Assembly (NCBI GenBank): GCA_021325135.1
Contig: JAJPHT010000016.1
Location: 22,449-86,448 of the forward strand
Origin: Pseudomonadota bacterium
GTDB lineage: Archaea > Thermoplasmatota > SW-10-69-26 > JACQPN01 > JAJPHT01
Direction: 5' to 3'
Length of the DNA stretch: 64,000 bases
A program made the position numbers and the translations under genes. Positions within the stretch are counted from its first letter, which is position 1. Every line of letters begins with the position of its first letter. The notes beneath the pieces are model-generated. The model was not told the origin of the DNA. It worked only from the letters and a program-made list of their open reading frames with translations, and searched no databases. Shown piece after piece: positions 1-64,000 of the stretch.

Positions 1-53
1 CGCAGCTAGGGTGAGGGGGAGGCTCTCCACCACTCGGCTTGGAGCAAGTTGCA

Positions 54-1883
54 ATGAATCGTACGGTCGTCATCAGCGCCTCGGTGGCGCTGCTCATGCT
101 TGTCCCCACGGGCCTGGCCACGTGGGCTTCCTACGGAGGCAGCGAGCCCAGCACGTCGTTCGACACGCCGTTCATGTGGCCCTCCGGCCCCGGCACCGCG
201 CAGAACCACGTCTACTTCAACGTGGTCGAGGTCCAGGGCGTCGCGGGCACCGCGTCCGTGAACTCCGCCACCCTCGGCGGCCGCACCCGCGGCGTCGGCG
301 AGACGGCCTTCAACGCCATCCTCGGCGTCTGGGTCGACTGCAACAAGGACGGCTACGTCGGCCTCGCCGACGGCGCGCTCCTGGAGTACCGCGCCGAGGT
401 CAGCGCCGCGGCCGGCTTCCCCGTGGACCTGGACCTCTGCCCCGTCGTCGCCGACACCGCGGCGAACGCGGGCCAGATCCACAACGACGGCACCTGGGTC
501 ACGGAGCTCATCGCCATCGGCCCCACCGACCAGGCCTCCATGGACAGCAACGGCAACTACCGCGTCATCGCCGACTCCGCGGCCCAGATCTGGGGCGACT
601 TCGGCGCGCCCGTGACGCCCGCCAGCGCCCCCGCGCCCAGCGACGACTGCGCGGACTCCACGGTCAACCCGCCCTTCGGCAAGGGCGACACCGGCCACAC
701 CGGCGGCATGCTCCAGCACATCGACTGCCTTGACGGCAACCTCCCCTGGCACACCTGGGACCTCATCGTCGCGCAGGACGACACCGGCACCCTCGCCGGC
801 GTCCCCTTCAAGAGCATCCGCGACGCGTACCAGAACGGCGGCCCCGCCGACATCAGCACGTTCGGCACGGACCAGAGCTGCAAGTCCGGCCCCAACGGCG
901 AGGACGGCGGCGCCCAGCCCTGCCAGTACGGCAGCAACAGCATCGTCTACGGCGAGACGGACTGCAGCTCGCAGCCCATCACCGTCACCGACCCCGCGAC
1001 CGGCACGCCCGCCGAGGGCACGCCCGCGGACCCCGGCGACATCGTCCTCGTCCAGTCCCCCGGCGTCCCCACCGTGAACCCCCAGGGCTCCATCGCGGCG
1101 ACCGCCAACGAGACCATCGAGGAGAACCCGCTCCTGGACGACTGCAACAGCAGCGACGACAGCGGCCACGACGTCTACGGCAACGGCATCACCGAGGCCG
1201 GCACCTCCGGCGGCACCAAGGTCGTCGGCAAGACCCAGGCGGAGATGGACTTCGGCTGGGGCGGCCTCGACTTCCGCTTCGGCTGCGACGACACCTCCTT
1301 CGACCCCAACGGCGACCCCCTGCCCACCCTGCCCGTCATCACCGTCCCCGGCTCGGGCGCGCAGACGTGCGGCATGCCCGAGAGCGGCGGCCTCGCCGAG
1401 CCCTGGCTCCTGCTCACCAACGGCATGTGGTGGTCCGGCACGAACTGGATCGGCACCGCGCCCAACGCGGGCAGCGTCCACGTCGACCGCAACACGCCCA
1501 GCGTGACGCCCGACCTCTTCCAGGCGGACTACACGACGTTCTACGCGCAGTTCGGCGTCTCGGGCCTCCAGACTCCCGGCGCCACCGCGCAGTACGGCGC
1601 CGAGTGGTGCACCGCGGGCATCGGCCGCAACGCGGGCATCCAGAACGGCTGGGACTGCGACCCCGCGGACTGGAACCTCGACCCGCAGTCGGGCGAGAAG
1701 CTCGCGGGCTGGGACAACCTCGGCAACGTGGGCGACGTCTACGGCCTGCGCGACACGGACTGCTACGACACGACCGTGATCGCCGGCAACGCCAACTACG
1801 AGGGCACCAGCCTCAACCCCACGGGCCAGGACATCGGCGGCCGCACCGTCGGCCCCGCCACCGAGCCCGGCCACGGCTGCTGA
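54..1883 (+). CDS. Secreted acidic 14-Cys protein, paralogue A (unknown family)
   Basis: ATG at 54. Signal peptide MNRTVVISASVALLMLVPTGLA. Strong GC3 bias. Full-length homology to 2066..3904 and 60061..61938. Confidence 0.9.
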   Translation: MNRTVVISASVALLMLVPTGLATWASYGGSEPSTSFDTPFMWPSGPGTAQNHVYFNVVEVQGVAGTASVNSATLGGRTRGVGETAFNAILGVWVDCNKDGYVGLADGALLEYRAEVSAAAGFPVDLDLCPVVADTAANAGQIHNDGTWVTELIAIGPTDQASMDSNGNYRVIADSAAQIWGDFGAPVTPASAPAPSDDCADSTVNPPFGKGDTGHTGGMLQHIDCLDGNLPWHTWDLIVAQDDTGTLAGVPFKSIRDAYQNGGPADISTFGTDQSCKSGPNGEDGGAQPCQYGSNSIVYGETDCSSQPITVTDPATGTPAEGTPADPGDIVLVQSPGVPTVNPQGSIAATANETIEENPLLDDCNSSDDSGHDVYGNGITEAGTSGGTKVVGKTQAEMDFGWGGLDFRFGCDDTSFDPNGDPLPTLPVITVPGSGAQTCGMPESGGLAEPWLLLTNGMWWSGTNWIGTAPNAGSVHVDRNTPSVTPDLFQADYTTFYAQFGVSGLQTPGATAQYGAEWCTAGIGRNAGIQNGWDCDPADWNLDPQSGEKLAGWDNLGNVGDVYGLRDTDCYDTTVIAGNANYEGTSLNPTGQDIGGRTVGPATEPGHGC

Positions 1884-1894
1884 GCCAAGCCCCC

Positions 1895-1935
1895 GCCCCC
1901 GGCGCGCGCCGGGGGCTCCCCTCTTTTTCTTCCTC
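1895..1935 (+). terminator. Putative terminator
   Basis: Perfect palindrome GCCCCCGGCGCGCGCCGGGGGC (1895-1916) followed by a pyrimidine/T tract, just after the paralogue A stop. Confidence 0.55.
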
Positions 1936-2065
1936 TTCCTGCTCCAGCGCGGGCGCCGCCGCGAGGCTGGCGCCTGGCAATTCTTATCGACTTCCCGGCG
2001 CATGCCCCTGCGGGGCTGGCCTGGAGCGAGGCTTGCGCGCCGACCCGCCCGTGGAGCTTGGAGCC

Positions 2066-3904
2066 ATGACCCGCCTTCTCAGCCTGGCCGCGCTGGCCCT
2101 CGCCGCGACGATGCTCGTCCCCCCGGGCGTCGCGACGTGGGCCTCCTACGGGAGCCTGGAGCCCGACAACAAGTACGACCTCGGAAGCTCGACCACGTGG
2201 CAGGACCCGCCGGGCCAGGCCACCAGCAGGGTCTACTTCAACGTCGTGAGCGGCGAGGCGGGGCTCTCCCTCCTCGCGAGCCCCAACAGCGCGACGCTGG
2301 GCGGCCGCGTCTACAACGTGGGCAACGGCGGCTTCGAGGCCATCCTCGGCGTGTGGGCCGACTGCAACCACGACGGCTACGTGGGCATGGCGGACGGCGC
2401 GCTGCGCGAGTACCGCGTGGAGGCGGCCGAGGCGCTGGGCCAGGCCATCGACGAGTCCATCTGCCCGCCCATGCCCGACGACGCCGCGGACGAAGGGCGC
2501 ATCCACAACGGCGGAGGGTGGATCACGGAGCTGCTCCCCATCTCCCCCGTGGACCTCCCGCCGGGCGACGCGGAGCACCGCTACCTCAACGCCTCCGCCA
2601 GCGTGGACGGGCGGCCGGGCACCGCCATCTGGGGCGACCGCATCGAGCCGCGCGCGCCCGACGCGCCTCCGGCGTTCGACGCGTGCAAGCAGAGCGCCAT
2701 CGCGCCCAGCCACCGCCAGGAGGAGCACACCGGCGGCCTGCTCCAGCACGCGGACTGCCTCGACGGGCGCGCGCCCGACGCGGCCCTCGCCCTCGCGCAG
2801 GCGCGCGACCCCACGGGCGCCACGCAGGCGCTCCCGCAGCCCAGCGCCCTCTGGGCCGACGGCGCGCCGCTGGACGTCGACGAGCCCGGCACGGACCAGG
2901 CCTGCAAGGGCGACCCCGCCAACCCGCCCCCGCAGCCCTGCCCGCAGGGAAACAACGCCATCGTGTACGGCGAGTTCGACTGCAGCGCCGCGCCCCTCGT
3001 GGACCAGACCGTGACCGTTCCCGACGCCACGGGCCTCGTGGGAGGTGATATCACGACGCGCGTCGTCGTCTACTCTCCCGGGACCCCGCAGGTCAACCCC
3101 GACGGCACTGCGCCCGCGACGGTGAACGAGACCATCGAGGAGAACGCGCTCCTGGACGACTGCGACGGCACCGACGACTTCGGGCACGACGTCTACCAGG
3201 GCACCGACGGCACGGACGCCGTGACGACGGCCGGCAAGAGCGCGCCCGAGCTGGAGTTCCGCTACGGCTTCAAGTCGCGCGAGGCGTGCACGGACCCCGA
3301 GGTCTCCGCGCCCGGCGGTGGCCCCTCGGCCTCGCTGCCCGTGGGCGCGGAGCGCTGCGGCGCGCCCGACGACCTGGGCGTCGTCCCCGGCTCGCACGCC
3401 CTCTCGTTCTTCGAGGTGACGGGCACCAACTTCGTCAGCGGCCAGCAGGAGGTGGGCAACGACGCGTGGGACGCGAACCACGTCTACGTGAACTCGGCGC
3501 CGCGCATCGGCGGCGCGAGCGTCGACGCCTCGGGCCAGACGAAGGCGAGCCTCGACCTCGCGCCGGCCGACTGGTACACCTTCTTCGCGCGCACGACGCT
3601 CTCGGGCGTCGCGTTCCCCGGCGCGGGGGGCCTCTACGGCGCGGAGTTCTGCGCCGCGGGCATCGGCCGCAACGCCCCCGCGACCAACGGGTGGGTGTGC
3701 GACCCCTCGCTCTGGAACCTGGACACCACCACGGGCCGGCAGGACCCGGGCCTCGCCCAGGTGGGCGATCCGTTCCAGCTGCGCGACGTGGACTGCTACG
3801 ACAGCAGCGTGGTCTCCCGCGAGTCGAGCCTCAACCCCACCGGCGAGGACCTGGGGCCGCGCAGCGCGGCGCCGCTCACCGACCCGGCGCACGGGTGCTG
3901 GTGA
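2066..3904 (+). CDS. Secreted acidic 14-Cys protein, paralogue B
   Basis: ATG at 2066 (MTRLLSLAALALAATMLVPPGVA|TWASYG). Shares the VYFNV, LGVWADCNxDGYVG, HTGGxLQH and LRDVDCYD motifs with paralogue A. Confidence 0.9.
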   Translation: MTRLLSLAALALAATMLVPPGVATWASYGSLEPDNKYDLGSSTTWQDPPGQATSRVYFNVVSGEAGLSLLASPNSATLGGRVYNVGNGGFEAILGVWADCNHDGYVGMADGALREYRVEAAEALGQAIDESICPPMPDDAADEGRIHNGGGWITELLPISPVDLPPGDAEHRYLNASASVDGRPGTAIWGDRIEPRAPDAPPAFDACKQSAIAPSHRQEEHTGGLLQHADCLDGRAPDAALALAQARDPTGATQALPQPSALWADGAPLDVDEPGTDQACKGDPANPPPQPCPQGNNAIVYGEFDCSAAPLVDQTVTVPDATGLVGGDITTRVVVYSPGTPQVNPDGTAPATVNETIEENALLDDCDGTDDFGHDVYQGTDGTDAVTTAGKSAPELEFRYGFKSREACTDPEVSAPGGGPSASLPVGAERCGAPDDLGVVPGSHALSFFEVTGTNFVSGQQEVGNDAWDANHVYVNSAPRIGGASVDASGQTKASLDLAPADWYTFFARTTLSGVAFPGAGGLYGAEFCAAGIGRNAPATNGWVCDPSLWNLDTTTGRQDPGLAQVGDPFQLRDVDCYDSSVVSRESSLNPTGEDLGPRSAAPLTDPAHGCW

Positions 3905-3907
3905 GGC

Positions 3908-4228
3908 TCAGAGCACGCGCTCGCGCAGCTTGCCCAGGCGGTCGCCCAGAAGGAAGAGCAGCTCGTGGCGGAAGGCCTCCACGTCGCGGACGGGGCGGCG
4001 CGCGAGCCGCTCGATGCGGCGCGAGAGGGCGGGGTCGCCCAGGATGCGCTCCACCCACGGCGCGTAGTCGATGCGGTGGTGCGCGACGAGGTGCCCGCTC
4101 TTGGCGCCCACCGCGTGGTGCAGGTCGCCCAGGTCGCGCGCCGACGTGCCGTCGGCGAAGCGGAACGCCTCGTCGCCCGCGCAGGGCGTGAGCGCGCGCC
4201 TGGCGACGGTCTGGAGGTTCTTCGCCAT
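3908..4228 (-). CDS. DUF5752-like small archaeal protein
   Basis: FRFADGTSARDLGDL...HH..DYAPWVERILGD resembles the DUF5752 repeat unit. Confidence 0.65.
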   Translation of the reverse strand: MAKNLQTVARRALTPCAGDEAFRFADGTSARDLGDLHHAVGAKSGHLVAHHRIDYAPWVERILGDPALSRRIERLARRPVRDVEAFRHELLFLLGDRLGKLRERVL

Positions 4229-4374
4229 GCGGGGGTCGGAGACGCCAGGAGGCTTGGCTTTGTCGGCAAGCAGCCCAGGGCCTCCATCGGAACGGTCCGC
4301 GGAACGTCCAGCGCGCGCGTTCGTGCGGCCGACGCTCCGGCGGCTTGAAATGCCCCCGGTGGCGTGCAGCGGCC

Positions 4375-5538
4375 ATGCCAGGCGAGCGCACGACCAGCGT
4401 CCACGGCCGCGAGGAGCCCCGCGCGGGCCCGCTGGTCACTCCCATCCACCAGACGAGCACCTTCGTCCTCGCCAGCGCGCAGGAGGTGGACGACGTCTAC
4501 GAGGGGCGCCGCCAGGGCGACGTCTACACGCGCTACTCCAACCCGTCCACCACCAGCGTGGAGTCGCGCCTCGCCGCGCTGGAGGGCACGCAGGACGCCG
4601 TCGTCTCGGGCTCGGGCATGGCGGCCATCGCGACGGGCGTCCTCGCCTTCGTCGGCGCGGGCGGGCGCATCGTCTCCACCTCCGACCTGTACGGGGGCAC
4701 GATCAACCTCTTCCGCACGCTGGAGTCGCGCTTCGGCATCCGCATCGACCACGTCTCGCCCACCGACGTGGACGCGCTGCGCGCGGCGCTGCGGACGAAG
4801 GCGGACCTCGTCTACCTGGAGACGCCCACGAACCCCACGCTGCGCCTCGTGGACCTGGCGCAGAGCGCGCAGATCGCGCGCGCCGCCGGCGCCGTCACGC
4901 TGGTGGACAGCACCTTCGCGAGCCCCGTGAACTCGCGGCCGCACGCCCTGGGCATCGACCTCGTGATGCACAGCGCGACGAAGTACCTGGGCGGGCACAG
5001 CGACATCAGCGCGGGCGCCGTCTGCGGCTCGCGCGAGCACGTCGCGCGCGTGCGCGGCCTGCACAAGCTCATGGGCGCCGTGCTGGACCCGCACGCGGCG
5101 TTCCTCCTGGAGCGCGGCCTGCGCACGCTGCCGCTGCGCGTCAAGGCCGCCAACGACAACGCGCAGGCGGTGGCCGAGCACCTCGCGCGCCACCCCGCGG
5201 TCAAGCGCGTGCACTACCCGGGCCTGCCCTCGCACCCGCAGCACGCCCTCGCGAAGCGCCAGATGCCGGGCGGCTACGGGGGCCTCCTCTCCTTCGACCT
5301 GGCGAGCTTCGACGACGCGAAGCGCTTCCTGGACGGCCTGCGCGTCGTGCGCAACGCGGCCAGCCTCGGCGGCGTCGAAAGCCTGTGCAGCCTGCCCCTC
5401 CAGCAGAGCCACCGCAACCAGCCCAAGGAGGTGCTGGACCGCGCCGGCATCGTGCCCGGCACCGTGCGCCTCGCGCTGGGCATCGAGGACGCGGCGGACC
5501 TCGTCGCGGACGTGGACCAGGCGCTCAAGGGGCTCTGA
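4375..5538 (+). CDS. Cys/Met metabolism PLP enzyme (cystathionine gamma-synthase/lyase or methionine gamma-lyase)
   Basis: Motifs PIHQTSTF, YTRYSNP, LETPTNP, HSATKYLGGHSD (PLP lysine) and SLGGVES. Confidence 0.92.
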   Translation: MPGERTTSVHGREEPRAGPLVTPIHQTSTFVLASAQEVDDVYEGRRQGDVYTRYSNPSTTSVESRLAALEGTQDAVVSGSGMAAIATGVLAFVGAGGRIVSTSDLYGGTINLFRTLESRFGIRIDHVSPTDVDALRAALRTKADLVYLETPTNPTLRLVDLAQSAQIARAAGAVTLVDSTFASPVNSRPHALGIDLVMHSATKYLGGHSDISAGAVCGSREHVARVRGLHKLMGAVLDPHAAFLLERGLRTLPLRVKAANDNAQAVAEHLARHPAVKRVHYPGLPSHPQHALAKRQMPGGYGGLLSFDLASFDDAKRFLDGLRVVRNAASLGGVESLCSLPLQQSHRNQPKEVLDRAGIVPGTVRLALGIEDAADLVADVDQALKGL

Positions 5539-5629
5539 CCCGGCGCCAGGGTGGACCGGTGTCCCCGCGGCGCTAACACGCAGGCCCGGGCCTCGAAAGC
5601 GATTTGGGGGAGGCGAAAGCTATCGAGGC

Positions 5630-6829
5630 ATCCCGCGGCTCACCTTCAGCGACCTCGCGCAATCCATCGAGCACAGCCGGCTGACGCGCTCCACGTTCGA
5701 CTACGTCTACGAGAGCCCCACGTCGGTCCAGGAGCGCGCGACGTACCTCGTCTTCGACAGCTCGGAGGCGGGGCTCAACGCGATCGCGCTCCCCGCGAGG
5801 CCCCTGGAGGGGGAGACCGACCGGAGCGCCGACGTCGACGGCAAGCCGGCGCCCACCGTGCCCTTCTCCATCGTGCAGCGGCTCGCCATGGGCTTCGCGA
5901 AGCGCGTCGGGCTGCGCGAGTCCGCGGTGCGGGCGCTGGGGAGGCTGCTGGAACGGGGCGCGGAGGGGCCGCTCGACCTGGAGGCCCAGGCGTCGGACCT
6001 CCAGGAGGTGAGGACCGGGATGGGGAAGCTCGACCAGGCCGACCTCGAGGTCCGGGGCCTCGTGCTCCTCGTCAACGCGGCCGGCGAAGGGCACTACGTC
6101 CCGTTCGTCTACCTGGGGAATCCCGTGGGCAAGGGGTTCCGCAACGTCGCGCTGGTCCGCCAGAGGCACCGCCCCATCCGGTGGAAAGGATATCTCCGCT
6201 CGTGGGCGGCGGGGCAGTATCGCGTCTCGCAGGACTTCTACCTCAGCCAGGGGCACGCGAGCCACCTCTACCTGCGTCCTCCGCCTGGGACGGCGCTGGG
6301 GCGCTGCGCGCTGCCGGGGCACTGGCCCAAGGACGCGGTGGACTCGAACCCCCACGGAAGCGTCTGGTCCGTCTACGTGAGGCAGAGCGCCAAGAGGGAG
6401 ATCGCCGCCGCGAAGGCCAAGGCCGGAGCCGAGCGGGGGAGCCCCGCGTGGAACGCGCAGGCGTCCTTCCTGCTCCCTCCGACGCCCCGCGTGCTGCTGG
6501 GATTCGTGTTCCTCCTCCTCTCGGTGGGATCGCTGTGGCTGGGCACGCGGGGGGACGCCGCGATCACCCAGAAGCTCCTCTCCCTGGACGCCCTCGCGGG
6601 CAGCATCACGCTCCCCATCCTGTGGGCGTACCGCGAGAACGACATCGCCATCCTCCACGTCGGGGGGCGCGCGATAGTCCTGGGCATCATCGCCGGCGTC
6701 TGGCTCGCCATCTCCTCCGAGGCGGGCGTCGCCCCCGTCGCGGCGGGGATCGCCATGGCGGTGGGGCTCGCCATGAGCGCGCTCGACTTCGCGCTCGCCC
6801 TGCAGGCAGCCCGCGAAAGCCATAAGTAG
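5630..6829 (+). CDS. Hypothetical membrane protein with C-terminal TM helices; start uncertain
   Basis: The frame of ORF 5858..6829 stays open and coding-like back to about 5630 with no ATG/GTG/TTG. About 4 TM segments at the C-terminus. Confidence 0.6.
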   Translation: MPRLTFSDLAQSIEHSRLTRSTFDYVYESPTSVQERATYLVFDSSEAGLNAIALPARPLEGETDRSADVDGKPAPTVPFSIVQRLAMGFAKRVGLRESAVRALGRLLERGAEGPLDLEAQASDLQEVRTGMGKLDQADLEVRGLVLLVNAAGEGHYVPFVYLGNPVGKGFRNVALVRQRHRPIRWKGYLRSWAAGQYRVSQDFYLSQGHASHLYLRPPPGTALGRCALPGHWPKDAVDSNPHGSVWSVYVRQSAKREIAAAKAKAGAERGSPAWNAQASFLLPPTPRVLLGFVFLLLSVGSLWLGTRGDAAITQKLLSLDALAGSITLPILWAYRENDIAILHVGGRAIVLGIIAGVWLAISSEAGVAPVAAGIAMAVGLAMSALDFALALQAARESHK

Positions 6830-6852
6830 CGAGAGGCCAGATTGTCGGCTAC

Positions 6853-6885
6853 ATAGGGGCGGCTCCGCGCTGCCCCTATTTTTTC
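6853..6885 (+). terminator. Hairpin plus T-tract terminator
   Basis: ATAGGGGCGGC...GCTGCCCCTAT followed by TTTTT. Confidence 0.6.
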
Positions 6886-6960
6886 TCACCCCGGGCCCCC
6901 AGCGAAGCCCTTGTCCGGAGAAGCCCTTAAGATGGAGGAGCGACGAGAACGCGGCCTGCC

Positions 6961-7503
6961 ATGATGCTGCCCAGCCACCTCCTGGCGAGCCTCCTCCTCG
7001 GGCTCGCGCTCTCGCAGTGGCGGCGGCTCACGCCCCGCGACTGGGCGCTGGCGCTGGGCTTCGGCGTGGCCATCGACGCGGACCACCTCCTGCAGCTTCG
7101 CTCGTACATCCTCTCCCACGGGGGGCTCAAGGGCATGCACGCGGCGACCATCGTCCACTGGGGCGCCTCGTGGCAGGGCTTCATGCACACGCCCCTGGCG
7201 CTCGTCCTCGTCGTGCCCGCGTGCCTCCTCTTCCGCACGCTGATCCCGGCGACGTTCTGGGGGCTCCACATGTTCCAGGACTTCGTCATCGCCCGGAGCT
7301 ACGTCGTGTTCGGGAGCGCCGAGGAATGGGCCATCGACGCGGCGATGCTGGCGCTCCTCATCGCGGGCTTCTGGCTTGACCGTCGTCGCCACGGCGCGCG
7401 GGAGCCGCTGCTCCACCACGTCGCGCGCCAGCTCGGCTGGACGCCAGGCGGGAAAGCCGCCACCGCTCCGCCGGAATCCTCGGGTCGGACGGACGCCCCG
7501 TGA
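6961..7503 (+). CDS. Membrane-bound metal-dependent hydrolase (YbcI/YdjM-like)
   Basis: SHLL, DADH, GFMHTP and HMFQD motifs between TM helices. CCTTAAG TATA-like box about 35 nt upstream. Confidence 0.7.
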   Translation: MMLPSHLLASLLLGLALSQWRRLTPRDWALALGFGVAIDADHLLQLRSYILSHGGLKGMHAATIVHWGASWQGFMHTPLALVLVVPACLLFRTLIPATFWGLHMFQDFVIARSYVVFGSAEEWAIDAAMLALLIAGFWLDRRRHGAREPLLHHVARQLGWTPGGKAATAPPESSGRTDAP

Positions 7504-7509
7504 GGCGGG

Positions 7510-8226
7510 TCAGCCCCGCGCGAAGCTCGCGCACGCGCCCCGCGGCGTGGCGGCGCAGCGCGCGGCGCGGGAGCGCGACCCGGGCGCGCCCTCCTCGCGG
7601 CCATCCGTGCTGGGCTCCGAGATCGACCCGAAGCCGTGCGCGCGCCCGTGGCGCGTGGCGGCCGCGGCGACGAGCGCGCCCACGGCGGCCCCCGCGAAGT
7701 CGCAGAGGATGTCCGTCATGGTGTCGAAGTTGCCGCCTTGCTCGTGCGTGCCGAAGAACGTGTCCGTCGTGAACTCGACGATCTCCCAGAACGTGCACAC
7801 GGTCACGGCCATGGAGAAGAGGTAGACGCCCGCCTCCGCGGGCGTGACGCGCGTCCACGCCCAGAGCCAGCCCGTGGACTGCGAGAGCGCATAGAAGACC
7901 AGCACCAGCGCCAGCGGGACCAGGGTGTGCAGCGCCTTGTCGTAGTCCGCGAACCGGGCGTAGAGGCCGAAGGCGTGCCCCGAGACGTGGAGGACGAACG
8001 CGAAGAGCACGGCAGCCTCGGCGGCGCGCAGCGTGCGCGGCCGGCGCGTGGGGATCAGCGTGAAGAGCGCGCTCACGCCAAGACCCAGGAGCGAGGAACC
8101 CACCAGCAGGGGGCGCGTCGTGTACTGCGGCTGGACCGTCATGGAGTACGCCGCGATGACCAGGAGCGCGCCGCGCAGCGCCCACACGGCGTGGCTCTCC
8201 AGGGGGCGGGGTCGGAGGGGGCGCAT
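7510..8226 (-). CDS. DUF2238/YjdF-like membrane protein
   Basis: Motifs YDKALH, FWEIVEF and DTMTDILCD in a multi-TM protein. ATG at 8226. Confidence 0.7.
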   Translation of the reverse strand: MRPLRPRPLESHAVWALRGALLVIAAYSMTVQPQYTTRPLLVGSSLLGLGVSALFTLIPTRRPRTLRAAEAAVLFAFVLHVSGHAFGLYARFADYDKALHTLVPLALVLVFYALSQSTGWLWAWTRVTPAEAGVYLFSMAVTVCTFWEIVEFTTDTFFGTHEQGGNFDTMTDILCDFAGAAVGALVAAAATRHGRAHGFGSISEPSTDGREEGAPGSRSRAARCAATPRGACASFARG

Positions 8227-8334
8227 GCGTTCGCCAGGACGGACTCGGCGTCCCACCTTATGGAGGCGCCACAATGTCCTCATGGGCGGGACCGAGGCAA
8301 CGAGCCGTCCAGAGCGGATGGATGCCCTCTGGGC

Positions 8335-9522
8335 TCACGTCTCGCCCTTGAGGATCCCCACCAGCTTCTCCTCCAGCACCCGAGCGGGGATATCGGGAAG
8401 CGAGATCAAAGTCGTCGTCCCGACGACGCCCTTGCCGCTGCGCTTGGTGTGGATGAAGCCCAGCGAGTCCAGGTCCTTCAAGAACGTCCAGAACTGCGTG
8501 TGCGCGCGGGCCTTCTCGCCGAACTCCTCGCACGCGAGGGCGTAGCGCTCCTCGGCCTCGCCGGTGGTGGCGAAGGCGGCGCCCTTCTTGAGGACGCGCG
8601 CGATGGCCAGGAGCGTGAGGGCCTTGTGCCGCTCCAGCTCCACGAGCTTGGTCTCTGTGACGAAGGGGTGGCTCTCGGCCGCCGCGGCGCGGATGTCCTC
8701 GGGCTCGACGTGGTCGCGGCTCGCGTCCTCCGCCAGCTGGCCCGACTTCTGGAGAAGCTCGATGGCGTAGCGCGCGTCGCCGTAGGGCGCGGCGGTGTCG
8801 GCGGCCAATTCCTCCAGGTCCTCGGGGAAGGCGTTCTTGTGGAACGCGAGGTCCACGCGCTGGTGGATGATGCCCTTCAGCTGCTCGGCGTCGTAGCGCT
8901 CCAGCGGGAGGACGCCCGTGCGCTTGAAGGTGGACTGCGCGGCCTCGTCCAGGAGCGTGCGCGCGTCCTGCTGCGAGACCATGATGAGGCTCACGCTGAA
9001 CTTCGCCTTGCCGCTCTCCTCGTTGAAGCGCGTGAGGTTGTAGATGAGGTCGCTCCCGCTCTTCTTGAGGAGGATGTCCACCTCGTCGAGGATGACGATG
9101 AGGTGCGCCTCGGCGCGCTCCAGACGCTTCTTGAGGATCTCCAGCATCTCGGCGTTGCTGAAGCCGCGGTCCGGGAAGCGCTCGTCGAAGTGCGTGAGGA
9201 TCTTCAGCAGCGCGGCGCCCTCGGTGCTGCGGCGGCGGCAGTTCACGTCGGTGTACTCGATGTTGACGCCCTGGCTGCGCGCGTGAGCCTTCAGGTCGCG
9301 GCAGAAGGCGCGGGAGAGCGCGGTCTTGCCGCTGCCCACGGGGCCCGTGACCAGGACGTGCTGGGCGGCGCCGCCCTGGAGCAGGGGGCGGAACTGGCGG
9401 GCGAGCTTGGCGATCTCCTCCTCGCGGCCCGGGAGCCGGTCGGGGACGTAGTCGTAGGAGAGCTTCCCGGCGTCCTTGAAGAGCGACGGGCCCTCCATCT
9501 CGCCCGCGATGATGTCGCGCAT
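8335..9522 (-). CDS. cdc6: Orc1/Cdc6 replication initiator
   Basis: YVPDRLPGRE, Walker A GPVGSGKT, Walker B ILDEVD, GDARYAIELL, C-terminal winged helix. Confidence 0.95.
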   Translation of the reverse strand: MRDIIAGEMEGPSLFKDAGKLSYDYVPDRLPGREEEIAKLARQFRPLLQGGAAQHVLVTGPVGSGKTALSRAFCRDLKAHARSQGVNIEYTDVNCRRRSTEGAALLKILTHFDERFPDRGFSNAEMLEILKKRLERAEAHLIVILDEVDILLKKSGSDLIYNLTRFNEESGKAKFSVSLIMVSQQDARTLLDEAAQSTFKRTGVLPLERYDAEQLKGIIHQRVDLAFHKNAFPEDLEELAADTAAPYGDARYAIELLQKSGQLAEDASRDHVEPEDIRAAAAESHPFVTETKLVELERHKALTLLAIARVLKKGAAFATTGEAEERYALACEEFGEKARAHTQFWTFLKDLDSLGFIHTKRSGKGVVGTTTLISLPDIPARVLEEKLVGILKGET

Positions 9523-9638
9523 ACCGCACCACGAACCCCCCGAACCGGAAGAACGTTTCGTAGTTTCGGAGCACGTGGATCGAAGGTGGAAGGCTCCCCC
9601 GATTCCCTCGGGGGAGCACTTTCAGGCTTCTGCGCGCC

Positions 9639-10877
9639 TCACCGGCGCCGGAGGGCCAGGGCGGCGAGGCCCAGGAGGCCCAGCACAAGGGCAAGGCCCG
9701 GGGCGGGGACGACGTAGGTGCCCGTCTTGAGGTCCTTGAGGACCGCCGTCGCGGGCTCCTGGCCGGAGCCGGTCTGGACGAGGAGCGTGTCGCCCTTGGA
9801 GACCTTGCCGTCGCCGTCCTTGTCGGTGAAGGTCAGCGTGACGCCGCCCTGGGTCTTGTGGCCCTCGGAGAGGGTCATGCTCCACAGGGTGGGCTGCGCG
9901 CCGAAGCTCATGGAGTCCGCGCTGCCGGAGCCGGCGCCGCTCGCGTCCTTGACCTCCACGGAGACCTCCGAGAGGGGGATGCCGCCGCTGCTCTCGAAGG
10001 TCCACGTGACGTTGGAGGGCTGGTCGCCGCTGCCGCTGGAGAAGGGGAGCTTGTCGCTGGTGTAGCGCAGGCCCACCGCGCGGGTCACGGACTCGGGGAC
10101 CTGGAGCGCGAGCTCGCCGTTGTAGTAGAAGTCGATCTGCGTCGTGGCGCCCGAGAAGGGGTCCGCCGCGGCGCCGCTGCCGCTCTCCTTGGGGAGGGTG
10201 GTCTCCAGGTGGCAGAGGCGCGGGGGCTGCGAGTTGAGCACGTCCGCGGTGGCGTTGGTGGGCTGGCCCTGCTCCTTGGCGGAGAAGACGACGCGCACCG
10301 CGGCCTGGCCGTGGCAGGTGGTGGGCTCGGCGCTCACGACGCTGACGTTGCTGCCCTGGAAGGCGCCCACGACGTCGGTGGGGCTGAGGAACTGGCCGAA
10401 GGGGCTCTTCTCGGGGCTGGGCACCATGCTGCTGCCCTGGCCCGACTCGTTGGCGGGCGGGAAGACGAACGCCGTGCCGTTGGCGAGGTAGAGGCTCCCC
10501 TCCTTCGTGGTGTAGATGCTGAAGCCGCTCTTGAGGAAGGCCGCGGCCTCGGCGTTGCCCTGGGACTGCGCCGCGAGGGCCTGCGGGTCGCCGCGAAGCT
10601 CCACGTAGCTCGTCTTCGTGGAGTTGTCGAAGGTCGCGTTGAACGTGATGATCTTGTTCGCGCCGGAGAGGACGCTGGCCGACATGGCGAACTGCTGGGG
10701 GATGCCGGCGGCCGCCGCGTCCAGGAGCGCCTTGCCGCCCGCGGGCGTAAGCTGGTCCGCGCTGGGCGTCGAGGCCGTGGGGGTCGTGTTGCTGGCGTTG
10801 TTGCCGGCGCAGCCGGCAAGGACCATGCCCAGGCCCACGACGATGAGGAGAAGCGTGCGCGACGTCAGTCGTTCCAC
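9639..10877 (-). CDS. Cell-surface lipoprotein with C-terminal sorting-signal-like tail
   Basis: Lipobox VLAGC, Ser/Thr-rich, DKDGDG Ca-binding-like loop, tail VPAPG-TM-RRR. Confidence 0.8.
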   Translation of the reverse strand: MERLTSRTLLLIVVGLGMVLAGCAGNNASNTTPTASTPSADQLTPAGGKALLDAAAAGIPQQFAMSASVLSGANKIITFNATFDNSTKTSYVELRGDPQALAAQSQGNAEAAAFLKSGFSIYTTKEGSLYLANGTAFVFPPANESGQGSSMVPSPEKSPFGQFLSPTDVVGAFQGSNVSVVSAEPTTCHGQAAVRVVFSAKEQGQPTNATADVLNSQPPRLCHLETTLPKESGSGAAADPFSGATTQIDFYYNGELALQVPESVTRAVGLRYTSDKLPFSSGSGDQPSNVTWTFESSGGIPLSEVSVEVKDASGAGSGSADSMSFGAQPTLWSMTLSEGHKTQGGVTLTFTDKDGDGKVSKGDTLLVQTGSGQEPATAVLKDLKTGTYVVPAPGLALVLGLLGLAALALRRR

Positions 10878-10937
10878 CGGGGTCGCCGAGGGGGACCCCT
10901 GGGTTTGTAGCTTGCGGATTCCCTGTTGAATGCCGGC

Positions 10938-12047
10938 TCAGGCGCGCCCGCGGCCGGCCAGCGCGGCGGGGTCGTGCCCCAGATCCGCGAGGCGCTGGCG
11001 CGTGGCGCCCTCCACGAGGAGCGGCCGGCGCGCGAGGTCCGAGGCGCGCGCGGAGCCGGTGAGGAAGCACGCCGTCCTCAATTCCAATTCCACCTGCCCC
11101 GCGAACGCGATGGCGTCCTTGGCGGAGCGGTTCGCGGCGTGGAGGAACGCGCTGGCGAAGCCCGCGAGCGTCGCGCCCAGGGCCAGCGCGCGCGCCGCGT
11201 CGAGCCCGCTGCGCAGGCCCCCCGTGGCGACCACCGGCAATCCCACCTGCGCTTCCAGCACGGAGACCGGGGTGGGGATGCCCCAGTCGCGGTAGAGCGC
11301 GCCGAGGCGCTCGCGGTCCGCGCGCCCTTCGGCCGCGGCGCGGAACGTCTCCACCGCCGCGAACGTCGTGCCCGAGAGCCCGCCCACGTCCAGCGCCGCG
11401 ACGCCGCACGCCTTGAGCGCGGAGGCCGTGCCGCGCGCCATGCCCGCGCCGGTCTCCTTGGCGATGACGGGGACGCCCAGGTCCTTGGAGAGGTCGCGGA
11501 TGGCGTCGCGCACGCCGCGGCTGCGCAGGTCCCCCTCGGGCTGCACCGTCTCCTGGAGCGGGTTGAGGTGGACGATGAGCGCGTCGGCGTCGAGCATCTT
11601 CACCAGCTCGTCGATCTGGGCGCGGGTGAGCGGCCCCTTCTTGGCCTGCGGCACCAGCTGGGGCGCGCCGATGTTCGCGCACACGAAGGGCACGGAGTGG
11701 TCGCGCACGACGGCGAAGCTGCGCCGCGCCTCCGGTGATAGCAAAGCGGCGCGCTGGGAGCCCACGCCCATGGCGAGCCCGCGTGCAGCGGCTGCGGCGG
11801 CGAGGTTGCCGTTGATGCGCTCCGCGTCGGGGTAGCCCCCCGTCATGCTGGCGATCATCACGGGCGCGCCCAGGTCCGCGCCCAGGAAGCGCGTGCGCAG
11901 GTCGACGCCCTCCAGGTCCACGTCGGGCGCGGCCTCGTGGAGCAGGCGCACGTCGTCCCAGGCGTTCTCCCGCGCGCGCACGTCCTGGCCCAGGATGATG
12001 TCGACGTGCTCCTGCTTGCGGCTGCGGGTCTGCTCGGGCTCGCCCAT
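10938..12047 (-). CDS. fni: Type 2 isopentenyl-diphosphate isomerase
   Basis: Motifs RKQEH, SMTGG, GVGSQR, HLNPLQE, KETGAG, GGLSGT and WGIPT. Confidence 0.95.
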   Translation of the reverse strand: MGEPEQTRSRKQEHVDIILGQDVRARENAWDDVRLLHEAAPDVDLEGVDLRTRFLGADLGAPVMIASMTGGYPDAERINGNLAAAAAARGLAMGVGSQRAALLSPEARRSFAVVRDHSVPFVCANIGAPQLVPQAKKGPLTRAQIDELVKMLDADALIVHLNPLQETVQPEGDLRSRGVRDAIRDLSKDLGVPVIAKETGAGMARGTASALKACGVAALDVGGLSGTTFAAVETFRAAAEGRADRERLGALYRDWGIPTPVSVLEAQVGLPVVATGGLRSGLDAARALALGATLAGFASAFLHAANRSAKDAIAFAGQVELELRTACFLTGSARASDLARRPLLVEGATRQRLADLGHDPAALAGRGRA

Positions 12048-12077
12048 GCGCAAGGCCCGGAGGCGGGGCGCCGCGCT

Positions 12078-12545
12078 TCAACGTGCCTGTCCCGCCGCGG
12101 CGGCGCGCCGGCCCCAAAGGCGCCGCGCGTCGTCCGCGAGGACCCACGCCAGGAGCGCCAGCGCGACGAGGGGGAAGAACGCCTCCGTGGTCGTCGCGGC
12201 CACGACGCGCTGGCGCGGCGGCCCGTCCCACGCCGCCATGGAGCCCAGGAGGAGAAGCTGCGCCGCGAGCGTCACGACGCGCCCCGCGCGGGGGGCGAGC
12301 GCGAGCGTGGCCAGCGACGCGACGCTGGGGAGCGCGACCAGAAGGAGGGCCATGAGCGCGATGAGCGCGGGCAGGACGAAGAGGAGCCCGATGACCGTGG
12401 CCGCAAGGAAGGACAGCAGGCCCAGCGCGCCGACCGCCGGCGCGAGGAAGACGGCCGCCTCGGCGAGCAAGAAGATCAGCAGGGCGCGCTCGGAAAGAGG
12501 GCGCTCGCGGTGGAGCCTCCGGCGCAGCCAGCCTCGCACGGCCAC
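12078..12545 (-). CDS. Hypothetical membrane protein
   Basis: Hydrophobic ORF filling the gap between ipk and fni, co-oriented with both. Confidence 0.55.
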   Translation of the reverse strand: MAVRGWLRRRLHRERPLSERALLIFLLAEAAVFLAPAVGALGLLSFLAATVIGLLFVLPALIALMALLLVALPSVASLATLALAPRAGRVVTLAAQLLLLGSMAAWDGPPRQRVVAATTTEAFFPLVALALLAWVLADDARRLWGRRAAAAGQAR

Positions 12546-12589
12546 CCAGCCGAAGGCGGGGAGATGAGCGCTTGGTGCCGACTCTCAGA

Positions 12590-13339
12590 TCAAGAAAGGA
12601 CGACGGTCCCCACCGTGGGCTTCCCCGCCAGCGTGTCGGCGAGCCTTCCGGGAACGGCGCCGTTGACCACGTGGACCTCGACGCCCGCCTTGGCGACCTC
12701 GCGCGCCCGCGCGAGCTTGCCCGCCATGCCCCCCGTGACGTCGTGCCCCCGCGCGTGGCCGCCGCCCACGTGGTCGTGGGGCCCGACGCGGGGCAGGAGC
12801 GCGCCGTCGGGCCAGCGGTCGTAGATGCCGTCCACGTCGGTCACGAACACGGCGCGCTCGGGGCGCAGCGCGCGCGCCAGCTCGGCCATGATGACGTCGC
12901 CGCTGAGGATGCCCCAGCCGCGGGAGGCGTCCAGCGCGCCGTCCCCTGATAGCACGGGCACGAAGCCCGCGGCCAGCGTGTCCGCCACCGGCGCGTGCGC
13001 GAAGGAGAGGAGCCGCCCCGAGTCCAGCCGCGCCAGGTCATACGTCGAGTGCGTGATGGCGGGGAGCCCCGCGTCGCGCAGCGCCTCGGAGACGAGCACC
13101 GACAGCTCGCGCACGTCGGCGTGGACCTGCGCGAACGCCGCGTCGCGGCGCGCGTCCCGGTCGCGCCCCTCCGCGAGGCGGAACTCCTTCGCCAGGACGT
13201 GGCCGTAGGAGCCCGCGCCGTGGACGACGACCAGCGGACCGGGCGCGGCGCGAAGCTCCTGCGCGAGGCGCGAGAGGTCCTCCAGGCGCGGCGCGCGGTA
13301 CGTTGCCTTGTCGGTGATGACGCTGCCGCCCAGCTTCAC
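12590..13339 (-). CDS. ipk: Isopentenyl phosphate kinase
   Basis: Motifs KLGGSVITDK, VHGAGSYGH, SGD and DVTGGM. GTG at 13339 overlaps the mvk stop (GTGA); the true start could be a few codons earlier. Confidence 0.92.
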   Translation of the reverse strand: MKLGGSVITDKATYRAPRLEDLSRLAQELRAAPGPLVVVHGAGSYGHVLAKEFRLAEGRDRDARRDAAFAQVHADVRELSVLVSEALRDAGLPAITHSTYDLARLDSGRLLSFAHAPVADTLAAGFVPVLSGDGALDASRGWGILSGDVIMAELARALRPERAVFVTDVDGIYDRWPDGALLPRVGPHDHVGGGHARGHDVTGGMAGKLARAREVAKAGVEVHVVNGAVPGRLADTLAGKPTVGTVVLS

Positions 13340-14280
13340 AAGGTGGACGCGCTCACCCCCGGGCCGCCAAGCTGCACGACGAGCGGGTGCCCGCCGCGCT
13401 TCGCGATGGCCGCGGCGCACGCCTCGGGCTCGTCGGTCAAGGCGATCATGCTCCCGCCGCCACCGGAGCCCGTGAGCTTCGCGCCGTAGGCGTGCTGCCG
13501 CGCGGCGTTGCACAGGTCGTCGAGCTTGGGCGTGGAGACGCCCAGGATGGTGAGGAGGTCGTGGGCCTCGTCCATGGCGACGCCCAGAGCCAGCTTCTCG
13601 CGGTCCTGGATCAGCTCCACCGCCTGGCGGCTGATCTTGCCCAGGTCGCGGATGACCTCCCGCGCGAAGCCCGTCTTCTTGACGAAGCGGCCCACCTTGG
13701 CCACCTCGTCCATGGTGCGCCCGCGCTGGAGGGAGTTCCCGATGACCAGCGTGAGGGGGGGGATGTCGATGTGATGCAGGTACCAGCGGCGCTCCCCGCG
13801 CTGGATGTCCCACAGGAAGCCCGGGCCCTTCTCCTTGTCCACGAGGACCGCGTGCCCGTGGGTGACGGTGCTGGTGTCGGTGGGGCTCCCGCGGCCGCGC
13901 TGGGCGCTGACCTCCGCGGCGTAGGCCTCCCGGGCGCAACGCTCCTCCCCAAGCTGCCCCTGCAGCTGCAGGAGGGCGGCCGTCGTGGCGACGGAGAGGG
14001 CGGCGCTGCTGCCCAGGCCCGAGGCGCTGGGGACGCGGCTGTCGGTGCGCACGTCCAGGGGCGGCCCCCCCTTCCAGAGGTTCTCGATGGCGTCCTTGAT
14101 GTACGCGTGGTGGTAGGGCGCGAGGGGCTGCCCATTGACCCGGTGCTGGTCCCCCGCTTCCCTCACGGTGACCTCGGTGCGCAGGCTCAGCGCCACGGCC
14201 ACGGCCGGCTCGCCGTAGACGACCGCGTGCTCCCCGAAGAGGATCACCTTCCCGGGGGCCGAGGCCCGCGCGCCCGCCAT
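13336..14280 (-). CDS. mvk: Mevalonate kinase
   Basis: Motifs APGKVILFGEHAVVYG, PSASGLGSSAA and KLTGSGGGG. Confidence 0.92.
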   Translation of the reverse strand: MAGARASAPGKVILFGEHAVVYGEPAVAVALSLRTEVTVREAGDQHRVNGQPLAPYHHAYIKDAIENLWKGGPPLDVRTDSRVPSASGLGSSAALSVATTAALLQLQGQLGEERCAREAYAAEVSAQRGRGSPTDTSTVTHGHAVLVDKEKGPGFLWDIQRGERRWYLHHIDIPPLTLVIGNSLQRGRTMDEVAKVGRFVKKTGFAREVIRDLGKISRQAVELIQDREKLALGVAMDEAHDLLTILGVSTPKLDDLCNAARQHAYGAKLTGSGGGGSMIALTDEPEACAAAIAKRGGHPLVVQLGGPGVSASTL

Positions 14281-14417
14281 GCGTCGCGGGCAACAGGACC
14301 GAGCCGGATAAGGGCACCGAAGGGCGCGGCAGGGCGCTGGCCTCGGCAGACTGACGGGGAACCGCCGGCACGGCCCAGAGAAACTGACTTACCGACCAAC
14401 GGACAACACCTTCGGGC

Positions 14418-14660
14418 ATGGCCGACCCGGTCCGAGCCCTGCCTGACGCCCTGTTGGGCCTCGCGCCCACTCGTGGAACCGTCTGCCCCCGATGCGGGTC
14501 GCCCACCAGCGCGCTTGCCAACGGCCGGGGTCGGCTGGACATCTGCGCGCGCTGCGGGACCTTCGACATGACGACGCCCGAAGGGCTCACCCTCTTCTCC
14601 CTGAAGGGCCTCGAGCTGCCCCGCGCCGTCCTGAAGCTGAAGGCGGCGGACGAGCCTTAG
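14418..14660 (+). CDS. Small zinc-ribbon protein
   Basis: CPRC...CARC, 80 aa. Confidence 0.65.
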   Translation: MADPVRALPDALLGLAPTRGTVCPRCGSPTSALANGRGRLDICARCGTFDMTTPEGLTLFSLKGLELPRAVLKLKAADEP

Positions 14661-15457
14661 CTCTCCTTCTCGGTGTCCTCGTCCTTGAGTGAGCCGTCCC
14701 CCACGCCGGGCGGCGGCCAGGCGTCCAGGCCGCGCAGCGCACGGCCCAGCGTGCCCATCACGCGGTGGTACTCCCAGGCGGTGATCCCGGCGCGGCCCAT
14801 GAGGCGGCGGAACATCTGGTCCCCCTGCTCGACGCGGTGCGGCTGGAAGCCCACCACCTCGTTCATGTGCCGCCACGTCGCGAAGAGGACCTCCTTCTCG
14901 TGGGGCTTCGCCATGGAGACGTAGGGCGTGGGCGGGTGCGCGTCGCGCTGGATCTCGTAGAGCGCCACCGCCACGGCGTGGCTGAGGTTCATGCTGCGGT
15001 ACTGCTGCCGCGTCGGGATGGAGCAGAGCAGGTCGCACGTCTCCACGTCCTCGTTGGAGAGGCCGAAGTCCTCGCGCCCGAAGACGAGCCCCACGCGCCC
15101 GCCCATGGTGGAGAGGCGCTGCGCGACGTCCTCCAGCCCTTCGGACATGCGGCGGTGCGCCTTGTTGATGGTGGAGATTCGCGACGCGAAGCCCACCAGC
15201 ACGTCGAACTCCTTCTTGGCCTCGGCGAGCGTGGGGAAGCGGCGCGCCCTGTCCAGCACGCCGCGGGCGTGGACGGCGCGCTCCCGCGTCTCCTCGTTCA
15301 TGGCGAAGGCGTTCACCAGCACGAGGTCCGAGACGCCGAAGTTCAGCATGCAGCGCGCGACGTGCCCGACGTTCCCGCCGTACTGGGGCTCGACGAGGAC
15401 CACCGAGAACCGCGACTCCGGCAAGGGGTCGTCCGGCCGCGGGTTCGTGTTGTTCAC
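14657..15457 (-). CDS. trmJ: tRNA/rRNA SPOUT methyltransferase, TrmJ family
   Basis: Motifs VLVEPQYGGNVG.VAR.MLNFG, VFGREDFGLSNE and SMNLSHAV. Confidence 0.88.
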   Translation of the reverse strand: MNNTNPRPDDPLPESRFSVVLVEPQYGGNVGHVARCMLNFGVSDLVLVNAFAMNEETRERAVHARGVLDRARRFPTLAEAKKEFDVLVGFASRISTINKAHRRMSEGLEDVAQRLSTMGGRVGLVFGREDFGLSNEDVETCDLLCSIPTRQQYRSMNLSHAVAVALYEIQRDAHPPTPYVSMAKPHEKEVLFATWRHMNEVVGFQPHRVEQGDQMFRRLMGRAGITAWEYHRVMGTLGRALRGLDAWPPPGVGDGSLKDEDTEKES

Positions 15458-15574
15458 GCGGCGCGCGATGGGGGGTGCCCTTCTTGGAGGCTTCGGGGCC
15501 TGCGGGGAGGCGCCGGGCTGGCGGCGCAGAGATGGAGACGCAAGAAAAGGGGCGCTCGAAGAAGGGCGAGGGGC

Positions 15575-15973
15575 TCACGCGGAGCGCTTGGAGGTGGCGC
15601 CGAACTCGCTCTCCTTCTTGGAGATGCGGTCGCCGAACTTGTCGGGCAGGCGGCGGGCCAGGTCCTCCAGGTCCTTGCGGCGGCTGCTGAACTCGCTGCG
15701 CTTGGGCGTGTCCAGGAGCTTCTCGAAGCGGCGGCGCAGGACGAGCTGCTCGCCGAAGTAGAAGCCGCCCATGATCAGCAGGATGGGGCCGCCGATGAAG
15801 AGGATGAGGTTGTAGTTGCCCTCGGGGCGCTCGACGAGGCTCTTGTAGCTCGCCAGCAGGTCGGGCGTGGGCTGGACGAAGCTGTAGACCCAGCTGATGA
15901 CCGTGAGGATGAGCCCGATGATCGCCAGGACCAGCCCGATCTCCAGCAGGTGGTTCTTCGTCCACTTCGCCAT
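15575..15973 (-). CDS. DUF3198-like membrane protein
   Basis: Two TM helices followed by FEKLLDTPKRSEF..DLEDLA. TTTAAA box about 40 nt upstream. Confidence 0.7.
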   Translation of the reverse strand: MAKWTKNHLLEIGLVLAIIGLILTVISWVYSFVQPTPDLLASYKSLVERPEGNYNLILFIGGPILLIMGGFYFGEQLVLRRRFEKLLDTPKRSEFSSRRKDLEDLARRLPDKFGDRISKKESEFGATSKRSA

Positions 15974-16069
15974 GTTGCCAACCTTGGGCGCCGCAGCGGG
16001 CGCGGGCCATTTAAACATTCGGGGCGGCCGCTCCGACGGGCCTGCCCTCTGCCGGTCCTGCTCCTCGAT

Positions 16070-16139
16070 GCAACCCGAACCCACGAACCACCGGACCAGA
16101 GCAAGACCCGTGGTCCGGTGGTTCGTGGGTTCGGGTTGC
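16070..16139. repeat. Perfect 29-bp inverted repeat with 12-nt loop
   Basis: 16070-16098 is the exact reverse complement of 16111-16139. Confidence 0.95.
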
Positions 16140-16225
16140 TTCTGGGAGCGGGGCCAGGGAGCCCCGGTTTCAACTTCGCAGCCTTCTTAACCCTCCGCCC
16201 GCCATTTCCGGGCCGGGATGCATCC

Positions 16226-16549
16226 ATGACGCTCAGCATCGAGGAACTCTGGGTCAAGGCGGCCGTCGAGCACCGCTGCGTGTACATCTCGTACAAGAAC
16301 CCCGAGACGCGGCTCGTCTACAACAACCGCAACATCCGTCCGGAAATCGTGACCCAGGACGAGAGCGGCAACGTCACGCTCTGGGGCTTCCTGGACCACA
16401 ACCCCTTCGTGGGCCTCAAGGCGTTCAGCCCCAAGTACTTCCAGAACGCGCGCCTCACCAACGACGGCTTCAAGCCCCAGCCCAACTCGCGCTGGCAGGA
16501 GCTCGTCCCCATCTACGACCAGATGGGCCTGAAGGTCAAGGACTCCTGA
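16226..16549 (+). CDS. Stand-alone WYL-domain-like protein (107 aa)
   Basis: AAVEHRCVYISY...RNIRPE...LWGF...KAFSPKYFQNARLT..F.P follows the WYL layout. TTCTTAAC upstream. Confidence 0.65.
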   Translation: MTLSIEELWVKAAVEHRCVYISYKNPETRLVYNNRNIRPEIVTQDESGNVTLWGFLDHNPFVGLKAFSPKYFQNARLTNDGFKPQPNSRWQELVPIYDQMGLKVKDS

Positions 16550-16630
16550 GGCCTCTCTTCTTCCTGGGCTCTCCCGCGGCCCGCCCCTGTCGGATGCCCC
16601 CAGCGTCGGCTCCGCGCGTCTCTCGCTTTC

Positions 16631-16743
16631 GTCACCACTTGACGCGACGACGCCACGGCGCCACGACGCGACGGACGAGGGAAACCCCTGTTTCTCCGGT
16701 CGTCGCGTCGTGGCGCCGTGGCGTCGTCGCGTCAAGTGGTGAC
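16631..16743. repeat. Perfect 43-bp inverted repeat with 27-nt loop
   Basis: 16631-16673 is the exact reverse complement of 16701-16743. Lies between convergent genes. Confidence 0.95.
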
Positions 16744-16771
16744 AGAAGACGAGAGCTACCTCAGGGAGGCG

Positions 16772-18232
16772 CTACCCGACGAGGTTCACCAGGGGGGGCA
16801 CGACGATGGGAAGCAGGATCAGCGCCAGGATGAAGAGGCCCAGCGCGGCGGTGGCGCGGCTGACCTGCTTCTGGACGCGGTCGAGCTTCTCCTGCGTCTC
16901 GGCGTCCTTGCCCTTGACCTTGAGGGCGCCCATCTCCTCGCGCTCCACGGCGACGCGGGCGCGGTCCACCTGATAGCGCTTCATGAAGTGGTCCGAGAGG
17001 GTGGCCTTGAACATCTGGCCGCCGTCCAGAGGCCCCGCGGGGAGCGCGTTGAAGGTGCCCAGCATGAGGTTGATCCAGACGATCCAGTAGAGGAGCGTCG
17101 CGAGCCCGAAGAACGCCGGCGCACCCAGGACCGCCAGCGGGCCGTGGAGGGTGAAGAGGCCGTTGTAGGGCGCGGCGAGCACGTCCACGCCCTGGCTGAA
17201 GATGAAGAAGGGGTACGCGACGTAGAAGAGGAAGCTGCTGAGGCTCCCGAAGGGGTGCTGGATCGCGTCGCGCATGGAGTCCAGCGTGTCCAGCCCGATG
17301 CCGGCGACGCCCAGGAACCCCTTGCCGCGGTTCTCGGGCACGTTGGAGGAGGGCGCGACCTTCTGCACGTAGTCGTACTTGTCCGTGAGGACCGCCTGCG
17401 TGCTGAGCGCCTTGCCCCCGCGCAGGTACTCGATGGGGATGGTCTGTCCCGCGTGCGTGCCGTTCATCACCGTGGTGTACGAGTCGCGGTCGGTGATGGC
17501 GACGCCGTTGACCTTGGTGAGCACGTCGCCGTTGCGCAGGCCCGCGGCCTCCGCGCCGCTGCCGGGCTCCACCGAGCCGATGACGACGCCGTGGCCGTCG
17601 TTGGCCAGCGTGAGGCTCCCCATGAACGCCACGGAGAGCAGGCCGCCCGCGACCAGCGCCAGCACGATGTTGCTGGTGGGGCCCGCGGCGAAGACGCGGT
17701 TCTTCTCCCGCGTCGTGGCCTTGAGGAGGTCCTCCTCGTCGGGCTCGACGAAGGCGCCGATGGGGATGATGAACGTGACGAGGCCGAGGCTCTTGACCTT
17801 CATGCGGCCCACGAACGCCATGACGCCGTGGCTCCCCTCGTGGATGAGGAGCGCCACCAGCAGCGCCAGCAGGCCGTAGCCCACGGGGATGAGGGGGTTG
17901 ACGCCGGGCACGCCGATGAGGAACTCGGGGGGAGGCGCGTTGGCCGCCGCCTCCTTGGGCGCGCTCACGTACTTCCAGAGGCTCGCCACCAGGAGCACGA
18001 ACACCAGGATGCCCATGGCCCACGTGAGCACGATGCCCGCGTCGGCGACGACCATCCAGAAGCGCCGCGGCGTCGCGACCTTCTGGATCGCCTTCTTGCC
18101 CAGCTGCGTGCGCCAGAAGAGGAACGGCCCGTTGAGCTCGAACCCGCCCTTGAGGGGCCCTCGCCCGCGCAGGAGGAGGACCAGCGCGGCGTAGGCCGCC
18201 AGCAGGATCAGGAAGACGAGCCAGCCGTTCAT
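16772..18232 (-). CDS. Site-2 (M50) intramembrane metalloprotease with PDZ domain
   Basis: HEGSH, GAFVEPD, AGPTSN, PDZ region and FNALPAGPLDGG. Confidence 0.93.
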   Translation of the reverse strand: MNGWLVFLILLAAYAALVLLLRGRGPLKGGFELNGPFLFWRTQLGKKAIQKVATPRRFWMVVADAGIVLTWAMGILVFVLLVASLWKYVSAPKEAAANAPPPEFLIGVPGVNPLIPVGYGLLALLVALLIHEGSHGVMAFVGRMKVKSLGLVTFIIPIGAFVEPDEEDLLKATTREKNRVFAAGPTSNIVLALVAGGLLSVAFMGSLTLANDGHGVVIGSVEPGSGAEAAGLRNGDVLTKVNGVAITDRDSYTTVMNGTHAGQTIPIEYLRGGKALSTQAVLTDKYDYVQKVAPSSNVPENRGKGFLGVAGIGLDTLDSMRDAIQHPFGSLSSFLFYVAYPFFIFSQGVDVLAAPYNGLFTLHGPLAVLGAPAFFGLATLLYWIVWINLMLGTFNALPAGPLDGGQMFKATLSDHFMKRYQVDRARVAVEREEMGALKVKGKDAETQEKLDRVQKQVSRATAALGLFILALILLPIVVPPLVNLVG

Positions 18233-18305
18233 GGTCGGAAGCAGACTCGGGGGCTCCTCATTTAAGGGTTGTCGGATCGGACGGCCGGAGTCCGCCAGCG
18301 GGCGA

Positions 18306-18923
18306 TCAGACCGCGGCGACGCGCAGCCCCGCGAGCCCCTGCTTGACCAGGGCCTCCACGTCCAGGCGGGACTCCTCCTTCTCGACGCGCTCCAGCGCCG
18401 CGCCCGTGCTGGGGTTCGAGGGGCCCAGCACGTCGCAAAGCTCGGGGCCCTTGCTGATCTCGAAGGTGCCCCACTCCCGCGCGAGGTCGATGATGTCCAC
18501 CTTGTCGTAGGCCAGCAGGGGGCGCAGCACGGGGAGGGGCGCCGCGCGGTCGATGCTGGCGAGGTTGGGGAGCGTCTGGCTGCTCACCTGCCCGAGGTTC
18601 TCCCCGGTGGCGATGGCCGCGCAGCCCAAATCCGGCGCCATGGCGCCCGCGATGCGGGCCATGAGGCGCTTGCTGAGCACGAAGTAGAGGCGCTCGTCGG
18701 CGCGCTTCACCAGCTCCCCGAAAAGGGGGCCGGCGGGCACGACGTGGAGGCGCGCAAGGCCCAGGGCTTTCGCCAGCGCCTTGGCCTTCTCCTCGCCGCC
18801 GCCGTCGGTGAAGGGCTCCAGCGAGAAGTGGACCGCCTCCAGCGCGAGCCCCTGCTCCTGGAGGAGCTTGCCGGCGACGGGCGAGTCGATGCCGCCCGAG
18901 AGGAGCAGGAGGGCGCGGGGCAC
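18306..18923 (-). CDS. ThiI-like PP-loop adenylyltransferase domain (no THUMP domain)
   Basis: Motifs LLSGGIDSPVA, TGENLGQVSSQTL and RPL..DK. GTG start at 18923. Confidence 0.8.
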   Translation of the reverse strand: MPRALLLLSGGIDSPVAGKLLQEQGLALEAVHFSLEPFTDGGGEEKAKALAKALGLARLHVVPAGPLFGELVKRADERLYFVLSKRLMARIAGAMAPDLGCAAIATGENLGQVSSQTLPNLASIDRAAPLPVLRPLLAYDKVDIIDLAREWGTFEISKGPELCDVLGPSNPSTGAALERVEKEESRLDVEALVKQGLAGLRVAAV

Positions 18924-19002
18924 GAGGCCCCCAGGCCGCCTCCTCAAGAAAAGCCTAGGCCCGGGCCGGACGCCTCCAAAGGGCCCGGGGCGAAGGGTGT
19001 CC

Positions 19003-19425
19003 TCAGCAGACGCCGCTGACGACCTGGCAGAGGGCGCGGGGGGTCCCGACGACCACGCTGCCGGTGCCCACGGTCTGGCCCGCCACGCTGACGGTGACCG
19101 CGTTGGGGTCGATCGCGAGGGAGGTGCGGCCGCTGCTGTCGACGTTGGCATACACGCCGGTCACGCCGACGGGCAGGCCGAAGGTCTGGGGCTGCGTCGC
19201 GGGCAGGCCCGTGCCGCAGAGGGGCGTCACGCCGGCGCCGTTGTTGCCGATGGTCAGCAGCGTGCCGTTGAGCTGGATGCCGGTGGGGTTCACGTCGGTG
19301 CCGCCGGTCTGGCCGGTGCCGCCGCTGTAGTAGTAGAAGCCCTGGCCGGCGTTGTTGTAGTAGAAGCAGCAGCCGGCGGACTCGCGGTCGTTGGTCACGG
19401 GGGCGAAGAGGGGCTTGGAGTACAT
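19003..19425 (-). CDS. Hypothetical Gly/Thr/Val-rich protein
   Basis: Strong GC3 bias, predicted beta-rich, 5 Cys. Confidence 0.6.
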   Translation of the reverse strand: MYSKPLFAPVTNDRESAGCCFYYNNAGQGFYYYSGGTGQTGGTDVNPTGIQLNGTLLTIGNNGAGVTPLCGTGLPATQPQTFGLPVGVTGVYANVDSSGRTSLAIDPNAVTVSVAGQTVGTGSVVVGTPRALCQVVSGVC

Positions 19426-19553
19426 GGTCTCAACTCGCCGGGCGCAAGGTCCGGCGCCCCCACGACGCGCCCCCACGTCAAGTCCCTATGCTGCCGATGA
19501 TGGCTGAAACGGGCGGCCGATGCCCTGATGCCCGCGGGCGGGGCTCCCGGGGC

Positions 19554-20150
19554 GTGGACGCAGAGCCCCGCTTCTTCGCCACGCCTGCCGCCTTCCGCCG
19601 CTGGCTGGAGCGGAACCACGATCGCGCGTCGGAGCTCCTCGTGGGGTTCCGGAAGGTGGGATCGGGGAAGCCCAGCGTCACGTGGCCCGAGGCCGTGGAC
19701 GAGGCGCTCTCCTTCGGCTGGATCGACGGCGTCCGCCGGCGCGTGGACGACGAGACGTACTCCATCCGCTTCACGCCGCGCAAGCCGGGGAGCCACTGGA
19801 GCCGCGTCAACGTCGCGCACGCGGCGCGCCTGGAGCGCGAGGGGCGCATGACGCCCGCGGGCCGGCGCGCGTTCGAGGCGCGCAAGGAGGGGCGCACCGC
19901 GCAGGCCTCCTACGAGAACCGCGAGACGGCGAAGCTTCCCGCCGCCGCGACGAGGCGCCTCAAGGCCGACCCCCGCGCGTGGGCGTACTGGACCGCGGAG
20001 GCGCCCAGCTACCGCCGCGCGGCCGCGTGGTGGATCGTGAGCGCGAAGAAGGAGGAGACGCGGGAGCGGCGCCTCGCGACGCTGGTGGCCGACTGCGCGG
20101 CGGGCCGCCGCATCAAGCCCCTGAGCTACGGGAAGCCCCGAAAGGGGTGA
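19554..20150 (+). CDS. YdeI/OmpD-associated family protein
   Basis: Motifs FRRWLERNH, AVDEALSFGWIDG, FTPRK..S.WS and AKKEETRERR. Confidence 0.88.
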   Translation: MDAEPRFFATPAAFRRWLERNHDRASELLVGFRKVGSGKPSVTWPEAVDEALSFGWIDGVRRRVDDETYSIRFTPRKPGSHWSRVNVAHAARLEREGRMTPAGRRAFEARKEGRTAQASYENRETAKLPAAATRRLKADPRAWAYWTAEAPSYRRAAAWWIVSAKKEETRERRLATLVADCAAGRRIKPLSYGKPRKG

Positions 20151-20204
20151 GGCCCCGGGCGCCCTTTGGGAAGGCTCAAGGCGCGCCCTGGCTACCGCGC
20201 CAGG

Positions 20205-21506
20205 ATGAGCGGCCCCACCTTCGGCTCCTCCGGCGTCCGCGGCCCCTTCGCCACCGTGGCGACGCCCGAACTGGCGCTGCGCCTGGGCCGCGCGGTGGGC
20301 GCCACGCGCCGCCGCGTCGTCGTGGGCCGCGACGCGCGCACGACGGGGCCCCTGCTGGAGCGCGCGCTGGTGGCGGGCCTCCTCGCCGGCGGCGCCGACG
20401 TCGCCACCTGCGGCGTGCTCCCCACGCCCGCCCTGGCGCACGCGGCGCGGCGCTTCGACGCGGGCGTCGTCGTCACGGCGAGCCACAACCCCGCGCCCGA
20501 CAACGGCTTCAAGCTCTGGGAGCCCGACGGCAGGGCCTTCGGAAGGGCGGAGCGCGCGGAGGTCGAGCGCCTGCTGGCCGCGCCGCCCGCCAGCGCCGCG
20601 TGGGACCGCGTGGGCGCCGTCTCCGAGGAGCCCGGCGCCGTCGAGGCGCACGCGCGGCGCGTCCTTGATATCACAGGCCCCCTTCCGCGCCGCCTGCGCG
20701 TCGTGCTGGACTGCGGGAACGGCGCCGCGAGCCGCGAGTCGCCGGCCCTCCTGCGCGCGCTGGGGTGCGACGTGATCACCCTCAACGCGCAGCCCGACGG
20801 CCACTTCCCCGGCCGCCCCAGCGAGCCCAGCGAGGAGAACCTCGCCGCGCTGAGGCAGGCCGTCGTGGCGGCGGGCGCCGACCTGGGCCTCGCGCACGAC
20901 GGCGACGCGGACCGCTGCATGGCCGTCACGCACGCGGGCCGCTACGTGCAGGGGGACGAGCTTCTCCTCCTCTTCGCGCAGGACCACGCGGGCAAGACCA
21001 TCGCGTGCCCCGTGGACGCGAGCCGCGCCATCGAGGACGCCTCGGGCTGCCGCGTGGTGCGCACGCGCGTGGGCGACGCCTACGTGAGCGAGCGCCTCGC
21101 CGAGGTGGGCGGCGCCTTCGGCGGCGAGGCCAGCGGCGCGTGGATCTTCCCCGAGATGAGCTGGTGCCCCGACGGGCCCCTCGCGGCCGCCATGGTGTGC
21201 CGCATGGTGGCGACGCGCGGTCCCCTGGAATCCCTCGTGGCCGCGCTGCCCCGCTACCCCCTGTGGCGGCACTCGTGGCGCATGGCGCCCGAGGAGATCG
21301 AGCCCACGATGCGGCGCTTCGCCGCGGCGCTGGCCGACGGCAAGGTCACGACGCTGGACGGCGTCAAGGCCGACTACGACGAGGGGTGGGTCCTCGTGCG
21401 CCCCAGCGGCACCGAGCCCAAGGTGCGCGTGACCGTGGAGGCCACCGACGCTGCCGGGCTCGAGGCGCTCAAGGCGAAGGTCGCGCGAGTCCTGCCTTTC
21501 CGATAG
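20205..21506 (+). CDS. glmM: Phosphoglucosamine mutase / phosphomannomutase
   Basis: Motifs FGSSGVRG, TASHNP, DGDADR, GGEASG and RPSGTEP. Confidence 0.88.
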   Translation: MSGPTFGSSGVRGPFATVATPELALRLGRAVGATRRRVVVGRDARTTGPLLERALVAGLLAGGADVATCGVLPTPALAHAARRFDAGVVVTASHNPAPDNGFKLWEPDGRAFGRAERAEVERLLAAPPASAAWDRVGAVSEEPGAVEAHARRVLDITGPLPRRLRVVLDCGNGAASRESPALLRALGCDVITLNAQPDGHFPGRPSEPSEENLAALRQAVVAAGADLGLAHDGDADRCMAVTHAGRYVQGDELLLLFAQDHAGKTIACPVDASRAIEDASGCRVVRTRVGDAYVSERLAEVGGAFGGEASGAWIFPEMSWCPDGPLAAAMVCRMVATRGPLESLVAALPRYPLWRHSWRMAPEEIEPTMRRFAAALADGKVTTLDGVKADYDEGWVLVRPSGTEPKVRVTVEATDAAGLEALKAKVARVLPFR

Positions 21507-21721
21507 AGCCGCCGCGCGATGCGGATGGCGGCGAGGGCCTGCCGCGCCTCGTCGTCCGCGTGCTGCGGAGGCTCCACCGTCGCGGGCGTCATCAGCATCT
21601 TGGCGGCGAACGCCCCCGAGAGGGCGCCCGGCGCGCCGGCCAGCGCGAGCACGTACCAGGTCGCGCCCCCCGCCGCGAGCCAAGGGGCGAGCTGCACGGC
21701 CACCGACGAGTTGCCGGCGGC

Positions 21722-22687
21722 CTACGCGCGGCGCTGGAGCAGCTGGATCCCCGTGACGAGCCCCCACACCCACGCGCCCACCCACATGAGGACGCTCAGC
21801 GGCGCGCCCAGGAAGAGCGTCGCGAAGAGGACGACGAAGCCGCCCAGGAAGAGGAAGCCTTGCGCCCACCCTTCCTGGCGCCCCGCGACGAGGGAGCCCA
21901 GGCCGGGCCAGATGAGGATGTTGAGGAGGAGCGCCGCGACGGCCACGCCTTCGGAGACGGGCGGCTGCGCGTGCGCCTGCGCGGGCGGAGGCGCCATGGC
22001 GGGCGGCGCGGCGGCGCGCACGGGGCGCCCGCACGCGGGGCAGAACGCCGCGCCCGCGGGGAGCGAGGCGCCGCACGACGTGCAGAACGCGTGCAGGGGT
22101 GGCGCCGCCACCGCCGGCGCGACGGGGGGCGGAGGCGGGGGCGCGCTCCACGCGAGGGCGGGCTGCGGCGGCGTCGGGGCCTCGACGCGGGGCGCGCCCG
22201 TGGCATACGCGTCGAGGAGCTTGCCGTAGTGCATGCCCGTGCGCTCGCGCTGCATGCCGAGGCGATGGAGCACGGCGACGGAGCGCGCGTTGGCGGGGTC
22301 GACCACGGCGACGACGCGCGGGAGGTGAAGCTCTTCGAAGCCCCAGCGGACGAGGCGGCGCGCGGCCTCCGTGGCGTAGCCCTTCCCCCACGCGTCGCGG
22401 CGCAGGCCGTAGTAGACCTCCACGTCGGGCGTCCCTTCCAGGGGCATGAGGCCCGCCCAGCCGACGACCTGGCCCGACGCCTTCTCCACGAGGGCGAAGT
22501 GGCGCCGCTGCGGGTCCGCGCCCGAGAGGCGGCGCTGGAACGCGGCGCGCCCTTGCTCCTCGCTCATGGCCTGGCCTCCGGGGAGGTGACGCATGACCTC
22601 GGGGTCGCTGACCATGGCGAGGTAGGCGGCTTCGTCCGCGGCCTCGTAGGGGCGCAGCAGGAGTCGGTCGGTCTCGAGGGTCGTCAA
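21722..22687 (-). CDS. RimJ/RimL-type GNAT acetyltransferase fused to a Pro linker, zinc ribbon and C-terminal TM helices
   Basis: TTG at 22687 overlaps the rad50 stop (TTGA). LETDRLLLRP, WGKGYATEA, N..S..VL..LG, CTSC...CPAC, hydrophobic tail. Confidence 0.85.
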   Translation of the reverse strand: MTTLETDRLLLRPYEAADEAAYLAMVSDPEVMRHLPGGQAMSEEQGRAAFQRRLSGADPQRRHFALVEKASGQVVGWAGLMPLEGTPDVEVYYGLRRDAWGKGYATEAARRLVRWGFEELHLPRVVAVVDPANARSVAVLHRLGMQRERTGMHYGKLLDAYATGAPRVEAPTPPQPALAWSAPPPPPPVAPAVAAPPLHAFCTSCGASLPAGAAFCPACGRPVRAAAPPAMAPPPAQAHAQPPVSEGVAVAALLLNILIWPGLGSLVAGRQEGWAQGFLFLGGFVVLFATLFLGAPLSVLMWVGAWVWGLVTGIQLLQRRA

Positions 22688-25110
22688 GGCTCCACGCTCA
22701 CGGTGGACGTGCCGTCGTCCAGCGCCTCCACGCGCAGCACGGTCTCGGCGGCGTCCTTGACGTCGGGAATGTGCGTGACGAGAAGGATTTGCCGGAAGTG
22801 GCCGGAGAGCCCCTTGAGCGCCTGGAGGATGTTGGCCTTGCGGATCTCGTCCTGGCTGCCGAAGATCTCGTCGAGGGCGAGGAAGCCGAAGCCGTCGGTG
22901 CCGGCGCGCTCGGCGACGACCTGGGAAACCGCGAGGCGCAGGCAGAGGTTCGCGAGGTCGCCCTCGCCGCCGCTGAAGCGCGCCAATTCGAAGGCCTCGC
23001 CCTCGTCCAGCACGCGCAGGCCATAGTCCTCGCCCACCTCCAGGTCCGCGTAGCGCCCGTCGGTCATCTCGCGGAAGAGGCGGCCCGCGTGGCTCGACAA
23101 CAGCGGGCGCAGGCGGCCGATGAGGTGGTCCTTGAACTCGGGGAGGAGCCCCTGGTCGCGGTCGCCGGCCAGTTGCTCCAGGAGCGTCAGGCGCGTCTCC
23201 AGCGCCTTCGCGCGGGCGGCGAGGTCCTGCTGGTGCGCGATCTCGGCCTCCAGCGCCTTCGCGGCGTCGGCCTGCCGCGCGAGGTCGCCCTGCGCGCGCT
23301 CGCGCTGGATGCGCGCCTCGGTCAAGCGCCCCTCGGCGACGTGCGTCGCGGCCTCGGCGGCCTCGTGCGCGGCGGCGTCGAAGCCCAGCGCGTCGCGGCG
23401 GGCCTGCGCCTGCGCGACGGCCTCGCGCGCCTCGGCCTCGGAGAGGCGAAGCTCCTCCAGGAGCGCGAGGAGGTCCTTCTCGCGGTCGGCCTGCGCGGCG
23501 AGCGTGGCGTGCCGCCGCGCGCCGGCCTCCAGGTCCGCGACGAGCCTGCGCGTCGCGGCCTCCGCGGCGGCGTCGTAGGGCTCCTCGCCCAGGGCCGTCG
23601 CCTGGTCGGCGAGCCGCGCGACGCGCGCCCTGGCGTCGCCCTCCCGCGCGCGGGCGGCCGCGAGGCGCGCCTCGTCGCCCGCGAGGCGCTGGAGCTTCTG
23701 GGAAAGCTCCTCCGCGCGCGCGGCGAGGTCGGAGAGCGCCTTGCGCGCCGCCGCCTCCTCGGCGCCCAGCGCGGCGAGGCGCGCGGAGCCCTCCGCGATG
23801 GCCGCGCGCTCGCGCGCCATCTCGGCGTCGAAGCCGTGGAGAAGCTCGCCGTGGTGCTCGCGCAGGGGGCGCGTGCAGGTGGGGCAGGGCGTCTCGGGGC
23901 CCATGTCGCGGATGCGCTTCGCGCGCGTCTCGACCTCGTGCAGGGCGCGCGCCCGCTCGCGGACGCCCGCGTCCACCGCGCTGCCCGCCTTCACGGCCGC
24001 GTCGAGGCGCGCCTGCAGCACGGGGCGCTGCGCCGCGACGCGCTCGGCCTGCGTGCGCACCGCCGCGAGGGCGGGGAGGCTCTCCTGGAGCGCGGCGGCT
24101 TCGGCGGCGGCGCGCTCGGCCTCCGTCTGCGCCTTGGCCATCTCGGCGCGCGTGCGCGACAGCTCCTCGTGGCGGACGCGCCGCGCGGCCAGCGCCTCCA
24201 GCCGCTCGCGCGCCTCGGGGAGCGACGCGAGGCGGGGCGCGATCAGCGCGGCCTCCGCGGCGGCGGCGCGCGCCTGCGCAAGCTCCGCCTGGCGCCCCTG
24301 GGCCTGCGCGACGACGTGGCCGAGGCGCTGCTCCGCGAGGCGCATCGCGGCGAGGACGAGCTTGTGCTCCTCCGCGCGCTTGCGCCCCTCGTCGCGCCGC
24401 GCGCGCAGGTCCTCCACCTCCTCCACCAGGGCCAGGATGCGCGCCTCGGCGTCGGCGAGCCGCGCGCGCCCCGCCTGCGCCTCGGCGCGGCCGCGCTGGA
24501 GCGCCTCTGCGAGCGCGGCGGGGTCCTTGAGCGCGGCGCGCAGCCCGCCAAGCTCGGCCTTGGCGTCGCGGCGCCGCGTGCGCGCGCCCGCGATGGCGCC
24601 GTCCACCGCGTCCAGGCGCAGCAGGGATATCAAAAGCCGCTTGCGGTCGCTGGCTTTGGCGTCGCTCAAGGCGGAAAGCTCGCGCTGGCGGGCGACCAGC
24701 GTCGTGAAGAACGCGACGCGGTCCATGTGGAAGAGGCGCTCGACGTAGGACGCGGCCTCCGCGTGGCTGCCGGCGCCGGGCGGCACGACGAGCCGGCCGT
24801 CCACCTTCACCGCCGCGACGTGGCTCTCCCCCTTGCCCAGCAGCTCGCGCGTCACCTCGTAGGCGTGCGCGCCCAGGCGGAACTCCAGGTGGACGCGCAC
24901 GTCGTCCGAAGGCGCGGCCCCGCGGCGCTTGATCAGGTCCTTTCCGGTGCGCGCCGCCTCGTGGCCGTAGAGGCACCACCCGATGGCCTCCAGCAGCGTG
25001 GACTTCCCCGCGCCGTTGCGGCCCACGAGGGCGATGACGCCGTCGGGAAGCTCCAGGTCGACGAACCGCAGGCGCCGGAAGTTCTGGATGCGGACGCGGT
25101 CGATCCTCAC
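22684..25110 (-). CDS. rad50: Rad50/SbcC SMC-family ATPase
   Basis: Walker A GRNGAGKST, coiled coil, zinc hook CPTC, signature FSGGE, LDE and VTH. Confidence 0.93.
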   Translation of the reverse strand: MRIDRVRIQNFRRLRFVDLELPDGVIALVGRNGAGKSTLLEAIGWCLYGHEAARTGKDLIKRRGAAPSDDVRVHLEFRLGAHAYEVTRELLGKGESHVAAVKVDGRLVVPPGAGSHAEAASYVERLFHMDRVAFFTTLVARQRELSALSDAKASDRKRLLISLLRLDAVDGAIAGARTRRRDAKAELGGLRAALKDPAALAEALQRGRAEAQAGRARLADAEARILALVEEVEDLRARRDEGRKRAEEHKLVLAAMRLAEQRLGHVVAQAQGRQAELAQARAAAAEAALIAPRLASLPEARERLEALAARRVRHEELSRTRAEMAKAQTEAERAAAEAAALQESLPALAAVRTQAERVAAQRPVLQARLDAAVKAGSAVDAGVRERARALHEVETRAKRIRDMGPETPCPTCTRPLREHHGELLHGFDAEMARERAAIAEGSARLAALGAEEAAARKALSDLAARAEELSQKLQRLAGDEARLAAARAREGDARARVARLADQATALGEEPYDAAAEAATRRLVADLEAGARRHATLAAQADREKDLLALLEELRLSEAEAREAVAQAQARRDALGFDAAAHEAAEAATHVAEGRLTEARIQRERAQGDLARQADAAKALEAEIAHQQDLAARAKALETRLTLLEQLAGDRDQGLLPEFKDHLIGRLRPLLSSHAGRLFREMTDGRYADLEVGEDYGLRVLDEGEAFELARFSGGEGDLANLCLRLAVSQVVAERAGTDGFGFLALDEIFGSQDEIRKANILQALKGLSGHFRQILLVTHIPDVKDAAETVLRVEALDDGTSTVSVEP

Positions 25111-26228
25111 GAGGACCCTCCCGCGGCGGCCTCGGCGAGGAGCGTCTTCGCCTCGGCGAGGAGCGCGTCCCGGTTGTCCCCCTGGAGCGTGCGCCGGGAG
25201 AGGAAGCCCTCGAACTCGTCCTCCAGGCTGCCCAGCGCGGCGCTCGCCACGCCCTGTGCCTCGCGGCGGATGATGTCAGGCTGGAGGTCGAAGTGGAACG
25301 CGGCCTCGGTGAGGCTCTTCACGCGGCGGAAGTCCAGCGTCGCGTGCACGTGGGCCGGGATGCCCGTGACGCGGAGGCGCGCGATGGCGTCGCGCAGGTC
25401 CGCGGAGGCGAGGCGCTCGTAGAGCGCGCCGGGGATCGTCGCCTCGTCCACGCCCTCGCACGAGAGCGTGGGCAGCATGCGCATGGGGCGCGAGGGCAGG
25501 ATGCGCGGCTCCACCGCCCCCTTGCGCAGGTCCACGAGGTTGACGCCCTTCTCCTCGCCGCACTCCTTGAAGGAGCACCGCTCCGTGCTGCCGGCGTACC
25601 ACGCGCGCGGCGCGACCTCCACCGCGCGGTGGTAGTGCCCCAGCGCGACGTAGTCCATCCCCTGGGGGAGCTCGTTCTGCGGGACGACCTGCTCGTGGAA
25701 CTCGCCGGTCCTGAAGTCGCCCACACCCACGACGCCCGCGTGCAGCGTGGCCACGTTCCAGCGCGCGTCCGCCAGGGGCCGCACGTCGCGAAGCTGGGCC
25801 AGCAGCGCGTCGTTGTCCGCCGCGTGCGGCGTCGCGTGGATGGCCAGGTCGCCCACGCGCACCACCTCGGTCCTCCCCTTGTAGACCGCCCGCACGCCCG
25901 GCACGAACTCCAGGAGGCGCAGCACCGCCCCCGTCTCGCGCAGCCGCGGCGCCTCGTGGTTCCCCGAGATGACGACGAAGGGGATGCGCGCCTCGTGGAG
26001 CCTCCGGCACTGGTCCATGACGTGGTGCAGCGCGCGGTTCGTGGGCCTCACGCTATCAAAAAGATCGCCGCTGTGGAGCACGACGTCCACGCGCTCCGCG
26101 ATGGCGAGGTCCACCACCCGGCGGAAGGCGTCGAAGAAGTCCTGCTCCCTGGCGTTGAGGCCCTCCGGAGTGACGCGGCTGTACGCGGCGAACCCGACGT
26201 GGGTGTCGCTGACGTGGAGGAGCCTCAC
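25107..26228 (-). CDS. mre11: Mre11/SbcD nuclease
   Basis: Motifs SDTH, GDLFD, GNHE, LH and ALGHYH. GTGA overlap with rad50. Confidence 0.93.
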   Translation of the reverse strand: MRLLHVSDTHVGFAAYSRVTPEGLNAREQDFFDAFRRVVDLAIAERVDVVLHSGDLFDSVRPTNRALHHVMDQCRRLHEARIPFVVISGNHEAPRLRETGAVLRLLEFVPGVRAVYKGRTEVVRVGDLAIHATPHAADNDALLAQLRDVRPLADARWNVATLHAGVVGVGDFRTGEFHEQVVPQNELPQGMDYVALGHYHRAVEVAPRAWYAGSTERCSFKECGEEKGVNLVDLRKGAVEPRILPSRPMRMLPTLSCEGVDEATIPGALYERLASADLRDAIARLRVTGIPAHVHATLDFRRVKSLTEAAFHFDLQPDIIRREAQGVASAALGSLEDEFEGFLSRRTLQGDNRDALLAEAKTLLAEAAAGGSS

Positions 26229-26246
26229 GGGGGCCCTCCTGCTGCC

Positions 26247-26358
26247 GGGCCGCCTCCGGCGGGGAAATTCCTGGATCTCCGAATCTCGGAATCTCCGCTT
26301 TCGGAAGGGCCTGATTCGGAGATCCGGAGATTCGCGGCTCCCCCGCCGGAGGCGGCCC
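26247..26358. repeat. Dispersed palindromic element, copy 1 (GAATCTCC-octamer arms)
   Basis: 18-bp perfect outer IR (26247-26264/26341-26358) enclosing GGATCTCC-GAATCTCG-GAATCTCC and inverted GGAGATTC units. Confidence 0.85.
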
Positions 26359-26361
26359 GCG

Positions 26362-27921
26362 TCAGTAGAAATCCTCCCCTGGGGCCACCCTCACCGGGGC
26401 CGCCACCTCGGCGACGCGCGCGGACTTGGAGAGCCGCTCGACGTAGTCCTCGTAGAGGTGGACCTGCGCGGGGATGGCGAAGGGCGCGTAGGGGGAGGTG
26501 ATGAGCACCTCGCCGGGCATCAGCGTCTGGATCTCGTTCTCCAGGCTGGCGACGTCCTGCTTGGCGCTGTCCTTGAGCGTCTCGCGGTCCTGCTTGTCGG
26601 CGAGGCCCATGATGAAGAGGGTGTTGAACTGGGAGAGGCACTCGCGGTCGACGAGCTTGGGCTGCTGCGTGATGGCGCAGAGGCCCGTCTTGAACTTGCG
26701 GCCTTCGCGGCAGATGCTCGCGAAGACGTTGGCTCCGGAGGCCTTGCCCAGGACGCGCTGCGCCTCCTCCAGCGTGATGAGCACGGGCGGAAGCTTGTCG
26801 AAGGCGGGCTCGCCGAAGGCGGCCTTGTTGGCGTCGAACACGGCGCGGGCGAGGACGCTGGTGACGAGAAGCTCCTCCTTGTCGGAGAGGCCGCCCGAGT
26901 CGACGAGGACCACCTTGCCCGCGTGAAGCTCGGAGACGATGCCGCAGCTCACGGTGACCTTCTCGTCGCGGTGGACGAGGCCCGTGCGGAAGAGGCGCTC
27001 GATGCGGCGCTTGACCACGCTCACGGTGCCCTCGTGGAAGTGCGGGATGTCCTGGTGGATCTCCGCCGCGGTCTTGTCGTGGACCTGGGCGAGCCAGCCG
27101 TTGCCGTAGCGCCAGCGCGCGGCGTCGAGAAGCTCCCCCTGGGGTCCGGAGAACTCGAAGAGCTGCTTGAGGTCGGCGATCTCGATCTCGTGCGCGCTGA
27201 TCTGGAGCTTCGAGTGCGGGCCCTTCAGCGAGCGCGTGCTGTAGACGCGCAGGTTGCGCTCCGCCAGCGGGTGGTGCCTCAGGCCCATCTGCTTCGCGCG
27301 CCCGCCGCCGTCGTGGTACTCGCCGTGGGGGTCGACGATGAGGAGGCCGTAGCGGCCCGTGGTCATGACCGACGCGGCCAGGACGCGCATGAGGTTCGAC
27401 TTGCCCATGCCCGTCGTGGCGAAGACGCCGACGTGGTACGGGAAGCTGACGTCCCCCTTGATGCCCACGGGGAACTCGACGGTGGTCTCGCCGCTGCGGA
27501 GGTAGCCCACCTCGACGTCGCCCATGTCCTCGGCGAGGAAGGCGTAGTCCTCCTCGGAGGCGCGGCGCACGCGCGCGAAGTGGGCGGGGAGCGTCTTCGC
27601 CTTGCGGAAGCGGCCCCCCTTGACGTAGCCCAGGGGAACGGCGATGCCGACGCGGTAGAGGCGCGTCTTCTGGTCCCAGAAGCCCGCGGGGTCCCAGCGC
27701 CCCTCCTCCTCAAGCGCCATCATGCGGCCCGCCATGCGGGCGGCCAGCTCGGGCTCCCCTTCGAGGCCGAACCGGACGTCGGTCACGCGCATGAGAAGCG
27801 GGACCGAGCCCTCCCCTTCCGCCACCAGGAGGTCGCCCACGCACACCTCGGCGTCGTGGGGGCAGCGGAAGGCCAGCTCCAGGACGGAGTTCCCGACGAT
27901 TCGCCCCTGGACGTCCGACAT
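26362..27921 (-). CDS. herA: HerA bipolar DNA helicase/translocase
   Basis: N-terminal HAS-barrel region, HVGVFATTGMGKS, DPHGEY, EEAQR, REGRKF and TQQP. Confidence 0.92.
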   Translation of the reverse strand: MSDVQGRIVGNSVLELAFRCPHDAEVCVGDLLVAEGEGSVPLLMRVTDVRFGLEGEPELAARMAGRMMALEEEGRWDPAGFWDQKTRLYRVGIAVPLGYVKGGRFRKAKTLPAHFARVRRASEEDYAFLAEDMGDVEVGYLRSGETTVEFPVGIKGDVSFPYHVGVFATTGMGKSNLMRVLAASVMTTGRYGLLIVDPHGEYHDGGGRAKQMGLRHHPLAERNLRVYSTRSLKGPHSKLQISAHEIEIADLKQLFEFSGPQGELLDAARWRYGNGWLAQVHDKTAAEIHQDIPHFHEGTVSVVKRRIERLFRTGLVHRDEKVTVSCGIVSELHAGKVVLVDSGGLSDKEELLVTSVLARAVFDANKAAFGEPAFDKLPPVLITLEEAQRVLGKASGANVFASICREGRKFKTGLCAITQQPKLVDRECLSQFNTLFIMGLADKQDRETLKDSAKQDVASLENEIQTLMPGEVLITSPYAPFAIPAQVHLYEDYVERLSKSARVAEVAAPVRVAPGEDFY

Positions 27922-28136
27922 TCGGCGACCCCTACGGCGCAGCGTAGGGCGATCCCCTTCTTGATGATGGAGGGCTGGCCGAAACAAGGGGCCGATTGCT
28001 GGTGGAGCCGGTGGAGCAGAGTCCTACCGCGCACGCTTCGCCTTGGGGGCGAGGCGGTCCTTCGCGATGATCGCGGGAGGGAACGGCTCGACGTCGGCAA
28101 TGCGCTTGGCCTTGGCACCCACGGAAACCAGGAAGA

Positions 28137-28634
28137 TCACCCCAATAAATAAAGAGCCGTCCCTCCGGCGAGAAGCGTGGAGACGGCCAAGGCCGCCAAC
28201 CCCACCTGGCGCGACCGGCTTGCGTGCATCATGATGCGCGCGTTCCCTTCGAAGTAGAGCGCGTAGCCGCGGAGCACCGAGAGCAGGTGCCGCTCGCGGG
28301 ACCACGACGGGTCGTTGGCCACCTCGGCGAGGCGCGCAAGGTTCGGCCCCGCCTGGACCTGCCCCCGCCGCCGGATGCCCAGGTAGGCGTCGAGGAACGC
28401 CAGGACGGCGAAGAACGCCGCGCCCAGCGCGCAGCCGAAGGCCGCCCGGACGGGCAGGCCCAGGTCGTGCCGCTCGGCGACGTAGGCGAGGATCGCGACC
28501 TCGCCCCCCAGGGTGGAGACGGCCAGCGTGAGCATCTGCTCGGTCTTGTCGTCCAATTCCTCCGCCGCGCGAAGCTGCGTGTCCAGCGTCCGCTCCGCCT
28601 CCCGGAGCATCTCGGCGAGGAGCCGGCGTGGCAC
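28137..28634 (-). CDS. Hypothetical 3-TM membrane protein
   Basis: LDDK..ML followed by two TMs, a loop and a C-terminal TM; loosely similar to the DUF5706/Pycsar-effector layout. Confidence 0.65.
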   Translation of the reverse strand: MPRRLLAEMLREAERTLDTQLRAAEELDDKTEQMLTLAVSTLGGEVAILAYVAERHDLGLPVRAAFGCALGAAFFAVLAFLDAYLGIRRRGQVQAGPNLARLAEVANDPSWSRERHLLSVLRGYALYFEGNARIMMHASRSRQVGLAALAVSTLLAGGTALYLLG

Positions 28635-28688
28635 GCCCCTGACGAACGTCGTCGAAGAGATAACCGTTGTCCCGGGATCGCTCCACGA

Positions 28689-29306
28689 TCACGGCTCGGC
28701 CATGAAGCGGCGGAACTCCTCCAGGGTGCGGGGCTGCATGGTGTGGTTGTGGGCCTTCTCGTGCCCCAGCGTGGAGGTGGGCGTCTTGCCGTAGTCGTGG
28801 CCGGGCAGCACGACGAGGTCGTCGGGCAGCGAGCGCAGGATCCCCGTCAGCGACCGGTGCATGTCGTCGACGCTGCTCCCGGGCAGGTCGACGCGGCCGC
28901 ACTCGCCCACGAAGAGCGTGTCGCCCGTGATCAGGTGCGTGCCCTCCACGAGATAGCAGACGGAGTCGAAGCGGTGGCCCGGCGTGTGGAGGACCTCCGC
29001 CTCGACCGCGCCCACGCGGAAGCGCGCGCGGTCCGCGTGGCGCGCGTCCACGGGCGCGTGGTCCGCGCTGACGTGCGCGTGGACGGGGGCCCCGGTCAGC
29101 TTCTGGACGCGCGGGATGCCCTGCACGTGGTCCGGGTGGCCGTGGGTGGCCCACACCTGCGCCACGCGCAAGCCGCGGGCCTTCGCCTCGTCCACCAGGC
29201 GCTCGGGCTCGAAGCCGGGGTCCACCAGCGCGGCCTCGCCCGCGTCGTCGGCCACGAGGTAGGCGAAGTTCTGCATGGGGCCCACGCGGATCTGGTGGAC
29301 TTGCAC
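28689..29306 (-). CDS. MBL-fold hydrolase (glyoxalase II-like)
   Basis: Motifs THGHPDH, HTPGH, TGDTLF and PGHDY. Confidence 0.9.
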   Translation of the reverse strand: MQVHQIRVGPMQNFAYLVADDAGEAALVDPGFEPERLVDEAKARGLRVAQVWATHGHPDHVQGIPRVQKLTGAPVHAHVSADHAPVDARHADRARFRVGAVEAEVLHTPGHRFDSVCYLVEGTHLITGDTLFVGECGRVDLPGSSVDDMHRSLTGILRSLPDDLVVLPGHDYGKTPTSTLGHEKAHNHTMQPRTLEEFRRFMAEP

Positions 29307-29460
29307 GCGCGACGCAGCGGCCGGATCGGGGATGAAGGTGCGCTCCCGATGCGGAACCCGAAATCTCCAAGCGCCTCGCGGAGGATGGCCCTTCGCGCAG
29401 CGAGGAGGATTGGCTCCCGCTGGACCGGGGTAGATGCGCTGCGCCCGAGCGTGCGTGCGC

Positions 29461-30693
29461 ATGGCCGTGGCCCTGGGCGTCCTCCTGCTGAAGCTCCTCA
29501 TCCTCCTCGTCGCGGCGAAGCTCGCCGGCGAGGCCGCCGAACGGCTGCGCCAGCCCGCCGTGCTGGGCGAGCTGCTGGCGGGCGTCCTCCTGGGGCCCAG
29601 CGTCCTGGGCCTGATCACGGGCGTCTCCTTCACCGGGGACGCCGGGGGCGGCGAGGTCGTCCGCTTCGTGGCGGAGCTTGGCGTGATCCTCCTCCTCTTC
29701 GAGGTGGGCCTGGAGACGCGCCTCAAGGACATGGCCAGGGTGGGCGCGTCCAGCTTCCTCGTGGCGCTCCTGGGGATCGTGGGCTCCTTCGCCGCGGGCT
29801 TCGGCGTCTCCTTCCTGCTGGGCGTCGCGGGCTTCTGGAGCGCGAGCGCCCTCTTCCACGTCTTCGTGGGCGCGACGTTCACCGCCACCAGCGTGGGCAT
29901 CACGGCGCGCGTGCTCAGCGACTCGGGCCGCCTCGCCACCGCGGAGGCGCGCATCATCCTGGGCGCGGCCGTGCTCGACGACGTGGGCGGCCTCCTCATC
30001 CTCGCCTTCGTCACGGCCCTCGCGGCGGGCGCCGTCTCGGCGGGCGCGCTCGCCTTCACGGGCCTCGTCGCGATCCTCTTCCTGGCCGCCGCCGTGGGGC
30101 TCGGCCTCTGGATCATGCCGCGCGTCATGGACGCGCTGGCCGACCTTCGCGTGCGGGGCGCCGTCCTCACGGGCGCGGTCGCCTTCTGCCTCCTCCTCGC
30201 GTGGGGCGCCGAGTCGGTCCACCTCGCCGCCATCGTGGGCGCCTTCGCCGCGGGGCTCGTCCTCGCCGCCACGCGCCAGCACGCCGCCCTCTCCGAGCGC
30301 GTGCGCCACGTCGCGGACCTCTTCGTGCCCTTCTTCTTCGTCTACGTGGGCCTCCAGGTGGACCTGCGCGGCGCGGGCGCCGAGGCGGGCCGCATCGTCG
30401 TCGCCGTCGTGGCGCTCCTCCTCGCCGCCGTCGCGGGCAAGCTCGTCTGCGCGTGGGGCGTCCGCGAGAAGGGGCTCAACCGCTACGCGGTGGGCGTCGG
30501 CATGGTGCCACGCGGCGAGGTGGGCCTCATCTTCGCCCTCGTGGGGCTCACGACGATGGTCCAGGGCGCTCCGCTCATGCAGCCGTGGGAGTACACGGCG
30601 ATCCTCCTCGTGGTGGCGCTCACGACGTTCGTGACGCCGCTGTGGCTGAAGGCGGCGATGCGCGCGTCACCCGAAGATACTGCCCAGCCCTGA
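29461..30693 (+). CDS. Cation:proton antiporter (CPA2, NapA/KefB-like)
   Basis: Motifs GELLAGVLLGP, LFEVGLE, ATSVGI, AAVLDD and MVPRGEV. Confidence 0.92.
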   Translation: MAVALGVLLLKLLILLVAAKLAGEAAERLRQPAVLGELLAGVLLGPSVLGLITGVSFTGDAGGGEVVRFVAELGVILLLFEVGLETRLKDMARVGASSFLVALLGIVGSFAAGFGVSFLLGVAGFWSASALFHVFVGATFTATSVGITARVLSDSGRLATAEARIILGAAVLDDVGGLLILAFVTALAAGAVSAGALAFTGLVAILFLAAAVGLGLWIMPRVMDALADLRVRGAVLTGAVAFCLLLAWGAESVHLAAIVGAFAAGLVLAATRQHAALSERVRHVADLFVPFFFVYVGLQVDLRGAGAEAGRIVVAVVALLLAAVAGKLVCAWGVREKGLNRYAVGVGMVPRGEVGLIFALVGLTTMVQGAPLMQPWEYTAILLVVALTTFVTPLWLKAAMRASPEDTAQP

Positions 30694-30957
30694 GGCCGCC
30701 GCGTCGTCCTCGGCCTGCATGATATCATGAAGCCTCTGCGCGTCGGGCGCGCGCTCCGCGAAGTCCAAGAGCAGCGCGTCCGCGCGGAGGATGCCCGCGT
30801 CGCTGCCGTCCACGAACAGGTAGAGCCAGTCCCCCGGCTGCCCGAAGTGCCGCGCGTCGCGCACCTGGAGGCTCTGCCGTGACAGGGTGTCGTCGCCCAG
30901 GGCCTCGTCGAGGCGCGCGCGCTGCGAGGCTTTCAGCCGGTAGACCTGCCAGGCCAT
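30667..30957 (-). CDS. Conserved small archaeal hypothetical protein
   Basis: 96 aa; DD.LSRQS...RD and C-terminal AASGLGSIFG. Confidence 0.7.
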   Translation of the reverse strand: MAWQVYRLKASQRARLDEALGDDTLSRQSLQVRDARHFGQPGDWLYLFVDGSDAGILRADALLLDFAERAPDAQRLHDIMQAEDDAAASGLGSIFG

Positions 30958-31021
30958 CGCTCCAGGATGGGGGGCGCAGGGGCTTGAGGGTTCGCCTCTT
31001 GCTGGGCCCTCTGCTCCTTCC

Positions 31022-31174
31022 TTGGGGGACTCCGTCCCCCAAACCCCCACAACACCCGAATCTCAGAATCTCCGAATCAGCGCCACGACAAACACTCGCG
31101 GGTGGTTTCCTCCCCGGTGATTCCGAGATTCGGAGATTCGGGTTTCGCGGGGGCCTGGGGGCGGCAGCCCCCAG
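31022..31174. repeat. Dispersed palindromic element, copy 2
   Basis: 26-bp IR arms at 31054-31079/31118-31143 (2 mismatches), flanked by small hairpins TTGGGGGACTCCGTCCCCCAA and CTGGGGGCGGCAGCCCCCAG. Confidence 0.88.
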
Positions 31175-31205
31175 CGGAGGCGGAAGCCCAAGGAGCCCCT
31201 CCCAC

Positions 31206-34200
31206 TCACTCCCGCGGCAGCGTCAGCCGGAACGTCGCGCCGCGCCCGGCCCCCTCGCTCTCGCACCAGATGCGGCCGCCGTGCTCCTCGACGATGCCGC
31301 GGCTGATGTAGAGGCCGAGGCCGGAGCCGCCCGCGGTCACGCGCATGGGGTCGTGGACCTGCGTGAACGGCTGGAAGAGGCGCGCGATCTGCTCGGGGGC
31401 GAGGCCGGCGCCCGTGTCCTCGACGGCGATGCGCGCGGCGGCCTCGTCCGCCTCGACGCGCAGCGAGACGCGGCCGCCCGCGGGCGTGAACTTGAGGGCG
31501 TTGGAGACGAGGTTGAACAGCACCTGCGTGACGCGCTCGGGGTCCGCGACGACCACGGTGGCGGGGGCGTCGGCGAGGAGGAGGGAGACGCCGGCCTGGC
31601 GGGCGGCCTCCTCGAAGGAGGCGCACGTGTCGCGCAGGAGCGCCGCGAGGTCGACGCGCGTCTTCTCCAGGCGCAGCCGCCCGCTCTGGATGCGGGAGAC
31701 GTCCAGGAGGTCGCGCACGAGGCCGTGGAGGCGCGCCGTGTTGCGGCTCAGGACGCCCACTGCGCGCTGCTGGCGCTCCGCGAGGGGGCCCAGCCGGCCC
31801 GTCTCCAGGAGGTGGATCTGGAGCATCATGGGGGTCAGCGGCGTGTTCAGCTCGTGGGACGCGGTGTTGAGGAGGAGCGTCTTGAGGTTGCCCACCTGGA
31901 CGAGCTGCTCGTTGGTCTCGCGCAGGCGCGCCTCGGCGCTCTTGAGCGAGGTGATGTCGCGGAAGAACCACACGCGGGCGCGGGCCTGCCCCTCCGCGGT
32001 GAAGATGGGCGCGGAGTAGCGGTCCAGCACGCGGCCGTCCTTGAGGCGCACCTCCTCGCGGCTCTCCTCGTCGGGCCGGGCGTAGAGCTCGCGCACGCGG
32101 CGGAGGAACTCCTCGGGGTCCTCCAGGAGGTGCAGCACGGCGCGCAGGGCCGTCTCGTCGGAGGCGAGGTCCTCGTCGCGCAGCTTCCAGATCTCGGCGA
32201 AGCGGCGGTTGGAGGAGAGGATGCGCCCCTCGGGGGAGACGACGAGGATGCCGTCGATGGCGGCGTCGCCCTGCCGCTCCAGGAGCACCTTCTGGAAGTG
32301 CAGCCGCTCGTTGGCGGACTTGAGGGCGGCGAAGCCCTCGGCGTTCTCCAGCGCGGCGCCCGCGATGGCGGCGACGAACTCCACGATGGCGGCCTCCTCC
32401 TCGCGGAACGCGCCGCTCACCTGGGGCTGCTCGGCGTAGAGGCAGAGGACGGCGCTGCCGCGGACGTGCACGAGGCACGCCGCGGCGGAGCGCGCGCCCA
32501 TGGCGAGGAGCGCCTCGGCGCCGGGGCCTGGCGCGTCGGCGCGGAACGTGACGGCGCGGCCCGCGGGCGCGCCCTCCAGGAGGGCCTGCGCGGCGCGCGC
32601 CTCGCGCGAGTCGCCCGCGACGCGCCCCTCGGGGCCCACCTCCAGGAGGGCGCACGCGTCGGTCCTCAGGAGCTCGCCCGCGCCGCGCAGCGCGGCGGCT
32701 CGGATGCCCGGCGCGTCAAGCTCGGCCACGATGCGGCGGCCCGCCTCCAGGACGCCGTGATATCGATCCGCGAGGGCGAGGCTGGGCTGCTGCGCGGGCG
32801 CGGCGAGGGGCGCGGCGCCCTCGTCGGGCTCGTCGGCGCCGCGCGGCCAGCCCAGGTCGCGGGCGAGGCGCGCGCGCATGCGCATGGTGAGCGCCATCTC
32901 GTGGGCCGCGCCCTGCACGCGCGCGGCCAGGAGGCTCTCGTCCAGGAGGGCGCGCGCCTTCGCCTCGCGGCCCAGCACGGCCTCGAACCAGGCGCGCTCG
33001 CGCAGTGCATGGGGGAGGTTGTTGCGGTAGAAGCGCGCCCACGAGACGGCCTTGCGCGCGGCGCGGAGGCCCTCGTGGGCAAGCTCGCGGTCGCGGGGGA
33101 GCAGGCGCGCGGAGGCGTCGAGGCGCGCGCGCATCGCGGTGGCGAGCCAGGGCAGCACGGGCGCCACGTACTCCTGGCGCAGGCCGCGGCCGCTCACGAG
33201 CCCCCACGCCGTCTGGAGGCGCGCGACGGCCTCGTCGGGCCGGTCGGCCTTGAGCGCGACCAGGGCCGAGGCCATGAGCACCTCCGCGGTGGTGTGCACG
33301 TCCTCGCTGGGCGTCTCCCGCGCGGCCTCCACCAGCGCCGCGGGCAGCGCGCCCTCGGAGGCCTTCGCCCAGATGCCCAGCGCGATGCCCGAGGCCTGCG
33401 CGTCGCCGATCTCGGTGGCGGACTCGTGGACGGCGCGCGCGGTGGCGACGGCCGCGGCCAGGTCCCCCAGGCGGTACTGGCAGAACGCGACGTGCCAGCG
33501 CGCGGTGTTCTCCTCCCACATGTCGCCCGTCTTGGAGAGCAGGCGGATGGCCTCGCGGGAGTGCTGGAGGCACTCGTCGTAGCGCGAGGCGGCGTAGAGG
33601 ACGACCGCGAGGAAGTGGAGCGACTGGCCCTGCCCCCAGATGTCGCCGAAGCCCTTGCGGATCTCCAGCGAGCGCCGCGCGTAGCGGATGCCGCGCGAGC
33701 ACCAGGGGATCATGGTCATGACGGGCGCGTGCTCGGAGTACGCCTGCGCCAATTCCAGGCTCGCGGGGTAGCGCTCGGCGAGGTTCATCTCGCGCAGGTG
33801 CGCCCACCCGCAGGCGGCGAGCCCCTTCTGGAACCAATACGCGTAGGCGAGGCGGCTGTAGAGGCGGATGGCGATGAGCTCCTCCTCGGCGCCCTCGCGC
33901 TTGCGCCGGGCGAGGAAGAGGCGCGGCAGCAGCGTGTGGAGGACCTGCACGAGCGCCTCGAAGGCGGCGCGCATCGCGTAGCCGAGGCTGGAGCGCGGCA
34001 CGGTGCGGCCCAGCGTGCGCAGGCCCGCCTCCAGCGCCTCGCTGGCGCTCCTCATGTCGCCGCGCTTGAAGGCCAGCTCGCCCGCCTTGGCGAGGATCTC
34101 GGCGCGCGCGACGGGGGACTCGGCGAGGCGCTGCGCCTCCTCGAAGCAGCGGGACGCCTCCGCGTAGCGGCCGCGGAGCATGAGCACGTCGCCCAGCCCT

Positions 34201-36398
34201 TCGCGGACGCGCTTGATCATGGCCGCGTCGTCCGGGGGCGCCCCGCGCAGCGCGATGCGGTAGTGCTGCTCGGCCAACTCCAGCGAATGGCGGCGTCGCG
34301 CCTCCTCCGCGGCGCGCAGCGCGTAGGGGAGCGCGCGGGCGGCGTCGCGCGCGGCGTCGAAGTGGTAGGCGATCTCGAAGGCGCGCTCCTGGAGCGTGCG
34401 CTCCAGGTGCTCGGCGGCGCGGCGGTGCAGGCGCTCGCGCTCCTCCTCGGTGAGCATGGCGAGGAGCGTCTCGCGCAGCTTGTCGTGGACGAAGGCGTAG
34501 CGGCCCGACTCGGCGCGCGTCCAGACGATGTGCCGCTGGCGGGCGACCTCCAGGGCGGGGATGGTGCGCGTCGCGGCCTGGCCGGAGAGCTCGCACGCCA
34601 TGGCGAGGTCGAACTCCTTGCCCAGGACCGCGCCCACGGTGAGCGCGTGGAGCGTCTCCACCGGGAGCAGGCGCAGGCGGCGGGCGAGGAAGGCCGCGCT
34701 CTGGGTGGAGGACTGCATCTCCGCCATGCGCGAGGGGTCGACGAGCCAGCCCGAGGGGCTCGCGACCAGGGCGCCCGACTCGACGAAGCCGCGCAGCACG
34801 GCGGAGGCCATGAAGGGGCTCCCCTCGGAAAGCTCGGCCACGGCGTCGACGGCACCGCGCGGCAGGGGGCCGGCCATGGACTCGCAGAGGCGCGCGACGT
34901 CCTCGCGGCCGAAGGGCGGAAGCGCCATGCGCAGGGACGCTGCGGCCGCGCGCAGCGGGTGGTCGGCGTCGACCTCCTCGGTGCGGAAGGCGGCGATGAC
35001 CACCGCGCGGCGCCCCTTCGGGCTCTCCTCGCGGGCCCACGCGGCGAGGAGCTTCACCGTCGCCTCGTCGGCCCACTGGCAGTCGTCGAGGATGACGAGG
35101 GCCGGGCGGCCCGGGAGCCCCGCGGCGTCCAGCATGCGGGCGAAGGCCTGGATGCTGCGCCGCTCGCCGTGCGCCTCGGGGCCGAGCTCCGCCGCGTCGC
35201 CGCCGCCAAGGGCCTCGCGCAGGTCGGGCGCGGCCAGGAGGAGCGCGTCGCGGTCCTCGCCCAGGGCGGAGTCGAAGAGGGGCGCGAAGGAGGCGTCCTC
35301 CTCCAGGGCGCGGGCGAGGTCGGCCGCGACGCCACGGAGGACCTGGAAGGGCTGGCGCGCCGCCTGGTCGACGCCCTGCCCGCGCAGGACGAGGGCGCCC
35401 ATGGCCTGGGCGTGGTGCGCGAACTCGTCCAGGAGGCGCGTCTTGCCGCCGCCCGACTCGGCCTCCAGGAGGACGAGCCCGCCCTCGCCGCGGCCGGCGC
35501 CCGCGAGGCGGGCCTCCAGCGCGGCGAACTGGCGCGCGCGCACGACGAAGGCCGGGTCCGCCAGCGACGCGCGGGCGTCGTGCGCGCCCAGGACCAGCGA
35601 GGGCTCCTGCTGGCCGCGGGAGAGGGCGTCCAGCATGGCCTCCAGGTCGCGCTCGACGCCCGCGGCGGTCTGATATCGTTCCCGCGGGTCCTTGCGCAGG
35701 AGGCGCTGCACCAGCTCGTCCGCGACGCGGGGCACGCGCACGCCCCCCGAGCGCAATTCCGGCGGGCGGGCCGCGATCTGGTCGCGCAGCACGTCGCGCA
35801 TGCGCTCGCGCTCGAAGGGCCTCCGGCCCGCGAGCGCGTGGAAGAGGAGGATGCCCAGGGAGTAGAGGTCGGCGCGCTCGTCCACGGGCACGTCCAGGAG
35901 GCCGCACTGCTCGGGGGCGAGGTAGGAGGCGCGCAGCGCGGCGCCCTTCTCGTCCTCCAGCGTGGCGGGGCGCGCGAGGCCGAAGTCCACGAGCAGGGCG
36001 CCCGAGGGGGTGAGGATCACGTTGGCCGCGCAGACGCCGCCGTGGAGGACGCCTCGCTCGTGGGCCTCGCGCAGGCCCGCGGCGACGCGGGCTCCGACGC
36101 GCAACGCCTCGGAGAGGGGGAGGGGGCCGCGCCGGAGCCGTTCGGAGAGGGGCTCGCCTTCCAGGAAGGGGCGCGCGATGACGATGGCGTCCTCCTCCAG
36201 CGCGACGGAGGCGGGCGCGCCGGCCTGAAGCGTCGGGCAGGCGCGCAGGAGGGACGCCTCGTGCTCCAGGCGGAGACGCAGGCTGGCGCCCGCCGGCCCC
36301 ACGGCCATGCGCCGCAGGAGGACGCGGGCGCCTTCCGGCGTCTCCGCGAGGTAGGTGCTGGCTCCGCCGGCGGCGGCCAGCGGGCGCAGGACGCGCAT
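31206..36398 (-). CDS. Multidomain sensor: Ser/Thr (pseudo)kinase - STAND/AAA ATPase - TPR - GAF - PAS - HisKA/HATPase
   Basis: DFG and YLAPE; ESGGGKT and LDDCQWAD; ASHELNTPL, NLVSNALKF, DTGAG and GSGLGL. GCTTTATC box about 30 nt upstream of ATG 36398. Confidence 0.9.
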   Translation of the reverse strand: MRVLRPLAAAGGASTYLAETPEGARVLLRRMAVGPAGASLRLRLEHEASLLRACPTLQAGAPASVALEEDAIVIARPFLEGEPLSERLRRGPLPLSEALRVGARVAAGLREAHERGVLHGGVCAANVILTPSGALLVDFGLARPATLEDEKGAALRASYLAPEQCGLLDVPVDERADLYSLGILLFHALAGRRPFERERMRDVLRDQIAARPPELRSGGVRVPRVADELVQRLLRKDPRERYQTAAGVERDLEAMLDALSRGQQEPSLVLGAHDARASLADPAFVVRARQFAALEARLAGAGRGEGGLVLLEAESGGGKTRLLDEFAHHAQAMGALVLRGQGVDQAARQPFQVLRGVAADLARALEEDASFAPLFDSALGEDRDALLLAAPDLREALGGGDAAELGPEAHGERRSIQAFARMLDAAGLPGRPALVILDDCQWADEATVKLLAAWAREESPKGRRAVVIAAFRTEEVDADHPLRAAAASLRMALPPFGREDVARLCESMAGPLPRGAVDAVAELSEGSPFMASAVLRGFVESGALVASPSGWLVDPSRMAEMQSSTQSAAFLARRLRLLPVETLHALTVGAVLGKEFDLAMACELSGQAATRTIPALEVARQRHIVWTRAESGRYAFVHDKLRETLLAMLTEEERERLHRRAAEHLERTLQERAFEIAYHFDAARDAARALPYALRAAEEARRRHSLELAEQHYRIALRGAPPDDAAMIKRVREGLGDVLMLRGRYAEASRCFEEAQRLAESPVARAEILAKAGELAFKRGDMRSASEALEAGLRTLGRTVPRSSLGYAMRAAFEALVQVLHTLLPRLFLARRKREGAEEELIAIRLYSRLAYAYWFQKGLAACGWAHLREMNLAERYPASLELAQAYSEHAPVMTMIPWCSRGIRYARRSLEIRKGFGDIWGQGQSLHFLAVVLYAASRYDECLQHSREAIRLLSKTGDMWEENTARWHVAFCQYRLGDLAAAVATARAVHESATEIGDAQASGIALGIWAKASEGALPAALVEAARETPSEDVHTTAEVLMASALVALKADRPDEAVARLQTAWGLVSGRGLRQEYVAPVLPWLATAMRARLDASARLLPRDRELAHEGLRAARKAVSWARFYRNNLPHALRERAWFEAVLGREAKARALLDESLLAARVQGAAHEMALTMRMRARLARDLGWPRGADEPDEGAAPLAAPAQQPSLALADRYHGVLEAGRRIVAELDAPGIRAAALRGAGELLRTDACALLEVGPEGRVAGDSREARAAQALLEGAPAGRAVTFRADAPGPGAEALLAMGARSAAACLVHVRGSAVLCLYAEQPQVSGAFREEEAAIVEFVAAIAGAALENAEGFAALKSANERLHFQKVLLERQGDAAIDGILVVSPEGRILSSNRRFAEIWKLRDEDLASDETALRAVLHLLEDPEEFLRRVRELYARPDEESREEVRLKDGRVLDRYSAPIFTAEGQARARVWFFRDITSLKSAEARLRETNEQLVQVGNLKTLLLNTASHELNTPLTPMMLQIHLLETGRLGPLAERQQRAVGVLSRNTARLHGLVRDLLDVSRIQSGRLRLEKTRVDLAALLRDTCASFEEAARQAGVSLLLADAPATVVVADPERVTQVLFNLVSNALKFTPAGGRVSLRVEADEAAARIAVEDTGAGLAPEQIARLFQPFTQVHDPMRVTAGGSGLGLYISRGIVEEHGGRIWCESEGAGRGATFRLTLPRE

Positions 36399-36666
36399 GG
36401 GCGAGTCTGCCTCGGGCAGGCGAGATAAAGCTTCGGAGAGGCCGGGAAGGAACAAAGGTACATGGTCGAAGAGCCTGGCCGGGGGGTTCGGGGGGCTTCG
36501 CCTGGCGCTGTCAACTTAAGTGAAGTGATTTTGAGTCGCAGGCGGCTTGAGGGATTGCTCTCGTGGGCTCGGTCCGCCGAGGGATCCGCCTCCCAAAAGG
36601 CGGGATCCCGCGCGCCGAGGGACCTTGCACCTTCTCGCAGGAACCCCCAGGAAAAAATCCCTTACC

Positions 36667-37065
36667 CTAGGCCCGGGCGCGGCGGCGCGTGGCCAGCACC
36701 GCGTCGGCGACGTCCAGGAGGGCGGCCACGTCGGGCTTGAGGACCACGGCGTTGGCCCGCCCCTGCTGGAGCGAGGAGGAGATGCTCTCGTCGTGCCCCG
36801 TGAAGACGACGCGCAGCGCGTCGGGGTGCATGATGGCGACGCGCTCCAGGAGATCGGCCCCCGTGAGGCCGGGCATGGTGTGGTCCGTGATGACGAGATC
36901 GAAGGGCTTTCCCTCCGTGGCGCGCGCGTCGATGAGGTCCAGGGCCTCGTGGGCGGACGAGGCGCGCGCGACCTCGGTGTGCGGGAGGGCGAAGTGGAGG
37001 AAGACCTGCAGGCCCTCCGCCAGGTCGAGGTCGTCGTCGACGACAAGGACGCGTCGGGGCTCCAT
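36667..37065 (-). CDS. Stand-alone response regulator receiver
   Basis: Motifs VLVVDDD, DLVITDHTMP, FTG and KP. Confidence 0.9.
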   Translation of the reverse strand: MEPRRVLVVDDDLDLAEGLQVFLHFALPHTEVARASSAHEALDLIDARATEGKPFDLVITDHTMPGLTGADLLERVAIMHPDALRVVFTGHDESISSSLQQGRANAVVLKPDVAALLDVADAVLATRRRARA

Positions 37066-37088
37066 GGACCCCTCCTTGCGCGCTGCCC

Positions 37089-38549
37089 CTATTCGTAGGG
37101 GTGGGAGTCTCCGCGGGGCGGGCGGGGCGCCTTCCGGAGGCCGGGGGTCGCGTGGCGGCGCTTGGCGATCCACCACGCGAGGCCGGCGAAGAGGCCTTCG
37201 CTGCGGGCCAGGACGCTCTGCGCGCTGGGGTGGCGGTGGAGCAGGCGGTGGCGCAGCGCGTGGTGCCGGCGGCGCGGCTCGTAGAGGCGGTGGAGCGGCG
37301 CGCCCAGCGCGACGAGGGCGAGGCCCAGCAGGATGGCCTTCCAGCCGCACGCCAGGAGGAGCGCCAGCGAGGCCGCGACGCCCAGCGCGGGAAGCAGCGG
37401 CGTGCGCAGCGTGCCGAAGGGGTCCTTGCGCGCGAGGCGCCACGCGGCCAGCGAGGTGGAGAGGAACGTGACCGAGACGAAGACGACGGTCGCGCCGATG
37501 AGGAGCGTGAGTCCCCCCGCCAGCGCGGCGGCCAGGGCGAGGGCGCTGAGCAGCAGGAGCGCGCGCAGGGGCACGCCGCCCCGCGTGAGCTTCGCCAAGG
37601 GCGCGGGGAGATAGCCGTCCACCGAGAGGGCGTGCGCGAGGCGCGAGGCGCCCAGGAGGTTGGCCTGGTCGGCGCCCAGGATGGAGAGGAGCGCGCCCGC
37701 GCCCAGGAGCGCCGCGCCCACGGGGCCCAGGATCGCGCGGGCGGCCTCCACCAGGGGCGCGCTGCTCGACGCGATGGCGCCCTGGGGGAGGATGGCCAGG
37801 AGCGCGGCGTTCACCAGGAGGTACGCCAGGAGGCTGAAGGCGAGGCCCGCCGCGATGGCGACGGGGATGCTGCGGCGCGGGTCGCGCACCTCGGCGGCGG
37901 GGAGCGTCGCGACCTCGAAGCCGGTGTAGGCCCAGAAGATGACCATGAAGGCGGTGGCGAACTCGAAGGGGCCCCCCTTGACCAGGGGCTCGAAGTGCTC
38001 CACGGCGTCGGCGGGCGCGCGGGCGTAGGCGTAGACGCCCAGCGCGGCCAGGAGCGCGAGGGGGGCCAGCTTGAGGAAGCCCACCACGGCGCCCAGGCGC
38101 GCGCCGGACTTGGCGGGCGCGAGGTTGAGGGCGAGGACGAGGAGGACGAAGGCGGCCTTCACCAGCGCGTCGGCCCACCACGCCATGCCGGGCACGAAGC
38201 CGTGGAGGTACTGCACGAAGGCGCTGGGGAACACGGCGGCGCCCACGAGCTGCGCGAGGAGGATGCTCCACCCCACGAGGAAGCCGGCGCGCTCGCCGAA
38301 CGCGTCGCGGGCGTAGGCGTAGGCGCCCCCTTCGCTGGGCGCCATCTGGGCGCACGCGCTGAAGTTGAGGGCGATGACGAACGCGACGAGGCCCGCCAGG
38401 AGCCAGAGGGCGAGGCTCGCGGCGCCCACCAGGGGCGTGGTCAGGTTCGCGGCGACGTAGATGTCCGCGCCCACGACGGCGCCCACGACGAGGGCGGTGA
38501 GGTCGAAGGCGGTGAGGCTCCTGCGGCTGGCGAGGGCGGGCTCGGGCAT
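37089..38549 (-). CDS. APC-family amino acid permease
   Basis: Motifs GAVVGADIY, GGAYAY, FWAYTGFE and EVRDPRR. Confidence 0.9.
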   Translation of the reverse strand: MPEPALASRRSLTAFDLTALVVGAVVGADIYVAANLTTPLVGAASLALWLLAGLVAFVIALNFSACAQMAPSEGGAYAYARDAFGERAGFLVGWSILLAQLVGAAVFPSAFVQYLHGFVPGMAWWADALVKAAFVLLVLALNLAPAKSGARLGAVVGFLKLAPLALLAALGVYAYARAPADAVEHFEPLVKGGPFEFATAFMVIFWAYTGFEVATLPAAEVRDPRRSIPVAIAAGLAFSLLAYLLVNAALLAILPQGAIASSSAPLVEAARAILGPVGAALLGAGALLSILGADQANLLGASRLAHALSVDGYLPAPLAKLTRGGVPLRALLLLSALALAAALAGGLTLLIGATVVFVSVTFLSTSLAAWRLARKDPFGTLRTPLLPALGVAASLALLLACGWKAILLGLALVALGAPLHRLYEPRRRHHALRHRLLHRHPSAQSVLARSEGLFAGLAWWIAKRRHATPGLRKAPRPPRGDSHPYE

Positions 38550-38717
38550 CCCGCGGGCGGAGGGCGCGCGGCACCCATAAGAAACATACGAATCGTGAAT
38601 GCCGCGCCGGCCCGCCCGTTTCGGCGCAACGAGGCGCCCCTCCCTGAGGGGCGCGAATGATAGCTTCGGGGCACTCCGGCGCGCAAGGCCTTGCCTGGGA
38701 GGCGGCTCGGGTGGTCC

Positions 38718-38882
38718 ATGGCCCAACTCCTCCTCAACAAGGGCATCCTCGCCCGCGCCACCGCCGCCTGCCCCGTCTGCGGGAACCCCGTGGAGATGAC
38801 CCACGCCTTCAACGGCGCCCGCCTCCGGGAGAGCTACGGCTGCTACCGCTGCGGCCCCACCACGTACACCGTGCGCGTCTGA
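38718..38882 (+). CDS. CPxCG-type small zinc-finger protein
   Basis: CPVCG...CYRCG, 54 aa, good codon bias. Confidence 0.7.
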   Translation: MAQLLLNKGILARATAACPVCGNPVEMTHAFNGARLRESYGCYRCGPTTYTVRV

Positions 38883-38883
38883 T

Positions 38884-40215
38884 TCAGCCGACGCTCTGGA
38901 TCTCCAGCTCGAAGACCAGGTCCTTCCCCACCACGGGCCGCTGGTAGACGTTGCCCTGCGCGTAGGCGTCCTGCACCGGGATCAGCGCCGTCACCGTCTC
39001 GCCCACCCGCGCCGTCTTGGCCAGGTTCGTGAACCCGGCGATGACCCCGCTGCCCACGGTGAAGCCGAACGGCTGGTACTGGTCGTCCGCCCGCGCGTGA
39101 TAGCCCCCCGTGGTGTTGAAGAGGGGCTGCTCCGGGTCCTTGGCCACCGCCAGCATGCTCGTGTCGAAAAGGCGCCCGTCGGTGAGGACGCCCGCGTAGT
39201 TCCCGGTGACCTTGTCGCCCTCCTTCACCTGCGCGCCCAGCCGGCCCAGCTTCACGGTGACGCTGGCCGTCGCCGGGGGCACGCCGGGCCAGGCGCTCGC
39301 GGCCGTGAGGGTCACGTTGGCGCCGTCGGTGGCGTTGGCCGGGGGCGTGAGGGTGAGGAACGCGACGTGGCCCGTGGAGGCCGGGATGGCGGCGAGGCCC
39401 GCCAGGCTGCACGTCCACCCCGCGGGCACCCGGGCGGCGAGGCCCGGCGCGTCGCGGACGTTGCCCCGGTTCTCCACCACCACGGCGAAGGTCGCGGCGC
39501 GGCCCGCCTCGGTGGTCTTCTCGCGGACCACCGGGTGGACGCCCACGCCGTGCGCGGCCTCGTAGGCGACGGGGTCGAGGACCTCGGCCTTCTGGATGCG
39601 GACGGCGGGCTGCGGCTGCTGCTGCGCGTTGACGCGGGCGCTCCCGATGGCGTTGACCACGGCCATGCCGTCGCTGACCTCGCCGAAGACCGAGTGCCGG
39701 TCGTCCAGGGTGGGCTGGGGCGCCAGGGTGATGAAGAACTGGCTGCCGCCGGTGTTGGGGCCCGCGTTGGCCATGGAGAGGATGCCCGCGCCCGCGTGGC
39801 GCAGCGAGGGGTTGAACTCGTCGGGAATCTGATAGCCCGGGCCTCCGGAGCCCCACGTCGCGGGGGCGCCGCTCCTGGTGTTGGGGTCGCCGCCCTGGAT
39901 GACGAAGCCCGCGACGACGCGGTGGAAGAGGACGCCGTCGTAGAAGCCCTGCGAGGTGAGGTTGAGGAAGTTGGCCACGGTCACGGGTGCGGCCTCCCGC
40001 TCCAGCGTGAGGGTGACGTTCCCCTTGTCGGTGGCCAGGAGCACGCGGGGCTTCTCGGCCTTCCACCCGGGGTCAGGCGCCGGGGGCGCCGCGCCGGCGG
40101 GGCAGAGGGTGTCGCCCGCGACGACGCGCCCCGAGGGGGTCGGGACCGCGGGACCGGAGCCGCCCAGGCAGCCGGCGACGAGGAGGGCCAGGAGGAGGAG
40201 CGCGACGAGCCGCAT
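38884..40215 (-). CDS. Lipoprotein peptidyl-prolyl isomerase: cyclophilin - Ig-like - FKBP fusion
   Basis: Lipobox VAGC. Cyclophilin motifs FHRVVAGFVIQGGDP and SMANAGPNTGGSQFFIT. FKBP motifs YAGVLTDGRLFDTS, F.VGSGVIAGF and LVFELEI. Confidence 0.9.
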   Translation of the reverse strand: MRLVALLLLALLVAGCLGGSGPAVPTPSGRVVAGDTLCPAGAAPPAPDPGWKAEKPRVLLATDKGNVTLTLEREAAPVTVANFLNLTSQGFYDGVLFHRVVAGFVIQGGDPNTRSGAPATWGSGGPGYQIPDEFNPSLRHAGAGILSMANAGPNTGGSQFFITLAPQPTLDDRHSVFGEVSDGMAVVNAIGSARVNAQQQPQPAVRIQKAEVLDPVAYEAAHGVGVHPVVREKTTEAGRAATFAVVVENRGNVRDAPGLAARVPAGWTCSLAGLAAIPASTGHVAFLTLTPPANATDGANVTLTAASAWPGVPPATASVTVKLGRLGAQVKEGDKVTGNYAGVLTDGRLFDTSMLAVAKDPEQPLFNTTGGYHARADDQYQPFGFTVGSGVIAGFTNLAKTARVGETVTALIPVQDAYAQGNVYQRPVVGKDLVFELEIQSVG

Positions 40216-40253
40216 GGCCGGCCGCACCCGAAGGCCGGCTCTTGAAGCTGCCC

Positions 40254-40295
40254 AGAATGCGCATTCTTGAGCAACGAGGCCCTAAATAGCGGAAT
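40254..40295 (+). promoter_or_regulatory. trpE promoter (palindrome plus TATA motif TAAATAGCGGAAT)
   Basis: Palindrome AGAATGCGCATTCT at 40254-40267. The 13-mer at 40283-40295 is identical to the one upstream of trpC. Confidence 0.7.
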
Positions 40296-40316
40296 GCACA
40301 CTCACTTCTGTCCATC

Positions 40317-41651
40317 ATGCTGCTCCGGGAGCTGGCGATCCCCTTCGCCCCCACCGAGACGTTCGCGCGCCTCTTCGCCGCCCACGGTGATGGCTTCCTC
40401 CTGGAGTCCGCCGAAGGGCCCGAGCGCCTCGCGCGCTACAGCATCCTGGGCCTCGACCCCGTGGGCAAGGTCGCCTTCGTCGACGGCAAGCTCCAGACCA
40501 CCGGAGCCCTGGATGCGCCGCGCGACGGCGAGGCCCCCTTAGACTACCTGCGCCGCCTCCTGGCCCAGCACCCCACCACGGACCAGGGCTATCGTTACCT
40601 CGGCGGCCTCGTGGGGCACGTGGGCTACGAGTTCACGCAGCGCCTCGAACGCCTGGAGCCGCGCGCCTCGGGGCCCTTTCCCGAGCTGGAGTTCGGCCTC
40701 TACCTGGACGGCCTCGTCTTCGACCACCTCACCCGCCGCACCGTCTACTTCAGCCACGGCAAGGACCGCAGCGCCGAGCTCGCCGACGCCGCCAAGCGCG
40801 CCGTCGACCTCGCGCCGCCCCGCTTCGGCGCGCCGCGCGTGAACGTCGACTCGCCCCGCTTCGAGAAGATGGTGGAGCAGGCCAAGGCCCACGTCCACGA
40901 AGGCGACGCCTTCCAGGTCGTGCTGTCGCGCCGCTTCGACCTCGACGCCCAGGGCGACCTCCTCCCCTACTACGAGGCCCTCAAGCGCGCCAACCCCAGC
41001 CCCTACATGTATTACCTCAAGAGCGGCGAGCGCCGCCTCGTGGGCGCCAGCCCCGAGATGCTGGTGCGCGTGGACGGGGGCCGCGTGGAGACCTTCCCCA
41101 TTGCGGGCACGCGCCCCATGGGGCGCAACCCCACCGAGACGGAGCGCCTCGCCGCCGAGCTCCTCGCCGACCCCAAGGAGGCCGCCGAGCACGCGATGCT
41201 CGTGGACCTCGCGCGCAATGACGTCGGCCGCGTCGCCGAGTACGGCACCGTCAAGGTCAGCGAGAGCCGCAAGATCGAGCGCTTCAGCCACGTCCAGCAC
41301 ATCGTCAGCAAGGTCGAAGGGCGCCTGCGCCCCGGCCGCGGCGCGCTGGACGCCTTCGCCGCCCTCTTCCCCGCCGGCACCGTCTCGGGCGCGCCCAAGG
41401 TGCGCGCCATGGAGATCATCCGCGACCTCGAGGCCGACGCGCGCGGCCCCTACGCGGGCGCCGTGGGCTACTTCTCCTTCAACGGCAACGCCGACGCCGC
41501 CATCTGCATCCGCACGCTGGCCTCCTCCGGGCGGCGCGCCTCCGTGCAGGCCGGCGCCGGCGTCGTCCACGACAGCATCCCCGAGGCCGAGGCCCGCGAG
41601 ACCGAGGCCAAGGCCCGGGGCCTGCTCTCCGTCGCGGAGGGATTCTCCTGA
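40317..41651 (+). CDS. trpE: Anthranilate synthase component I
   Basis: Motifs FLLES, NPSPYMYY, PIAGTR, EHAMLVDLARND and GTVSGAPK. Confidence 0.95.
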   Translation: MLLRELAIPFAPTETFARLFAAHGDGFLLESAEGPERLARYSILGLDPVGKVAFVDGKLQTTGALDAPRDGEAPLDYLRRLLAQHPTTDQGYRYLGGLVGHVGYEFTQRLERLEPRASGPFPELEFGLYLDGLVFDHLTRRTVYFSHGKDRSAELADAAKRAVDLAPPRFGAPRVNVDSPRFEKMVEQAKAHVHEGDAFQVVLSRRFDLDAQGDLLPYYEALKRANPSPYMYYLKSGERRLVGASPEMLVRVDGGRVETFPIAGTRPMGRNPTETERLAAELLADPKEAAEHAMLVDLARNDVGRVAEYGTVKVSESRKIERFSHVQHIVSKVEGRLRPGRGALDAFAALFPAGTVSGAPKVRAMEIIRDLEADARGPYAGAVGYFSFNGNADAAICIRTLASSGRRASVQAGAGVVHDSIPEAEARETEAKARGLLSVAEGFS

Positions 41652-41731
41652 CGCACGCCACGCCCCCCACCGACCTGCCCGTGCAGAAGAACGTGAAGAT
41701 CGAGGAGGTCACCCCCGCCCTCGGGTGCTGA
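41648..41731 (+). CDS. 27-aa micro-ORF with CTG start between trpE and trpG
   Basis: CTG overlaps the trpE TGA, GGAGG lies upstream, all 27 sense codons end in G/C, and one nucleotide separates its stop from the trpG ATG. Confidence 0.55.
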   Translation: MTHATPPTDLPVQKNVKIEEVTPALGC

Positions 41732-41732
41732 C

Positions 41733-42317
41733 ATGAAGACCCTCGTGATCGACAACTTCGACTCGTTCACGTACAACCTCGTCCAGTACCTGGGAGAGCT
41801 GGGCGCGGACCCGGTGGTGCGCCGCAACGACGCCATCACCGCCAAGGAGGCCGAGGCCATGGCGCCTGACGCCATCGTGATCTCGCCCGGCCCGGGCAAC
41901 CCCGCGGACCCCCGGTACTTCGGCGTGTGCGCGGACCTGCTCACGGGCCTCTCGCGCTCCACGCCCACGCTGGGCGTCTGCCTGGGGCTCCAGGGGTTCG
42001 CCCACGTCTACGGCGGCAAGGTCGTGCACGCGCCGCGCGTCGTCCACGGCAAGTCCAGCCTCGTGGAGCACGACGGGCGCGGCGTCCTCGCGGGCGTGCC
42101 CAGCCCCTTCCGCGCCGCGCGATATCATTCCCTCGTCGTCGAGCGCGAGAGCCTGCCCGCCGAGATCGAGGTGAGCGCGTGGACCGCCGAGGGCGAGGTC
42201 ATGGGCGCGCGTCACCGGAGGCATCCCATCGAGGGCGTGCAGTTCCACCCCGAGAGCATCCTCACGGACCACGGCATGGCGATCCTGCGCAACTTCGTCC
42301 AGGGGGCGCGCCGCTGA
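41733..42317 (+). CDS. trpG: Anthranilate synthase component II
   Basis: Motifs IDNFDSFTYNL, SPGPG, GVCLG and QFHPES. Confidence 0.95.
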   Translation: MKTLVIDNFDSFTYNLVQYLGELGADPVVRRNDAITAKEAEAMAPDAIVISPGPGNPADPRYFGVCADLLTGLSRSTPTLGVCLGLQGFAHVYGGKVVHAPRVVHGKSSLVEHDGRGVLAGVPSPFRAARYHSLVVERESLPAEIEVSAWTAEGEVMGARHRRHPIEGVQFHPESILTDHGMAILRNFVQGARR

Positions 42318-43342
42318 AGGAGTTCATCGCGGCGGCCGTCGACGGCAGGAGCCTCTCCGAGGCGGACGCCTACGCGGCCATGGCGTGCGTCATGGACGGC
42401 CAGGCGACGCCCGCGCAGCTGGCGGGCTTCCTCGTGGCCATGCGCATGAAGGGCGAGACCGTCGAGGAGCTGACCGGCTTCGCGCGGGCGATGCGCGAGC
42501 GATGCGCCCTCATCGCGCCCGACGTGAAGGGGCGCCTGACCGACACGTGCGGCACGGGCGGCGCGCCCATCAAGACGTTCAACGTCTCGACGCTCTCCGC
42601 CTTCGTCGCGGCGGGCGCGGGCGTCCCCATCGCGAAGCACGGCAACCGCGCGGTGACCAGCCGGTGCGGCAGCGCGGACGTGCTGGAGGCCCTGGGCGCG
42701 AACCTCGCCCTGGAGCCGGCGCGGGTGAAGAAGGTCATCGAGGAGGTGGGCGTCGGCTTCCTCTTCGCGCCCAACTTCCACCCCGCCATGCGCCACGCCA
42801 TCGGACCGCGCCGCGAGCTTGGCGTGCGCACCGTGTTCAACCTCCTGGGGCCCCTCACGAACCCCGCCGGCGCGCAGGGGCAGGTGCTGGGCGTCTACCA
42901 CCCCAGCCTCGTGCCCAAGCTCACGCCCGTGCTGCGCAACCTGGGCGTGCAGAACGCCATGGTCGTCCACGGCGAAGGCGGCCTCGACGAGATCAGCCCC
43001 TTCGGCCCGACGCGCGTGGGCCGCGTCAAGGAGGGCTCGGTGGAGTACTTCACCGTCAACCCCGAGGAGTTCGGCTTCTCCCGCGTGGCGCCCGAGGACG
43101 TGCAGGGCGGCGACCCGCAGGCCAGCGCGCGGATCTTCCTGGACGTGCTCCACGCCCGGGAGGGCCCCCGCGCCGACACCGTGATCATGAACGCCGCCGC
43201 GGCCGCGGTGGTGGGCGGCAAGGCCAAGGACCTCCAGGAGGGGGTCGCCGTCGCCCGGCAGAGCATCCGCAGCGGCGCGGCCCTGGAGAAGCTGGAGCGC
43301 TTCGTCGCCTCCACGGGTGGATCGTTGGCCAGTTTGGCTTGA
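42314..43342 (+). CDS. trpD: Anthranilate phosphoribosyltransferase (CTG start)
   Basis: Motifs DTCGTGG, KHGNR and FNLLGPL.NP. CTG at 42314 overlaps the trpG stop. Confidence 0.93.
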   Translation: MKEFIAAAVDGRSLSEADAYAAMACVMDGQATPAQLAGFLVAMRMKGETVEELTGFARAMRERCALIAPDVKGRLTDTCGTGGAPIKTFNVSTLSAFVAAGAGVPIAKHGNRAVTSRCGSADVLEALGANLALEPARVKKVIEEVGVGFLFAPNFHPAMRHAIGPRRELGVRTVFNLLGPLTNPAGAQGQVLGVYHPSLVPKLTPVLRNLGVQNAMVVHGEGGLDEISPFGPTRVGRVKEGSVEYFTVNPEEFGFSRVAPEDVQGGDPQASARIFLDVLHAREGPRADTVIMNAAAAAVVGGKAKDLQEGVAVARQSIRSGAALEKLERFVASTGGSLASLA

Positions 43343-43390
43343 GCAAGCGGAAGGGGTTTTGTCTTCCTTCCGGCGTGCGGGCCCGCGGGG

Positions 43391-44242
43391 TTGTTTCTCC
43401 TGCGAACCGTCGTGACCGCCGTTTCGGCTCTGCTGGTCCTGTCCCTCCTGCCCGCCGCCCTTGCCCTTCCCGACCCGCCCATCGAGCAACAGGTCGGGCC
43501 CACCTGCGTCCCCGTCATCGGTGGCGTCCTGGGCGGCGACACCTGCCTGGGCCTCTTCGTCCACCTGGGCCCCGACGGCCTCCACAGCTGGTTCATCCTT
43601 CCCTGTGGCGTCGGGAACCTGGTTGACAATTGCGGGCTCGCCCTGGACGCGGACGCCACGCAGGCGCACCTCGTGGTCACGCCGCAACTGGGCTGCCGCC
43701 AGGTGTGCGTGCCCTCCCTGGAGCAGCTTGACGTCCTCCTTCCGGGCAGCGAGCTTGCCGTGACGCACACGACGTGCGTGCTCTCCCTGTGCGGTGTCGA
43801 GGACGTGGAGGCGTCGGCCGCGGGCGTCCACGTGGGCGCGACGCCGGTCCCCTGTGTCCTCAACGTCTGCGCGCCCCGCGGCCAGGCCACCGTGGGGACC
43901 AACGGCAGCGTGAACACCACCGCGGAGGTCCTCTGCGGCCCCGCCGCCGGGGGCGCGTGCCTCCTGGCCGCCGGCTTGACGGGCCCCGACGGGACCCTCT
44001 TCCTCCAGCAGGACGTCGTGGGCGCGGGCCCGGTGGTGGAGCTTCACGAGTCGGTCACCCCCGCGGGCGCGGTGGACGCGCACCCCAACCCGTCGTGCTT
44101 CTTCGCCATCGTGGGCGGCGTCGTGATCTGCCAGAACATCGACGTGTCCACGGGCGCGCTGCTGGGCGGCGACGTCCACGTGTGCGCGCTGGTGCACCTC
44201 TACGGGAGCGTCAACCTCAACGAGGCACCCTGCTTCCCGTGA
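43391..44242 (+). CDS. Secreted Cys-rich hypothetical protein interrupting the trp operon
   Basis: Signal peptide, 16 Cys, Val/Gly-rich. Confidence 0.75.
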   Translation: MFLLRTVVTAVSALLVLSLLPAALALPDPPIEQQVGPTCVPVIGGVLGGDTCLGLFVHLGPDGLHSWFILPCGVGNLVDNCGLALDADATQAHLVVTPQLGCRQVCVPSLEQLDVLLPGSELAVTHTTCVLSLCGVEDVEASAAGVHVGATPVPCVLNVCAPRGQATVGTNGSVNTTAEVLCGPAAGGACLLAAGLTGPDGTLFLQQDVVGAGPVVELHESVTPAGAVDAHPNPSCFFAIVGGVVICQNIDVSTGALLGGDVHVCALVHLYGSVNLNEAPCFP

Positions 44243-44248
44243 GGCGCT

Positions 44249-44288
44249 GCTGAACACATCTGTTCAGCAATGTCATAAATAGCGGAAT
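44249..44288 (+). promoter_or_regulatory. trpC promoter (IR plus TAAATAGCGGAAT)
   Basis: GCTGAACA-N4-TGTTCAGC at 44249-44268; 13-mer at 44276-44288. Confidence 0.7.
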
Positions 44289-44305
44289 CGCGCTGGGTCG
44301 GGTCA

Positions 44306-45085
44306 GTGGCCACGCTCCCCGACTTCGGCGCGTCCGCCCGCGAGCGCGTGCGGACCGGCTACTACGACCTGCGCCGGCTGCCCGACTTCTGCCCGCCCCG
44401 CGAGCCCCCCTCGCTGCGCGCCGCGCTCGCCCGCGCCAAGGTCCCCGTGGTGGCCGAGATCAAGCCCGCCTCGCCCACCGCGGGCGCGCTGCGGCCGGAG
44501 GCCGACGCGGGGGCCCTCGCGCGCGCCTTCGTCGCCGCGGGCGCCTGCGGCGTCAGCGCCCTCGCCGTGAAGGAGGGGTTCGGCGGCTCGCTGGAGAACG
44601 TCATCGCCGCCAGCGGCGCGGGCGCCCCGGTGCTGTTCAAGGACTTCGTCGTGGACGAGGCGCAGCTGAAGGCCGCGCGCCGCTGCGGCGCCAGCGCCGC
44701 GCTCCTCATCCTCGACCTCACGGGCGAGGCGGAGACGGCGCGCCTCCTCGCCCGCGCCCACGCCCTGGGCCTCGAAGCCCTGGTGGAGGTCTACGACGAG
44801 GAGGGGTATCGCGCCGCGGCCAAGCTCGACGCGGACCTCCTGGGCGTCAACAACCGCGACCTGCGCCGCGAAGGGCTCCCCGTGGACCCTGCACGCGCCG
44901 GGAGGGTGCTATCATCCTGCGGGCCCGCCCGCGCGCCCACCCTCGCCCTCTCCGGCGTGGAGACCGCCGCCGACGCGCGCCGCCAGATGGCCGCCGGCGC
45001 CGCGGGGGTCCTCGTGGGGAGCGCCCTCATGCGCGCGCCCGACCCCGCCGCCGCCCTGCGCGCGCTCACGGGGGCCTCCGCGTGA
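44306..45085 (+). CDS. trpC: Indole-3-glycerol phosphate synthase
   Basis: Motifs [24 protein letters not shown] and LVGSALM. Confidence 0.92.
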
Positions 45086-45687
45086 CGCTCGTCAAGGTGT
45101 GCGGCCTTCGCGAGGAGGCCCACGTCCGCGCCGCGCGCGACGCCGACGCCGTGGGCTTCGTGGTCGAGAGCCCCAGGAGCCCGCGCGACCTGCCCCTCGC
45201 CGAGGCCGCGAGGCTCGTCCGCGCCGCGGGGCCGCTCCAGACGACGGTCGCCGTCACCGCGAGCCGCGACGCGGACGCCCTCCTGCGCATCGTGGACCAA
45301 GTGCGCCCCCACGCGCTCCAGGCGCCCGCGGACGCGGCCTTCGCGCCCGTGCGCAAGCTGCACCCCACCCTGAGGATCCTCGCCGCGGCGTGCCCCGGCG
45401 ACCCCGCGCCCCCCGAGGCGGACCTCCTCGTCCTCGACGCCGCGACGGGGGACGGATACGGCGGCACGGGCCGCCGCCTCGACCCCGCCCTCGCGCGCAG
45501 CGTGATATCATCCTCGCCCATCCCCGTCCTCCTCGCCGGGGGCCTCGCGCCGGAGAACGTGGCGCAGGCCATCCGCGACGCGCGCCCCCACGGCGTCGAC
45601 GCCAGCAGCGGCCTGGAGACCGAGGGCCGCAAGGACCCCCGCAAGATCGCCGAGTTCGTCCGCCAAGCCAGGAGCGCCCTCCCATGA
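45082..45687 (+). CDS. trpF: Phosphoribosylanthranilate isomerase
   Basis: Motifs VKVCGL, GGTG, LAGGL.PENV and GVDASSGLE. Confidence 0.92.
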
Positions 45688-46865
45688 CTACAGGAAGATT
45701 CGGGGAGTTCGGCGGCCGCTTCGTCCCCGAGACGCTGATGCCCGCCCTCGAGGAATTGGAGCACGCCTACGCCAAGGTCCAGTCCGACCCCTCCTTCGCC
45801 CGCGAGCTTCACCTGCTGTCGACGGAGTACGGCGGCCGCCCCACGCCGCTCACCTTCGCGCCGCGCCTGACCGAGCACGCCGGCGGGGCGCGCATCTACC
45901 TGAAGCGCGAGGACCTCGTCCACGGCGGCGCCCACAAGTTCAACAACGTCATGGGCCAGGCCCTCCTCGCGAAGCGGATGGGCAAGACGCGCATCATCGC
46001 CGAGACGGGCGCCGGCCAGCACGGCGTCGCCACCGCCATCGCGTGCGCGCGCCTCGGCCTCCCCGCCGAGGTCTACATGGGCGCCAAGGACGTCGAGCGC
46101 CAGAGCCTCAACGTCTTCCGCATGCGCCTCATGGGCACCCAGGTCCACCCCGTGGAGAGCGGCAGCAAGACCCTCAAGGACGCCGTCAACGCCGCCCTGC
46201 GCGACTGGGTCGCCAACGTCCGCACCACGCACTACATCATCGGCAGCGTCGTGGGACCGCACCCGTTCCCCACCATCGTGCGCGACTTCCAGAAGGTCAT
46301 CGGAGAGGAGATCAAGACGCAGATGCGCCAGCGCGAAGGCCGCCTCCCCGACGCCCTCGTCGCGTGCGTCGGCGGCGGCAGCAACGCCATGGGCACGTTC
46401 TACCCGTTCATCGGCGATGGCGCCGTGCGCCTCGTGGGCGTCGAGGCCGGCGGCGAAGGCGTCAGCACGGGAAAGCACAGCGCCACCCTGGGCGCCGGCA
46501 GCAAGGGCGTCCTCCACGGCGCGTATTCCTACATGCTCCAGGATGCCGACGGCCAAGTCACCGAGACGCACAGCATCAGCGCGGGCCTCGATTATCCTGG
46601 GGTTGGCCCCGAGCATGCGTGGCTCAAGGAGACGGGCCGCGCGGAGTACGTCAGCGTCACCGACCGCGAGGCCCTGGAGGGCGTGCGCCTCCTCTGCCGC
46701 CTCGAAGGCATCCTCCCCGCCCTCGAAAGCGCGCACGCGGTGTACCAGGGCGTGCAGCTTGCGCGCGCGATGCCCCGCGACTCCGTGGTGGTCATCACCG
46801 TGAGCGGCCGCGGCGACAAGGACGTGCACACGCTCCAGAAGGAGTTCGGGGAGGGGTTCGCCTGA
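45684..46865 (+). CDS. trpB: Tryptophan synthase beta subunit
   Basis: Motifs [26 protein letters not shown] and [12 protein letters not shown] overlap with trpF. Confidence 0.96.
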
Positions 46866-47620
46866 GCCGCCTTGCAGGCGCCTTCCCCAAGGAGCGGCCC
46901 GCCCTCGTGGCCTACCTCGTGGCGGGCGACCCCAGCCTGGACGCCTCCTTCGAGCACGCGAAGGCCATCCTCGCCGAGGCGGACGTGCTGGAGATCGGCG
47001 TCCCCTACAGCGACCCCGTCGCGGACGGGCCCGTCATCGAGCGCGCGGGCGTGCGGGCCCTGGAGCGCGGCACGACGTTGGCGGACTGCCTCGCCCTCGC
47101 GAAGCAGCTCCGCGCCATCACGCCCAAGCCCCTCGTGGTGATGACGTACTACAACCCGGTCCTCCAGAAGGGGCTCGCGCGCTTCGCGCGGGAGGCGCGC
47201 GACGCGGGCGTGGACGGCGTGATCCTCCCCGACGTGCCGCTGGAGGAGTCGGGCCCGGCGGGTGACGCGCTGGCGAAGGAGGGGATCGACCTCGTCCAGC
47301 TGGCGAGCCCCGCCAGCCCGCCCGAGCGCCTCGCGCGCCTGGCCAAGGCCACCCGCGGTTTCCTCTACGTCGTGAGCAGCTTCGGCGTCACGGGCACGCG
47401 CGACGACCTCGCGCCCGAGACGGGCGACCTCGTGCGGCGCGTGAAGGCGCTGGGCGTCCCCTTCGCGGTGGGCTTCGGCGTCGCGCGCCCCGAGCACGTG
47501 AAGTCCCTCGCCGCCGCGGGCGCGGCCGGCGTCGTCGTGGGCAGCGCCATCGTGGGGCGCATCGAGCGGGGCGAGACGCCCGAGCAGGTGGCCGCGTTCG
47601 TGCGCGCGCTGCGCGGGTGA
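46862..47620 (+). CDS. trpA: Tryptophan synthase alpha subunit (CTG start)
   Basis: Motifs [27 protein letters not shown] and VGFGV. CTG at 46862 overlaps the trpB stop. Confidence 0.93.
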
Positions 47621-47743
47621 CTTCCAAGGCTCAACCTCGGGCTCTGCGGATCGTTTCTGGCGCCGTTGAGCGTTGCGTCCCGGCCCGTGCCGCGACCCTC
47701 GATATCATGTTAGCATGCGGCGCTCCGGGCGCGGAGCCTCACG

Positions 47744-48850
47744 ATGCCCTCCCCACCTCGACGCGCGAGACCCCTCTTCGCCCTCCTCTTCGGCCTGGCC
47801 GCGCTGGCCGCCGTCGCCCCGCTGCCCACCACTGAGGCCGCCTCGGGCGAGTGCCGCGTGGCCAGCGGCTACGACGTCTTCACCACGGACGCCAGCGGCA
47901 CGACGCTGGGCATCCAGGCCCTCGCCGGGCTCGTCGATCCCCTCTTCCACTACCAGGGCGTGCCCTACGGCCAGTTCGCCTTCGGCAGCGCCGGCGTCCG
48001 GCCCACGGGGCCCGCGGACACCGTCGTCGCGCGCCTCGCCGAAGGGAGCCCCACGTCGCCCGTGGTCCCCGTGCAGCTTGTCGGCCTGCAGCTCGCGTCC
48101 GTGGAGACCGTCGGCGGCCAGCAGCACTTCATCACGCTCCAGACCGCGCGCACCCTGGCGGACGTCACCGGCCGCGGCGCGGCCTCCGTCGCGCTGGGGC
48201 CCGGCCAGCCCAGCCTGGGCACGCTGACCCTCGCCTTCGATCCGGACTGCTCGGGCGGCACGCTGGAGTCCCTCTTCGACGTCGCCTTCGACGTGCGCCT
48301 GGGCAGCGTGACCGGCCCCATCATCGCCTCGGCCACCGAGACGATCTCCTCCACCAGCGTCCCGTGGGGGCACCTCTCCGACGTCCCGCGCGGGCTCGAC
48401 GAGCAGGGCCGCCTGGCGGTCCACCGCGTGGAGGACGCCCTTCAGCACATCCCCGGCGTCGACTACCTCCTCAACGGCCTCGACGAGGCCGCGGACTTCC
48501 ACCCCGGCTTCGCGCTGCCGCTTCCCTGCGGCGCCAGCTCGCTCAACGGCCCCACGGGCTCCTTCCCGCCGCCCGCCTCCAGCGGCGCGGCCTACGGCGG
48601 CCCCACCACCATCACGTTCCACGTGGGCGACCACCGCTCCATCACCGTGGACACCGTGTACCAGGTCAGCGGGCCCACCACGCTCACGTCCATCCACCAC
48701 ACGGACTCCGGGAGCGACCACCACTGGGAGTTCCACGGGGGCGACCTCAACACGCGCGGGTTCGACTACCACTTCCACACGACGTGCCTCTGGCCGTACT
48801 ACGGGCTGGACGAGGACTTCGCGGGAGGGCCCGTGACGGTCTACAACTGA
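47744..48850 (+). CDS. Secreted hypothetical protein
   Basis: Signal peptide, beta-rich, His-rich C-terminal domain. Confidence 0.75.
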   Translation: MPSPPRRARPLFALLFGLAALAAVAPLPTTEAASGECRVASGYDVFTTDASGTTLGIQALAGLVDPLFHYQGVPYGQFAFGSAGVRPTGPADTVVARLAEGSPTSPVVPVQLVGLQLASVETVGGQQHFITLQTARTLADVTGRGAASVALGPGQPSLGTLTLAFDPDCSGGTLESLFDVAFDVRLGSVTGPIIASATETISSTSVPWGHLSDVPRGLDEQGRLAVHRVEDALQHIPGVDYLLNGLDEAADFHPGFALPLPCGASSLNGPTGSFPPPASSGAAYGGPTTITFHVGDHRSITVDTVYQVSGPTTLTSIHHTDSGSDHHWEFHGGDLNTRGFDYHFHTTCLWPYYGLDEDFAGGPVTVYN

Positions 48851-48909
48851 GCCTCTGGCCGGGCCGCGCGCAACAACGCTTATCTTCGCGCGGCCCGGCT
48901 CCCGACCCG

Positions 48910-50139
48910 ATGCGCCTCCTTGCCGGAGCCCTGCTGCTGGCCCTCCTCGCGGGCTGCGTCACGCCCGCCAGCGTGAGCCCCGCCAACGCCCCCGGCGCCG
49001 CGGACCTGCTGAAGATGATCCCCTCCTTCGGCAAGGTCGTGAAGGTGGGCGACCTGGGCAACGAGCCCGTCGTTCGCGTGGCGCCCGACGGCACGGTATA
49101 CGTCGCGGCGCTCCAGCACGTCTACGTGAGCGTGGACAACGGCACCTCGTTCAAGGAGGTCGACTTCAAGGGCGCCCTGCCCATCTACGCCAGCGACTCC
49201 GCCCTCGCGGTGGCGCCCGACGGGCACGCCTACGTCGCCTTCGACTGGCCCTACGCGGGCGAGACCGCCGTGTGCGATAGCAAGGACAAGGGCGCCACCT
49301 GGCACTGCTCCCCCATCGTCGTGCCCGGCGCCACCGACCGCATGTGGATCGTGGCGCCCACCGAGAAGGATGCCTACCTCGTCACCGGTGAGCAATTGGA
49401 CCGCCCCACCTTCGCCGCCACGCACGACGCGGGGCAGTCCTGGAGCATGACCAGCATGGACTGGACCGAGGAGGTCCAGGGCGAGGACCTCGTCTGGGAC
49501 CCCGTCCTCAAGGAGGTCGTCGAGGCCGCGGACAACCCCGACGGCAACGGCGGCTGGGGCGTGCGCACCATCGCCACCGACGGCACCTACAAGGGGTTCG
49601 CCCCCGTCGCGCTCCCCGCGCCCGGCACCGCCAGCATGGGCGTCGACGCCGCGGGCTCATGGTGGGCCGCGACGTGCGCTGACCCCAAGGCGAAGGAGTG
49701 CGCGCCCGCCGTCGCGTCCAGCGCGGACCAGGGCAAGACGTGGACGATCCACAACCTCACCTTCTCGGGCAAGACGCTGCTGATGCCCTTCGTCACCGCG
49801 GGCGCCGCGGGGCAGGTCGCCATGGGCTGGTACGAGACCAACGCCAGCAGCGCGGACGACGCGACCGCCGAGTGGCGCTTCGTCGTCGCCCACAGCACGG
49901 ACGGCCAGACGTTCCGCACCGACGTCCTCTCGCCGGAGCCCGTCCACAAGGGCGGCATGTGCCGCGCCGTGACGTGCCTGGGCGACAACCGCTTCGCGGG
50001 CGACTTCATCGGCCTCGCCTTCGGCCCCGACGGCAGCCTCCACGCGACGTGGAACAAGCAGACGGGCGCCAAGCTCCTCCCCGTGGGGCAGAGCCCGACG
50101 CCCTACACCGAGGTCGACTACGCGCGGACGACGAGTTAG
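48910..50139 (+). CDS. Lipoprotein, BNR/Asp-box beta-propeller (sialidase-like fold)
   Basis: Lipobox LAGC; Asp-boxes SVDNGTSF, SKDKGATW, THDAGQSW, SADQGKTW and STDGQTF. Confidence 0.85.
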   Translation: MRLLAGALLLALLAGCVTPASVSPANAPGAADLLKMIPSFGKVVKVGDLGNEPVVRVAPDGTVYVAALQHVYVSVDNGTSFKEVDFKGALPIYASDSALAVAPDGHAYVAFDWPYAGETAVCDSKDKGATWHCSPIVVPGATDRMWIVAPTEKDAYLVTGEQLDRPTFAATHDAGQSWSMTSMDWTEEVQGEDLVWDPVLKEVVEAADNPDGNGGWGVRTIATDGTYKGFAPVALPAPGTASMGVDAAGSWWAATCADPKAKECAPAVASSADQGKTWTIHNLTFSGKTLLMPFVTAGAAGQVAMGWYETNASSADDATAEWRFVVAHSTDGQTFRTDVLSPEPVHKGGMCRAVTCLGDNRFAGDFIGLAFGPDGSLHATWNKQTGAKLLPVGQSPTPYTEVDYARTTS

Positions 50140-50147
50140 CTGAGCGC

Positions 50148-50681
50148 CTATGGCGTCGCTTGGAGGTTGGTGACGTCAGCCCACGTGAGGTCACCGAAGC
50201 CGTCCTCATAGACACCGATCTTCAGCCTCACGTCCGAAACGACCCCCGTGACGCCGGGGATGCTGAAGGTGAACTGGTGAACGCCCATCTGCGGCGTGCA
50301 CGAGCCGCCCGGATTGAACTTGTCCACGGTATACGTCTGGCCGTTGAAGATGGCCTGGACGATGACGCCGTCGAAGCTGACGGAGTCCGAGGAGAGGACG
50401 CTGAGATATTCGTAGGAGATGACGGTCGCTCCGGACACCAGCGTGTAGGTCGCGGTGCTCGTGGCGGCCCCGACGATCCCCGTTCCTTCCGTGCCCGAGC
50501 ATCCGTTGGCGAGCTGCCCCGCCTGAAGCTGGACGCCGTCTGGGCACGTGGCGTCGCCGCTGAGCGTCCAGCCCGAGCAGAAGTCCGTGATGGGTGGATG
50601 GGCGCTCGCCTGCGGCGTTCCCATGACCACAACGAGTACGATCGCAACCAAGCCGTTTTGGATCCAAGCCGTTGCTCTCAT
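50148..50681 (-). CDS. Secreted hypothetical protein (lower GC)
   Basis: Signal peptide ending ASA, 4 Cys, atypical codon usage. Confidence 0.7.
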   Translation of the reverse strand: MRATAWIQNGLVAIVLVVVMGTPQASAHPPITDFCSGWTLSGDATCPDGVQLQAGQLANGCSGTEGTGIVGAATSTATYTLVSGATVISYEYLSVLSSDSVSFDGVIVQAIFNGQTYTVDKFNPGGSCTPQMGVHQFTFSIPGVTGVVSDVRLKIGVYEDGFGDLTWADVTNLQATP

Positions 50682-50903
50682 GATGTGATCCCTTCTGTTC
50701 CACCTGGGCGGAACCGAGGCAGTTAGTCCGCCCAGTGTGCAAGTAACTTCCTGGGATTGCGCCCAGCTCCATCCACCGAGCTAACTCGATGCATGCTCGG
50801 GGCGAAGAGATGAGCAGAGAGCGAAGCAGCCGGCGCTGCCCGGTTCTTTGACGTTTCCAGAAAGATGGGCGAAATCTATTTCTCGCCGGCGTGATGGGGG
50901 CAC

Positions 50904-51653
50904 ATGTTCTCGGTGGAGCCCCGCGGCAGCCGCGTCGCGATCCTGCGCATGGACGACGGCAAGGTCAACGCCATCGGGCCCGCCTTCGTGGAGCGATTCC
51001 CCGCCGCGTGGCGCGAGGCCACTCAGGAAGGGCGCGCCGTGGTGCTCGCGGGCAACGCCAAGGCGTTCTGCGCGGGCCTCGACCTCAAGGTGCTGCCCAC
51101 GCTGGAGGGGCCCGACGTGGCGCGCTTCGCCCGCGCGTTCATGGGCGTCTTCGCCGAGGTGCTGGCGTGCCCGCGCCCGGTGGTCGCCGCCGTGGACGGG
51201 CCCGGCCTCGCAGGCGGCGCGATCCTGGCCCTCAGCGCGGACGTGCGCCTCGCGACGCCCCGCGCGCGCCTGGGCCTCACCGAGATGCCCGTGGGCATCC
51301 CGTTCCCCGCGCCCGTCATCGACCTTGCCAGGGAGATGCTCCCCCCGCAAGAGCACGGCCCGGCCATCCTCCAGGGGGTCGTGCGCGAGGGCGCCGCGCT
51401 CCAGGCGCGCGGCTGGGCGCACGAGATGGTCGACTCCCCCCGCGTGGTGGAGGAGGCCGTGCGCCTCGCGGACGAGATGGCGGGCTTCAACCCCTCCGCG
51501 TACCGCTCCGGCAAGGCGCACCTGCGCGCCGGCGTGCTGGCCTCCTTCGAGCGCTTCGCCAAGGACGGCCCCGACGCGTGGGCCGCGCGCCTGGCCGAGC
51601 CCGAGACCCTCGAGGCCATCGTCTCGTACTTCCAGCGCGTGACCCGGAAGTAG
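50904..51653 (+). CDS. Enoyl-CoA hydratase/isomerase family protein
   Basis: Motifs FCAGLDL, PVVAAVDG..LAGG and GLTE..VGI. Confidence 0.9.
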   Translation: MFSVEPRGSRVAILRMDDGKVNAIGPAFVERFPAAWREATQEGRAVVLAGNAKAFCAGLDLKVLPTLEGPDVARFARAFMGVFAEVLACPRPVVAAVDGPGLAGGAILALSADVRLATPRARLGLTEMPVGIPFPAPVIDLAREMLPPQEHGPAILQGVVREGAALQARGWAHEMVDSPRVVEEAVRLADEMAGFNPSAYRSGKAHLRAGVLASFERFAKDGPDAWAARLAEPETLEAIVSYFQRVTRK

Positions 51654-51691
51654 GCGAACGCTGAAGCGCGCCGCGGCGTTTGCGCCTCCGC

Positions 51692-52186
51692 ATGGCCTCG
51701 CTGAGCGCCTTCCTCAACGTCTCCGACCTCAAGCAGAGCCTCGCCTTCTACCAGGCCCTCGGCTTCGCGCCCACCTACGTCTCCCAGAACCGCGCGGGCG
51801 TCGACGCCTACGCGGGGCTCGACTACGACGGCGCGGAGGTCGAGCTGGGCTGGATCGGCAGCAACAGCGACCCCGAGTACCGCGCGTGGGTCGGCACGCC
51901 CCTGGGCGCGGGCGTCGTGCTCTACCTCAACGTGCGCGACGTGGACAAGGTCGCCGCCAAGGCGAAGACCGTGGGCGCCACCATCGAGTACGGCCCCGAG
52001 GACCGCAGCTACGGCCGCGTGCTGGGGCTCAACGACCCCGACGGCTACGTGGTGACGTTCATCCAGGAGCCCCGGAAGGCCGCGCCGCGCCGCAAGGCCG
52101 CGAAGAAGGCGCCCGCGAAGAAGGGCAAGAAGGCGGCCAAGAAGGGCGCGAAGAAGGCCGCCCGCAAGGCGCCGCGCCGCCGCTGA
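51692..52186 (+). CDS. VOC/glyoxalase family protein with Lys/Ala-rich tail
   Basis: Motifs VSDL..SLAFY..LGF and DPDGY; tail KAAPRRKAAKKAPAKKGKK... Confidence 0.85.
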   Translation: MASLSAFLNVSDLKQSLAFYQALGFAPTYVSQNRAGVDAYAGLDYDGAEVELGWIGSNSDPEYRAWVGTPLGAGVVLYLNVRDVDKVAAKAKTVGATIEYGPEDRSYGRVLGLNDPDGYVVTFIQEPRKAAPRRKAAKKAPAKKGKKAAKKGAKKAARKAPRRR

Positions 52187-52252
52187 GCCGCCTCCGTTCT
52201 GCGGCGCAGAAAACCCCTTGACCCAAGCCAACCTTGGGCGTGCCGATCCGCG

Positions 52253-52903
52253 ATGGCACGCCCCCGGACCCCTGAAGAGCGAGCGAAGCGCGTCGCGGAG
52301 CTGGAGGGCAAGGCCAGCCGGCGGCGCGTCCTCCAGTGGTCCGTCGCGGTGCTGGTCGCCCTGCTGGTGGTGGGCGGCGTCGCCTACGGCCTCAGCCGCG
52401 TCCCCAAGCCGGCCCCCGACGTCCACTGGCACGCCAAGTACCAGGTCTGGGTCAATGACCAGCAGCTCAGCTTCGCCAACTCCAAGTTCGACGCCAACGT
52501 GAACCAGGACTTCTACCTCCCCGCGCACATGCACGGGCCCAACTTCGACGTCATCCACAACGAGGGCAAGGAGGGCGAGGGCACGCTGGGCAAGTTCTTC
52601 CAGTTCGGCCTCTCGGGGGGCAAGATCGCCGACGACGAGCTGGTGATCCCCGAAGGCGCCTCGCTCGCCTCGGGCGGCGCGCCCTTCTCGGGCGACTTCA
52701 AGAACGCCGGCAACCAGACGGTGCAGATGTACGTGAGCAACCAGGTGACCAACGAGTCGTGGACCCGCGTGGCGGGCAACCTGGCGGGCTTCTCGTTCCA
52801 CGATGGCGACCGGCTGCTGATCCTCTACGGCGACTACTCGCCGGACCGCCTCGCGGCGCTGGAGGACCAGTTCCCCAGCTTCGACCCCTCCACGGTGCAG
52901 TGA
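52253..52903 (+). CDS. Membrane-anchored protein with HWHA/HxH/IH His cluster
   Basis: N-terminal TM; HWHA, HMH and VIHNE. Confidence 0.75.
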   Translation: MARPRTPEERAKRVAELEGKASRRRVLQWSVAVLVALLVVGGVAYGLSRVPKPAPDVHWHAKYQVWVNDQQLSFANSKFDANVNQDFYLPAHMHGPNFDVIHNEGKEGEGTLGKFFQFGLSGGKIADDELVIPEGASLASGGAPFSGDFKNAGNQTVQMYVSNQVTNESWTRVAGNLAGFSFHDGDRLLILYGDYSPDRLAALEDQFPSFDPSTVQ

Positions 52904-52969
52904 GCGGGGGTTCTGCGCCGCAAAATGTCGTCACGGCAAAGGCCCAGCCGCGCTTGCACCGGTCCAGCC

Positions 52970-53695
52970 ATGGCCAGCGCGTCCGACGCCCCCGCCCTTG
53001 AGGCGCGGGACCTGAGGAAGTCGTACCGGCTCTCGCGGACCAACGTCTACGAGGCGCTGCGCGGCGTGAGCCTCGTCGTGCGCCCCGGCGAGATGGCCGC
53101 CATCATCGGACCCTCCGGCTCGGGCAAGAGCACGCTCATGAACCTCCTCTCCACGCTGGACCGGCCCACCTCGGGCAAGGTGCTGGTGGACGGCACGGAC
53201 ACGAGCCGCATGGGCGACGCCTCCCTGGCGACGCTGCGCAACAGGAAGATCGGCATCGTGTTCCAGCAGTACAACCTCATCTCGCGGATGACGTGCGTCG
53301 AGAACGTGCAGCTTCCGCTGGTGGCCATGGGCGTGCCGCCCCTGGAGCGGCACAAGCGCGCGAAGGCCGCGCTGGAGAGCGTCGGGCTGGGCCACCGGCT
53401 GCGCAACCGCCCCGCCGAGATGAGCGGCGGCGAGCAGCAGCGCACCAGCATCGCGCGCGCCCTCGTCACGCGCCCCAAGATCCTCCTGGGCGACGAGCCC
53501 ACGGGCAACCTCGACAGCAAGACCACGCAGGGCGTCCTCCAGCTCTTCCACGAGATCAACGAGGCGCAGGGCGTGACGACGCTCCTCATCACCCACGACA
53601 TGAACGTCGCGCGCCAGACGCGCCGCGTCATCCGCATCCGCGACGGCCTCGTGGAGGCCGACGAGCCCAACCTCCCCCTCCCGGTGACCGCATGA
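52970..53695 (+). CDS. ABC transporter ATP-binding protein (LolD/MacB type)
   Basis: Motifs GPSGSGKST, MSGGEQQR and DEPTGNLDS. Confidence 0.94.
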   Translation: MASASDAPALEARDLRKSYRLSRTNVYEALRGVSLVVRPGEMAAIIGPSGSGKSTLMNLLSTLDRPTSGKVLVDGTDTSRMGDASLATLRNRKIGIVFQQYNLISRMTCVENVQLPLVAMGVPPLERHKRAKAALESVGLGHRLRNRPAEMSGGEQQRTSIARALVTRPKILLGDEPTGNLDSKTTQGVLQLFHEINEAQGVTTLLITHDMNVARQTRRVIRIRDGLVEADEPNLPLPVTA

Positions 53696-55788
53696 TCCCC
53701 GCCCGCCTTCTCGCCGCCAGCCTCGCCCTGATCACCGTCGCGAGCGCCCTCGCCGTCCTGCCCACCGCGGCCGCCACCAGCGTGGAGTCCGCGACGTGGG
53801 GCGCCCCCGGCGCGCCCGTGGAGGCGGCGCCGGGCGACAACGCCGTGCCGGTGAGCGTCAGCATCCGCAACGTCGACCAGCGCACCTACCAGGACGTGCG
53901 CGCGGTGCTGGGCGCTGTGGACGGCGTCGCGCCCATGGCGGGGGGCGACACCGCCTCGCTCACGGGGAGCTTCGCCCCCGCGGACATCTGGACGGCCAAG
54001 TTCTACGTCAACGTCGCGCCCGGCGTCACCGTCGGCGCGACCTACGACCTGCCCGTCACCGTCTACCTCACCAACAAGGGGACGACCTCCACCGCGACCG
54101 ACTCCCTCGTGGCGCCCATCGCGCTCACCGGGCGCCCCTCGCTCCAGGTGTCCGCGGACCCCGCGACGCTTCCGGCCGGCGAGGAGCAGAGCGTGAAGCT
54201 CACCCTCACCAACGCGGGGAGCGCCTCCGCGGGCGGCGTCTCGCTGAGCCTCGCGCCCGCCGAGGGCCTGACGCTCGTGCGCAGCGCGAACACCTTCGAC
54301 GTGGGGAGCCTCGCGGCGGGCCAGAGCCGGAACGTCTCGGTCACGCTGCGCGCGGCCTCCGCGGGCTCCACCACGCTAAGCGCGGGGCTCTCCTACGCCA
54401 ACGCGGCGGGCGCCGCGGTGCAGGCGACGCGCACGCTCTACTTCGACGCCGTGGGCGCCGCGCCCCCGGGCCTCTCGGTGGGCCTCCTCTGGAGCGACGT
54501 CGCGCAGGGCGAGGCGGGCACCGTCGCGCTCCAGCTCCAGAACGCGGGCTCCTCGGCCGTCTCCAACGTGACCGTGACGGCGACGCCCCAGCAGGGCTCG
54601 GGCCTCGTGGCCGACGGCGGCGACGGCGCGCAGTATGTCGACTCCCTCGCCGCGGGCGCCTCCCGCGAGGTGGACTTCCGCTTCCTGAGCACGAGCGCCT
54701 CCGCGGGCCCCGCCGCGCTGGACGTCGCCGCCTCGTGGCGCACGCCCGACGGGGCGCTCCACACGCGCGCGACGACGCAGGCCATCCGCGTCGCGGCGCC
54801 CACGCGGGCCGACGTGCGAGTCTCCCTGGCCGAGGACCACCTGGACTCGGGCCGCGCGGGCACGCTCACGTTCACCATCCTCAACAACCAGTCGACGGCT
54901 CTGCACGGCCTCACCGCCACGCTGGCCTCGACCTCCACCGCGTACACCGTGCTCGACGCCAGCGACTCGCGCGTCCTGGGCGCGCTGGACGCGGGCGCCA
55001 GCGAGCAGGACGTCGTGCGCGTCCTCACGAGCAACGGCGCGACGGGCCTCCAGCAGATCAAGCTCCAGCTGGACTGGCAGGGGGCCGACGGCGGCGCGCG
55101 CTCGCAGACCTACGACTTCGGCATCGCGATCCTGGGCACGGTGGACATCCAGGTCACGGGCAGCACGGGCACCTTCGACGCGGCGAGCGGCGCGGGCTCC
55201 ATCTCGGCGACGCTCACCAACCTAGGCAACGCCGTCGCGCACAACGCCTACGTGAGCCTCGGCCCCAGCCTCGCCTACGAAGCGACGCAGGAGACGTACC
55301 TGGGCGACGTGAACCCCAACACCGCGCTCCCCTTCACGCTCCAGACGACGCTCACCAACACGTCGCTCCTCGCCGCGCGCGGGACCGGCGCCGGGGGCCA
55401 GCAGCAGGGGCGCGGCTTCGGCGGCGGCAACGGCACGGGCGGGTTCGGCGGCGGGCGCTTCGGCGGGAACGGCACCGCGGGCGGCGGCTTCCGCAACGGC
55501 ACGCGCGGAGGCGGCTTCGGCGGGTTCGGCGGCGGGCTCACCAACGCCACGTTCACCGTGCGCTGGAACGACGAGTACGGCACCGTCCACAGCGCGGTCT
55601 TCTCCGTCGCGACGCCCCCGCGCGCCGCCACCGCCTCCGCGGGCGCCAGCACCGCCAGCGCGCGCGCCAGCGCGGGGGGCGTGCCCACGCTCTGGATCGT
55701 CCTGGGCGCGGGCGCCCTCGTCGCGGTGGGCCTCGGGGCCTACGCCGTGCAGCGGCGCCGCAGGATGGACGACGAGCGCGAGGAGTGA
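53692..55788 (+). CDS. COG1361-like S-layer/Ig-domain surface protein
   Basis: ATGA overlap with the ATPase. Signal peptide, repeated N.G..A..V / G.L.AG.S Ig-like modules, C-terminal TM followed by RRRR. Confidence 0.85.
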   Translation: MIPARLLAASLALITVASALAVLPTAAATSVESATWGAPGAPVEAAPGDNAVPVSVSIRNVDQRTYQDVRAVLGAVDGVAPMAGGDTASLTGSFAPADIWTAKFYVNVAPGVTVGATYDLPVTVYLTNKGTTSTATDSLVAPIALTGRPSLQVSADPATLPAGEEQSVKLTLTNAGSASAGGVSLSLAPAEGLTLVRSANTFDVGSLAAGQSRNVSVTLRAASAGSTTLSAGLSYANAAGAAVQATRTLYFDAVGAAPPGLSVGLLWSDVAQGEAGTVALQLQNAGSSAVSNVTVTATPQQGSGLVADGGDGAQYVDSLAAGASREVDFRFLSTSASAGPAALDVAASWRTPDGALHTRATTQAIRVAAPTRADVRVSLAEDHLDSGRAGTLTFTILNNQSTALHGLTATLASTSTAYTVLDASDSRVLGALDAGASEQDVVRVLTSNGATGLQQIKLQLDWQGADGGARSQTYDFGIAILGTVDIQVTGSTGTFDAASGAGSISATLTNLGNAVAHNAYVSLGPSLAYEATQETYLGDVNPNTALPFTLQTTLTNTSLLAARGTGAGGQQQGRGFGGGNGTGGFGGGRFGGNGTAGGGFRNGTRGGGFGGFGGGLTNATFTVRWNDEYGTVHSAVFSVATPPRAATASAGASTASARASAGGVPTLWIVLGAGALVAVGLGAYAVQRRRRMDDEREE

Positions 55789-55800
55789 CGCGCCTTGCCC

Positions 55801-57195
55801 ATGCAGGTCGTCGACGCGCTTCGCCTGGCCGCCAGCGGCCTCCGGGAGCGCAAGATGCGCACCGCCCTCACGCTCCTGGGCATCGTCATCGGCACGAGCA
55901 TGATCGTCGCCCTGGAGGCGTCCACGCAGGGGCAGAGCCGCGCCATCAGCGACCAGCTGGAGAAATTGGGCCCCACGACGCTCATCGTGCAGGTGAACGG
56001 CTTCGGGGGCAACCAGCGCAACTTCACGCAGAACGATATCACGACCATGGAGGGGCTCGACCACGTGAAGTCGGCCTTCCTCGCCGTCGAGGGGGACGGG
56101 CAGATCTCGCGAGGTGGCGAGACGGACTCCGTGGCCATCCTGGGCGTGGACCCCGCCGACCTGCCCACCCTCGTGCGCGGCCTCCAGGTCCAGGACGGGA
56201 GCGTCTACCAGCCGGGGGACCTCACCGCCGCGTTCCTGGGCAGCACCGCCGCGACGCCCACGGACGCGACGAAGGTCCCCAGCGCGGCGGGCGACGCCGT
56301 GCAGGTGTCGACGCAGGTCCGGCAGTTCACGGCGCAGGGGCGCGGCGCGCAGCAGACCATCACGCGCACCTACGTCGTGTCGGGCATCGCGGCGCCCTTC
56401 GGCAGCGCGCCCTTCGTCAACGTCGACGGCACGGTGTTCATGACGCCCCGCGCCGCGCAGCAGCTCCTCGGCCTCCCCCTCACGCAGTACAACGAGATCG
56501 TCGTCTTCGCCGACACGCCCGACGACGTGAGCGCCGTGCAGAGCGAGATCCAGGCCGCATACGCCAACGTGCGCGTGCTCTCGGGCACGCAGCTGGCCAG
56601 CGCCATCAGCAGCGTGTACGGCACCATCACGACGCTCCTGGAGAGCGTCGCCGCCATCTCGCTCATCGTCGCGGGCGTGGGCATCGCGAACACCATGTTC
56701 GTGAGCGTGATCGAGCGCACCACCGAGATCGGGACGCTCAAGGCGCTGGGCTTCAACGGACGGCAGGTGCTCTCCATCTTCCTCCTGGAGGCGAGCCTCA
56801 CGGGCGTCGCCGGGGGCGTCCTGGGCTGCCTCGCGGGTGTCGGCGTCGCGTTCGGCATCGGCCACTTCATCTCCTTCTCCCCCACCGGCAACGCCGCGGC
56901 GCAGGGCGCCCAGCGCGCGGCCGCCAACGTCGCCACGCGCGGCGGCGGGGGAGGGGGCTTCGGCGGCCGCGGAGGCGGCTTCGGCGGGGGCGGCTTCGGA
57001 GGCCCGGGGGGCGGAGGGTTCGGTGGCGGCGGCCTCGGCGCCAGCGCCGCCTCCGCGCACGCGGCGCCCGTGTTCACGCCCGAGATGTTCCTCGTCGTCA
57101 TCGGCTTCGCCATCCTCGTCTCCGTGGTGGCCGGCCTCATCCCCGCGCGCAAGGCGTCGCGGATGGACCCCGTCATCGCCCTCAAGCGTCTTTGA
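55801..57195 (+). CDS. ABC permease (MacB/FtsX family)
   Basis: Motifs RTALTLLGIVIG, SVIERTTEIGTLKALG and PARKASRMDP. Confidence 0.92.
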   Translation: MQVVDALRLAASGLRERKMRTALTLLGIVIGTSMIVALEASTQGQSRAISDQLEKLGPTTLIVQVNGFGGNQRNFTQNDITTMEGLDHVKSAFLAVEGDGQISRGGETDSVAILGVDPADLPTLVRGLQVQDGSVYQPGDLTAAFLGSTAATPTDATKVPSAAGDAVQVSTQVRQFTAQGRGAQQTITRTYVVSGIAAPFGSAPFVNVDGTVFMTPRAAQQLLGLPLTQYNEIVVFADTPDDVSAVQSEIQAAYANVRVLSGTQLASAISSVYGTITTLLESVAAISLIVAGVGIANTMFVSVIERTTEIGTLKALGFNGRQVLSIFLLEASLTGVAGGVLGCLAGVGVAFGIGHFISFSPTGNAAAQGAQRAAANVATRGGGGGGFGGRGGGFGGGGFGGPGGGGFGGGGLGASAASAHAAPVFTPEMFLVVIGFAILVSVVAGLIPARKASRMDPVIALKRL

Positions 57196-57212
57196 TATCA
57201 GGTGAGAACCCC

Positions 57213-57905
57213 ATGCGCTCCGCCCTGCTCCCCGCCCTCGTCCTCGCCCTCCTCGTGGTGGCGCCCCTCGCGACCGCGCAGCAGCCCCCCTCCGACCCCT
57301 CGTGCCCCGGAGGGCGCGGCGGCGGAGGGTTCGGCGGCGGGGGCCAGCCCCCCCAGGGGCGCAACTTCACGCGGCCCGACAACGGCACGCGCCAGGGGAA
57401 CGGCACGCGGGGCGGCTTCGGCGGCGAGCCGCTCCCCGAGCTGAACCTCACCTTCGACCCCTCGGGGCCCCTCACGCTGGCGCCGGGCGCCACGGCCAGC
57501 GTGCAGGTGAATTTCCGCAACGACGGGAGCGCGTCCCTGGACCTCACGCTCATGGCGTCCTCCTTCGGGCGCCGCAACGCGACTCCGCTGGTGACGGCCA
57601 GCCTCGACCCGGCCTCGGGCACGCTGGACCCCGGCGCCAGCGCGTCGGCCACGCTCACGGTGACGCTGGACCCCTCCGCGCCCGCGGGCTGCCCGCAGAT
57701 GGTCTTCGTCACGGCCCGCGACGCGGCCACCAACCGCACCGCGGGCGCGCGCCTCGTGATCGACGTCCCGGCGGCCTCAAGCGGGACGAGCCCGGCGGCC
57801 GTCGCGGCGACGCCCGCGAAGAAGACGCCCATGGAGGTCGCGGCCCCCCTGGCCGCCCTCGCGCTGGCCGCGCTGGGCCCGCGGCGCGGAGGACCGCGTC
57901 CGTGA
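57213..57905 (+). CDS. Secreted Ig-like protein with Gly-rich N-terminal segment and C-terminal sorting-like tail
   Basis: Signal peptide; tail KKTP-hydrophobic-RR. Confidence 0.75.
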   Translation: MRSALLPALVLALLVVAPLATAQQPPSDPSCPGGRGGGGFGGGGQPPQGRNFTRPDNGTRQGNGTRGGFGGEPLPELNLTFDPSGPLTLAPGATASVQVNFRNDGSASLDLTLMASSFGRRNATPLVTASLDPASGTLDPGASASATLTVTLDPSAPAGCPQMVFVTARDAATNRTAGARLVIDVPAASSGTSPAAVAATPAKKTPMEVAAPLAALALAALGPRRGGPRP

Positions 57906-58663
57906 GCACGCCCAACGACGGCTTCAAGCCGGACCCCGCGGGTCCCGCCGACGTGCCCGACCCCAGCGAACCCGCGATGCCCGGCCCCGGCATGAGCACC
58001 GAGGAGGCCCTGGGCCGCATCGCCGGCATCACCGAGAAGACCCACGCGCTGCGCGTGCGCACCGAGGGGCTCACCATCGCGCTGTGGGCCATCTGCCTCG
58101 CCGCGAGCTACCTCACCATCGTCGTGCCCCTCTTCTTCGGCCGCGCGCCGGACTTCGACGGCCGCGAGTTCGGGCGCAACCTTTCGGGCAACTTCACGGG
58201 GAACTTCACCGGCCGGCCGCCGCGCGACTTCCTCTTCTTCAACCCGTTCGCGCCCATCGCGTGGTTCCTCGTCGCGATGGTCATGACCATCGGCGTCTGG
58301 CGCAGCGCGTCCCTCTCCTTCCAGACGGGCATCACGACGCCGCGCCTGGTCCTCGTCCTCGTGGGCTGGCTGGCGCTCCTCGTCGCGACCACCGTGACGC
58401 TCAGCTTCCTGGAGCGCAGCAACCCGCGCGCGTGGCACCTAGTCGCGTGGGGCGCGGTCGTGCTCCTCTTCGCGCTTCTCAACCCCTTGCGCTTCACGCG
58501 CAAAAGCCGGTGGGCCGTGGGGGCGGCCGCCGCCGCGACGCTCCTTGCGTCCGCCTACGCGCTCGCCGCGAGCCTCGACCCGAGGGAGACGGGCTTCCTC
58601 TCGGGGCTCGCGCTGGGCGTCCCCCTGCTCCTCGCCGGGCTCTGGCTCATGTTCTTCGGCTGA
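57902..58663 (+). CDS. Multi-TM membrane protein
   Basis: GTGA overlap with the upstream gene; about 6 TM helices. Confidence 0.75.
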   Translation: MSTPNDGFKPDPAGPADVPDPSEPAMPGPGMSTEEALGRIAGITEKTHALRVRTEGLTIALWAICLAASYLTIVVPLFFGRAPDFDGREFGRNLSGNFTGNFTGRPPRDFLFFNPFAPIAWFLVAMVMTIGVWRSASLSFQTGITTPRLVLVLVGWLALLVATTVTLSFLERSNPRAWHLVAWGAVVLLFALLNPLRFTRKSRWAVGAAAAATLLASAYALAASLDPRETGFLSGLALGVPLLLAGLWLMFFG

Positions 58664-58677
58664 GGGGGGAGAGCGCC

Positions 58678-58989
58678 TTGGCCGACGAGCCGCTGGACCC
58701 GCTCCTCCACCAGCCCACGCGCCTGGAGATCATGGCGTACCTCTACCGCAACCGCCAGGCGGCCTTCACCGCCATCCGCGACGCGCTGGGCGTCACGGCG
58801 GGCAACCTCCAGAGCCACGGCGCCAAGCTCCAGGCCGCGGGCTACGTGGAGATCCAGCGCGTCTTCGCGGGCGTCTTCGAGGTGCGCTGGAGCATGACGG
58901 AGAAGGGCGAGGAGGCCTTCGAAGGGTACGTGGAGCAGCTGCGCTCGCTGGTCAGGCGGCTCGATCCGGGCGCGGGCGGGCCCCCGTAG
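58678..58989 (+). CDS. Winged-helix transcriptional regulator (ArsR/MarR-like)
   Basis: LDPLLHQPTRLEIM, T.GNL..H..KL..AGYV and TEKG. Confidence 0.88.
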   Translation: MADEPLDPLLHQPTRLEIMAYLYRNRQAAFTAIRDALGVTAGNLQSHGAKLQAAGYVEIQRVFAGVFEVRWSMTEKGEEAFEGYVEQLRSLVRRLDPGAGGPP

Positions 58990-59045
58990 CTTCTGCCCCG
59001 CAGAAAGGCGCGAGCCTCATGCTCGAAGGTCCCCTTGGAAGCCCC

Positions 59046-59771
59046 ATGCAGCGCAAGACCCGCCTCCCCTTCCTTGCCACGGGCGCGTTGGCCCTCCTCG
59101 TCCTCGCGGGCGTCGGCCTCGCGGTCGCCCACCACGGCGCGAGCGCGCCCCTCGCGTGGGCGAAGTCCTACGACGCGCGCGGCTTCCCCCGCGGCGGCTG
59201 GGCCGGCTTCACCGACGCGAACGGCACCGTGACCGGCCGCTTCGTGACGTTCCAGGCGGACCCCGCCGCGGGCACGATCACCGACCTCGGCTCCACCGCG
59301 GCCAACGCGTCGCACCCCCTCGTCGCTTCCCTCCAGCTTGGCAACGGCAGCGCGACGGGCAGCGCGGCGATGCGCCGGGGCGGCGGCTATCTCCTGGACG
59401 ACGGCGCGGGCGACCGCCTCGCCGTGGGCGACACGCCCCTCGCGGGCTTCCAGGCGATGAGCCGCAACGGCACGACGCTCACGATCACGCTCCCCGCGGG
59501 CGCCACCGTCGCGACGCACGACGCCGTCGCCGACTGGAGCCCTGCCGGCGCGACCGTCACCTACGCCAACGGCGAGAAGGCCAACCTCGTCCTCGGGCGC
59601 GGCTCGACCCTCGCCGCCAGCGGGCAGACCCTCACGGTCACCCTCGCCGCGGGCTCCGGCGCCGCCTTCACGACGCTGCCCGACGCGGCGGCGATGCCCC
59701 ATGGCGGCTTCTGGCACGGCTTCGGCCATCGCCTCCCCTTCGGCGGCTTCGCGCACCGCGGCTGGCGCTGA
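59046..59771 (+). CDS. Secreted or membrane-anchored hypothetical protein
   Basis: N-terminal hydrophobic segment, N-x-T/S sequons, His/Gly/Phe-rich C-terminus. Confidence 0.7.
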   Translation: MQRKTRLPFLATGALALLVLAGVGLAVAHHGASAPLAWAKSYDARGFPRGGWAGFTDANGTVTGRFVTFQADPAAGTITDLGSTAANASHPLVASLQLGNGSATGSAAMRRGGGYLLDDGAGDRLAVGDTPLAGFQAMSRNGTTLTITLPAGATVATHDAVADWSPAGATVTYANGEKANLVLGRGSTLAASGQTLTVTLAAGSGAAFTTLPDAAAMPHGGFWHGFGHRLPFGGFAHRGWR

Positions 59772-59840
59772 GCGTCGCGCGCTCCCCTCGGGGATTGCCT
59801 CTCCTCGACCGCTCTGTGGCAGGATCTCCCCGGCCTGCGT

Positions 59841-59963
59841 CCGCCTGGGAGCTGCCGCCCCCAGACCCCCGCGAAACCCGAATCTCCGGATCGCCGAATC
59901 TCCGACGTGGATTCTGAGATTCGGAGATTCGCGTCTTTTCAGGGGAAAGGGGGCGGAGCCCCC
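59841..59963. repeat. Dispersed palindromic element, copy 3 (inverted relative to copy 2)
   Basis: 59841-59890 is near-identical to the reverse complement of about 31130-31177; GAATCTCC and GGAGATTC arms. Confidence 0.88.
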
Positions 59964-60060
59964 AGCAAAAGCGAGAAAGGGGCTCCGCTGCGAAGTCCGA
60001 CGAAGAAGAGAAAAGATATCACCGGCGGAGCGCAGGGCCCCGCCGGGTGGTGTGCGCTCC

Positions 60061-61938
60061 TCAGGCGCAGCCGTTGCCGGGCTGCGACGCGAGCGGCACG
60101 GAGCGGGCGCCGATGTCCCGGCCCGTGGGGTTGAGGCTCGTGCCCTCGAAGGCGGCGTTGCCGGCCACGACGGTCATGTCGTAGCACTCCACGTCGCGGA
60201 GGTTGTACGAGTCGCCCACGGTGCCGTCGCGCGCGGCGTCGTCCTGCTTCGCGCCCGTGGTGGGGTCGAGGTTCCAGTTGGCCGGGTCGCAGTCCCAGCC
60301 GTACTGCACGCCCGCGTTGCGGCCGACGCCGTTGACGCAGCGCTCCGCGCCGTACTGGCCCACGCCGCCGGGCGTGCGCAGCCCGGAGGCGCCCACGCTG
60401 GCGTAGAACGTGTAGTAGTCCGCGGGGAACGCGTCGCTGCTGGCCTGGAGCGTGTTGCGGTCCACGGGCAGCGGCGGGTGGTTGTCGGAGTAGTAGGCGC
60501 CGGCCCACCACATGTCGTTGGAGTAGAGAGTCGCGTCCGCGGGGACGCCCAGGCTGCTGGGCGCGCCGCACGCCACCGCGGGGACGACCGCGGGGTCGCC
60601 GTCGACCTCGTTGAGGTTGCCCACGAGGCCGCCCACGAGGAAGTTCGCGGTCTGGATGGCCGTCTGCGAGGAGCACGCGCCGCGCGCCTGGGGCGAGTCC
60701 AGCGTGCCGTCGAAGCGGAAGTCCATGTCCGCGGACTGCTTGCCGGTGACCTTCACGCTGTCGGGGCCGTCGACCTCGGCGATGCCGTAGACGTCGCGGC
60801 CGCTGTCGTCGCCGCTGTTGCAGTCGTCCAGCGCGCTCTCCTCGATGGTCTCGTTGGCGGTCGCCGCGACGGAGCCCTGCGGGTTCGTCTGCACGGAGCC
60901 GGGCGCGCGGGGGCCGGAGCCCTGGAGCGCGCCGTTGAAGAGCACCTGGTAGACGGGGTCCGCGGCGCCCAGGTCCACGAGGGGCGCGGAGGAGCAGTCC
61001 TGCTCGCCGGAGACGACGCTGTTGCTGCCGTACTGGCAGGGCTCGGCGCCGCCCGCCTCGCCGTTGGGGCCGGTCTTGCAGCTCTGGTCCGTGCCGAACG
61101 TGCCCACGTCCGCGGGGCCGCCGTCCGCGTACAGGCTGTGCGGGTCGGGGAGCGTCGCGACGACGCCGCTGGGGTCGTTGGCGACGCCGGCCTCGTAGAC
61201 GTCGTGGGGCGTGGGGAGGAAGAGGGACTCCAGGCACTCGACGTGCTGGATCATGCCGCCCGTGTGGCTCGTCTGGCCCTTGCCGAAGAGCGTGGACACC
61301 TGGTGGCACGAGTCGCTGGTGGGGGGCTCCGCGGCGAGCCTCTTGGGCTCGTAGCGCAGGTCGCCCCACATCTTCACCGCGGGGTCGAGGATGAGGCGGT
61401 AGTTCGTGACGTTGCCCATGTCGCTGGTCACGGGGCCGCCGGCCGCGTCCGTCGCGGGCGCGATGGGGATCAGCTCGGTGATCCAGCCGCCGTTGTTGTG
61501 GATGGCGCCCGCGTTCTCGGGCGTGTCGGGGACGGGCGGGCAGAGGTTCGTGTCCACGGGGAAGCCGGCCGCGGCGCTGGCCTCGGCGCGGTACTCCAGG
61601 AGCGCGCCGTCGGCGAGGCCCACGTAGCCGTCCTGGTTGCAGTCCGCCCAGACGCCCAGGAGCGCCTGCCAGGTGCCCGGCCCGATGACGCCCGTGCGGC
61701 CGCCGAGGCTCGCGGAGTTGGGCGCGACGTTGCCCTGGCCCAGCGCGTAGGCCGTGTAGACGTTGAAGTAGACGTGGCCGGTCTCCGCGCCGGGCGCGTC
61801 CGTCCACATGTAGCCGTCGTGGGCGTCGTACGAGTTGTCGGGCTCGCTGCTGCCGTAGGAGCCCCACGTCGCCAGCCCCGAGGGGACCAGCAGGGAGGCC
61901 GCGACGAGCGCGGCCGCGGTCAAGGTGGTTCGGTTCAT
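60061..61938 (-). CDS. Secreted acidic 14-Cys protein, paralogue C
   Basis: ATG at 61938 (MNRTTLTAAALVAASLLVPSGLA|TWGSYG). Closest to paralogue A. Confidence 0.9.
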   Translation of the reverse strand: MNRTTLTAAALVAASLLVPSGLATWGSYGSSEPDNSYDAHDGYMWTDAPGAETGHVYFNVYTAYALGQGNVAPNSASLGGRTGVIGPGTWQALLGVWADCNQDGYVGLADGALLEYRAEASAAAGFPVDTNLCPPVPDTPENAGAIHNNGGWITELIPIAPATDAAGGPVTSDMGNVTNYRLILDPAVKMWGDLRYEPKRLAAEPPTSDSCHQVSTLFGKGQTSHTGGMIQHVECLESLFLPTPHDVYEAGVANDPSGVVATLPDPHSLYADGGPADVGTFGTDQSCKTGPNGEAGGAEPCQYGSNSVVSGEQDCSSAPLVDLGAADPVYQVLFNGALQGSGPRAPGSVQTNPQGSVAATANETIEESALDDCNSGDDSGRDVYGIAEVDGPDSVKVTGKQSADMDFRFDGTLDSPQARGACSSQTAIQTANFLVGGLVGNLNEVDGDPAVVPAVACGAPSSLGVPADATLYSNDMWWAGAYYSDNHPPLPVDRNTLQASSDAFPADYYTFYASVGASGLRTPGGVGQYGAERCVNGVGRNAGVQYGWDCDPANWNLDPTTGAKQDDAARDGTVGDSYNLRDVECYDMTVVAGNAAFEGTSLNPTGRDIGARSVPLASQPGNGCA

Positions 61939-62087
61939 GGAAGGAGACCTCCGCTGACGCGTGGAATGCCTCCCCCACGCGAGCGAGCCGGGGAACCGAC
62001 GCGCGGGGCATAACCCTTCTCGCGCCTTCGCTGTCTTGTCACCCGGGTGGCGGACACCGGCAGATGAGGCTCGACGTGAAGAAAGGA

Positions 62088-62954
62088 TCAGAGGGCGACG
62101 TCCACGCCGTACACGCGCTTCGGGTTCTCCGCGTGGACGACCCAGGCCTGCTCCTCGGTCATGAGGCCTTTGGACACCAGGTCCGCGGTGCGGCGCGGCA
62201 CGGTCTTGGGCCCCAGCACCGCGCCGGGGTAGCGCACGTCGCACATGTAGTCGGTCTCCATGAGGAAGCGCGTGCCCCCCGCGAGGGCCTCCTCCGCGCT
62301 CCCCTTGCCGATGAGCACGCTGGGCCAGAGGCCGTGGTTCACGCGCACGTCCACGATGGGCGTCGAGTAGTGCTTCACCGCGCGCTCCGCGGGCAGGCCC
62401 GCGGCCTTCAGGTGCGCGGCGAGGTCCGCGAAGCTCTCCGGGGTCGCGGTCTCGGCGTGGATCTGCACGGGGCAGCCCGCGTCCCGCGCCAGGGCGAAGC
62501 TGTATTCCATGAGCGCGTTGGCCCGCGCCATGATATCATCTGCGACGGGGCGCCAGTGGGGCCGTCCTACTTCGGCCATGGCGACGGCCTTCCCCTCGCG
62601 CACGAGCCGCGCGGCGGCCTCCAGCGCGCCGCGATGCACGGCCTCGGCCTCCTCCACGGGCACGCCCGCGCTGAGCAGGCTGGTGAACTCCGCGGGGTGG
62701 GGGCTCACGGCGACCGCGACGCGCAGGCCCAGCGTCCTCGCGCGCTCGGCCATCTCCAGCGTGATGGCGAACTGCCGCTCGTGGTCCGCGACGCTGCGAT
62801 TGATCCCGGCGCCCTCGTGGTAGGGCTTGTGGACCAGCATGACGTGCGTGCCGCCGGCGTGAAGGAAGTCCTTGGCCGCCTGCTCCCACGGCCCCGCGGG
62901 GTCGAGGTGGAAGTGGTTGTCCCACACGGGGTAGCGCGGGGCGGGCGCCGGCAT
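62088..62954 (-). CDS. TatD-related metal-dependent hydrolase
   Basis: Motifs DNHFH, HPAE, EVGRPH, QIHAE, KHY and METDY. Confidence 0.88.
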   Translation of the reverse strand: MPAPAPRYPVWDNHFHLDPAGPWEQAAKDFLHAGGTHVMLVHKPYHEGAGINRSVADHERQFAITLEMAERARTLGLRVAVAVSPHPAEFTSLLSAGVPVEEAEAVHRGALEAAARLVREGKAVAMAEVGRPHWRPVADDIMARANALMEYSFALARDAGCPVQIHAETATPESFADLAAHLKAAGLPAERAVKHYSTPIVDVRVNHGLWPSVLIGKGSAEEALAGGTRFLMETDYMCDVRYPGAVLGPKTVPRRTADLVSKGLMTEEQAWVVHAENPKRVYGVDVAL

Positions 62955-63060
62955 CGGGGGGCCCAAGCGGATCGCGCGGCTTCAGGGTATCTTCCTTTCG
63001 CCGCCGTCGCCTCGGCGCGCGGGGCCCCCGCTATGCCCTCCGGCGCCAAGGAGGGGCGTG

Positions 63061-63795
63061 ATGGCCGCGCTGCGCGTCATGACGTTCAACCTCCGGCGCG
63101 ACGTGGCCGCCGACGGGCCCCACCGGTGGGACGCGCGCAAGGAGCTGGTCGCCCGCCTGGTGCGCCGCCACGCGCCCCACGTCGTGGGCACGCAGGAGGG
63201 GCTCCCCCACCAGCTCGCCGACCTGGACGCGCGCCTTGCGGGCTATCGCCGCGTGGGCGGCTGCCGAAGGGGCGACGGCACCGACGAGCACAACGCGCTC
63301 TACTACGACGCCGCGCGCCTGGAATTGCTTGAGGCCGGCGACTTCTGGCTCAGCGACGCGCCCCACGAGCCGGGCAGCGCGACGTGGGGGAACCGCCACC
63401 CGCGCATCGCGACGTGGGCGCGCTTCATGGACCGCGTCACGGGGCGCCCGATCACCGTCGCCAACACGCACCTGGACCACGAGAGCGCGCGCGCCCGCCG
63501 CGAGGCCGCCGCCCTCCTCGCGCGCCGCCTCCCCGCCGCCATCCTCCTGGGCGACTTCAACGAGGAGCCCGGCGGCGAGGTCCACGCGGTCCTCTGCGGC
63601 GCGTCGCGCAAGGACACGACGCACCTCGACCGCACGCCCACCTTCCACGGCTTCAGCGCGCAGAGCCGCGCGCGCCTGGACTGGATCCTCGTCCCCGTGC
63701 ACGCGCATGTGAAGCGCGCGGCCGTGGTGCGCGAGCGGCCCGAAGGGCGCTATCCTTCGGATCACGACCCCGTCATGGCGGAGATCGTGGTGTGA
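63061..63795 (+). CDS. Endonuclease/exonuclease/phosphatase family protein
   Basis: Motifs MTFN, GTQE, NTHLD, GDFN, LDWI and SDHDP. Confidence 0.92.
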   Translation: MAALRVMTFNLRRDVAADGPHRWDARKELVARLVRRHAPHVVGTQEGLPHQLADLDARLAGYRRVGGCRRGDGTDEHNALYYDAARLELLEAGDFWLSDAPHEPGSATWGNRHPRIATWARFMDRVTGRPITVANTHLDHESARARREAAALLARRLPAAILLGDFNEEPGGEVHAVLCGASRKDTTHLDRTPTFHGFSAQSRARLDWILVPVHAHVKRAAVVRERPEGRYPSDHDPVMAEIVV

Positions 63796-63847
63796 GGCCA
63801 AAAGCGCAAGATATCATTCCAGCGTGCGCCAGCCTGGACGCGCATTG

Positions 63848-64000
63848 ACGGGCACCGGCCTCCCAGGTGGACGGTCAGCGACGGACGGGCGTAGCCCCGG
63901 AACTCTCTCGACCCCGCGACCCCACGAACGTCCTTGGTCCACGGTGAGGCTGCTCGCTTCCGCGCCTGACCCGGTGCCCGTGGCAAGGCACGCCCGGCAA
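63848..64000 (-). ncRNA. ffs: Signal recognition particle (7S) RNA, 3' part; truncated by the window edge
   Basis: The minus strand reads GGGTCAGGCGCGGAAGCGAGCAGCC (63972-63948), the helix-8 SRP54-binding motif with a GGAA tetraloop. The 3' end is approximate. Confidence 0.85.

Follow-up and report, generated by a model that had tools for sequence, protein, structure and literature searches.

Small-dimer operators are built from short clustered boxes, such as the tandem 8-bp met boxes of MetJ, the 7-bp heptad arrays of the omega repressor and the GATC clusters of SeqA. Organiser or occlusion sites (Noc NBS, SlmA SBS and MatP matS) are 13–16 bp long, are placed relative to the origin or the terminus and have known readers. 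The closest described system is that of HIP1 (GCGATCGC) and the alternate highly iterated palindromes of cyanobacteria (Elhai 2015, PMC4390886; Xu, Lawrence & Durand 2018, PMC5861425). Elhai proposed a methylation-linked ratchet for HIP1 (PMC4390886), and it has since been tied to transformation efficiency and type IV machinery (PMC13756078; bioRxiv 10.1101/2024.09.10.611283). Here we describe TGATATCA, an AT-rich word in a host genome of 72% GC, starting from a stretch of 64,000 nt (the window). The host genus comprises uncultured, very GC-rich soil archaea.

The window contains 22 boxes of the N-G-[A/C]-T-A-T-C-A family, six of them perfect copies of TGATATCA, for which dinucleotide shuffles give an expectation of 0.02. 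A preliminary description had located all 22 correctly, including the six perfect ones, and its claim of an excess over base composition is borne out by 28 strand-hits of TGATAKC against 1.65 expected. Our recount also agrees that 14 of the 16 GATATC sites continue as TGATATC or GATATCA, the exceptions being those at 6189 and 8389. The perfect boxes, given without strand, lie in the gene 2033–3904(+) (3046..3053; GGT-GAT-ATC-ACG, G-D-I-T), in a phosphoglucosamine/phosphomannomutase-family gene at 20166–21506(+) (20666..20673; CTT-GAT-ATC-ACA, L-D-I-T), 27 bp beyond the Na+/H+ exchanger gene 29455–30693(+) (30720..30727), in the PRA isomerase (trpF-type) gene 45082–45687(+) (45503..45510; GTG-ATA-TCA, V-I-S), at the end of the MacB/FtsX-type permease gene 55795–57195(+), where the TGA of the box is the stop codon and the next gene (57213) follows 12 bp on (57193..57200), and in the TatD-family gene 62088–62966(-) (62531..62538; sense GAT-GAT-ATC-ATG, D-D-I-M). 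The box at 30720 falls within a 96-codon ORF (30667–30957(-)) that is doubtful, so it may be intergenic.

Regarding the variant boxes, TGATAGCA is found twice on the minus strand, in the genes 10938–12053(-) (11736..11743; minus-strand GCTATCA, sense TTG-CTA-TCA, L-L-S, with two very rare codons) and 12590–13339(-) (12947..12954; sense GTG-CTA-TCA, V-L-S), and TGCTATCA on the plus strand in the gene 44306–45085(+) (44907..44914; GTG-CTA-TCA, V-L-S). The Rad50/SbcC-like gene 22684–25110(-) holds GGATATCA (24625..24632, plus strand; sense TTG-ATA-TCC, L-I-S) and the Mre11-like phosphoesterase gene 25107–26228(-) holds CGCTATCA (26051..26058, plus strand; sense TTT-GAT-AGC-GTG, F-D-S-V). Minus-strand boxes are also present in the gene 16772–18232(-) (TGATAGCG, 16971..16978; sense CGC-TAT-CAG, R-Y-Q), in the 1730-codon gene 31206–36398(-), with two copies of TGATATCG (32758..32765, sense CGA-TAT-CAC, R-Y-H, where a first-position T is impossible because TGA is a stop; 35671..35678, sense CGA-TAT-CAG, R-Y-Q), and in the cyclophilin-FKBP isomerase gene 38884–40227(-), with two of TGATAGCC (39098..39105, sense GGC-TAT-CAC, G-Y-H; 39830..39837, sense GGC-TAT-CAG, G-Y-Q). 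Three plus-strand copies of CGATATCA lie in the gene 41733–42317(+) (42120..42127; CGA-TAT-CAT, R-Y-H), between genes 36 bp upstream of 47744–48850(+) (47700..47707), and in the MacB/FtsX-type permease gene (56034..56041; AAC-GAT-ATC-ACG, N-D-I-T). The remaining intergenic boxes are TGATAGCT (38658..38665, minus strand), between 37089–38549(-) and 38718–38882(+), and two plus-strand copies of AGATATCA, one between 59046–59771(+) and 60061–61938(-) (60014..60021) and the other 13 bp past the gene 63058–63795(+), ahead of the SRP RNA at 63919–63999 on the minus strand (63809..63816). Three coding registers are used, xxT-GAT-A[TG]C (n = 6, counting the one in the doubtful small ORF), xTG-[AC]TA-TC[AC] (n = 5) and xGM-TAT-CAx (n = 6), and besides these one box forms a stop codon and four are intergenic. 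The spread over different frames had been claimed before, and the five codon readings then quoted (those of the Rad50-like and Mre11-like genes, TTG-CTA-TCA, GTG-CTA-TCA and CTT-GAT-ATC-ACA) are exact.

Genome-wide, the perfect box occurs 210 times in 3.77 Mb, against 1–8 expected under Markov orders 0–3 (27-fold over order 3 and 166-fold over order 2), and ranks first among the genome's 8-mers in over-representation (z = 103). Its 157 coding copies compare with 2.08 in synonymous shuffles, a 75-fold excess, and its 18 strictly intergenic copies with 1.07 expected. The enrichment outlasts all of these nulls; it is real and exceeds what the preliminary description could show from the window. 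The values fall in the 15- to 300-fold range expected of a HIP1-type palindromic octamer, and the word is present, as for that type, both between genes and, in several frames, within them. Three quarters of the boxes (75%) are within genes, evenly spread along gene length. A perfect box occurs about once per 18 kb, and the 1062 oriented 7-mer units come about once per 3.5 kb.

One could argue that such an excess is a by-product of codon usage, of a common dipeptide, of context-dependent mutation or of mobile-element copies, and the 139 of 157 coding sites in the single register xxT-GAT-ATC-A look at first like an Asp-Ile effect. However, synonymous shuffles do not reproduce it, and GAT is 7 times commoner before ATC than ahead of other codons that start with A. 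In all three frames, the 7-mer with the strongest over-representation is derived from the motif (observed/expected by the frame test: CGATATC 130/3.0, TGCTATC 111/1.8, GCTATCA 97/0.4, TGATATC 165/6.2), the TGA of the box serves as a stop codon at 31 sites and about 17 boxes form TGATATCATG junctions. Since the excess of TGATATCA extends to every open reading frame, to stop/start junctions and to spacers, no single dipeptide or frame explains it. The flanks are unconserved, so the sites are not element copies, and sister genera of similar make-up have 0–9 sites. The shuffle, frame, flank and sister-genus tests have thus already refuted this reading, which retains hardly any probability. The DNA-level signal of the preliminary description is therefore supported, while none of the three functions proposed for it is established.

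The boxes follow a grammar typical of protein recognition. Of the coding TATCA 5-mers, 87% belong to NGMTATCA; CGATATCA is enriched 64-fold where a T would make a stop and 1.5-fold where T is available, and TGACATCA shows no enrichment. Conversion reaches 49% of xGC-TAY-CA contexts, 26% of X-D-I-Z contexts and about 2% of L-S contexts, in which CTA plus TCA are needed. GCTATCA read as GCT-ATC-A is not enriched (7 of 1277 contexts), a gap that counts against a pure DNA-word model and is explicable only if T|A codon junctions are avoided in general. In tandem spacers the non-palindromic units show no sense bias (28 vs 42), which supports reading of the box on double-stranded DNA.

Only one genus of Thermoplasmatota shows the excess. 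Its five species compared (G000–G004) carry 53–378 sites per genome, a 7-fold variation, against 0–9 in each of eleven other genomes of the class. Elsewhere in the phylum, high counts of TGATATCA are equalled by those of the control palindromes AGATATCT and TCATATGA, both almost absent from G000. Site positions turn over between species, and sites alter amino acids. Comparison of orthologues, suggested in the preliminary description, gave 9 of 19 G000 sites in common with G002, to be read against the 31–34% identity of any aligned 8-mer and the similar overlap to be expected had the same cheap contexts filled up independently, and 6 of 30 mapped sites in common for G004; orthologous positions are not clearly conserved above background. 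The spacing, also put forward there as informative, is Poisson-like (gap CV 0.94 vs 1.04 +/- 0.10 for random placement), with no organising period seen in an assembly whose 51 contigs hide long periods. Sites are scarce on an integrated-element contig (3 vs 12 expected) and in the lowest-GC3 genes (1.4 per 100 kb vs 4–8 elsewhere).

At one locus the boxes are gathered. In all five species they lie directly upstream of a METTL5-like methyltransferase gene: four species have 3–7 of them in a spacer of 60–100 bp, G003 has a single one, and three sister genera (G005, G006 and G007) have none there. GCTATCA-N8-TGATAGC stands at or near the start codon in G000, G001 and G002, and the G004 units are 11 bp apart. 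Elsewhere, two boxes are very rarely found 25 bp or less apart. The cluster has spacings of 8, 11 and 15 bp, uses both orientations and adjoins the start codon. It is thus a multi-site array conserved at an orthologous promoter, as an operator would be; outside it, the largely intragenic boxes show no concentration in control regions at a set distance from starts. Motif pieces are flat over -100..+20 around starts, and the local TATA-like element is CTTAT[CG] at about -30. The intragenic position of most boxes is unusual for a regulator and counts against such a reading. A cluster found genus-wide and missing in three sister genera points to a factor acting in trans that reads a specific sequence on double-stranded DNA, and its retention in five species suggests an operator role of the same factor.

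The same cluster bears on a signal at the level of RNA or translation, with TGAT as a Shine-Dalgarno tail (GGTGAT) or inverted boxes as mRNA hairpins. The arrangement before the METTL5-like start could fold into a 7-bp hairpin, the TGATATCATG junctions would fit, and GGTGATATCA(N0-2)ATG is found at several ribosomal-protein genes (S7, S28e, L13 and S17). Nevertheless, we hold this to be very improbable: most boxes are evenly placed inside genes, non-palindromic units in transcribed spacers have no sense bias, the stems are an invariant genome-wide word without compensatory changes, and TGATAGC-A-GCTATCA is unable to fold as a hairpin.

Positional turnover and saturated cheap contexts are also what a drive would give. 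A methyltransferase could recognise the box or its GATATC/GMTATC core, and methyl-directed repair could favour newly completed sites, so that boxes build up as a functionless by-product. The HIP1-like pattern, an 8-bp palindrome with one-letter deviations tolerated mainly at the outer letters (PMC4390886), agrees with this, and G000 has several methyltransferases, two of them paired with Vsr, together with NucS. However, no PF02086 (Dam/EcoRV-type) methylase was found in G000, G001, G003 or G004. The genus-shared N4/N6 (PF01555) and C5 (PF00145) methyltransferases also occur, with a near-identical core, in sister genera that do not carry TGATATCA. Vsr-methylase pairs do not extend to the whole genus, and the action of Vsr is towards C rather than towards the A/T-rich word; MutS gives only a weak match, on a mobile contig. 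For the methylation option of the preliminary description, no methyltransferase tracking the genus was found. A blind ratchet also does not foresee a locus-specific cluster conserved in five species, but a methylation-sensing protein could read it too, so a methylation model stays compatible with the cluster. Taken together, we consider the ratchet unlikely, though not negligible. Regarding other candidates for the reader, neither an RHH-like protein, which the whole order conserves with its DNA-reading strand unchanged, nor a wHTH protein held up; no reader was identified among the candidates tested, nor any reader of MetJ/omega type.

Scarcity in acquired DNA raises another possibility, a self-DNA tag for DNA exchange by uptake or recombination, comparable to DUS/USS and HIP1. 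The word is genus-specific, rich in resident DNA and alters proteins, and HIP1 has its recent link to transformation. We nevertheless find this improbable. The uptake option had been raised before, but ComEC (PF03772) and DprA (PF02481) were found in none of nine family genomes, both the perfect boxes and the 7-mer units are far sparser than DUS/USS, which come at roughly 1 per kb, and the word is palindromic. Archaea, moreover, are not known to have an uptake signal.

A word written hundreds of times against codon preference, with an array at one ribosome-biogenesis gene, makes a DNA-reading protein probable, and a candidate protein of this kind is probably at work on TGATATCA. We lean, with somewhat more confidence than doubt, to a genus-specific iterated 8-bp box spread by a per-box advantage or transmission bias and read by a candidate double-stranded-DNA protein that also binds an operator at the METTL5-like locus. 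The reader would most likely be a sequence-specific, probably dimeric protein, which would need one half of the box (TATCA) to match exactly but would accept N-G-[A/C] for the other. It may have arisen, or switched specificity, in the ancestor of the genus. Single boxes would then have spread over the resident chromosome as far as protein coding permits, under a weak, persistent advantage or bias opposing the cost of rare codons; conversion would therefore be extensive in cheap contexts and rare in costly ones, and would have changed some amino acids. The same factor would also act locally in front of the group of METTL5-like methyltransferase, Csl4 and RpoL genes. The excess, its indifference to frame, its restriction to the genus, the turnover of sites and the conserved cluster are observed; we infer the reading by a protein, its dimeric state and the spread by selection rather than by repair drive. 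The preliminary description's option of a binding protein is favoured indirectly, through the conserved cluster, and is not established. The chromosome-wide copies might organise the nucleoid, mark 'resident DNA' or have another purpose. Only tentatively do we suggest that this archaeal genus has its own 'resident DNA' word, with a new DNA-binding protein that sets the native chromosome apart from integrated elements by marking or organising it and doubles as the regulator of a ribosome-biogenesis operon.

Among known systems, the earlier label of HIP1-like describes TGATATCA best, except for its density and spacing. Both are lineage-specific 8-bp palindromes, over-represented tens- to hundreds-fold in several frames and in spacers, that tolerate one-letter variants mostly at the ends, and for both the reader and the purpose are debated. 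They differ in host (archaeal vs cyanobacterial), in composition (HIP1 is GC-rich) and in density (HIP1 reaches about 1 per kb). TGATATCA has no cognate methyltransferase found in the genomes searched, no periodic spacing seen in a fragmented assembly and no clear excess of positional conservation, and it has a conserved local cluster at one gene. The DUS of Neisseria and the USS of Pasteurellaceae are likewise short lineage-specific words that abound in resident DNA, are rare in what has been acquired and bend proteins, but they are non-palindromic and read by competence machinery. With MetJ, omega and SeqA the METTL5-like locus shares clusters of 7–8 bp boxes that adjoin a start codon and occur in either orientation, although those systems have a handful of control-region sites and TGATATCA has hundreds of intragenic ones. 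The sites of Noc, SlmA and MatP are also palindromic, scattered in tens to hundreds and often intragenic, whereas TGATATCA is 8 bp long, looks randomly spaced and varies widely in number within its genus. Chi and KOPS are strand-oriented and non-palindromic, unlike a palindrome whose variants lack sense bias outside genes. If it is true that TGATATCA is a 'resident DNA' word, it would be an archaeal counterpart of the genome words of HIP1/DUS type.

The window has a GC content of 72-73%. The preliminary description had reported an AT-rich word scattered through its genes, and the six perfect copies of the 8-bp palindrome TGATATCA (hereafter the perfect box) do lie at 3046, 20666, 30720, 45503, 57193 and 62531, while dinucleotide-preserving shuffles lead one to expect 0.02. 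For TGATAKC, we obtained 28 strand-hits in the window against 1.65 expected. The earlier manual count was accurate in other respects too: GATATC occurs 16 times, 14 of them with the T or A extension, all 22 positions listed (22/22) are members of the family N-G-[A/C]-T-A-T-C-A, and the codon readings quoted are exact.

Two other features of the window were observed. A palindromic repeat of about 110 bp separates the Mre11-like gene from the gene after it (26229-26372); it is predicted to form a single long hairpin (-92.6 kcal/mol, z = -7.25), and a weaker partial match lies at around 59878-59936. Matches to it, which occur in either orientation, number about 20 in the window's own genome (G000) and about 30 in that of its sister species G002, and the repeat has the appearance of a MITE/REP-like element family. 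The window closes with this archaeon's SRP RNA (63919-63999, minus strand), which matches the Rfam bacterial small SRP model with 46.4 bits, the gathering score being 40.

G000 (3.77 Mb in 51 contigs, 71.6% GC) is the genome of an uncultured Thermoplasmatota archaeon. Its GlmM-type protein finds its best match (74%) in a 'Thermoplasmatota archaeon' MAG, and the strain is present in assembled contigs of one soil and one mine metagenome study. A simple caller based on GC3 gave 3819 genes (coding share, 89%), and its results in the window are consistent with Pfam wherever genes were tested. Genome-wide, we counted 210 perfect boxes, compared with about 4, 2.6, 1.3 and 7.7 expected under Markov models of order 0, 1, 2 and 3, respectively. 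No other 8-mer of this genome comes near the over-representation of TGATATCA (z = 103, order 3), and TGATAGCA/TGCTATCA ranks second. When synonymous codons were shuffled within each gene, 2.08 coding perfect sites were expected and 157 were observed; under the same null, the variant words showed 5- to 18-fold enrichment in coding DNA. Strictly intergenic perfect sites amount to 18, against 1.07 expected. The excess, which it had been proposed to check against these two kinds of null, therefore stays genome-wide.

The sequence flanking the sites varies with a period of 3 bases, in phase with the site, and 139 coding perfect sites are read as xxT-GAT-ATC-A, so an Asp-Ile effect needed to be excluded. 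A further 18 perfect sites fall in the register xTG-ATA-TCA, the TGA of the box is a stop codon at 31 sites, and about 17 boxes form TGATATCATG, a stop joined to the next start. In each of the three frames, the top 7-mer over the shuffle null is derived from the motif; observed and shuffled counts were 130 and 3.0 for CGATATC, 111 and 1.8 for TGCTATC, 81 and 1.8 for GATATCA, 97 and 0.4 for GCTATCA, and 165 and 6.2 for TGATATC. GAT makes up 14.9% of the Asp codons before ATC and 2.1% of those before other A-starting codons. A single dipeptide or reading frame as the sole cause, an alternative raised in the preliminary description, is ruled out by the synonymous shuffles and the per-frame analysis, and is also contradicted by the stop codons, the gene junctions and the spacers. 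One could also argue that the boxes are copies of a mobile element, but their flanks show no conservation. Some other codon-pair words, among them GAG-CTT-C (678 vs 85) and GAA-TTG-G (124 vs 10), are likewise much commoner in coding DNA genome-wide than synonymous shuffles predict, an excess that may come from avoidance of palindromes such as GAGCTC.

The form N-G-[A/C]-TATCA holds 87% of all coding TATCA 5-mers, and the remaining NNNTATCA words are at or below expectation. T is the preferred outer letter, followed by C or A, and the double variant GCTAGC is absent. A single synonymous transition in the main register would turn TGACATCA into the perfect box, yet TGACATCA is not enriched, so the variants are not a mutational halo around perfect sites. 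Enrichment of CGATATCA reaches 64-fold where a T would make a stop (CGA-TAT-CA) and 1.5-fold where T is possible. Each context thus seems to carry the best box that the protein allows.

For the cost balance, we counted the amino-acid contexts able to hold a box via synonymous choice. A box is present in 24 of the 28 C-Y-[HQ] contexts, TAT is used in 49% of xGC-TAY-CA contexts (genome average, 7%), the full palindrome occupies 26% of X-D-I contexts followed by an A-starting codon, and L-S contexts, which need CTA and TCA, have a box in about 2%. The share of contexts with a box drops as the codon cost rises, which fits a steady per-box force set against translational cost. In coding DNA genome-wide, codons that end in T are 3-7 times less frequent in front of A-starting codons than in front of others, which amounts to strong TpA avoidance at codon junctions. 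This general 3- to 7-fold avoidance is the sole explanation we can offer for GCT-ATC-A (Ala-Ile), which is not enriched (7 of 1277 contexts).

Within genes, the non-palindromic unit GMTATCA is found mostly on the sense strand, and in spacers between same-direction genes we counted 28 sense and 42 antisense units. As the bias is gone in these spacers, the sense bias of genes can be ascribed to coding constraint, TGA and TAG being stops. Transcription-coupled asymmetry or an RNA effect was likewise discarded, because the strong sense bias of GCTATCA in genes vanishes in spacers. Boxes are evenly placed along genes, with no favoured position. Regular spacing, which it had been proposed to look for, did not emerge: gaps between perfect sites in the 51 contigs of G000 look random (CV 0.94 vs 1.04 +/- 0.10 for random placement), and no clustering of perfect sites was found there. 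A 216-kb contig with 68% GC has 3 sites where 12 are expected, and boxes are scarce in the lowest-GC3 genes, though AT-rich words should arise more readily there by chance.

Perfect sites number 210, 111, 378, 141 and 53 in the five species of the genus, and 0-9 in each of the eleven other genomes of its class with a completeness of at least 80%. Among 251 sampled genomes of the phylum, many families appeared high relative to a reversed-word control, which is too low in mid-GC genomes. One could read these counts as a phylum-wide excess, but it is only apparent. In five high-count genomes, AGATATCT and TCATATGA, two palindromes of identical composition, almost match TGATATCA in frequency (187 and 133 vs 425 in one of them), while G000 has 3 and 1 vs 210. 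Since the control palindromes match the counts of other families, the specific excess is limited to the genus among the genomes searched. The switch to the word was sharp and recent; with five species that have it and sister genera that do not, comparative genomics on closed genomes could therefore isolate the responsible gene. To our knowledge, iterated words such as HIP1 have resisted explanation for decades, in part owing to their great age and their ubiquity within a phylum.

An alignment covering 272 kb of G000 and G002, its closest relative (DNA identity about 80%), contains 44 sites in G002 and 19 in G000, with 9 common to both; as background, any aligned 8-mer is identical in 31-34%. 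The partners of non-shared sites are often GAC-GTC, GAC-CTC or GAC-GCC, so creation of the box changed Val, Leu or Ala to Ile. Among 30 mapped sites of another species of the genus, G004, 6 are perfect in G000, and several of these fall at operon junctions, ahead of S17, sufC, argB and the L3 operon. With cheap contexts close to saturation, two species can acquire the same site independently, so we do not claim purifying selection on positions. A box lies directly upstream of a Ku-like gene (judged from its translation) at C27:97125 in G000 and at the orthologous place in G004 (locus L132), as TGCTATCA in the former and as a perfect box in the latter. Besides, two near-identical intergenic stretches of G000 (C36:161694-161760 and C49:64189-64255), each with a perfect box and, after it, a GC hairpin (GGGGGCTTCGCCCCC), make up a small repeated element.

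Two boxes at most 25 bp apart are very rare. One cluster stands out: it occupies a spacer of 60-100 bp that has a conserved hypothetical gene of 144 codons on one side and a METTL5-like methyltransferase gene (PF05175, NPPF motif) on the other. The Csl4, RpoL and TruD genes come after the latter, and in G000 the cluster lies at C33:188576-188664. The spacer holds 3-7 boxes in four of the five species and a single box in G003, and none in the three sister genera G005, G006 and G007. GCTATCA-N8-TGATAGC is located at or near the METTL5-like start codon in G000, G001 and G002. G001 has a further box between this pair and the ATG, and its cluster includes two tandem perfect boxes; in G004, TGATAGC-A-GCTATCA is followed by three units 11 bp apart. 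Proteins of the species keeping the cluster are only 65-79% identical, and a blind mutational process does not readily account for its maintenance at one locus across such divergent species. The conserved arrangement suggests that a trans-acting factor binds the box, and provides a concrete bait for finding this putative reader. A second cluster adjoins NMD3, upstream in G000 and downstream in G004; we did not retain it as conserved, as it is not present in the other three species.

None of the tested reader or writer candidates held up. No Dam/EcoRV-type methylase was found in G000, G001, G003 and G004 (four of the five species), and N4/N6 or C5 methylases were rejected as genus-specific writers because the shared ones are family-wide and occur in sister genera with a near-identical core. 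In G000, a C5 DNA methyltransferase gene adjoins a Vsr (very-short-patch repair) gene at C8:39295-40792 and at C27:116672-118609; these two Vsr copies are not genus-wide, and Vsr acts in the wrong direction. MutS gave a weak hit only and is essentially absent. NucS, found in many archaea, is present in G000. The 9 genomes of the family yielded neither ComEC nor DprA. As readers, we discarded the 144-aa gene preceding the METTL5-like cluster (a widespread archaeal hypothetical with no Pfam match), an RHH-like 97-aa protein near a cluster in G003 (conserved order-wide, its core unchanged, and in most species lacking boxes in its vicinity) and a wHTH gene on contig C13 of G000 that is followed by two boxes (not genus-wide). 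Downstream of intergenic boxes we found several ribosomal-protein genes, where the GGTGAT of the ribosome-binding site is extended to a box, and no gene that stood out as an autoregulated DNA-binding one. In G000, on a contig of 69% GC with a mobile appearance, C29:2308-5655 carries PAPS-reductase/DndC-like and tgt/DpdA-like genes (identified by eye from translations), and the divergent spacer between them holds two perfect boxes; this may be a 7-deazaguanine-type DNA-modification module.

In upstream regions genome-wide, CTTAT[C/G] is the probable promoter element; its position, about -30 relative to the start codon, points to a large number of leaderless messengers, and the remaining genes show a GGAGG peak at -15 to -11. 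One could argue that the box is itself a TATA box or promoter element, but it has no positional peak and the promoter word is a different one.

According to these results, a DNA-level force in this archaeon can override not only codon usage but protein sequence as well, with a quarter to half of the cheap contexts converted. This is relevant to codon-usage models, to the detection of horizontal transfer and to the annotation of very GC-rich MAGs. The literature on the word TGATATCA yielded primers and unrelated uses only. The closest described phenomenon is HIP1, together with the alternate HIPs of cyanobacteria (PMC4390886; PMC5861425), and recent work has tied HIP1 to transformation (PMC13756078). 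Like HIP1, the genus word is an octameric palindrome in large excess independently of reading frame, it is lineage-specific and its variants are end-biased. Unlike HIP1, it is hosted by an archaeon, is AT-rich in a GC-rich genome, has a density about 10- to 20-fold lower, shows no periodicity in the 51-contig assembly, has no cognate methylase among those profiled here, and presents a conserved local cluster of boxes. The genus word is, then, a HIP1-type phenomenon rather than a member of HIP1.
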